A stretch of 21,267 bases of DNA from a candidate division WOR-3 bacterium (GTDB lineage Bacteria; Hydrothermota; UBA3072; B12-G15). Numbering within the stretch: position 1 is the first letter of the stretch; each line of letters starts with the position of its first letter. Both the position numbers and the translations under genes were made by a program. This document shows, in pieces, positions 1-21,267 of this stretch. The notes beneath the pieces were generated by a model. The model was not told where the DNA came from and did not search any database. It saw only the letters and a list, made by a program, of their open reading frames with translations. The stretch is taken from contig CBFGJG010000037.1 in NCBI GenBank assembly GCA_965649055.1, forward strand, positions 1 to 21,267, given 5' to 3'.

Positions 1-227
1 ATATATTAGAAGAATATAACCTACCTTGTGTGTTAGCATATATACCATCTATAATAATTGATGAGATTTATGATAAAATTTTTAGACAAAACTTAAATGT
101 TAATTATAATAAATTGTACCACCATGTTCCTGATCTTCCCGTAAAAAAGTCTTTTAGAAAAGTTAAAGAAATAGCAATAAATGTAAGAGAATTAAGTGCT
201 AAATGCGAAAAATATCTTTATAATTAA
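1..227 (+). CDS. 3' end of a hypothetical protein (truncated by window start)
   Basis: Frame 3 is open from position 3 (ILEEYNLPCVLAYIPS...) to TAA at 225-227; no recognisable motif. Confidence 0.45.
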   Translation, partial: ILEEYNLPCVLAYIPSIIIDEIYDKIFRQNLNVNYNKLYHHVPDLPVKKSFRKVKEIAINVRELSAKCEKYLYN

Positions 228-268
228 TGTGATTACATGTTCTTAATATAAGGAATATCATAAAGTTC

Positions 269-296
269 TTGATTTTATATGTAAGGCAATTATAAT
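269..296 (+). promoter_or_regulatory. sigma70-type promoter of GT2 gene (probably leaderless)
   Basis: TTGATT (269-274), 16 bp, TATAAT (291-296); ATG at 303 lies only 6 nt downstream. Confidence 0.6.
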
Positions 297-302
297 ATAA
301 AT

Positions 303-1097
303 ATGGTATCCTTTATAATTGTAAACTACAACGGTGCGGAATTCATTGAAGATTGTATTGAAAGTATACTTGCTTTAAAAGTTAAAAAAGAAATTATAGT
401 TGTGGATAATTACTCTGAAGATGATTCTGTTCTCGTTTTATCAAATTATCCTGTTCAGGTTATAGTAATGAAGAAAAACAGAGGGTATCCAAAGGCTTTG
501 AATATGGGGCTTAAGTATGCAAAAGGTGATTATATTTTTTTACTCACTCCCACAACATTCCTTGATTCAAGGATAGATTTTAAGAAACTTATGAAATACG
601 ATGTGTGTTCTATAAAACTTGTTGACCCTGAAGGATTTTTATTAAAATCTGTAAGAAACATTCCAAGCATTCTTGACTTTTTCTTTCTTCTGACAGGTAT
701 TTCAGAATTATTTTATAATAATCATTTTTTCAACAGATGGAGGAATCCGATTTTTGATTATGATAAAGAAGGAATAGCAGAACAGCCTATGTCCTGTGCT
801 TTATTTGTAAAAAAAGAAATCTTTAATAAAATTGGAATTTTCGATGAAAGATTTTTTCTTTATTTCTCTGATGTTGATTTTTCAAAGAGATTGAAGGAAA
901 ATAAAATAGATACACATTATATTCCTGATTACAAGGCAATACATATTAAAGGTGGCATTACTTACAAATTAGGGGTAAGAAGATTATATTATTTTTACAG
1001 GGATTTTTCAAAATATATTGGTAAATATTATAAAATATTTTACCCTATTTTTATACCACTTATGTTACTGGGAATCTTCTTCTATCAGGATATTTAA
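303..1097 (+). CDS. glycosyltransferase family 2 (WbbL/rhamnosyltransferase-like)
   Basis: VSFIIVNYN, IIVVDNYSED, NRGYPKALNMG, FDERFFLYFSDVD motifs typical of GT2. Confidence 0.9.
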   Translation: MVSFIIVNYNGAEFIEDCIESILALKVKKEIIVVDNYSEDDSVLVLSNYPVQVIVMKKNRGYPKALNMGLKYAKGDYIFLLTPTTFLDSRIDFKKLMKYDVCSIKLVDPEGFLLKSVRNIPSILDFFFLLTGISELFYNNHFFNRWRNPIFDYDKEGIAEQPMSCALFVKKEIFNKIGIFDERFFLYFSDVDFSKRLKENKIDTHYIPDYKAIHIKGGITYKLGVRRLYYFYRDFSKYIGKYYKIFYPIFIPLMLLGIFFYQDI

Positions 1098-1099
1098 TC

Positions 1100-2359
1100 T
1101 TAAAATCTAATGCCGAAAAATATTTGTGGATTTGCAATCATTCTGTTATTTACCTTCTCCGGTTTTAAATTAAAACCAAAATTTAGGTTATTTAATTCAT
1201 TACTTGTTTCAGTTCCTAAGTCTTTAAAAGTTTTATAGACAATATATGTTAGACCAGCATCAGTAATCATAAATATTGTAGGATATGCTTTTAAAAAATT
1301 GTCAGAATTGCTTAATGCGAGAACACCTGCTGTAAAAAGATGTGCAAGGGAAGGAATTAAGTATGTTAGTATAGCGGTTGTTAAAGATATTTCATTTTCC
1401 TTTGTAAGTTTATCACCGAGCCAGTATCCTGCAAAATGTCCCAGTAAAGAAGCAGCAGCATAGGTTCTTGGTTTGACATCTGAATTATTGAAATTATCAT
1501 AAGTCCAGAGAAGTGCTGGAATTATCTCAGAACCAACAGCAGTTGTTCTTATCTCAAACAATGCATCACCATAACTTATATTTTTTTTACTCTTTGACAT
1601 AAACACCGAGCTATAACCTTCAATAAGTGAAATAATGGAAGAAATTGTGTTATCAACATCTCTAATTTCGAAATCATTTGTAAAAAGTGTTTTGGATATG
1701 TAATAATGATAATATCCATATATATTATGATTTAATTTCCTTTGATATATACCCGGTGTTAAATTAAAAGACCAGCAGAGATAATTATCAAGAAAGTTTT
1801 CAGCTATACTTACAGGGAATACCCATTTTACATCATTGAAAAGGAATAAACCATGGAATAAACCAGCAACACCACCACCAAAAGAACCATAGGCTTGTGA
1901 TGAAGAAATATTCTTTCCATTTGTTAGAAAAAAGTTAGCACCAAAATAGAAGAAAGGAAAGATAAAGCCTGTTCCTGTCCTTATCCTTTCGGTATTATCA
2001 TCAGTAGCTTCACTTCTAAATATAAAAATTGGAAGGCTCCAGGAATAAACGCCAACCCCAAGTAATGTCTGTCCTATAAGATATTCGACCCTTCTGTTTT
2101 CATAAACTCTGTGATATAATATGGGTAATGTGAGTCTTCTCTGGAATTCATCATAATCAATTGTCTTAATATTAACATGGTTTTTGTAATAAGAAATTAT
2201 AAGTATTTTTTTTGAAACCGAATCCGAAAATTCATAGAAACTAATCTTTGCTGGTTTTTCAGGAAAAAGGTCTAAAAAATTAGTTTTTATGTTATCTTGA
2301 ACCTTTACTTCTTTTAGAATCAAATCAGATTCTAAAAATGCAAGTAAAAAAATAAACAC
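1100..2359 (-). CDS. hypothetical membrane/envelope protein
   Basis: 419 aa, GTG start with GGAGG SD; several hydrophobic Gly/Ala-rich helices; ends in aromatic alternating ...QIFFGIRF. Confidence 0.75.
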   Translation of the reverse strand: MFIFLLAFLESDLILKEVKVQDNIKTNFLDLFPEKPAKISFYEFSDSVSKKILIISYYKNHVNIKTIDYDEFQRRLTLPILYHRVYENRRVEYLIGQTLLGVGVYSWSLPIFIFRSEATDDNTERIRTGTGFIFPFFYFGANFFLTNGKNISSSQAYGSFGGGVAGLFHGLFLFNDVKWVFPVSIAENFLDNYLCWSFNLTPGIYQRKLNHNIYGYYHYYISKTLFTNDFEIRDVDNTISSIISLIEGYSSVFMSKSKKNISYGDALFEIRTTAVGSEIIPALLWTYDNFNNSDVKPRTYAAASLLGHFAGYWLGDKLTKENEISLTTAILTYLIPSLAHLFTAGVLALSNSDNFLKAYPTIFMITDAGLTYIVYKTFKDLGTETSNELNNLNFGFNLKPEKVNNRMIANPQIFFGIRF

Positions 2360-2367
2360 TTTTCCTC

Positions 2368-3852
2368 CTATTTTAAAACAATGAGTTTTATTCCACTTCT
2401 TCTTTCACCGTATAAGAAGTAGATTCCGCTCTTTTCAATATTCAATGTTCCGTTATCAACAAGATGTATTGACTGTATATACCTTCCCAGTTCATCATAA
2501 ACATATATATCAATAGGGAAAATATATCCTTCTTTTAATCTGAGGTTAATAACCCCTCTTGTTATTATTATACTATTACCTTCTATAATATTATTATCAA
2601 CCTCAATTATATCAGTTAGTTTATCATACTTTCCTTTCATAAATGCCTCTTTAACGCATTTTTCAAAATCAGGGATTCCATAGCCTGTATATTTATCCCA
2701 TCCAGCAGAGCCAATATCAGTACAGTTTTTTGTTATTATATCCATAACTTCGTAATTCTTCAAATCCGGATTCATAGAAAGCATTAATGCACACAGGGCG
2801 GAGATATGCGGTGTTGCCATTGATGTTCCAACAAAACCAAAGTAATTATAAATGTCCAATTTTGCAAGAGTATCGTAATTTATAAATGGCATAAATACTT
2901 CCTGATATATGTAATCAAACTCATTCGTAGCACCACCACCAGGTCCTACAATATCAAGTTCATATCCGTAGTTTGAATAAGTTGCCCTCTCACCATTTAT
3001 ATTGTACGCACCAACTGAAAGGACCTCATTATATCGTGCAGGAAAGTATACACCTTCAGTGCCATCATTCCCTGATGCACCTACAAGAATAACATTCTTC
3101 TTATATGCATGATATATTGCTTCATAAAGATAACTATTAGAACCTGTTGCACCAAGACTTATGTTTATAATATTTACATTTGCACTATCTGTTGCCCAAA
3201 TAATACCATCTGCAATCTTTGATAATTCTCCCATACCATCATAATCAAGGACTTTTACGGGAACTATCTTTACATTGAATGCAATACCTGAAAGACCTCT
3301 CAAATTATCAGTAGCCTCTGCAATGGTGCCGGATATGTGTGTTCCATGGCCATTATCATCGTTAGGATGAAAATCATTGTTTACAAAATCCCTTCCGGGT
3401 AAAAATGTTTCAGGATTGTAATCAGGGTAAATCCGATAAGTTGAGCCAACCACCTTGCTCTTTTCATAACTGGGGACAGGAAAGAATTCAAAAGAACAAC
3501 CTGTGTCAAGTATACCCAATATAACATCTGCACTTCCGCCACCTATTAAATCCCAAGCCTTTTCAAGATTTATGAATTTCCTTAGATTCCATTGATACTG
3601 GTAAAGTGAATCGTTCGGGACCCATAAGGCTTTAAAAATATAATCAGGTGCTGCTTCTATAACACCTTTCATTTTCTTTATTTCTTCAATAAATGTTAAA
3701 ACATCCTTCCCTTTTGGGACTTCAACACTGAACCAGTTAAAATAATGTTCCTTTGTGATTGATAAACCATATGATTTTATAATTTCTTTTGAATCTGCCT
3801 TTATTAATATATGATCATCTGCGAAAATAACAGAAAAAATAAAAAAAATCAT
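2368..3852 (-). CDS. S8 subtilisin-like serine peptidase with C-terminal T9SS type A-like sorting domain
   Basis: Catalytic motifs ILDTG, DDNGHGTHISG, ASGN, GTSMATPH; C-terminus IYVYDELGRYI...SGIYFL...KLIVLK; SD GAGG. Confidence 0.92.
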   Translation of the reverse strand: MIFFIFSVIFADDHILIKADSKEIIKSYGLSITKEHYFNWFSVEVPKGKDVLTFIEEIKKMKGVIEAAPDYIFKALWVPNDSLYQYQWNLRKFINLEKAWDLIGGGSADVILGILDTGCSFEFFPVPSYEKSKVVGSTYRIYPDYNPETFLPGRDFVNNDFHPNDDNGHGTHISGTIAEATDNLRGLSGIAFNVKIVPVKVLDYDGMGELSKIADGIIWATDSANVNIINISLGATGSNSYLYEAIYHAYKKNVILVGASGNDGTEGVYFPARYNEVLSVGAYNINGERATYSNYGYELDIVGPGGGATNEFDYIYQEVFMPFINYDTLAKLDIYNYFGFVGTSMATPHISALCALMLSMNPDLKNYEVMDIITKNCTDIGSAGWDKYTGYGIPDFEKCVKEAFMKGKYDKLTDIIEVDNNIIEGNSIIITRGVINLRLKEGYIFPIDIYVYDELGRYIQSIHLVDNGTLNIEKSGIYFLYGERRSGIKLIVLK

Positions 3853-3906
3853 ATATACCTCGCTTTTTGTTATTTATTAAATAATTTTTAAAATTATCAA
3901 AATTCT

Positions 3907-4128
3907 CTATTTTTTATTTTCTTTTATTCTCAGTTCCGCACCTTCTCTATCATATGGAAAAAGATAGGATGGAACCTTTACACCTGCCTTAAAAACTAAA
4001 TACCTTGCACATTTGGTGAAATCACCTTTACAGTAAGTTGCTTTGAGAAGTTCCGATGTTTTTGGCATATTTGCCATTTTTTCTTGAAAGAAGGGACAAG
4101 TCGCAAGCCTTTCACATTCTCCCATCAT
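3907..4128 (-). CDS. small four-cysteine hypothetical protein (possible metal-binding)
   Basis: 73 aa; C-x5-CPFF ... YC-x6-CAR ... VPxxLFP; strong SD AAGGAG at 4132-4137. Confidence 0.8.
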   Translation of the reverse strand: MMGECERLATCPFFQEKMANMPKTSELLKATYCKGDFTKCARYLVFKAGVKVPSYLFPYDREGAELRIKENKK

Positions 4129-4144
4129 TCACTCCTTAAAAAAA

Positions 4145-4219
4145 CGGGGCCGACGAGACTCGAACTCGCGACCTCCGACTTGACAGACCGGCGTTCTAAC
4201 CAAGCTGAACTACGACCCC
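4145..4219 (-). tRNA. tRNA-Asp (GUC), CCA not encoded
   Basis: Reverse complement GGGGTCGTAGTTCAGCTTGGTTAGAACGCCGGTCTGTCAAGTCGGAGGTCGCGAGTTCGAGTCTCGTCGGCCCCG folds as a cloverleaf; anticodon loop CT-GTC-AA, T loop GTTCGAG, discriminator G. Confidence 0.97.
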
Positions 4220-4229
4220 GTTTAGATAT

Positions 4230-4257
4230 ATATTATAAAAAGTATGCAAATTGTCAA
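4230..4257 (-). promoter_or_regulatory. sigma70-type promoter of tRNA-Asp
   Basis: Minus strand TTGACA (4257-4252), 16 bp, TAATAT (4235-4230), 10 nt before the tRNA 5' end. Confidence 0.65.
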
Positions 4258-4385
4258 GATAATTTATATATAAAATTGATATTCCATATTAAAAAATTTC
4301 CGGAAAAAATAAAATATTGGTTTTTATCAGTCTTTATTCATTATTATATTCTAACTAATTCCCAAATATATAATTGTAAAATTTC

Positions 4386-4413
4386 TTGACAAAATATTTA
4401 AAAAAAATATTAT
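4386..4413 (+). promoter_or_regulatory. sigma70-type promoter of arcE-arcC operon
   Basis: TTGACA (4386-4391), 16 bp, TATTAT (4408-4413); SD AGGAGG at 4433-4438 before ATG 4443. Confidence 0.7.
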
Positions 4414-4442
4414 ATTCTTTTAAAATTTAAACAGGAGGTTTT

Positions 4443-5753
4443 ATGAGAAAAAAGGTTATTATAATGGGAGCAGCTGGAAGGGACTTCCATAATTTTAATG
4501 TTTTTTTTAAAGATAAAGAAGAATATGAAGTTATTTGTTTTACAGCAACACAGATACCAAACATAGAAAATAGAAAATATCCCAAAGAACTATCAGGAAA
4601 ACTGTATCCTGAAGGTATCCCAATATTACCTGAATCAGAGCTTCAGGAGCTTATAAGAAAAAACGATGTAAAATATGTAGTTTTCTCATACAGTGATGTA
4701 TCTCATAATTATGTTATGGAAAGGGCATCATTAGCACTTGCAAATGGTGCTAATTTTATGCTCCTCTCTCCAACAGAAACAATGATTAAATCAAAAAAGC
4801 CTGTTATTTCTGTATGTGCAGTAAGAACAGGTTGTGGAAAGAGCCAGACGACAAGGTATGTTGGAAATGTTTTAAAAAATATGGGTAAGAAGGTCGCAGT
4901 AATAAGGCATCCAATGCCATATGGAGACCTTGTAAAACAAAAGGTCCAGAAATTTGTAAATTTTGAAGACCTTGACAAACATCAGTGCACTATTGAAGAA
5001 AGAGAAGAATATGAACCACATATCAGGATGGGTTTTACAGTTTTTGCAGGTGTTGACTACGGGGATATATTGAAAGAAGCTGAAAAAGACGCAGATATAA
5101 TATTATGGGATGGTGGTAATAATGATACACCTTTCTATAAACCCGATATACATATAGTTGTTACTGACCCGCACAGGCCCTGTCATGAAATTCTGTATCA
5201 TCCCGGACATACAAATTTAAAGATGGCAGACATTGTTGTGATAAACAAAATAGACACCTCACCGGTTGAAAATATTGAGACCGTAAGAAAAAATATAATG
5301 AACAATAATCCAAATGCATTAATAATCGATGCTGCTTCTCCAATCTTTGTAGAAGACCATACAAAAATAAAAGGTAAAAGGGTTCTTGTCGTTGAAGATG
5401 GTCCAACACTCACACATGGAGAGATGTCATACGGTGCAGGATATGTTGCTGCAAAGAGATTTGGTGCAAAAGAGATTATAGACCCAAGAAAATTTGCAGT
5501 TGGTTCAATTGTTGAAACATATCATAAATATCCGAATACCGGAAATGTTCTTCCAGCAATGGGTTATGGAGAAAAACAGATACAGGAACTTGAAAAAACG
5601 ATAAACAATTCAGATGCTGATATCGTTATAATTGCGACACCGATCGACCTTGGGAGGCTCATTAAGATAAATAAACCTTATGTAAGAACGACTTATGAAT
5701 TACAGGTAATCGGAAAACCAACACTTGAAGATGTTATAAGAGAAAGATTATGA
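4443..5753 (+). CDS. arcE: arginine synthetase ArcE-like P-loop NTPase (COG2403 'predicted GTPase' / cDPG synthetase-like family)
   Basis: GAAGRDFHNFN, FTATQIP, Walker A AVRTGCGKS, RHPMPYG, TIEEREEYE, WDGGNND, EDGPTLTHG, LPAMGY motifs; overlaps a carbamate kinase gene. Confidence 0.8.
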   Translation: MRKKVIIMGAAGRDFHNFNVFFKDKEEYEVICFTATQIPNIENRKYPKELSGKLYPEGIPILPESELQELIRKNDVKYVVFSYSDVSHNYVMERASLALANGANFMLLSPTETMIKSKKPVISVCAVRTGCGKSQTTRYVGNVLKNMGKKVAVIRHPMPYGDLVKQKVQKFVNFEDLDKHQCTIEEREEYEPHIRMGFTVFAGVDYGDILKEAEKDADIILWDGGNNDTPFYKPDIHIVVTDPHRPCHEILYHPGHTNLKMADIVVINKIDTSPVENIETVRKNIMNNNPNALIIDAASPIFVEDHTKIKGKRVLVVEDGPTLTHGEMSYGAGYVAAKRFGAKEIIDPRKFAVGSIVETYHKYPNTGNVLPAMGYGEKQIQELEKTINNSDADIVIIATPIDLGRLIKINKPYVRTTYELQVIGKPTLEDVIRERL

Positions 5754-6694
5754 AAAAGACAGCCGTTGTTGCACTTGGCGGTAATGCCATACTTCCACCA
5801 GATTCGAAGGGTGATATACATGCACAATTTGCAAATACAAGAAAGAGCCTTGTAAGTGTTCTTCATTTTATTAAGAAAGAATACAACATTGTTATAACAC
5901 ATGGTAACGGTCCGCAGGCTGGCGACGAAATATTAAGGAATGAACTTGCAAGACATATTATTCCGGAACTCCCCCTCGGTGTTATTGATGCTGCTACCGG
6001 CGGCTGGATGGGTTATATGATACAGCAATCCCTTCATAATATACTTATTAAGAATAATATAAAAAAAGATGTTGTTACAATACCAACGCAGGTAATAGTG
6101 GATGAAGATGACCCTATGTGGAATAAGCCTACAAAACCTATCGGTAGGTGCCTTAATGAAGAAGAAGCAAAAGATTTAATGAATGATAATATACCTGTAA
6201 TTGAATATTCTAAGGGATGCTTTAGAAGGGTAGTCCCGTCTCCTTTCCCTAAGGGGATTGTGGAAAAGGAAATAATAAAGACACTCGTTGAAAAAGGTAT
6301 TATTGTAATTGCCGTTGGCGGAGGTGGTATACCTGTTTATATCACAGAAGAGAATACACTTGAAGGGCTTGACGCAGTTATTGATAAGGACCTTTCATCC
6401 AGTGTTCTTGCAAGGGAAATAGGTGCTGATATTCTGGTAATTTTGACAGGGGTTCCGTGTGTTTATATTAATTTTAATAAACCTGGTATGAGAAAGATAG
6501 AGAGAATGAGTGCAAAGGAAGCAAGGAAATATTTAAATGAAGGTCAGTTCCCGCAGGGAAGTATGGGACCTAAAATACTTGCTGCCTGTGAATTTGTAGA
6601 AAAAGGCGGTAAAGAAGTCCTTATTACATCCCTTGATACAATAGAATTGGCTCTTGATTATAAAGAAGGGACAAGAATATACCCTGATGTATAA
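5750..6694 (+). CDS. arcC: carbamate kinase
   Basis: VVALGGNA, THGNGPQ, PTKPIG, RRVVPSP, GGGGIPV, AVIDKD, GSMGPK; ATGA overlap with upstream gene. Confidence 0.96.
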   Translation: MKKTAVVALGGNAILPPDSKGDIHAQFANTRKSLVSVLHFIKKEYNIVITHGNGPQAGDEILRNELARHIIPELPLGVIDAATGGWMGYMIQQSLHNILIKNNIKKDVVTIPTQVIVDEDDPMWNKPTKPIGRCLNEEEAKDLMNDNIPVIEYSKGCFRRVVPSPFPKGIVEKEIIKTLVEKGIIVIAVGGGGIPVYITEENTLEGLDAVIDKDLSSSVLAREIGADILVILTGVPCVYINFNKPGMRKIERMSAKEARKYLNEGQFPQGSMGPKILAACEFVEKGGKEVLITSLDTIELALDYKEGTRIYPDV

Positions 6695-7562
6695 GGTAAA
6701 TCCTATAATAATTGTTCATGGTGGGACAACAAATAATCCGCATAATCTTGAAGAAAAGAAAAGTGGAATCACAAGGGCATTAAATTCAGGATATCAGATA
6801 TTAAGACAGGCCGGAAGCGCAATCGATGCGGTTGTTAAAGCTGTTATGGTCCTTGAAGATGACAGTAATTTTAATGCGGGATACGGTTCTGTTCCTAATA
6901 TACTTGGAGAAGTTGAAATGGATGCCGCAATAATGTCCAATAAATTATTTGGTGCTGTTGCTGCAATAAAGGATGTGAAGAATCCGATACTTGTTGCGAA
7001 GAAAGTAATAGAAGAGACAGAACATATTCTTATTGTCGGTGAAAATGCAACAAAATTTGCAAGGTTGATGGGTTTTGGATATTTTAACCCGCTTACTGAA
7101 GAAATGAAGGAAAGGTATGAAAATTCAAAAACCTCTCCACACTATAAAAAAGTTGAGTATTTCAGAAACCTCTATGGATGTGGAACAGTTGGAGCAGTCG
7201 CAATGGATATAGATGGAAATATAGCAGCAGGTGTATCAACTGGCGGATTATTCTTACATCTTCCCGGTAGGGTTGGAGATTCACCTTTGATAGGTGCGGG
7301 TATATATGTGAATGAAAATGGCGGAGCAGTTTTCACGGGATTTGGAGAAAAAATTGCAATAAATATGCTTGCAAAGGAATCAGTAGATTATTTAAAACAT
7401 AACAAACCATTTGAAGTAGTGAATAAACTATTTGAAATATACGATTTTCCATTTGGTCTGATTATTCTTAATAAGTATGGAGAATATGCATCAGGTCATA
7501 ATATGAAATATCTTTTTTGGGGTTATAAAAATGAACATGAAGAATTTGCAAGTATAGAATGA
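6687..7562 (+). CDS. iaaA: isoaspartyl peptidase / L-asparaginase (Ntn hydrolase, T2 family)
   Basis: IIVHGG, LEDDSNFNAGYGS, EMDAAIM, autocleavage site G/TVGAVA, STGG, GRVGDSP; start placed at ATG 6687 overlapping arcC end. Confidence 0.9.
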   Translation: MYKVNPIIIVHGGTTNNPHNLEEKKSGITRALNSGYQILRQAGSAIDAVVKAVMVLEDDSNFNAGYGSVPNILGEVEMDAAIMSNKLFGAVAAIKDVKNPILVAKKVIEETEHILIVGENATKFARLMGFGYFNPLTEEMKERYENSKTSPHYKKVEYFRNLYGCGTVGAVAMDIDGNIAAGVSTGGLFLHLPGRVGDSPLIGAGIYVNENGGAVFTGFGEKIAINMLAKESVDYLKHNKPFEVVNKLFEIYDFPFGLIILNKYGEYASGHNMKYLFWGYKNEHEEFASIE

Positions 7563-8659
7563 TATTTTACATTATTGTTTTTTTTGATATTAATCTTAAC
7601 TATTTTAAGTTTTCCGAATACAAAGGTTTTTATCTGAATAACACAATCTTTTATGATAGAAGTATAATAAATATAAAAGACAGAATTTCAGGAGGATTAA
7701 ACTTTAATGAAAAATATATTCTTTCATTAGATAATAAATTCTATTTAGGGTTTAATTTATTTAACCTTACAATATCACCACTTTTAGGATACAGTAAGAA
7801 TGAAGAAAAAAATGAAATTTATTATGGAACGAATCTTGATTACAAGAAAAATTTCGGGAATATCATTTTTAAATTGGGATACCAGTTTAATTCGCTTAAA
7901 GATTTATACGAAAACCTAATAAATATGAATCTTGAAATCATTGATACATTTTTTTTGAATTTTTCTTTAAATTCTTTTTTATTTTCTCAAAAAGATGAAA
8001 ATTCATACCTTGCAGCATTATCAGCATCATTTATGCTACCATATAAATGGATTTATTATGGTGGTGGACTTACATTCAAATTTTATTCAAAAGGTAATCC
8101 TGTTTTTGAAACAAATTATTTTAATTATTATTCTCCAATAAATATTTTTTTTAAAATCTGTTATAACAATAACAGGAATAATGGAAATATAAAATTAAAA
8201 GTTTCCGTTAAAGATAATGAAGATAAGCATGTTGAATGCAATATGAAGATAAACGAAAGAATATTTAAAATTAAAGATGAAAGGGTTATCTCATTATTAC
8301 CTGGAAGATACAGGATAAAGTTCTATAGTGATGAATACGAAGACCTTGATACAACAGTTGTCCTTGTAGGTAATTCTACTATTGAAGTAATTTTGAAGAA
8401 AAAACTAAATTTATCATCCTTAAAACTTAAGGTTATAGATAAACACGATTTTTCCGGTATTGATGCCTATGTTGAGATAATATCTGATAATACGATGAAA
8501 GTTAAATGTGACAAGGATGGAAATATCAATATTAAAATTTTACCCGGTTCATATGTTATAAGAATTTTAAAAGAAGGATACCTTACAAAAGGATTGTATC
8601 TTGATATTGAGCCTTCCCAAGAGATTGAAAAAACCGTTACACTTCAGAGAATAAAATGA
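7559..8659 (+). CDS. hypothetical envelope protein: N-terminal beta-rich (barrel-like) region plus C-terminal PEGA/carboxypeptidase-regulatory-like repeats
   Basis: Alternating aromatic beta-strand pattern, then LLPGRYRIKF..EYED and CDKDG..ILPGSYVIRILKEGY motifs; ATGA overlap with iaaA. Confidence 0.65.
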   Translation: MIFYIIVFFDINLNYFKFSEYKGFYLNNTIFYDRSIINIKDRISGGLNFNEKYILSLDNKFYLGFNLFNLTISPLLGYSKNEEKNEIYYGTNLDYKKNFGNIIFKLGYQFNSLKDLYENLINMNLEIIDTFFLNFSLNSFLFSQKDENSYLAALSASFMLPYKWIYYGGGLTFKFYSKGNPVFETNYFNYYSPINIFFKICYNNNRNNGNIKLKVSVKDNEDKHVECNMKINERIFKIKDERVISLLPGRYRIKFYSDEYEDLDTTVVLVGNSTIEVILKKKLNLSSLKLKVIDKHDFSGIDAYVEIISDNTMKVKCDKDGNINIKILPGSYVIRILKEGYLTKGLYLDIEPSQEIEKTVTLQRIK

Positions 8660-9582
8660 GAATACTCAAAGAGATAATTAAATTTTTATTTACTATTTTA
8701 TTATTTTATTTGATTTTTAGAAAGATTCCTTTTTCGAATGTGAGGATGAAATTATTATCACTTGATAGAACCTATTTGGTTCTGTCTTTTATTTCTTTCT
8801 TTATTTACTACCTGTTTTTTTCTTTAAGATGGTCTTATTTACTTGATAAAACAGGAATAAAGATAAGTAGGATAAAATCTTATACCTATATTTTAATAAG
8901 TTTTTTCTTCAACAATTTTCTTCCAAGTGCGGTTGGCCAGGATTTTATAAGGTCTGCTTATGCCTCAAAAAACGAATTTTCAAAGGCTTTAGGTGTATCA
9001 CTTATGGATAGATTTCTCGGTTTTATAGGGATGTTAATATTGGGAATCCTGGCTGTGTTAAGCAAGATACATAAGATTAAGGTTCTTTCGGTTCTTTATT
9101 TTCTTTTAATATTATTACTTTTTTTATTATTTTACATCTTTACAGCAGGAAATTTTGGGAAAGGGATAAAAGAAAAAATCTTAAGAATAAAATTTTTGAA
9201 TTTTGGTGACGAACTCAGAAAATTCTATAATGTCTTGAAAGATTTTAAGGGAAGAAGGATTGTTTTAATTAATGGAATAATTCTTTCGATAGTTATTCAG
9301 GGAATGATTACTATTATCAATTTTTTTATATTTAAAAGCACAGGGATTAATATATCATTTTTTAATCTTGTTGTATTGTTACCTGCTATAACAATCCTGA
9401 GCCTTGTCCCTTTAACATTAAATGGTCTTGGTTTAAGAGAATTTGCTTATATATATTTTTTTGGATTGGTAAATATAAAAGGTGAAGAAGCCCTGACTAT
9501 TTCATTATTATTCTTTTTTATTTCTGTTATAGCAAGTCTTTCCGGTGGTATTTTATTTCTTTTTATCAAAAGAGAAAAGTAA
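8656..9582 (+). CDS. lysylphosphatidylglycerol synthase TM-domain / UPF0104 flippase-like membrane protein
   Basis: SLRW, FFNNFLPSAVGQD, MDRFLG, VPLTLNGLGLRE motifs; about 8 TM helices. Confidence 0.88.
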   Translation: MRILKEIIKFLFTILLFYLIFRKIPFSNVRMKLLSLDRTYLVLSFISFFIYYLFFSLRWSYLLDKTGIKISRIKSYTYILISFFFNNFLPSAVGQDFIRSAYASKNEFSKALGVSLMDRFLGFIGMLILGILAVLSKIHKIKVLSVLYFLLILLLFLLFYIFTAGNFGKGIKEKILRIKFLNFGDELRKFYNVLKDFKGRRIVLINGIILSIVIQGMITIINFFIFKSTGINISFFNLVVLLPAITILSLVPLTLNGLGLREFAYIYFFGLVNIKGEEALTISLLFFFISVIASLSGGILFLFIKREK

Positions 9583-10482
9583 TTATTTTACCATCTCTTT
9601 TATCATCTTCACTATTTCTCCGCCAACCTTATCCTGAGCTTCTTTTGTCATTGCAGCAATATGTGGTGTGCAGATAAAGTTTTCAAGTTCAAGCAATTTT
9701 AAATTCTCAGGTGGTTCTTTTTCAAAAACATCGAATCCAGCACCTTTCACTTTCCCATTCTTCATATATTCATACAGGGCATTTTCATCAACAACACCAC
9801 CCCTTGCGCAGTTTATTATATAAACCCCTTTTTTCATCTTTTCAAATGCATCTTTATTTATCAGGTATTTTGTTTCATTTGTTAATGGAATATGTAGGCT
9901 TATAAAATCTGAATTTTTTAGCAGTTCATCGAGTGAAACCATCTTTACCCCTTCTATATCTATTTCTTTAACATAAGGGTCGTATGCTATAACATTCATC
10001 ATAAGACCAATAGCCCTTTTAGCAAGTTCCTTACCAATCCTTCCAATACCTATTATTCCCAGAGTTTTCCCAGTTAATTCAACCCCCTTTATCTCTTTCT
10101 TTAACCATTTTCCTTCCCTCATAGATACAGTCCCTTTAACTATTTCTCTTGTCAGAGCAAACATAAATGCAATAGCAAGTTCAGCAACTGAAACAGAGCT
10201 TGCAAGTGGAGTATTCAGAACTTTTATCCCTTTTTCTTCTGCGTATTTCACATCGATGTTATCAACTCCTACGCCACCTCTTATGATGATTTTAAGATTC
10301 TTACCCCTTTCAATTACATCCTTGGTAATCTTTGTTCTTGAACGAACCACGACACAATCATAAGCTTCTATCTCTTTCAACAATTCTTCAGGTGTTATCT
10401 CCGGTTTATTCGTTACTTCTATCATATTCTTTAATTCTTCAACTGCCTTATCACTTATAGGGTCACATATTAACATTTTCAT
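9583..10482 (-). CDS. serA: D-3-phosphoglycerate dehydrogenase-like D-2-hydroxyacid dehydrogenase (short form, no ACT domain)
   Basis: VRSRTK, RGGVGVDNID, SVAE, GIIGIGRIG, INCARGGVVDE, DVFEKEP, TPHIAA; SD AGGAGG. Confidence 0.8.
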   Translation of the reverse strand: MKMLICDPISDKAVEELKNMIEVTNKPEITPEELLKEIEAYDCVVVRSRTKITKDVIERGKNLKIIIRGGVGVDNIDVKYAEEKGIKVLNTPLASSVSVAELAIAFMFALTREIVKGTVSMREGKWLKKEIKGVELTGKTLGIIGIGRIGKELAKRAIGLMMNVIAYDPYVKEIDIEGVKMVSLDELLKNSDFISLHIPLTNETKYLINKDAFEKMKKGVYIINCARGGVVDENALYEYMKNGKVKGAGFDVFEKEPPENLKLLELENFICTPHIAAMTKEAQDKVGGEIVKMIKEMVK

Positions 10483-10502
10483 AAAATCCTCCTTTTTTTA
10501 AT

Positions 10503-10530
10503 ATTATAAATGGAAAAAATAATCTGTCAA
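10503..10530 (-). promoter_or_regulatory. consensus sigma70 promoter of serA-like gene
   Basis: Minus strand TTGACA (10530-10525, overlapping the GGDEF gene stop), 16 bp, TATAAT (10508-10503). Confidence 0.8.
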
Positions 10531-12032
10531 AAAATTTTAGATATTTTAAATCTGTCTCCACCTTCTCTTTTTGCATCATAACATGCTGAATCGGCAAGGT
10601 GAATTAATCTTAACTTTGACAATCCATTAACGGGATAAACACTTATACCAATACTCAAAGTTAATTTTTGATTTTTCATCTCTTCACGAACTTTTTCAAT
10701 AAGCCTTTTTGATATCATTTCAGCCTTATCATATCCTGCCTCAACAAGAAGAACAATAAATTCGTCCCCTCCATATCTTCCAATAACATCAATATTCCTT
10801 ATATTCTCCTTCATTATATCTGTAATTCTCTTTAGCATATCATCCCCCATAAGATGTCCATATTTGTCGTTGTAATTTTTAAAATTATCAATATCTATGA
10901 ATAATATACTGAACATCTTGGAATATCTCTTACTTCTTTCAATCTCTTTTTCTATCTCTTCTTCTATCTTCCTCCTGTTTGCAATATTTGTAAGTGGGTC
11001 TGTTATTGAATAGGTTTCAACTTCCTTAAAGGAGAAATAATTATGAACTGTGATAGCAAGATTATTTGATATCGCTGTCAATGTGTCTATTTCTTCTTCA
11101 AGGAAACCATCTACAATATCTTTTGAATATGTAACCGCTCCAATGACATCTTCTCCTATTATCAGTGGGAACGAAATCTCGGATTTTATTTTATCAATCA
11201 CTTTTACATAATATTTATCCTCTGATACATCCGGTGCGTAATAATATTTTTTAGTATTTATTGCATTCAAGGTGATTGAATTTCCTTTAAGCTTGTCACT
11301 GAAACTTTTTACACTTTTATAACCTTTCCAGGCAATAGGAACCAAAAGTTCATTTTTTTTATCATACCAGAAAACAGCAGTATATTTAATACAAAGGCTT
11401 TCCTTTAATTCCTTCATCAGATTATTAAGAACCTTCTTAATATCAAGGGATGATATAAGGCATTCACTTGTTCTGTATAATAGATTTATCTTTTCCTGTT
11501 TCTTTTTTATATCTTCAAATGTCTTCGCATTGATAAGTGCGGTCCCTGCATTCAAGGCGAATAGCTCAACCTTTTTTAAATCATCGTAACTAAAAAAATT
11601 AGGTTTATCCGAATCCGCATAGAATATTCCAATTATCTTTTCTTTATATGTTAATGGATATGCAAGGACGCTTCTTCTTCCTTTTTTCAAGGCAACTGGA
11701 TTTGCATCTTTATAATTCTTAAGGTCGTTTATTATAACTGGTTTTTTTGTCTTAAGGATTGTTCCTGATATTCCCTTCTTCAGTCTTGCAGTGCTTTTGT
11801 ATGTGATTAATTTTTTTGAACCCTGATACATCTCAAAAGCAAGTGGAAAAAGTCTGCTATCCTCAAGTATGAGTAAACTCATATGATTAACCTTTAAAAC
11901 ATCTATCCCTCTTCTGAGTATTTCTTTTATTACTTCTTTTAAATTGAGTTTCGAGATTACATACTGGGAAAGTCTTAATATCTTTAAGAAATATTCATAA
12001 TCTTTTTCCCTTAACTCATCACATTTTCTCAT
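10527..12032 (-). CDS. GAF-GAF-GGDEF diguanylate cyclase
   Basis: Two GAF-like repeats (SVLAYPL..IIGIF; SEISFPL..VIGAV), TDPLT, DIDNFKNYNDKYGH, intact RYGGDEF with RxxD I-site (RNID). Confidence 0.93.
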   Translation of the reverse strand: MRKCDELREKDYEYFLKILRLSQYVISKLNLKEVIKEILRRGIDVLKVNHMSLLILEDSRLFPLAFEMYQGSKKLITYKSTARLKKGISGTILKTKKPVIINDLKNYKDANPVALKKGRRSVLAYPLTYKEKIIGIFYADSDKPNFFSYDDLKKVELFALNAGTALINAKTFEDIKKKQEKINLLYRTSECLISSLDIKKVLNNLMKELKESLCIKYTAVFWYDKKNELLVPIAWKGYKSVKSFSDKLKGNSITLNAINTKKYYYAPDVSEDKYYVKVIDKIKSEISFPLIIGEDVIGAVTYSKDIVDGFLEEEIDTLTAISNNLAITVHNYFSFKEVETYSITDPLTNIANRRKIEEEIEKEIERSKRYSKMFSILFIDIDNFKNYNDKYGHLMGDDMLKRITDIMKENIRNIDVIGRYGGDEFIVLLVEAGYDKAEMISKRLIEKVREEMKNQKLTLSIGISVYPVNGLSKLRLIHLADSACYDAKREGGDRFKISKIF

Positions 12033-13702
12033 CTAACCCTTTTACCTTTATCTATAAAAAGATATCTTTTTATCTTCATTGCAGCGGTCTTCGGGAATTC
12101 TTCATCCCTTATAACAATTCTTCTTATCTTTTTATAATCAGCAAGATGTTCATTCTTTTTTGCTATCTCTTTAGATATTATCTCATAAATCCTATCATTA
12201 TCTATTTCAATATTATGTTCTTTGCAATAATTATCAAGTGCCTCCCAGTTTGGATATATATTTGCTGTAAGTTCTTCTGTCCCCGTCCTGTCATCTATTT
12301 CCATTGTCACAAGCAATTCACTTATAAACTCAATATCCTGTAATTTTTCCTCTATTTCTTCAGGATAAATATTCTTTCCGCCTTTCGTTACAATCACATT
12401 CTTTGCCCTTCCAGTTATAAATATATATCCTCTTTTGTTTATATACCCAAGGTCTCCTGTTCTGAACCATCCATTATAAAAAGCCTTCTCAGTTGCCTGT
12501 GGATTTTTATAATAACCTTTAAATACATTATCCCCTTTTGCAACAATTTCACCAATACCATCGATGGGTTCAATTATATCAATATCAACATCTGGAAGTG
12601 CCCATCCAACAGATGCATTTCTTGGTCTTGATGGTGGGTTCACTGAAAGAACAGGTGAAGTCTCAGTAAGCCCATATCCTTGTAATATTGGAAAACCCCA
12701 TAATTCGAGTTTCTTTGAGACCCATATTGGTAGTGCAGAACCACCGGAAATAAGATATCTTAATTTGTGTAAACCCAAGTTTTTTCTTATTGGTCTAAAA
12801 AGGGTTTTTGAAGCTATCCTTAAGTTTGTCTTCATAAAAGGATATGAGATACCTTCAAATATTTTAAGCATTCCTTTCTTTAGAATCATCTGCTTTCTTA
12901 TTTCTTTCTCAATCCCTTTTACCAGTTTTTCAAGTAATAATGGAACAGTGATGAATATCTGAGGTTTTGTGTATATCATATCTTCCTTGAGTTCATTTGG
13001 TTTTAAAGACCTGCCAATTGAAATAGTCAGGCCAAGTGTTAATGAGAGTATGAAACCAACCGTAAAGGGAAAAACATGATGCAATGGTAATATCAAAAAC
13101 TGGGTGTCACCAGGATTAAAATACAATGCCTGATACATCTGGGAGACATTAGACATAATATTCTTATGTGTCAACATAGCAATCTTTGAATCGCTTGTAG
13201 TTCCTGATGTAGAAAAGAGAACCGCAAGTTCATTCACATCTGTTTTTGTCAGTTCTATTTCACTATCACCGATAAGTTTGCTTATATCTTTAAATAGGAT
13301 ATATTTTATTCCTTCTTCATTTCCTTCTATCTCACCATCATCTGTTATTATGAATTTTGTCTCTGATAGTCTCAAAAAATGAAGGACCTCAGATAAAGTC
13401 AGCCTTGCATCCAGAGGAACAACAATTCCTCCAATCCACAAAACTGAAAGGGCAGATATTAACCATTCAAATGAATTAGAACCTTTTATTGCAATATGGT
13501 CCCCTTTCTTAAGACCTTTCTTTTTCAATGATGCAGCAAATTTTCTAACCCTCCTTAAAAGTTCTTTATAAGTTATCTTTTCCCATTCATCGCCCTTTCT
13601 CATCATAATTGCAATTCTTTCTGAATGTTCTTTTGCAGCATTTTCAAATGCTTCGGGGATTGATAAAATTGGTAATGGTTCTCTAATTCTTTTAAATCCC
13701 AT
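12029..13702 (-). CDS. long-chain fatty acid-CoA ligase (AMP-binding family)
   Basis: TSGTT P-loop, LPLHH, QGYGLTETSP, FRTGDLG, GRAKNVIV, GKNIYPEEIE, PKTAAMKIKR. Confidence 0.9.
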   Translation of the reverse strand: MGFKRIREPLPILSIPEAFENAAKEHSERIAIMMRKGDEWEKITYKELLRRVRKFAASLKKKGLKKGDHIAIKGSNSFEWLISALSVLWIGGIVVPLDARLTLSEVLHFLRLSETKFIITDDGEIEGNEEGIKYILFKDISKLIGDSEIELTKTDVNELAVLFSTSGTTSDSKIAMLTHKNIMSNVSQMYQALYFNPGDTQFLILPLHHVFPFTVGFILSLTLGLTISIGRSLKPNELKEDMIYTKPQIFITVPLLLEKLVKGIEKEIRKQMILKKGMLKIFEGISYPFMKTNLRIASKTLFRPIRKNLGLHKLRYLISGGSALPIWVSKKLELWGFPILQGYGLTETSPVLSVNPPSRPRNASVGWALPDVDIDIIEPIDGIGEIVAKGDNVFKGYYKNPQATEKAFYNGWFRTGDLGYINKRGYIFITGRAKNVIVTKGGKNIYPEEIEEKLQDIEFISELLVTMEIDDRTGTEELTANIYPNWEALDNYCKEHNIEIDNDRIYEIISKEIAKKNEHLADYKKIRRIVIRDEEFPKTAAMKIKRYLFIDKGKRVR

Positions 13703-14966
13703 AAGTTTCCCTCCATTTGTTGATCTTTTTTAATGATTCAATGTAAAAGTTTTTTCTTTGTATCTTTTTATACTCCTTAAGAACCCCGAAATTAGCATTC
13801 AAAGGTTCAAATTTTTCTCTTTTCTCAAATAAATAAGAGATTATACCCTCAAATAAAGTCCCTTTAGGTGGAAATATGGGCGATTTTCCATTAATTGTTC
13901 TATATATATTAATACCTGCATAGAGACCTGTCAAAGAAGCTTCCATATATCCTTCCATACCTATTAAAGTTCCTATCAGATATAAATTATTTTTAAATCT
14001 TAGATATTTGTCAAGTAAAATTGGTGTATTTATATATGTATTTCTATGTATCATTCCATACCTTAAAAAAATAGCATTCTTTAAAGCAGGTATCATTCTG
14101 AAAACCCTTTCCTGTTCTTTTATCTTCAATCTCGTCTGGAAGCCAACCATACTTAGAGCAGAACCTTCTTTATTTTCCATCCTTAACTGAACAACCGCAT
14201 AAACATCTTTAAATTTTTCAGGTATCTTTAAACCTACTGGCTTTAATGCTGAAAATCTAAGGGATTCTCCTCCTCTTCTTGCCATCTCTTCAATGGGGAT
14301 ACAGCCTTTAAAAAATAAATCCTTTTTTATATGTGGTTTGTGTTTTTCAGCATTCTTTAATTCTGTCACAAATTTTTCGTATTCTTCCTTTGTTAAAGGA
14401 CAATTAAGATAATCGTCTCCGTCTTTGTATCTTGAGCCCCAGAAAGCAAGATTAAAATCAATTGATTCTGTAAGGATTATAGGTGAAACAGCATCGTAAA
14501 AAAAAAGATTATCTTCACCCAGTATATTTTTCAATTTTTTTTCAAACCTTTTTGATGTCAAAGGTCCTGTCGCAATCACATTTATAAAATCCTCATCTAT
14601 TTCATATACTTCTTCCCTTATTACCTGACAATTTTTTTCAATATATTCAGTTATATCTCTTGAGAAGTTTTCCCTATCAACAACGAGTGCCTTTCCGCCT
14701 TTAATCCTGTTTTTATATGCAAACTCAATTATTTTTGAACCGAGAGCCTCCATCTCAAGTTTTAATATTCCCTGGGCAGTTTCTTTCTCTATTGATTTAA
14801 GTGAATTGCTACAAACGAGTTCAGCAAGGTATCCTGTCCTGTGTGCTTCTGTCATCTTATTAGGTCTCATCTCAAAGATTTTTACATTTATACCTTTTGA
14901 TATAAGATACATAGCACATTCTGCACCTGCAAGTCCACCACCTATTATTCTAACTTCAGAATGCAT
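13692..14966 (-). CDS. trmFO: folate/FAD-dependent tRNA m5U54 methyltransferase TrmFO
   Basis: IIGGGLAG, AELVCSNS, FFYDAVSP, YLNCPL, GCIPIE, VGFQT, RYGMIHRNTY, EGY; start set at MHSEV (14966). Confidence 0.95.
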   Translation of the reverse strand: MHSEVRIIGGGLAGAECAMYLISKGINVKIFEMRPNKMTEAHRTGYLAELVCSNSLKSIEKETAQGILKLEMEALGSKIIEFAYKNRIKGGKALVVDRENFSRDITEYIEKNCQVIREEVYEIDEDFINVIATGPLTSKRFEKKLKNILGEDNLFFYDAVSPIILTESIDFNLAFWGSRYKDGDDYLNCPLTKEEYEKFVTELKNAEKHKPHIKKDLFFKGCIPIEEMARRGGESLRFSALKPVGLKIPEKFKDVYAVVQLRMENKEGSALSMVGFQTRLKIKEQERVFRMIPALKNAIFLRYGMIHRNTYINTPILLDKYLRFKNNLYLIGTLIGMEGYMEASLTGLYAGINIYRTINGKSPIFPPKGTLFEGIISYLFEKREKFEPLNANFGVLKEYKKIQRKNFYIESLKKINKWRETYGI

Positions 14967-17733
14967 AACCAAGATAAATACTGAAATACACATTCGGTAA
15001 ATGATATTTTATTTTTGTCCTCTTTGCTATATAAAAATTTAAATCTGTAATACCAAGGTTTATCTTCGCCTCGAGTCCATAACTTGCTAAGAGATTATCA
15101 AGAACAGGAAATCCATTCTCAATATGTAAGAATTTGTAATTTGACAGATCCGATGTTGCTCCTCCCATATCAAAAAATAAAGCGCCTTTTATACCTGAAA
15201 TTGTTATTGGTGGGAAACCAATTGACAGGACTTTAATCAAAGGAAATCTAAATTCCATATTTAAGACTCCTGCATATGTTCCTTCCTGTTCAGTATAATC
15301 ATAACCTCTCACACCACCAATTTCTCCTATATAAACAGTTCCAAGGAAACTTGCTTCCCTTCCCCATGAATGAAACAGATATAATCTTTTTGCAATATTG
15401 AAATCACTTGTTATATAAAAATAATTCCTAAGGTCTGTTTCAAACAACTGAAGGTCCCAGAATTTTTCATAATCAAAAGGTGTTCCCATAAATCTTAAGT
15501 ATCCTCTGAAACCTTTGATTGGAGCGTAACCGGACCATAATGTGAAATCCATAACATATCTCAGATTCAGGAACAAACTCAGGAAATAATCCGACGAAAC
15601 ATAGACACCTGATTGATATTCGTATATATCATAAGGTAAATAATAACCATCAGCCTGGAATTCGAGCCTTGTAAAAGTATCAAACGGATACATTATCAAA
15701 CCACCAATTCCATAGAGATTGCCGATATTTATGTATTCGTTAACCATATCATATGAATAAAAACCTACTGCACTTTTCTGTGCGACAATTCCATAATCAA
15801 ATCTGTGTTTAAGGTAAAGGTATTGCAGATACATATTACTTTCAAGAAGATTCGAATTGTCAAAGTAAAAATAAAGCCAGTTATTCCCGAGGACATCGCT
15901 CATAATCAAAACAAATTGTGCCGTAAGTCCATAATATGAATCATAGTATAGATAAGGATTTAGGTAATCAATACCAAAATTCAGACTTGCATCTTTCACA
16001 GCATACTCTTCATTTATTTCAATTTTTATCTTGAATTCCTGATATTCTTTCTTTTCTGGTATTTCTTTTATTCCAAGATTATTTATATCTTCAACTAAAA
16101 ATAAATCATAGCCGCTTTTTGTAAGAACAGAGAAAACAGTCTTTTTTCCGTCATCCGCTATTGAGAATGAATGTATGGGTTCAATAAAATCAGTTATTTT
16201 AAATATTTCATTACTCTTCAAATCATATTTATAAAGTTCCCTATTCCCGGACCTTTCAGAAAGAAAGTAAATTATAGAATCCTTCAATACAGGAGATATT
16301 ATTGAACCTGAAAAATTAAGTATCCTCTCTATTTTACCGTTCATATCCACAGAATAAAGATTGAATTCATCGTAATCCCACTCTCCATTTGATTTCCTGT
16401 TAGAAGTAAACAATATCTTATCATTAAAAAATACAGGATTCAAATCAGACCAAAAATCATTTGTGAGCCTTGAGATTTTTTTATTTTTTAAATCATATAT
16501 AAATATATCTGAATATCCATCTTTCACACCTGTAAAAACAATCTTACTACCATCATCAGAAAATTCAGGCCATATTATCCTATCAAGATCAAGATTAATC
16601 TTGTTTTCAACTTTACCGTTTTTTAAGTTATAGATATATATATAATCCTTACCGAGTTCTTTCGAAACAAAACATATTCTTTCGCTATCTTTTGTAAAAC
16701 CTATATGTCCCTCAAGGATATGCAGTGATTCAAATTTTCTTCCCCTTCCCTCTCCCACTATTTTCCCAAGGTCTTTTTTATCGATGGTGCTTATAACACC
16801 TATTTCTATTTCTTCCTTTCTATCCCTGTAATAAATAACAAGATTCCCGTCAGGTGAGATAGATGGAGCATAATTCAGATAATTTTTCATTCTCGTATGG
16901 TCGGTCAGTCTTTCTGTTTTTTCATCTATGAAAGTTTTTGTCGAGAATATAAAACTATATCTTTTCTTCAAATCACGCTGCCAGAGCTCATCAAGTTTAT
17001 CGATTGACAAACCAAGAACCTTTACCAGAGATTTATCAAATGATTTTGTTTCCCTAATAGAGTTAAAAAGCTCACCCAATTTTTTTTCACCGTATAGTTC
17101 AGTTATGAACTTCAGGACGCTCTGTCCTTCCTTATAAATCACATATCCAGAGTATTTATCAAGTGCTTTTAAGGATATTATTCTGTTATTTAGTAATGCA
17201 TCAATCATAAATTGTTCACATTCCGGAGTCCATCCAGAAGAAAGGTATTCTGACATTCCTTCAACAAACCATAAAGGGACCTGTATGCTTAATCTTCTGT
17301 TGAATGCATCAAGACCTGTTCCATACCAGACTTTGTTCTGAAAATAATGTGTTAATTCATGTGAAAGTGTATGCCTGAAATCAGAAAGGTCTCCATCGTA
17401 TGGAAGGACAATCCTGTTTTTGAAAGCCTCTGTGAATCCGGATACTGCTTCAGGCAATCTTTCAAAAAGTATATTTGTCTCTTCAAACTCATTACTTGAA
17501 TTATATATAACAACGAGTATTCTTCTTTTATCTTTATCTTCCTTAAAAGACAGAACATTTTTATAATGATAATATGTGCTTTCAAGCACCGCTACAGCAA
17601 AGCTTGCAAGTTTCTCGGAGTTTTCTTGAAAATAAACCTCAAAATTTTCTGACTGAATAATTTTCCAGTCACTAACTTTATACTGAACCTTGTTCTGACC
17701 AAATATATATTGTGATAGGATTAAAAATATCAT
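14956..17733 (-). CDS. peptidase MA-like + PD40/TolB beta-propeller + Omp85/BamA-type C-terminal barrel outer-membrane protein
   Basis: FGQNKVQY N-terminus, HELTH and PLWFVEGMSEY zincin motifs, PSISPDG/PEFSDDG repeats, barrel motifs GGVRGY and GALFFDMG, C-terminal Phe. Confidence 0.85.
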   Translation of the reverse strand: MIFLILSQYIFGQNKVQYKVSDWKIIQSENFEVYFQENSEKLASFAVAVLESTYYHYKNVLSFKEDKDKRRILVVIYNSSNEFEETNILFERLPEAVSGFTEAFKNRIVLPYDGDLSDFRHTLSHELTHYFQNKVWYGTGLDAFNRRLSIQVPLWFVEGMSEYLSSGWTPECEQFMIDALLNNRIISLKALDKYSGYVIYKEGQSVLKFITELYGEKKLGELFNSIRETKSFDKSLVKVLGLSIDKLDELWQRDLKKRYSFIFSTKTFIDEKTERLTDHTRMKNYLNYAPSISPDGNLVIYYRDRKEEIEIGVISTIDKKDLGKIVGEGRGRKFESLHILEGHIGFTKDSERICFVSKELGKDYIYIYNLKNGKVENKINLDLDRIIWPEFSDDGSKIVFTGVKDGYSDIFIYDLKNKKISRLTNDFWSDLNPVFFNDKILFTSNRKSNGEWDYDEFNLYSVDMNGKIERILNFSGSIISPVLKDSIIYFLSERSGNRELYKYDLKSNEIFKITDFIEPIHSFSIADDGKKTVFSVLTKSGYDLFLVEDINNLGIKEIPEKKEYQEFKIKIEINEEYAVKDASLNFGIDYLNPYLYYDSYYGLTAQFVLIMSDVLGNNWLYFYFDNSNLLESNMYLQYLYLKHRFDYGIVAQKSAVGFYSYDMVNEYINIGNLYGIGGLIMYPFDTFTRLEFQADGYYLPYDIYEYQSGVYVSSDYFLSLFLNLRYVMDFTLWSGYAPIKGFRGYLRFMGTPFDYEKFWDLQLFETDLRNYFYITSDFNIAKRLYLFHSWGREASFLGTVYIGEIGGVRGYDYTEQEGTYAGVLNMEFRFPLIKVLSIGFPPITISGIKGALFFDMGGATSDLSNYKFLHIENGFPVLDNLLASYGLEAKINLGITDLNFYIAKRTKIKYHLPNVYFSIYLGYAF

Positions 17734-18203
17734 CTTAGAATTTCCCTCAATAGATAACCGAGAAAAAATCCTACTATAAATGTTATTGCTAATGTTCTTG
17801 AATGCATAAGTTCTTTTTTATATCCAAGTTTCATACCAAAGAACGCGAGCATATTTCCGAGAGTATTAAGTATAAGAACTATTGGTAATGCTATGAATTT
17901 TAAAAACACAGGTCCAACCATAGGTATATGTGCTGCGAAACCAAAGAGTAAATTAATTCCCTGGCTTAAAAGACCTACGATTAAGACTGCAATACCGAAT
18001 ACGATTTTATCCCATCTGAAGATTATAAAGAGTGGAAGGAAGACAGCGATAAAACCAATCCATATAGCAATCTTTATCATATTCTTTTTTTCTTTTGTTG
18101 GTTTTATCTCAAATTCTTTTACTTCTTTTTCAAATTCCTTATCAAGAACTTCAATCTTCTTTTTTATATTTTCTCTTTTTTTCTTTTTTACATTCTCTGC
18201 CAT
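17730..18203 (-). CDS. hypothetical membrane protein (Lys/Glu-rich N-terminus, about 4 TM helices)
   Basis: 157 aa ORF overlapping both neighbours on the operon strand; hydrophobic segments. Confidence 0.75.
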   Translation of the reverse strand: MAENVKKKKRENIKKKIEVLDKEFEKEVKEFEIKPTKEKKNMIKIAIWIGFIAVFLPLFIIFRWDKIVFGIAVLIVGLLSQGINLLFGFAAHIPMVGPVFLKFIALPIVLILNTLGNMLAFFGMKLGYKKELMHSRTLAITFIVGFFLGYLLREILR

Positions 18204-19717
18204 ATTTTTTTATCAAGTGTTCTTAATTGTATCCCTTCAAGAATATGTTCAGGTTTTATCTCTTCTGAATTATCAATATCGGCGATTGTCCTTGACACCT
18301 TCAATATTCTATCATAAGACCTTGCAGAAAAACCAAATTTCTTCATAGCATTTTCAATTATCTCCTCAGATTTTGAATCAATCTTACAGAATTTCTTCAT
18401 ATATTGTGGTGTTATTCCTGCATTTGATTTTATGTTAGTCCCTTTGAATCTTTCCTTCTGTATTTTCCTTGCAGATAATACCTTTTCCTTCATTTCCTTT
18501 GAACTAGTTGATGGCAATTCACTTTTTAAATCTTCGAATTTCACCCTTGGAACTTCTATATGTATATCAATTCTATCAAGTAAAGGTCCTGAAATCTTCG
18601 ATATATATCTTTCTATCTGTCCCGGTGAACAGGTGCACTGGACATAAGGGTCTCCAAAATATCCGCATGGACATGGATTCATTGCAGCGACAAGGATGAA
18701 TTTAGCAGGGAATAAACTTGCCTTATGAGCCCTTGATACGGTTAAAACACCATCTTCAAGTGGTTGTCTTAAAGATTCAAGTGCATCCCTTTTAAATTCT
18801 GGAAATTCATCAAGGAAAAGGACACCATTGTGTGCTAAACTTACCTCACCCGGTCTTGGTGGATTACCGCCACCGATTAATCCTGCATAAGATATTGTTG
18901 AATGTGGAGACCTGAATTGTCTTTTTGATACAATTGGTGTATCAGATGGAAGCATCCCTATTGCTGAATAAATCTTTGTGCATTCAATTGCCTCATCAAG
19001 TTCCATATCAGGTAAAATAGTAGGTATCCTTCTTGCAAGCATTGTTTTTCCTGAACCCGGTGGTCCTATCATAAGTATATTATGACCGCCTGCTGTTGCT
19101 ATCAGGATTCCCCTCTTTGCGAGCTCCTGGCCTTTCACATCCGAGAAATCCATATCGTATACAGATGAAAGTTTGAATATTTCTTCCCTGTTAAAAGAGA
19201 ATGGTTCAGGAAGATTATCCTTAAAGCTATTAACAATCTCGTTCAAATCAATAACAGGATAAACAGGTATATCAATGAGTGCACCTTCTATTGCATTTTT
19301 CTTTGGTAAAATTATTCCCTTCATATTTTCATTCTTTGCAAGTAATGCAGATGATAGAGCACCTTTTACACCTCTTATCTCGCCATCTAAAGCAAGTTCA
19401 CCAATGATAATATAATCATTCAAATTCATATTGAATTGTCCAGATGCCTGCAATATTCCCAGTGCTATTGGTAAATCAAGTGAAGTTCCTTCTTTTTTTA
19501 TATCAGCAGGTGCTAAATTCACTGTTATTCTTTTATTTGGGAATACAAAACCAGAATTTTTTATAGCAGTTTCAACCCTTTCTTTTGATTCCTTAATAGA
19601 AGTTTCAGGTAATCCAACAATATTAAATGCAGGCAAACCTTTATCAAGATTAACTTCAACGATAACTTTTTTTGCCTCTACCCCAACAAGGGAGCAGGAA
19701 TAAATCTTTGAAAGCAT
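18188..19717 (-). CDS. comM: ComM/YifB Mg-chelatase-like AAA+ ATPase (helicase)
   Basis: IVGLP, KESKERV, VNLAPA, GELALDG, GPPGSGKT, FRSPH, LAHNGVLFLDE, AAMNPCPCG, SGPLLDRID, SARSYDRILKVSRTIAD. Confidence 0.95.
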   Translation of the reverse strand: MLSKIYSCSLVGVEAKKVIVEVNLDKGLPAFNIVGLPETSIKESKERVETAIKNSGFVFPNKRITVNLAPADIKKEGTSLDLPIALGILQASGQFNMNLNDYIIIGELALDGEIRGVKGALSSALLAKNENMKGIILPKKNAIEGALIDIPVYPVIDLNEIVNSFKDNLPEPFSFNREEIFKLSSVYDMDFSDVKGQELAKRGILIATAGGHNILMIGPPGSGKTMLARRIPTILPDMELDEAIECTKIYSAIGMLPSDTPIVSKRQFRSPHSTISYAGLIGGGNPPRPGEVSLAHNGVLFLDEFPEFKRDALESLRQPLEDGVLTVSRAHKASLFPAKFILVAAMNPCPCGYFGDPYVQCTCSPGQIERYISKISGPLLDRIDIHIEVPRVKFEDLKSELPSTSSKEMKEKVLSARKIQKERFKGTNIKSNAGITPQYMKKFCKIDSKSEEIIENAMKKFGFSARSYDRILKVSRTIADIDNSEEIKPEHILEGIQLRTLDKKIWQRM

Positions 19718-19723
19718 ATGAAA

Positions 19724-19751
19724 AATTTACAAACTTATAAAAAAAAGTCAA
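19724..19751 (-). promoter_or_regulatory. sigma70-type promoter of comM operon (probably leaderless)
   Basis: Minus strand TTGACT (19751-19746), 16 bp, TAAATT (19729-19724), 6 nt before ATG; no SD. Confidence 0.55.
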
Positions 19752-20000
19752 GATAAATATTTTGAAAGTTAAAAAATTTCAGTTTTCAATTAATCGCATC
19801 ATTCTTTATATTTAATAAGGTATTAACGGATTTTAACCTGTGCATTTTTTTATTTCAAGTTTGGCGGTTTTCTTCACTTCTTTATCCTAATCTCTAAGAA
19901 TCGTTCCCTTCCTTTTTTATCATTCTGAAGGCTTTCAGGCTTCCTACTCTTCTTTTCAAGCCTGTGGGAATTTTAATTTTTTTTCTTTATTCTTTTATTC

Positions 20001-20036
20001 GTCATTGCGAGACTACGAAGTAGTCGTATCAATCCC
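20001..20036. repeat. REP-like palindromic element (GTCATTGCGAG...CAATC type)
   Basis: GTCATTGCGA GACTAC-GAA-GTAGTC GTATCAATCCC: perfect 6-bp stem with GAA loop and outer ATTG/CAAT arms; single copy in window. Confidence 0.5.
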
Positions 20037-20082
20037 ATCCTTTCTACAGGAAAAGTTGAAAATTTATGACTGACCCCAAAAA

Positions 20083-20293
20083 AAAACACTTGACAAATTT
20101 CAATTTTTATGTTAATATTACTAAAACACTTGATTTTTCTTTGTTCTTTGACAATTTTAATAGAATAGCAGGAAGACTTTTATTGAAAATGAATAACTTA
20201 AAAATTTGAAGTTTTGAAGACCTGTAAAAAAGGGGGAGACCTGCGGAAATGCCCTTATAACTTTATGATAATAAGAAGGTTAGACCCCCTGCT
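20083..20293 (+). promoter_or_regulatory. CRISPR leader with promoter and boxA-like element
   Basis: TTGACA (20090-20095), 17 bp, TGn-TAATAT (20113-20118); TGTTCTTTGACAA (20142-20154); AT-rich, directly precedes repeat 1. Confidence 0.7.
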
Positions 20294-21267
20294 GTCTGAA
20301 ACAATGACCCGCTTTTAAGGGGATTGCGACTTTCCTTTCCCGAGCATCGCTGATAAATTCACTAATTTTCATGTCTGAAACAATGACCCGCTTTTAAGGG
20401 GATTGCGACTCCGTGGTCTAAAAACTCGCTAATTTTCATAAGTTCCTCGTCTGAAACAATGACCCGCTTTTAAGGGGATTGCGACTATATCACTATTGAC
20501 CACTATAACGAAGTTGGAATAATGTCTGAAACAATGACCCGCTTTTAAGGGGATTGCGACATCGTCACTATTGCTTATATCGTACTCCAAAATTTCGTCA
20601 AGTCTGAAACAATGACCCGCTTTTAAGGGGATTGCGACTTGATGGAGGTGTTCTATACTCAATTCCACCATGGAATTGTCTGAAACAATGACCCGCTTTT
20701 AAGGGGATTGCGACATTTAATGCCTTAAATAATTCCTTGATGCTTTTAAAAGAGTCTGAAACAATGACCCGCTTTTAAGGGGATTGCGACCTTACAGTGT
20801 GCCCCTTACTAAGGAGCTTCGTCACAACATTCTCAAGTCTGAAACAATGACCCGCTTTTAAGGGGATTGCGACATTATCAGATGAATTGATCAAGTCTTT
20901 ACAACACCTGTCTGAAACAATGACCCGCTTTTAAGGGGATTGCGACCTTACGCGAAGCATCGCTAATAAATTCACTTAACTTCATAGTCTGAAACAATGA
21001 CCCGCTTTTAAGGGGATTGCGACAGGCCGCGTGTCCACTCGCCTGCTATGCTATAGCCGAGTCTGAAACAATGACCCGCTTTTAAGGGGATTGCGACAGT
21101 CTGGAACTTGTTCACCATTAAGTATTCTTCTTATTATGTCTGAAACAATGACCCGCTTTTAAGGGGATTGCGACTAGTCTTCAGCATCTCAATTTCTTTT
21201 CTTAAATCATGTCTGAAACAATGACCCGCTTTTAAGGGGATTGCGACGGATACCCTTCGGCAATCTC
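20294..21267 (+). CRISPR. CRISPR array, type III-like; 13 identical 37-nt repeats, 12 complete spacers (36-46 nt) plus 1 partial, runs off the window end
   Basis: Repeat GTCTGAAACAATGACCCGCTTTTAAGGGGATTGCGAC starts at 20294, 20373, 20449, 20524, 20602, 20678, 20754, 20837, 20910, 20987, 21061, 21138, 21211; CCC/GGG hairpin followed by an 8-nt ATTGCGAC handle as expected for Cas6 processing. Confidence 0.99.

Follow-up and report, generated by a model that had tools for sequence, protein, structure and literature searches.

The usual bacterial export signal is a peptide of ~20 residues led by Lys or Arg. A basic n-region and a core of some minimum length are regarded as nearly universal requirements of such signals, and the programs that predict signals are built around both. 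The h-region length sufficient for a Sec signal cleaved by type I signal peptidase (Sec/SPI) is about 7–15 residues. In engineered E. coli signals, lengthening the core or raising its hydrophobicity can make up for a neutral n-region. According to a review, neutral n-regions lower export and the h-region needs a minimal length (PMC5875014). In Bacteroidetes, the Q-rule describes a Gln at position +1 that is converted to pyroglutamate; it is reported to cover most Bacteroidetes SPI substrates and not the entire FCB group (PMC5837995, PMC10653852).

The window analyzed here is a stretch of 21,267 nucleotides (GCA_965649055.1, contig CBFGJG010000037.1, positions 1 to 21,267) from a candidate division WOR-3 bacterium of the phylum Hydrothermota, an uncultured hot-spring organism with a genome of 2.08 Mb and 31.6% GC. 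A preliminary description of the window drew attention to four proteins that begin with ultra-short hydrophobic N-termini free of Lys and Arg, and proposed that the lineage may use a minimal signal peptide. The N-termini themselves can be read directly from the sequence, and their starts are well supported, as in-frame stops, Shine-Dalgarno sites or ATGA overlaps exclude a longer signal.

Short N-termini in the window and in orthologs

The 925-aa protein and its start comprise the following features.

14956..17733, minus strand: 925-aa outer-membrane protein with Peptidase_MA_2, a TolB-like PD40 propeller and a predicted C-terminal Omp85-type barrel (Pfam, NCBIfam, AlphaFold2, Foldseek)
17710..17733, minus strand: presumed whole signal MIFLILSQ, 7 residues before Gln (start-to-motif distance compared with orthologs)
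17730..17733, minus strand: ATGA in which the start overlaps the stop of the preceding gene, for a 157-aa membrane protein (sequence)

The ATG at 17733(-) gives the N-terminus MIFLILSQYIFGQNK, with only 5–6 hydrophobic residues ahead of Ser-Gln (IFLIL(S)). As described previously, nothing signal-like lies upstream of this start, where 28 open codons (to 17817) contain no ATG, GTG or TTG. The earlier label of an Omp85 fusion stands at the level of the modeled fold and lacks a family match: a search of the C-terminal 380 aa with Pfam Omp85 (PF01103) and POTRA returned nothing at E values up to 10, and the C-terminal 370 aa, modeled with AlphaFold2 (pLDDT 79.8, pTM 0.75), have the E. coli BamA barrel 7nre_A as their best Foldseek match (E 3.4e-10, TM 0.64), with BamA chains making up 20 of the best 20 matches. 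The C-terminal part is therefore modeled with a BamA-type beta-barrel fold.

Orthologs of the 925-aa protein share an invariant FGxNK motif, which lies 11 aa from the start in the window and 11–13 aa from it across families f1–f4 (f1 being the window's family and f2 its sister family). Short starts among the orthologs include MIFLILSQ, MIYILLLLSQ, MILLLLLTSQ and MLILLLLLSQ. In f6, f8, f13 and f14 the distance is 23–27 aa, with MKK. The preliminary description had called for a comparison with other phyla: among 51 loci from other FCB phyla (Ignavibacteria, Marinimicrobia, Zixibacteria, KSB1, Cloacimonadota, Caldithrix and Bacteroidota), 49 carry K/R-led signals of 20–55 aa that end in ..A before QFG, or 50 if the first start of locus L209 is taken.

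The features of the three remaining proteins are as follows.

2368..3852, minus strand: 494-aa Peptidase_S8 subtilase; propeptide-like segment at its N-terminus (Pfam, E 2.4e-48)
3820..3852, minus strand: presumed signal MIFFIFSVIFA before DDHILIK (ortholog comparison)
3858..3861, minus strand: GAGG Shine-Dalgarno site, 5 nt 5′ of the S8 ATG (sequence)
3874..3876, minus strand: in-frame TAA, 7 codons ahead of the S8 ATG (sequence)
1100..2359, minus strand: 419-aa protein with several hydrophobic stretches (Pfam and NCBIfam without match)
2333..2359, minus strand: GTG start and codons for MFIFLLAFL (ortholog comparison)
2364..2368, minus strand: GGAGG Shine-Dalgarno site, 4 nt 5′ of the GTG (sequence)
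7559..8659, plus strand: 366-aa protein with weak PEGA and CarboxypepD_reg matches near the C-terminus (Pfam, E 3.9e-5 for the PEGA-like label)
7559..7585, plus strand: first nine codons, MIFYIIVFF, with the ATG in an ATGA overlap with the preceding gene (sequence and orthologs)

The S8 protease begins MIFFIFSVIFADDH at the ATG at 3852(-), and because the TAA at 3876–3874 leaves only 7 upstream codons open, a longer N-terminus is excluded. Its ortholog in the window's family carries MIILLILSFLPKAA ahead of EDHILVKF, and those in deeper families carry MKDLSILFFYLFCILPLFS ahead of ERIILEFK and MKYGFISLFLILSGYVFGA ahead of DNSIIVKP. The T9SS-like tail once ascribed to this protease was not detected, as Por_Secre_tail gave no Pfam match at E values up to 10 in the last 110 aa, NCBIfam gave none, and the protein is not among the 71 matches of a T9SS-tail HMM trained on the same genome.

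The 419-aa protein begins MFIFLLAFLESD at a GTG at 2359(-), with 15 open codons upstream that fall within the 3′ end of the S8 gene. Its description as an envelope protein agrees with the canonical signals of its orthologs, which are present in 10 of 20 sister-family genomes, although neither Pfam nor NCBIfam assigns it a family. At the boundary, the sister family has the canonical MKKFLLLMIPAVMVFA before QDTFIKVK, compared with MFIFLLAFL before ESDLILKEVK in the window. The 366-aa protein begins MIFYIIVFFDIN at the ATG at 7559(+), with 6 open codons upstream, and all 4 of its 4 orthologs are short (MILILLSFQS, MILLFISSAG, MIFFLFSLFIYD and MTVILLFSFIEY); the match behind its PEGA-like label exists but is weak.

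In alignments, the short starts of the 925-aa, S8 and 419-aa proteins and of BamA sit where orthologs have predicted canonical signals. In deeper families of the phylum, orthologs of short-start proteins carry K/R-led signals, and since the ortholog signals run up to the same mature residue, the short form is a derived truncation.

The short-start class and its carriers

Across the whole genome, as read by a crude, home-made gene caller and a home-made classifier, Met followed by an F/I/L run without K/R opens 143 of 1743 ORFs (8.2%), a rate 5.6 times that found after internal Met residues (137 of 9378; 1.5%). To be counted, a start had to show Met followed by at least four of five residues from F/I/L/V/M, residues 2–6 free of K/R/D/E/N/Q/H/P, and the first polar residue at position 7–16. 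A tally against canonical signals gave 120 short ones, 105 K/R-led SPI-type signals and 47 K/R-led lipoprotein signals, and the genome also encodes type IV pilin leaders. About half of the SPI-type exported proteins in the window's family use the short form. The preliminary description had named a preponderance of canonical signals among secreted proteins as evidence against its proposal; these do hold a slight majority (152 versus 120), which does not refute the short ones as signals.

The hydrophobic run after Met averages 8.6 residues (range 5–14) in the short class versus 14.4 in the canonical class, while hydropathy per residue is equal (2.85 versus 2.83), so that the loss of charge and length is not compensated by extra hydrophobicity. 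A basic n-region, expected of Sec/SPI signals, is lacking in the class by its definition and in the four window proteins, and the Tat-type twin-arginine motif is absent, with no Arg ahead of the hydrophobic run in the class. Among the 120 short proteins, 25 show Gln as their first polar residue (6.1 expected), as do 25 of the 105 canonical proteins (5.3 expected), and Lys and Arg are depleted at this position in both classes. Ser, Gly or Ala immediately precedes the first polar residue in only 40 of 120 short proteins, which leaves many predicted cleavage sites ambiguous. A lipobox Cys ends the short run in 2 of 120 class members and in none of the 4 window proteins. Counted by protein type, 2 of 49 lipobox proteins are short, compared with 118 of 223 SPI-type proteins (p 1.5e-11). 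Lipoproteins avoid the short form, which is a mark of constraint.

Pfam searches of 80 short-class proteins gave matches for 48, only 3 of which are clearly cytoplasmic. The matches include BamA (Omp85 with POTRA), an essential outer-membrane assembly protein, as well as two OEP/TolC proteins, two TonB receptors, one secretin, five Peptidase_C25 proteins, eight proteins with Por_Secre_tail, SurA-like rotamases, Amidase_3, M23 and TlpA-like redoxins. The T9SS-tail HMM is a C-terminal marker independent of the N-terminus. Of its 71 matches, 24 carry short starts (odds ratio 8.4, p 5e-12), whereas 22 carry canonical signals (odds ratio 8.6), and the two signal types occur on the same sorts of proteins. 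By these measures, short starts mark proteins bound for export, the export itself being predicted.

The share of short ORFs within the window's family is 6.9% in the window genome (G000, 32% GC), 7.4% in G001 (36%) and 9.3% in G002 (41%). In small proteome samples of 18–328 ORFs from relatives, it is 1.0–5.9% in the sister family and 1.6–2.7% in deeper families; in E. coli it is 1 of 171. This lineage gradient is not tied to GC. Within-family ortholog pairs comprise 12 short-short and 10 canonical-canonical pairs and no mixed pair in either direction; the state is stable ortholog by ortholog.

Alternative explanations and the preferred reading

It is very improbable that the true starts lie upstream, through a non-canonical start codon, stop read-through, or a frameshift or assembly error in A/T homopolymers, and yield normal K/R-led signals. 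The in-frame codons just 5′ often do read K/R/G (ITKSEVY-M, IGGK-V, ICKYR-M, EGNSK-M), ATA and ATT codons are frequent there, and T homopolymers occur in the coding starts. However, these K/R/G codons are nothing other than the Shine-Dalgarno sites (GGAGG, GAGG). The first ATG, GTG or TTG of the open frame is used by 100 of 120 short ORFs, and an in-frame stop lies within 3 codons upstream in 38 and within 8 codons in 81 of them. Such stops are not depleted, being found within 4 codons in 32% of cases, compared with 41% and 19% in the other two frames and 26% for other genes. Nor are upstream out-of-frame ‘MK..’ ORFs enriched (24% versus 21%), and long ORFs end in all three stop codons (TAA 448, TGA 361, TAG 135). 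The pairing of a short start with an adjacent stop is seen again in four f1 and about 20 f2 genomes that were assembled independently; for BamA, the stop lies 3 codons ahead of Met in 4 of 4 f1 genomes, and 2 codons ahead in the 9 f2 loci whose open frames are shortest. Together, these patterns argue firmly that the short N-termini are true starts. An origin by chance from AT-rich codons (TTT, ATT, TTA) near gene starts, without function, is scarcely credible. F/I/L are encoded by T-rich DNA and the genome is AT-rich, but chance accounts neither for the excess over internal Met nor for the 8-fold enrichment of the class among T9SS-tail proteins, nor for its conservation per ortholog; moreover, relatives at 36–41% GC equal or exceed the window genome, and same-phylum genomes at 37–41% GC stand at about 2%. 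As separate observations on these starts, about 15 appear promoter-proximal by eye, and leaderless transcription was rejected as a class-wide feature, with a strict promoter criterion satisfied by only 4 of 120.

True N-termini, exported carriers and the position of canonical signals together make a minimal signal peptide the best reading, and the short N-termini are probably (at a probability of roughly 0.7) signal peptides of a minimal Sec type, substrates of type I signal peptidase. This much of the original proposal is retained, although the classical signal has not been replaced. Counting against the reading are the short h-region without gain in hydropathy, down to 5–6 residues in the 925-aa protein, the ambiguous cleavage sites of many members, the protein types shared with canonical signals and the ordinary machinery described below. 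A different possibility, which we consider unlikely, is that the stubs are real but do not suffice as cleavable signals, and that export proceeds by mature-domain targeting, a permissive (prl-like) SecY or some other factor, with the stub staying on the protein or being removed by another protease. The shorter h-region of no higher hydropathy, the many members without a small residue ahead of the first polar residue, and the avoidance of the short form by lipoproteins, whose signal has to be held stably, would all fit such stubs. Yet hydrophobic character is kept among the 925-aa orthologs while the sequence drifts, as for a working signal, and Gln enrichment and K/R depletion behind the run equal those of the canonical class. 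An uncleaved stub would also be expected to impede release of BamA, TolC and TonB receptors from the inner membrane, and SecY is ordinary by overall similarity (434 bits to Aquifex SecY 3dl8).

Under the minimal-signal reading, the signal would consist of Met and about 6–12 F/I/L-rich residues, with the basic n-region gone and the c-region vestigial, and would have arisen by truncation of ordinary signals of 20–25 residues within a single class of this uncultured FCB-group phylum. As it emerges from the ribosome, the strongly hydrophobic N-terminus would be bound, with SRP/Ffh the likeliest factor, and handed to SecYEG. Orientation may come from the scarcity of K/R just behind the hydrophobic run instead of from basic residues ahead of it, with the free alpha-amino group perhaps adding to it; the preliminary description had suggested that the (formyl)Met amino terminus may stand in for the n-region. 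The single LepB would then cleave after a small residue, often Ser, Ala or Gly followed by Gln, and the short peptide would be sufficient for export. Whether the class is part-way to replacing the tripartite signal with Met and a 6–10-residue tag, on which BamA, TolC and TonB receptors would depend and from which lipoproteins would be excluded, is a proposition with even odds.

No specialized machinery for short signals was seen in gene copy number, LepB motifs or overall SecY similarity. LepB, Ffh, SecA, SecY, YidC, TatC and LspA are each encoded once, and LepB retains its Ser/Lys catalytic motifs. The adapted SecA/SRP/signal peptidase system that had been envisaged thus found no evidence. 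An additional signal peptidase was rejected as the adaptation because f1 and f2 have just one copy of LepB; two copies occur in G038 and G033, both canonical-signal genomes. Archaeal-type ether lipids were likewise rejected as the background to n-region loss. Of 41 relatives, 38 have the GGGPS/PcrB family, among them members of families with canonical-signal orthologs, and its presence does not track short signals.

Comparison with known export signals

Full-text literature searches on short or n-region-less bacterial signals returned nothing comparable, and Met with 6–12 residues would be, to our knowledge, the shortest natural export signal. If the tag alone suffices and is cleaved after 7–12 residues, these would be the shortest natural Sec signals known, and the Sec/SRP/LepB system, or the membrane, would follow looser recognition rules than in E. 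coli. The lineage would offer a direct test system for the real needs of the translocon, SRP and signal peptidase, and the lipoprotein contrast hints that the n-region matters most where the membrane must hold the signal. Predictions probably miss part of the secretome in such lineages, which affects how uncultured FCB-group genomes are read in metabolic and ecological terms, and the short tags are candidates for very short secretion tags.

Like classical Sec/SPI signals such as those of E. coli OmpA and BamA, the short N-termini lie at the extreme N-terminus of predicted envelope proteins, have a hydrophobic core and a polar, K/R-depleted mature start, and occupy the alignment position of ortholog signals; standard LepB, SecYEG, SecA and Ffh are encoded as well. 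They differ in that the basic n-region is absent, the c-region is often unrecognizable, and the total length is about 7–13 aa versus about 16–25 in the canonical class. With the Q-rule they share an enrichment of Gln as the first polar residue (21–24% versus about 5% expected), often as Ser/Ala-Gln, and the outgroup ortholog signals end in ..A before QFG. Here, however, Gln is found in only a minority, and a search limited to the plant-type glutaminyl cyclase PF05096 did not find it in the genome. As in the engineered E. coli signals with neutral n-regions, a basic n-region would be helpful but not absolutely required. Those signals are laboratory mutants that are exported more poorly unless the core is lengthened, whereas here the core is shorter, natural, conserved and carried by essential proteins.

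Short N-termini in the window and across its genome

The genome of the window's bacterium (G000, in which the window is contig C37) is assembled into 85 contigs totalling 2.08 Mb at 31.6% GC, with a completeness of 93.8% and a contamination of 0.04%. The N-termini of the four presumably exported window proteins, namely a 925-aa protein (start 17733, reverse strand), a 494-aa S8 protease (3852, reverse), a 419-aa protein (2359, reverse) and a 366-aa protein (7559, forward), read exactly as spelled in the preliminary description. All are short, meaning Met followed by an F/I/L-rich run without K or R, as opposed to canonical K/R-led SPI-type signals. Between the nearest in-frame stop and the start, the room left upstream is at most 7 codons (S8 protease), 6 (366-aa protein), 15 (419-aa protein) or 28 (925-aa protein), and ATG, GTG and TTG are absent from all four open stretches. 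Two of the starts follow Shine-Dalgarno sequences (GAGG at 5 nt and GGAGG at 4 nt), and the other two are coupled to upstream genes through ATGA overlaps. The features concerned are:

14956-17733, reverse strand: 925-aa protein
17730-18203, reverse strand: 157-aa membrane protein, coupled by ATGA to the 925-aa gene
3907-4075, reverse strand: small Cys-containing ORF (MANMPKTSELLKATYCKGDFTKCARYLV...), ending 55 nt upstream of the S8 gene
4144-4220, reverse strand: tRNA-Asp(GTC)

The 157-aa protein belongs to no family and has a weak NCBIfam SecDF-like match (E 9e-4); conserved out-of-frame sequence upstream of the 925-aa orthologues suggests that the gene pairing is kept across the order. Since the tRNA occupies 4144-4220, a 101-aa ORF listed at 4084-4389 (forward strand) is spurious.

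In the 925-aa protein, an MA-clan metallopeptidase (Peptidase_MA_2, HExxH present) is joined to a TolB-like PD40 propeller and to a C-terminal domain without a Pfam match; the presumed signal is directly followed by an invariant FG[KQ]NK[IV]QY. The C-terminal domain is predicted to form an all-beta barrel (pLDDT 79.8) whose best structural matches are BamA barrels, so that the label "Omp85 fusion" is right by predicted fold, with no match to Pfam PF01103. No function seems to have been described for such a protease-barrel fusion. The S8 protease is unmistakably a subtilase, but the T9SS-like tail reported for it earlier is not detectable. The 366-aa protein, described as PEGA-like, does match PEGA and CarboxypepD_reg, but weakly, and the 419-aa protein has no family.

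A home-made caller (ORFs of at least 100 aa, greedy overlap resolution, starts picked by Shine-Dalgarno score and codon) returned 1743 ORFs spanning 92% of G000. The short-start pattern (Met, then at least four of five residues F/I/L/V/M, with no charged or strongly polar residue) opens 143 of them (8.2%), against a background of 137 of 9378 internal Met (1.5%). The first polar residue lies at position 7-16 (mode 10), and position 7 is Ser in 42/143. The short starts are thus genuine, occur well beyond chance and are not confined to the window. After members with later transmembrane stretches were set apart (23 "short+TM"), 120 short ORFs remained beside 105 canonical ones, 47 with a K/R-led lipobox, 2 pilins and 1446 others. 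Both signal designs are therefore used side by side; this lineage has not given up the classical signal.

Validity of the starts and origin of the short form

In 100 of the 120 short ORFs no possible start codon precedes the one called within the open frame, an in-frame stop lies within 8 codons upstream in 81 and within 3 in 38, and 115 either begin at such a first start or have a good Shine-Dalgarno site. The four codons upstream contain an in-frame stop at an ordinary frequency (32%, compared with 41% and 19% in the other two frames and 26% for other genes); no coding sequence lies concealed there. Homopolymer frameshifts are likewise not the cause, because upstream out-of-frame MK/MR ORFs that run into the start show no enrichment (24% vs 21%). 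Furthermore, short starts recur across independent assemblies. BamA in the window's family begins MFFIMMALFPY/DEVI, MVFLLMMVFPY/GEVI or MLFLIIAAFPY/NEVI (slashes mark the presumed signal/mature border), with a stop three codons ahead of Met. The sister-family form opens with MLGLILLFAFPY/GEVIV, and the 9 loci of that family whose open frames are shortest have a stop two codons ahead of Met.

A TTGACA-N16-18-TATAAT-like promoter ends 4-11 nt before the start codon in 59 of 1718 G000 ORFs (four classes scanned), which suggests that a fair number of mRNAs are leaderless or nearly so.

Orthologues of the 925-aa protein are present in 39/41 relatives searched (G009 and G017 gave weak partial matches only), and their mature part opens with FGxNK(I/V)xY, which is invariant. 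From the start to FGxNK the distance is 11-13 residues in the window's family, the sister family, two further families of the class (f3, f4) and f11, and 23-27 residues, with an MKK-type n-region, in the deeper families f6, f8, f13 and f14. Two starts are ambiguous owing to an upstream TTG (L005, and L028, where it would give MGQEYK). An alignment-based scan of other FCB phyla confirmed 559 relatives, of which 80 were kept (L141-L220); 51 had the searched motif pattern in the expected place and were scored, and the other 29 were left unscored. At the start chosen by Shine-Dalgarno score, 49/51 have 20-55 residues ahead of the motif, all with K or R in front (by eye) and typically ending in A/QFG. 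The exceptions are L209, canonical if the first start is taken, and L163, with only 14 residues.

BamA gives the same picture. For the S8 protease, short orthologues (MIILLILSFLPKAA/EDHILVKF, MILLLFSFAVAQ/HHIIVKW) contrast with MKDLSILFFYLFCILPLFS/ERIILEFK and MKYGFISLFLILSGYVFGA/DNSIIVKP, and the window's 419-aa protein (MFIFLLAFL/ESDLILKEVK) contrasts with classical signals in the sister family (MKKFLLLMIPAVMVFA/QDTFIKVK). The 366-aa protein has four orthologues, and all of them are short. The longer, K/R-led signals of deeper families and outgroups show that the short form is a derived truncation, which takes away the n-region together with about the leading half of the hydrophobic core. 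Within the window's family the state of each orthologue is stable (12 short-short and 10 canonical-canonical pairs, none mixed in either direction).

Short ORFs under the identical pipeline in G000 (whole genome) and in samples of other genomes
Genome, short/ORFs, share
G000 (window), 120/1743, 6.9%
G001 (same family, GC 36%), 13/176, 7.4%
G002 (same family, GC 41%), 15/162, 9.3%
G007 (sister family), 6/101, 5.9%
G008 (sister family), 6/134, 4.5%
G012 (sister family), 1/96, 1.0%
G030 (deeper family), 9/328, 2.7%
G038 (deeper family), 3/141, 2.1%
G027 (deeper family), 1/61, 1.6%
G040 (deeper family), 1/58, 1.7%
E. coli K-12 (200 kb), 1/171, 0.6%

Given the small samples and the relatedness of the genomes, these shares are a gradient rather than a statistical test. 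Most deeper-family matches look cytoplasmic, and the lone E. coli match is a flavodoxin with a miscalled start; the strict filter for canonical signals or lipoproteins let through 9 E. coli ORFs of the 200 kb. Of the searched genomes of the phylum, 38/41 have a gene of the GGGPS/PcrB family (archaeal-type ether-lipid step).

Carriers and proposed processing of the short signals

Forty G000 stretches picked for many class members allowed 80 of the 120 short proteins to be tested by Pfam, which named a family for 48 and none for 32. The envelope proteins include BamA (Omp85 with four POTRA), two TolC-like OEP, two TonB-dependent receptors and one secretin. Five gingipain-type C25 peptidases, eight proteins with T9SS sorting tails, one M14 carboxypeptidase, two subtilases, two SurA-like rotamases, one AmiC-type amidase, one M23 peptidase and three TlpA-like redoxins were also found, together with M16, FecR, PASTA and PDZ proteins. 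Only three are clearly cytoplasmic (PurA, PdxA and a metallophosphoesterase). The 64 canonical proteins from the same stretches have the same kinds of domain (four T9SS tails, C25 peptidase, secretin, OmpA, binding proteins, LolA-like, HlyD, PBP2 and M16), also with three cytoplasmic false positives. An HMM built from the tails of 12 Pfam-verified T9SS cargo proteins matched the last 110 residues of 71 G000 ORFs, comprising 24 short, 22 canonical and 25 other ORFs; several of these 25 narrowly miss one of the two classes or are truncated at a contig end. The enrichment is about 8-fold in both classes (odds ratio 8.4, p 5e-12 for short; 8.6, p 2e-11 for canonical).

The uncharged run after Met averages 8.6 residues in short and 14.4 in canonical signals, with equal hydropathy per residue (2.85 and 2.83) and an L/I/F-rich composition in both. 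Gln is over-represented 4-5 times as the first polar residue after both SPI-type classes (25/120 short, 6.1 expected; 25/105 canonical, 5.3 expected), often as Ser/Ala-Gln (window example, 17710-17712), but takes this place in only 3/47 lipoproteins; K/R is rarer than expected at the same position in both SPI-type classes. This matching downstream context argues that one peptidase would handle both. The short form occurs in 2/49 lipobox proteins versus 118/223 (53%) SPI-type proteins (p 1.5e-11), an asymmetry that neutral drift of start codons would not yield. Such avoidance suggests that the n-region may be indispensable where a signal must stay in the membrane until lipidated.

A minimal signal peptide, the core of the original proposal, is the best-supported explanation, at a probability of about two in three. 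The accompanying proposal of adapted export machinery is unsupported so far. G000 encodes a single LepB, whose SGSM, K and GDNRDNSxDSR motifs are intact when aligned to E. coli SPase structures, and one copy each of Ffh, SecA, SecY, YidC, TatC and LspA; an extra LepB was not found in the short-signal families. A search for glutaminyl cyclases of family PF05096 found none.

Comparison with known signals

According to a review, Sec signals carry a positively charged n-region whose neutralization lowers transport, and need a minimal core length and hydrophobic density (PMC5875014). No description of natural bacterial signals of 7-12 residues lacking an n-region was found in the full-text literature, most subscription journals lying outside the search. 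The Gln enrichment resembles the Q-rule of Bacteroidetes signals, which is reported not to hold for the FCB group as a whole (PMC5837995, PMC10653852). The enrichment in G000 is a partial "Q-rule" outside Bacteroidetes.

Follow-up and report, generated by a model that had tools for sequence, protein, structure and literature searches.

Clustered gene-start spacers in two CRISPR array families of an uncultured hot-spring bacterium

The clustering of CRISPR spacers at the start of one protein-coding sequence in this candidate division WOR-3 genome is real, and it is stronger than first reported: four spacers carry the pattern, and they are distributed over two array families. On the internal evidence of the spacers, the four represent separate uptake from the translation-start region of one gene family. 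We think it probable that three spacers of the array described below (spacers 1, 2 and 9), together with a fourth on contig C4, reflect a transcription-linked uptake bias of a type III Cas1-Cas2 lacking a reverse transcriptase (RT), with selection acting afterwards. We infer a foreign source for the targeted gene, a strong or early promoter nearby, and a bias of uptake beyond the effect of selection alone. The case adds a new natural example from a distant lineage to a phenomenon described experimentally since 2021 and 2026; it is not a new kind of system.

The window, by which we mean the whole stretch of DNA that was analysed (21,267 nt), is the entire contig C37 of a 2.08-Mb assembly with 31.6% G+C and 85 contigs that is 93.8% complete. 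DNA of the window is contained in sequencing runs labelled hot springs metagenome. The end of the window is occupied by a CRISPR array (Table 1) with the regular identical repeats and unique spacers of type III length that are a feature of type III-A arrays; its complete spacers measure 36-46 nt (n = 12). The last full repeat ends at 21247 and is followed by a 20-nt piece of a 13th spacer, which is cut by the contig end. A promoter-like site conforming to the sigma-70-type consensus lies 175 nt 5' of the first repeat. No cas genes were found in the C37 window.

Table 1. Positions of the array, its leader and the spacers discussed in the text. Positions refer to the window unless another contig is named.
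Feature	Position	Strand	Description
Leader promoter-like site	20090..20118	+	TTGACA, 17 nt, TAATAT; TG precedes the -10 hexamer; 10/12 consensus matches
AT-rich leader	20119..20293	+	From the promoter to the first repeat; no ORF of at least 80 aa
CRISPR array	20294..21267	+	37-nt repeat in 13 identical copies, ending ATTGCGAC; 12 spacers complete and a further one cut; reaches the contig end
Spacer 1 (newest, 42 nt)	20331..20372	+	Reverse complement begins exactly at ATG: MKISEFISDARERK
Spacer 2 (39 nt)	20410..20448	+	Reverse complement: GAGG, 5 nt, ATG, reading MKISEFLDHG; passes the strict SD+ATG test
Spacer 9 (40 nt)	20947..20986	+	Reverse complement: T, then ATG, reading MKLSEFISDASRK
Spacer 10	21024..21060	+	G+C-rich (about 62%); differs at 4 positions from a C78 spacer (about 309-349) of a repeat-2 array
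C4 spacer	C4:20096-20136		Reverse complement: AAGGAGG, 6 nt, ATG, reading MKLSDFIDA; from a listing of all arrays in the genome

The surroundings of the leader hold other repeated sequences. A ~45-nt motif ending in the -35 box TTGACA has only two copies genome-wide, one at 20056-20100, 5' of the C37 leader, and the other at about 185-230 of contig C5, directly after the last repeat of the array piece with which that contig starts. From this arrangement, C37 and C5 would seem to be opposite ends of a single array located within a duplicated promoter region. Just 5' of the leader, a hairpin-forming element at ~19996-20040 resembles a two-copy repeat on contig C11 (9607-9694) and has the look of a palindromic element of the REP type. 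Contigs from four hot-spring runs (X1-X4) carried near-identical repeats with other spacers flanking them, and run X1 contributed one 30-nt loose end that is antisense to an SD and ATG. When the four runs were compared with the window at 20331-20448, the repeat was covered and spacers 1 and 2 were uncovered, even in the run that held 56% of the window's sampled words.

The positions and translations given for spacers 1, 2 and 9 in a preliminary description of this DNA were confirmed on the reverse complements, and its identity counts were reproduced when we recounted them: spacers 1 and 9 share 26 of their first 30 nt and differ at positions 6, 7, 9 and 21, and spacers 1 and 2 share 16 of 18 nt and differ at positions 12 and 15. 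The statement that three of 12 spacers share this target is correct for the C37 array and an understatement for the genome, since a fourth is present in a second array with a different repeat, a mini-array on C4 consisting of two repeats and one spacer, whose 36-nt repeat, the second of the genome (repeat 2), is distinct from the C37 repeat. We then compared all 29 spacers and spacer pieces of the genome pairwise in both orientations. Across these 812 comparisons the median score was 5 and the 99th percentile 9; the pairs 1/9 and 1/2 scored 18 and 12, respectively, so that their similarity is far beyond chance. The C4 spacer and spacer 9 scored only 9 when aligned ungapped. Allowing for a one-codon gap, 21 of 27 nt match, and all mismatches (6/6) occupy third codon positions.

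The spacers start 0, 1, 9 and 14 nt 5' of the ATG, and the sequences diverge after codon 6-10. Together the four span -14 to +42 relative to the ATG, a region of 56 nt as deduced from the spacers themselves. Two of the four spacers, spacer 2 and the C4 spacer, extend far enough upstream to show an SD, and in both it lies 5-6 nt from the ATG. These two also have GAGGAAC in common, and the stretch that follows it differs between them by one base in length. We take the ATG to be the true start, because an SD stands 5-6 nt upstream and because a one-base length difference after GAGGAAC fits non-coding sequence. The SD found 5' of the ATG in spacer 2 and the C4 spacer supports the earlier assignment of the spacers to a translation-initiation region.

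In codons 2-7 of the four sequences, variation affects every third position (6/6), two of the six first positions (Ile/Leu) and none of the six second positions (0/6). On sequence grounds, this codon-position pattern is that of protein-coding sequence under purifying selection, with an old divergence between the sources. Differing spacer boundaries and variation at third codon positions likewise agree with the earlier proposal that the spacers were acquired independently from diverged coding alleles. Were they instead products of repeat-spacer unit duplication and drift, or an artefact of assembly, one would have to explain why boundaries and lengths differ, why the 3' parts are unrelated after codon 6-10, why the differences follow codon positions, and why one copy sits on another contig (C4), in an array built on a different repeat. 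Zhang et al. 2021 (PMC8860593) report duplicated repeat-spacer units for type III arrays, but in the present case the sequence contradicts such an origin, and we give it practically no chance.

A different account of the alleles is that they are paralogous copies within one invader, either a multi-copy gene family or a repeated 5' cassette, by which the same site would be offered repeatedly. It would accommodate the two newest spacers (1 and 2), which represent two different alleles of one site, and the 5' UTR motif GAGGAAC common to spacer 2 and the C4 spacer. Set against these points, third codon positions are nearly saturated, indicating old divergence, and the distribution of the spacers over two arrays, with positions 1, 2 and 9 in that of C37, suggests events that were separate in time. 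We consider paralogous copies in a single invader to be quite unlikely.

Two further contigs carry the C37 repeat, C5 at its start and C63 at its end. On C63, three repeat copies lie next to the gene series cas6-cas10/csm1-csm2-csm3-csm4-csm5-CARF-cas1-cas2 (csm1, 589.7 bits); a degenerate last repeat is followed by cas6, and the cas genes run in the same direction. Judged by its gene content, C63 is a type III-A (Csm) locus that uses the C37 repeat, located on a separate contig, with contigs breaking inside arrays. The 3' end of the repeat, ATTGCGAC, equals what we take to be the 8-nt tag of Thermus thermophilus, whose type III repeats presumably end like the C37 repeat. Four features lead us to assign + as the crRNA strand of the C37 array: the promoter, the degeneracy of the last repeat, the orientation of the cas genes and this repeat 3' end. 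A literature search for ATTGCGAC as an 8-nt tag returned no relevant paper, and the sequence has 0 occurrences in the part of PMC7515739 that was available. Rfam CRISPR-DR matches on the C37 array were sub-threshold and fell on both strands. The crRNA is antisense to the reading frame in 4/4 spacers (1, 2, 9 and C4), an orientation that suits these crRNAs to RNA-guided type III interference.

Other CRISPR-Cas loci in the genome comprise a second Cas10 (Cmr2, 277 bits) locus on C68, a second Cas1 on C25, which is 35% identical to the first and adjoins a ring nuclease and a repeat-2 array, and a type I-B-like locus with a third repeat on C23. The two Cas1 proteins (333 and 317 aa) are stand-alone, as is Cas2. 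There were 0 RVT_1 matches in the genome (93.8% complete), and no RT was fused to or beside Cas1 at the cas loci; the lack of an RVT_1 domain indicates that the spacers were probably taken from DNA. The RT-Cas1 systems of Marinomonas mediterranea and Vibrio vulnificus reportedly take their spacers from RNA. Those systems resemble the present one in their type III context and transcript-linked spacers, whereas here the RT domain is missing and Cas1 stands alone. As a side observation, C25 and L172 (C4) encode a geranylgeranylglyceryl phosphate synthase and a digeranylgeranyl reductase-like protein beside alaS, together with a type IX secretion sortase that is PorU-like. With regard to lineage, lipid genes of archaeal type may be of interest when they occur in a bacterium.

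The genome-wide test for gene starts covered 21 complete type III spacers. A strict SD+ATG in target sense was observed in 2, against about 0.4 expected from a background of 2.1%. An ATG followed by an open frame occurred in 5/21 (background 14.6%, P = 0.18), in a small sample and with the published peak lying downstream of the ATG; with the homologous family collapsed, the count fell to 2/18 (P = 0.76), again in a small sample. A general gene-start excess among the 21 type III spacers was not significant once the family was counted once, and spacers lying wholly within +10 to +50 are unrecognisable without a protospacer. For the family itself, if uptake from a 20-kb element were uniform, the chance of 3/20 other spacers starting within one particular 30-nt window of one strand would be about 5e-7; the cluster therefore calls for some bias or for strong selection.

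We propose the following course of events. The end of the window would be the leader-proximal part of a type III-A (Csm) array that is transcribed on the + strand. The RT-less Cas1-Cas2 would prefer DNA just past active or early promoters, near start codons. Spacers 1, 2 and 9 and the C4 spacer would have been taken independently from diverged alleles of one foreign protein-coding gene, each extending from the ribosome-binding site, or from the start codon, as far as about codon 10-14. Their crRNAs would be complementary to the target mRNA, such that type III interference would be triggered upon transcription, and selection would then keep only spacers with crRNA antisense to an early or abundant transcript. 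Four antisense spacers at -14 to +42 in an RT-less type III setting are consistent with both components, uptake bias fitting their position and selection their orientation.

A bias of this kind has been described experimentally in Streptococcus thermophilus. There, in the accessible part of Zhang et al. 2021 (PMC8860593), type III-A spacer uptake favours DNA lying just downstream of promoters, and across the genome it peaks 10-50 nt past start codons. In the available portion of Noble-Molnar et al. 2026 (PMC13575424), uptake during phage infection peaks just past a conserved early promoter; the hotspot needs transcription, forms without csm1-6 and is independent of interference, and a moved gene gains the same 10-50 bp peak. 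The same portion reports that natural type III-A spacers show the same enrichment together with an antisense bias. An acquisition hotspot at mRNA 5' ends, which had been put forward earlier as one of several alternatives, agrees with the published type III-A data as given in these parts of the two papers (PMC8860593, PMC13575424). By the same extracts, the S. thermophilus system is like ours in having an RT-less type III Cas1-Cas2 and a pile-up from the start codon to about +50 (PMC8860593, PMC13575424), and also in having spacers antisense to mRNA and several independent spacers per short site in related invaders. The differences are that S. thermophilus is a Firmicute, whereas the present host, at 31.6% G+C, is an uncultured bacterium of hot springs, and that here, unlike in S. 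thermophilus, two array families with a Cas1 pair 35% identical record the same site, which is known from the spacers alone. That the precedent for uptake bias comes from Streptococcus, far from this hot-spring lineage, counts against our reading, as does the negative outcome of the protospacer searches described below.

Selection might also have produced the cluster alone. Uptake would then be unbiased, and only crRNAs against one early or essential transcript would protect across repeated related infections, the conserved 5' end being where diverged invaders are still alike. The interference-competent orientation of 4/4 spacers is in keeping with such selection. However, selection acting on a whole transcript leaves four starts within 14 nt unexplained, as opposed to starts spread along the gene. 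Type III interference tolerates mismatches, so near-duplicate spacers would add little protection, which is a further point against selection alone. The nearest published parallel for selection is Thermus thermophilus, in which, according to Artamonova et al. 2020 (PMC7515739), type III spacers owe their bias in position and strand to selection for early-gene targets and not to uptake, only early-transcript spacers having protected. As described there (PMC7515739), T. thermophilus is alike in being a thermophile with type III arrays whose surviving spacers are transcript-complementary and lie in a narrow region. Its hot region, which that part of the paper puts down to selection, nevertheless extends over several kilobases (a long terminal repeat with early genes), compared with 56 nt here (PMC7515739). 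We judge selection without uptake bias to be an unlikely explanation.

It could also be argued that uptake was interference-driven ('primed-like'): an older spacer, e.g., spacer 9, would recognise a mismatched relative of its original target, and the resulting target damage would feed new spacers. Spacer 9, which is older, shares its site with spacers 1 and 2, which are newer, as would be expected of such a process. To our knowledge, no interference-driven uptake mechanism has been described for type III systems. In S. thermophilus, moreover, the hotspot forms in the absence of csm1-6 and independently of interference, as stated in the available portion of PMC13575424. Uptake of this type strikes us as highly improbable.

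We searched several collections for the protospacer, and none of them yielded one. Self-targeting was rejected, as the host genome contains neither an MK[IL]SEF gene nor a near match to the gene-start spacers. Of five DNA patterns scanned against viral contigs, four gave 0 matches, and the fifth gave 18 stretches, all in unrelated proteins. The pattern scan of genome contigs returned 102 stretches whose N-termini were mixed and unrelated, and among 100 relatives the host genome alone matched. With blastn against GenBank phages and PLSDB plasmids, queries of spacer 1 alone and of the whole array gave only 22-24-nt chance matches (E about 8) and otherwise nothing. In 272 genomes of the phylum, the best blastn matches of the spacers were at chance level with 0 at an ORF start, and a 21-nt pattern yielded 5 foreign matches versus 6 for the reversed control, none of them relevant. 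The pattern scan of metagenome contigs gave 4 matches, consisting of 3 short ORFs and one PrmC.

This PrmC, a 276-aa protein with a very similar beginning, MKLSEFLADAASRLEK, raised the question of whether the targeted stretch opens a prmC/hemK-like (release-factor methyltransferase) gene, from related bacteria or on a mobile element. Peptide comparisons lend the idea some substance: among 10,812 ATG starts, the host PrmC N-terminus ranked 1 (tied) against spacer 1, 3 against spacer 2, 36 against spacer 9 and 93 against the C4 spacer, and when a profile of PrmC N-termini from 28 relatives was used, the four peptides ranked 1, 7, 28 and 78 of 10,806 in comparison with host N-termini. Yet PrmC was represented by only 1 of the 102 stretches from the genome contigs, the 272 genomes of the phylum held no DNA-level match to prmC or another gene, and no PrmC relative was found in viral contigs. 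The prmC start in relatives, furthermore, abuts or overlaps an upstream ORF (prfA in the host genome) and not a promoter. The spacer-1 peptide also ranked 21 of 12,449 on an XRE/Cro-type first-helix profile; because it ranks high on the PrmC and XRE/Cro profiles alike, short helical N-termini appear to be easily mismatched. The hypothesis was, in addition, formed after the matches had been seen. A prmC-like target seems to us improbable, and we treat PrmC and XRE/Cro as leads only to the identity of the targeted gene.

The gene start is not the only site that appears in both array families. Spacer 10 and its C78 partner formed the top pair of the 812 comparisons, with a score of 26. Their target is G+C-rich relative to the genome at 31.6% G+C and contains a short palindrome; Rfam returned nothing above threshold for spacer 10 or the C78 partner. 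In the invader, this target may be a site of structured RNA or DNA. Structured or palindromic DNA forms another class of type III-A hotspot in the accessible part of PMC8860593, and by analogy a link between spacer 10 and this class is suggested. Taken together, the spacer 10/C78 pair and the gene-start family indicate that both array families have recorded at least two common sites. A separate observation on C78 concerns the first spacer of the repeat-2 array (80-118), which carries AAGGAGG, a short gap and an ATG in crRNA-sense orientation. Such a gene-start spacer would not pair with the mRNA, which fits uptake in both orientations.

We tentatively raise the possibility, itself rather unlikely, that two type III adaptation modules with Cas1 proteins 35% identical and different repeats recorded the same two invader sites, the gene start and the spacer 10 target, and that sampling of promoter-proximal or structured DNA is ancient and general to type III. 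If this is true, arrays would be readable as a guide to which genes are transcribed earliest in never-sequenced viruses. If the start-of-gene uptake reading is true, the bias seen in the laboratory with S. thermophilus also shapes natural arrays in an unrelated thermophile, in two families at once, which would support the view that start-of-gene bias belongs to type III immunity in general. In practical use, homologous spacer clusters may point to the first-expressed gene of unsequenced viruses or plasmids.
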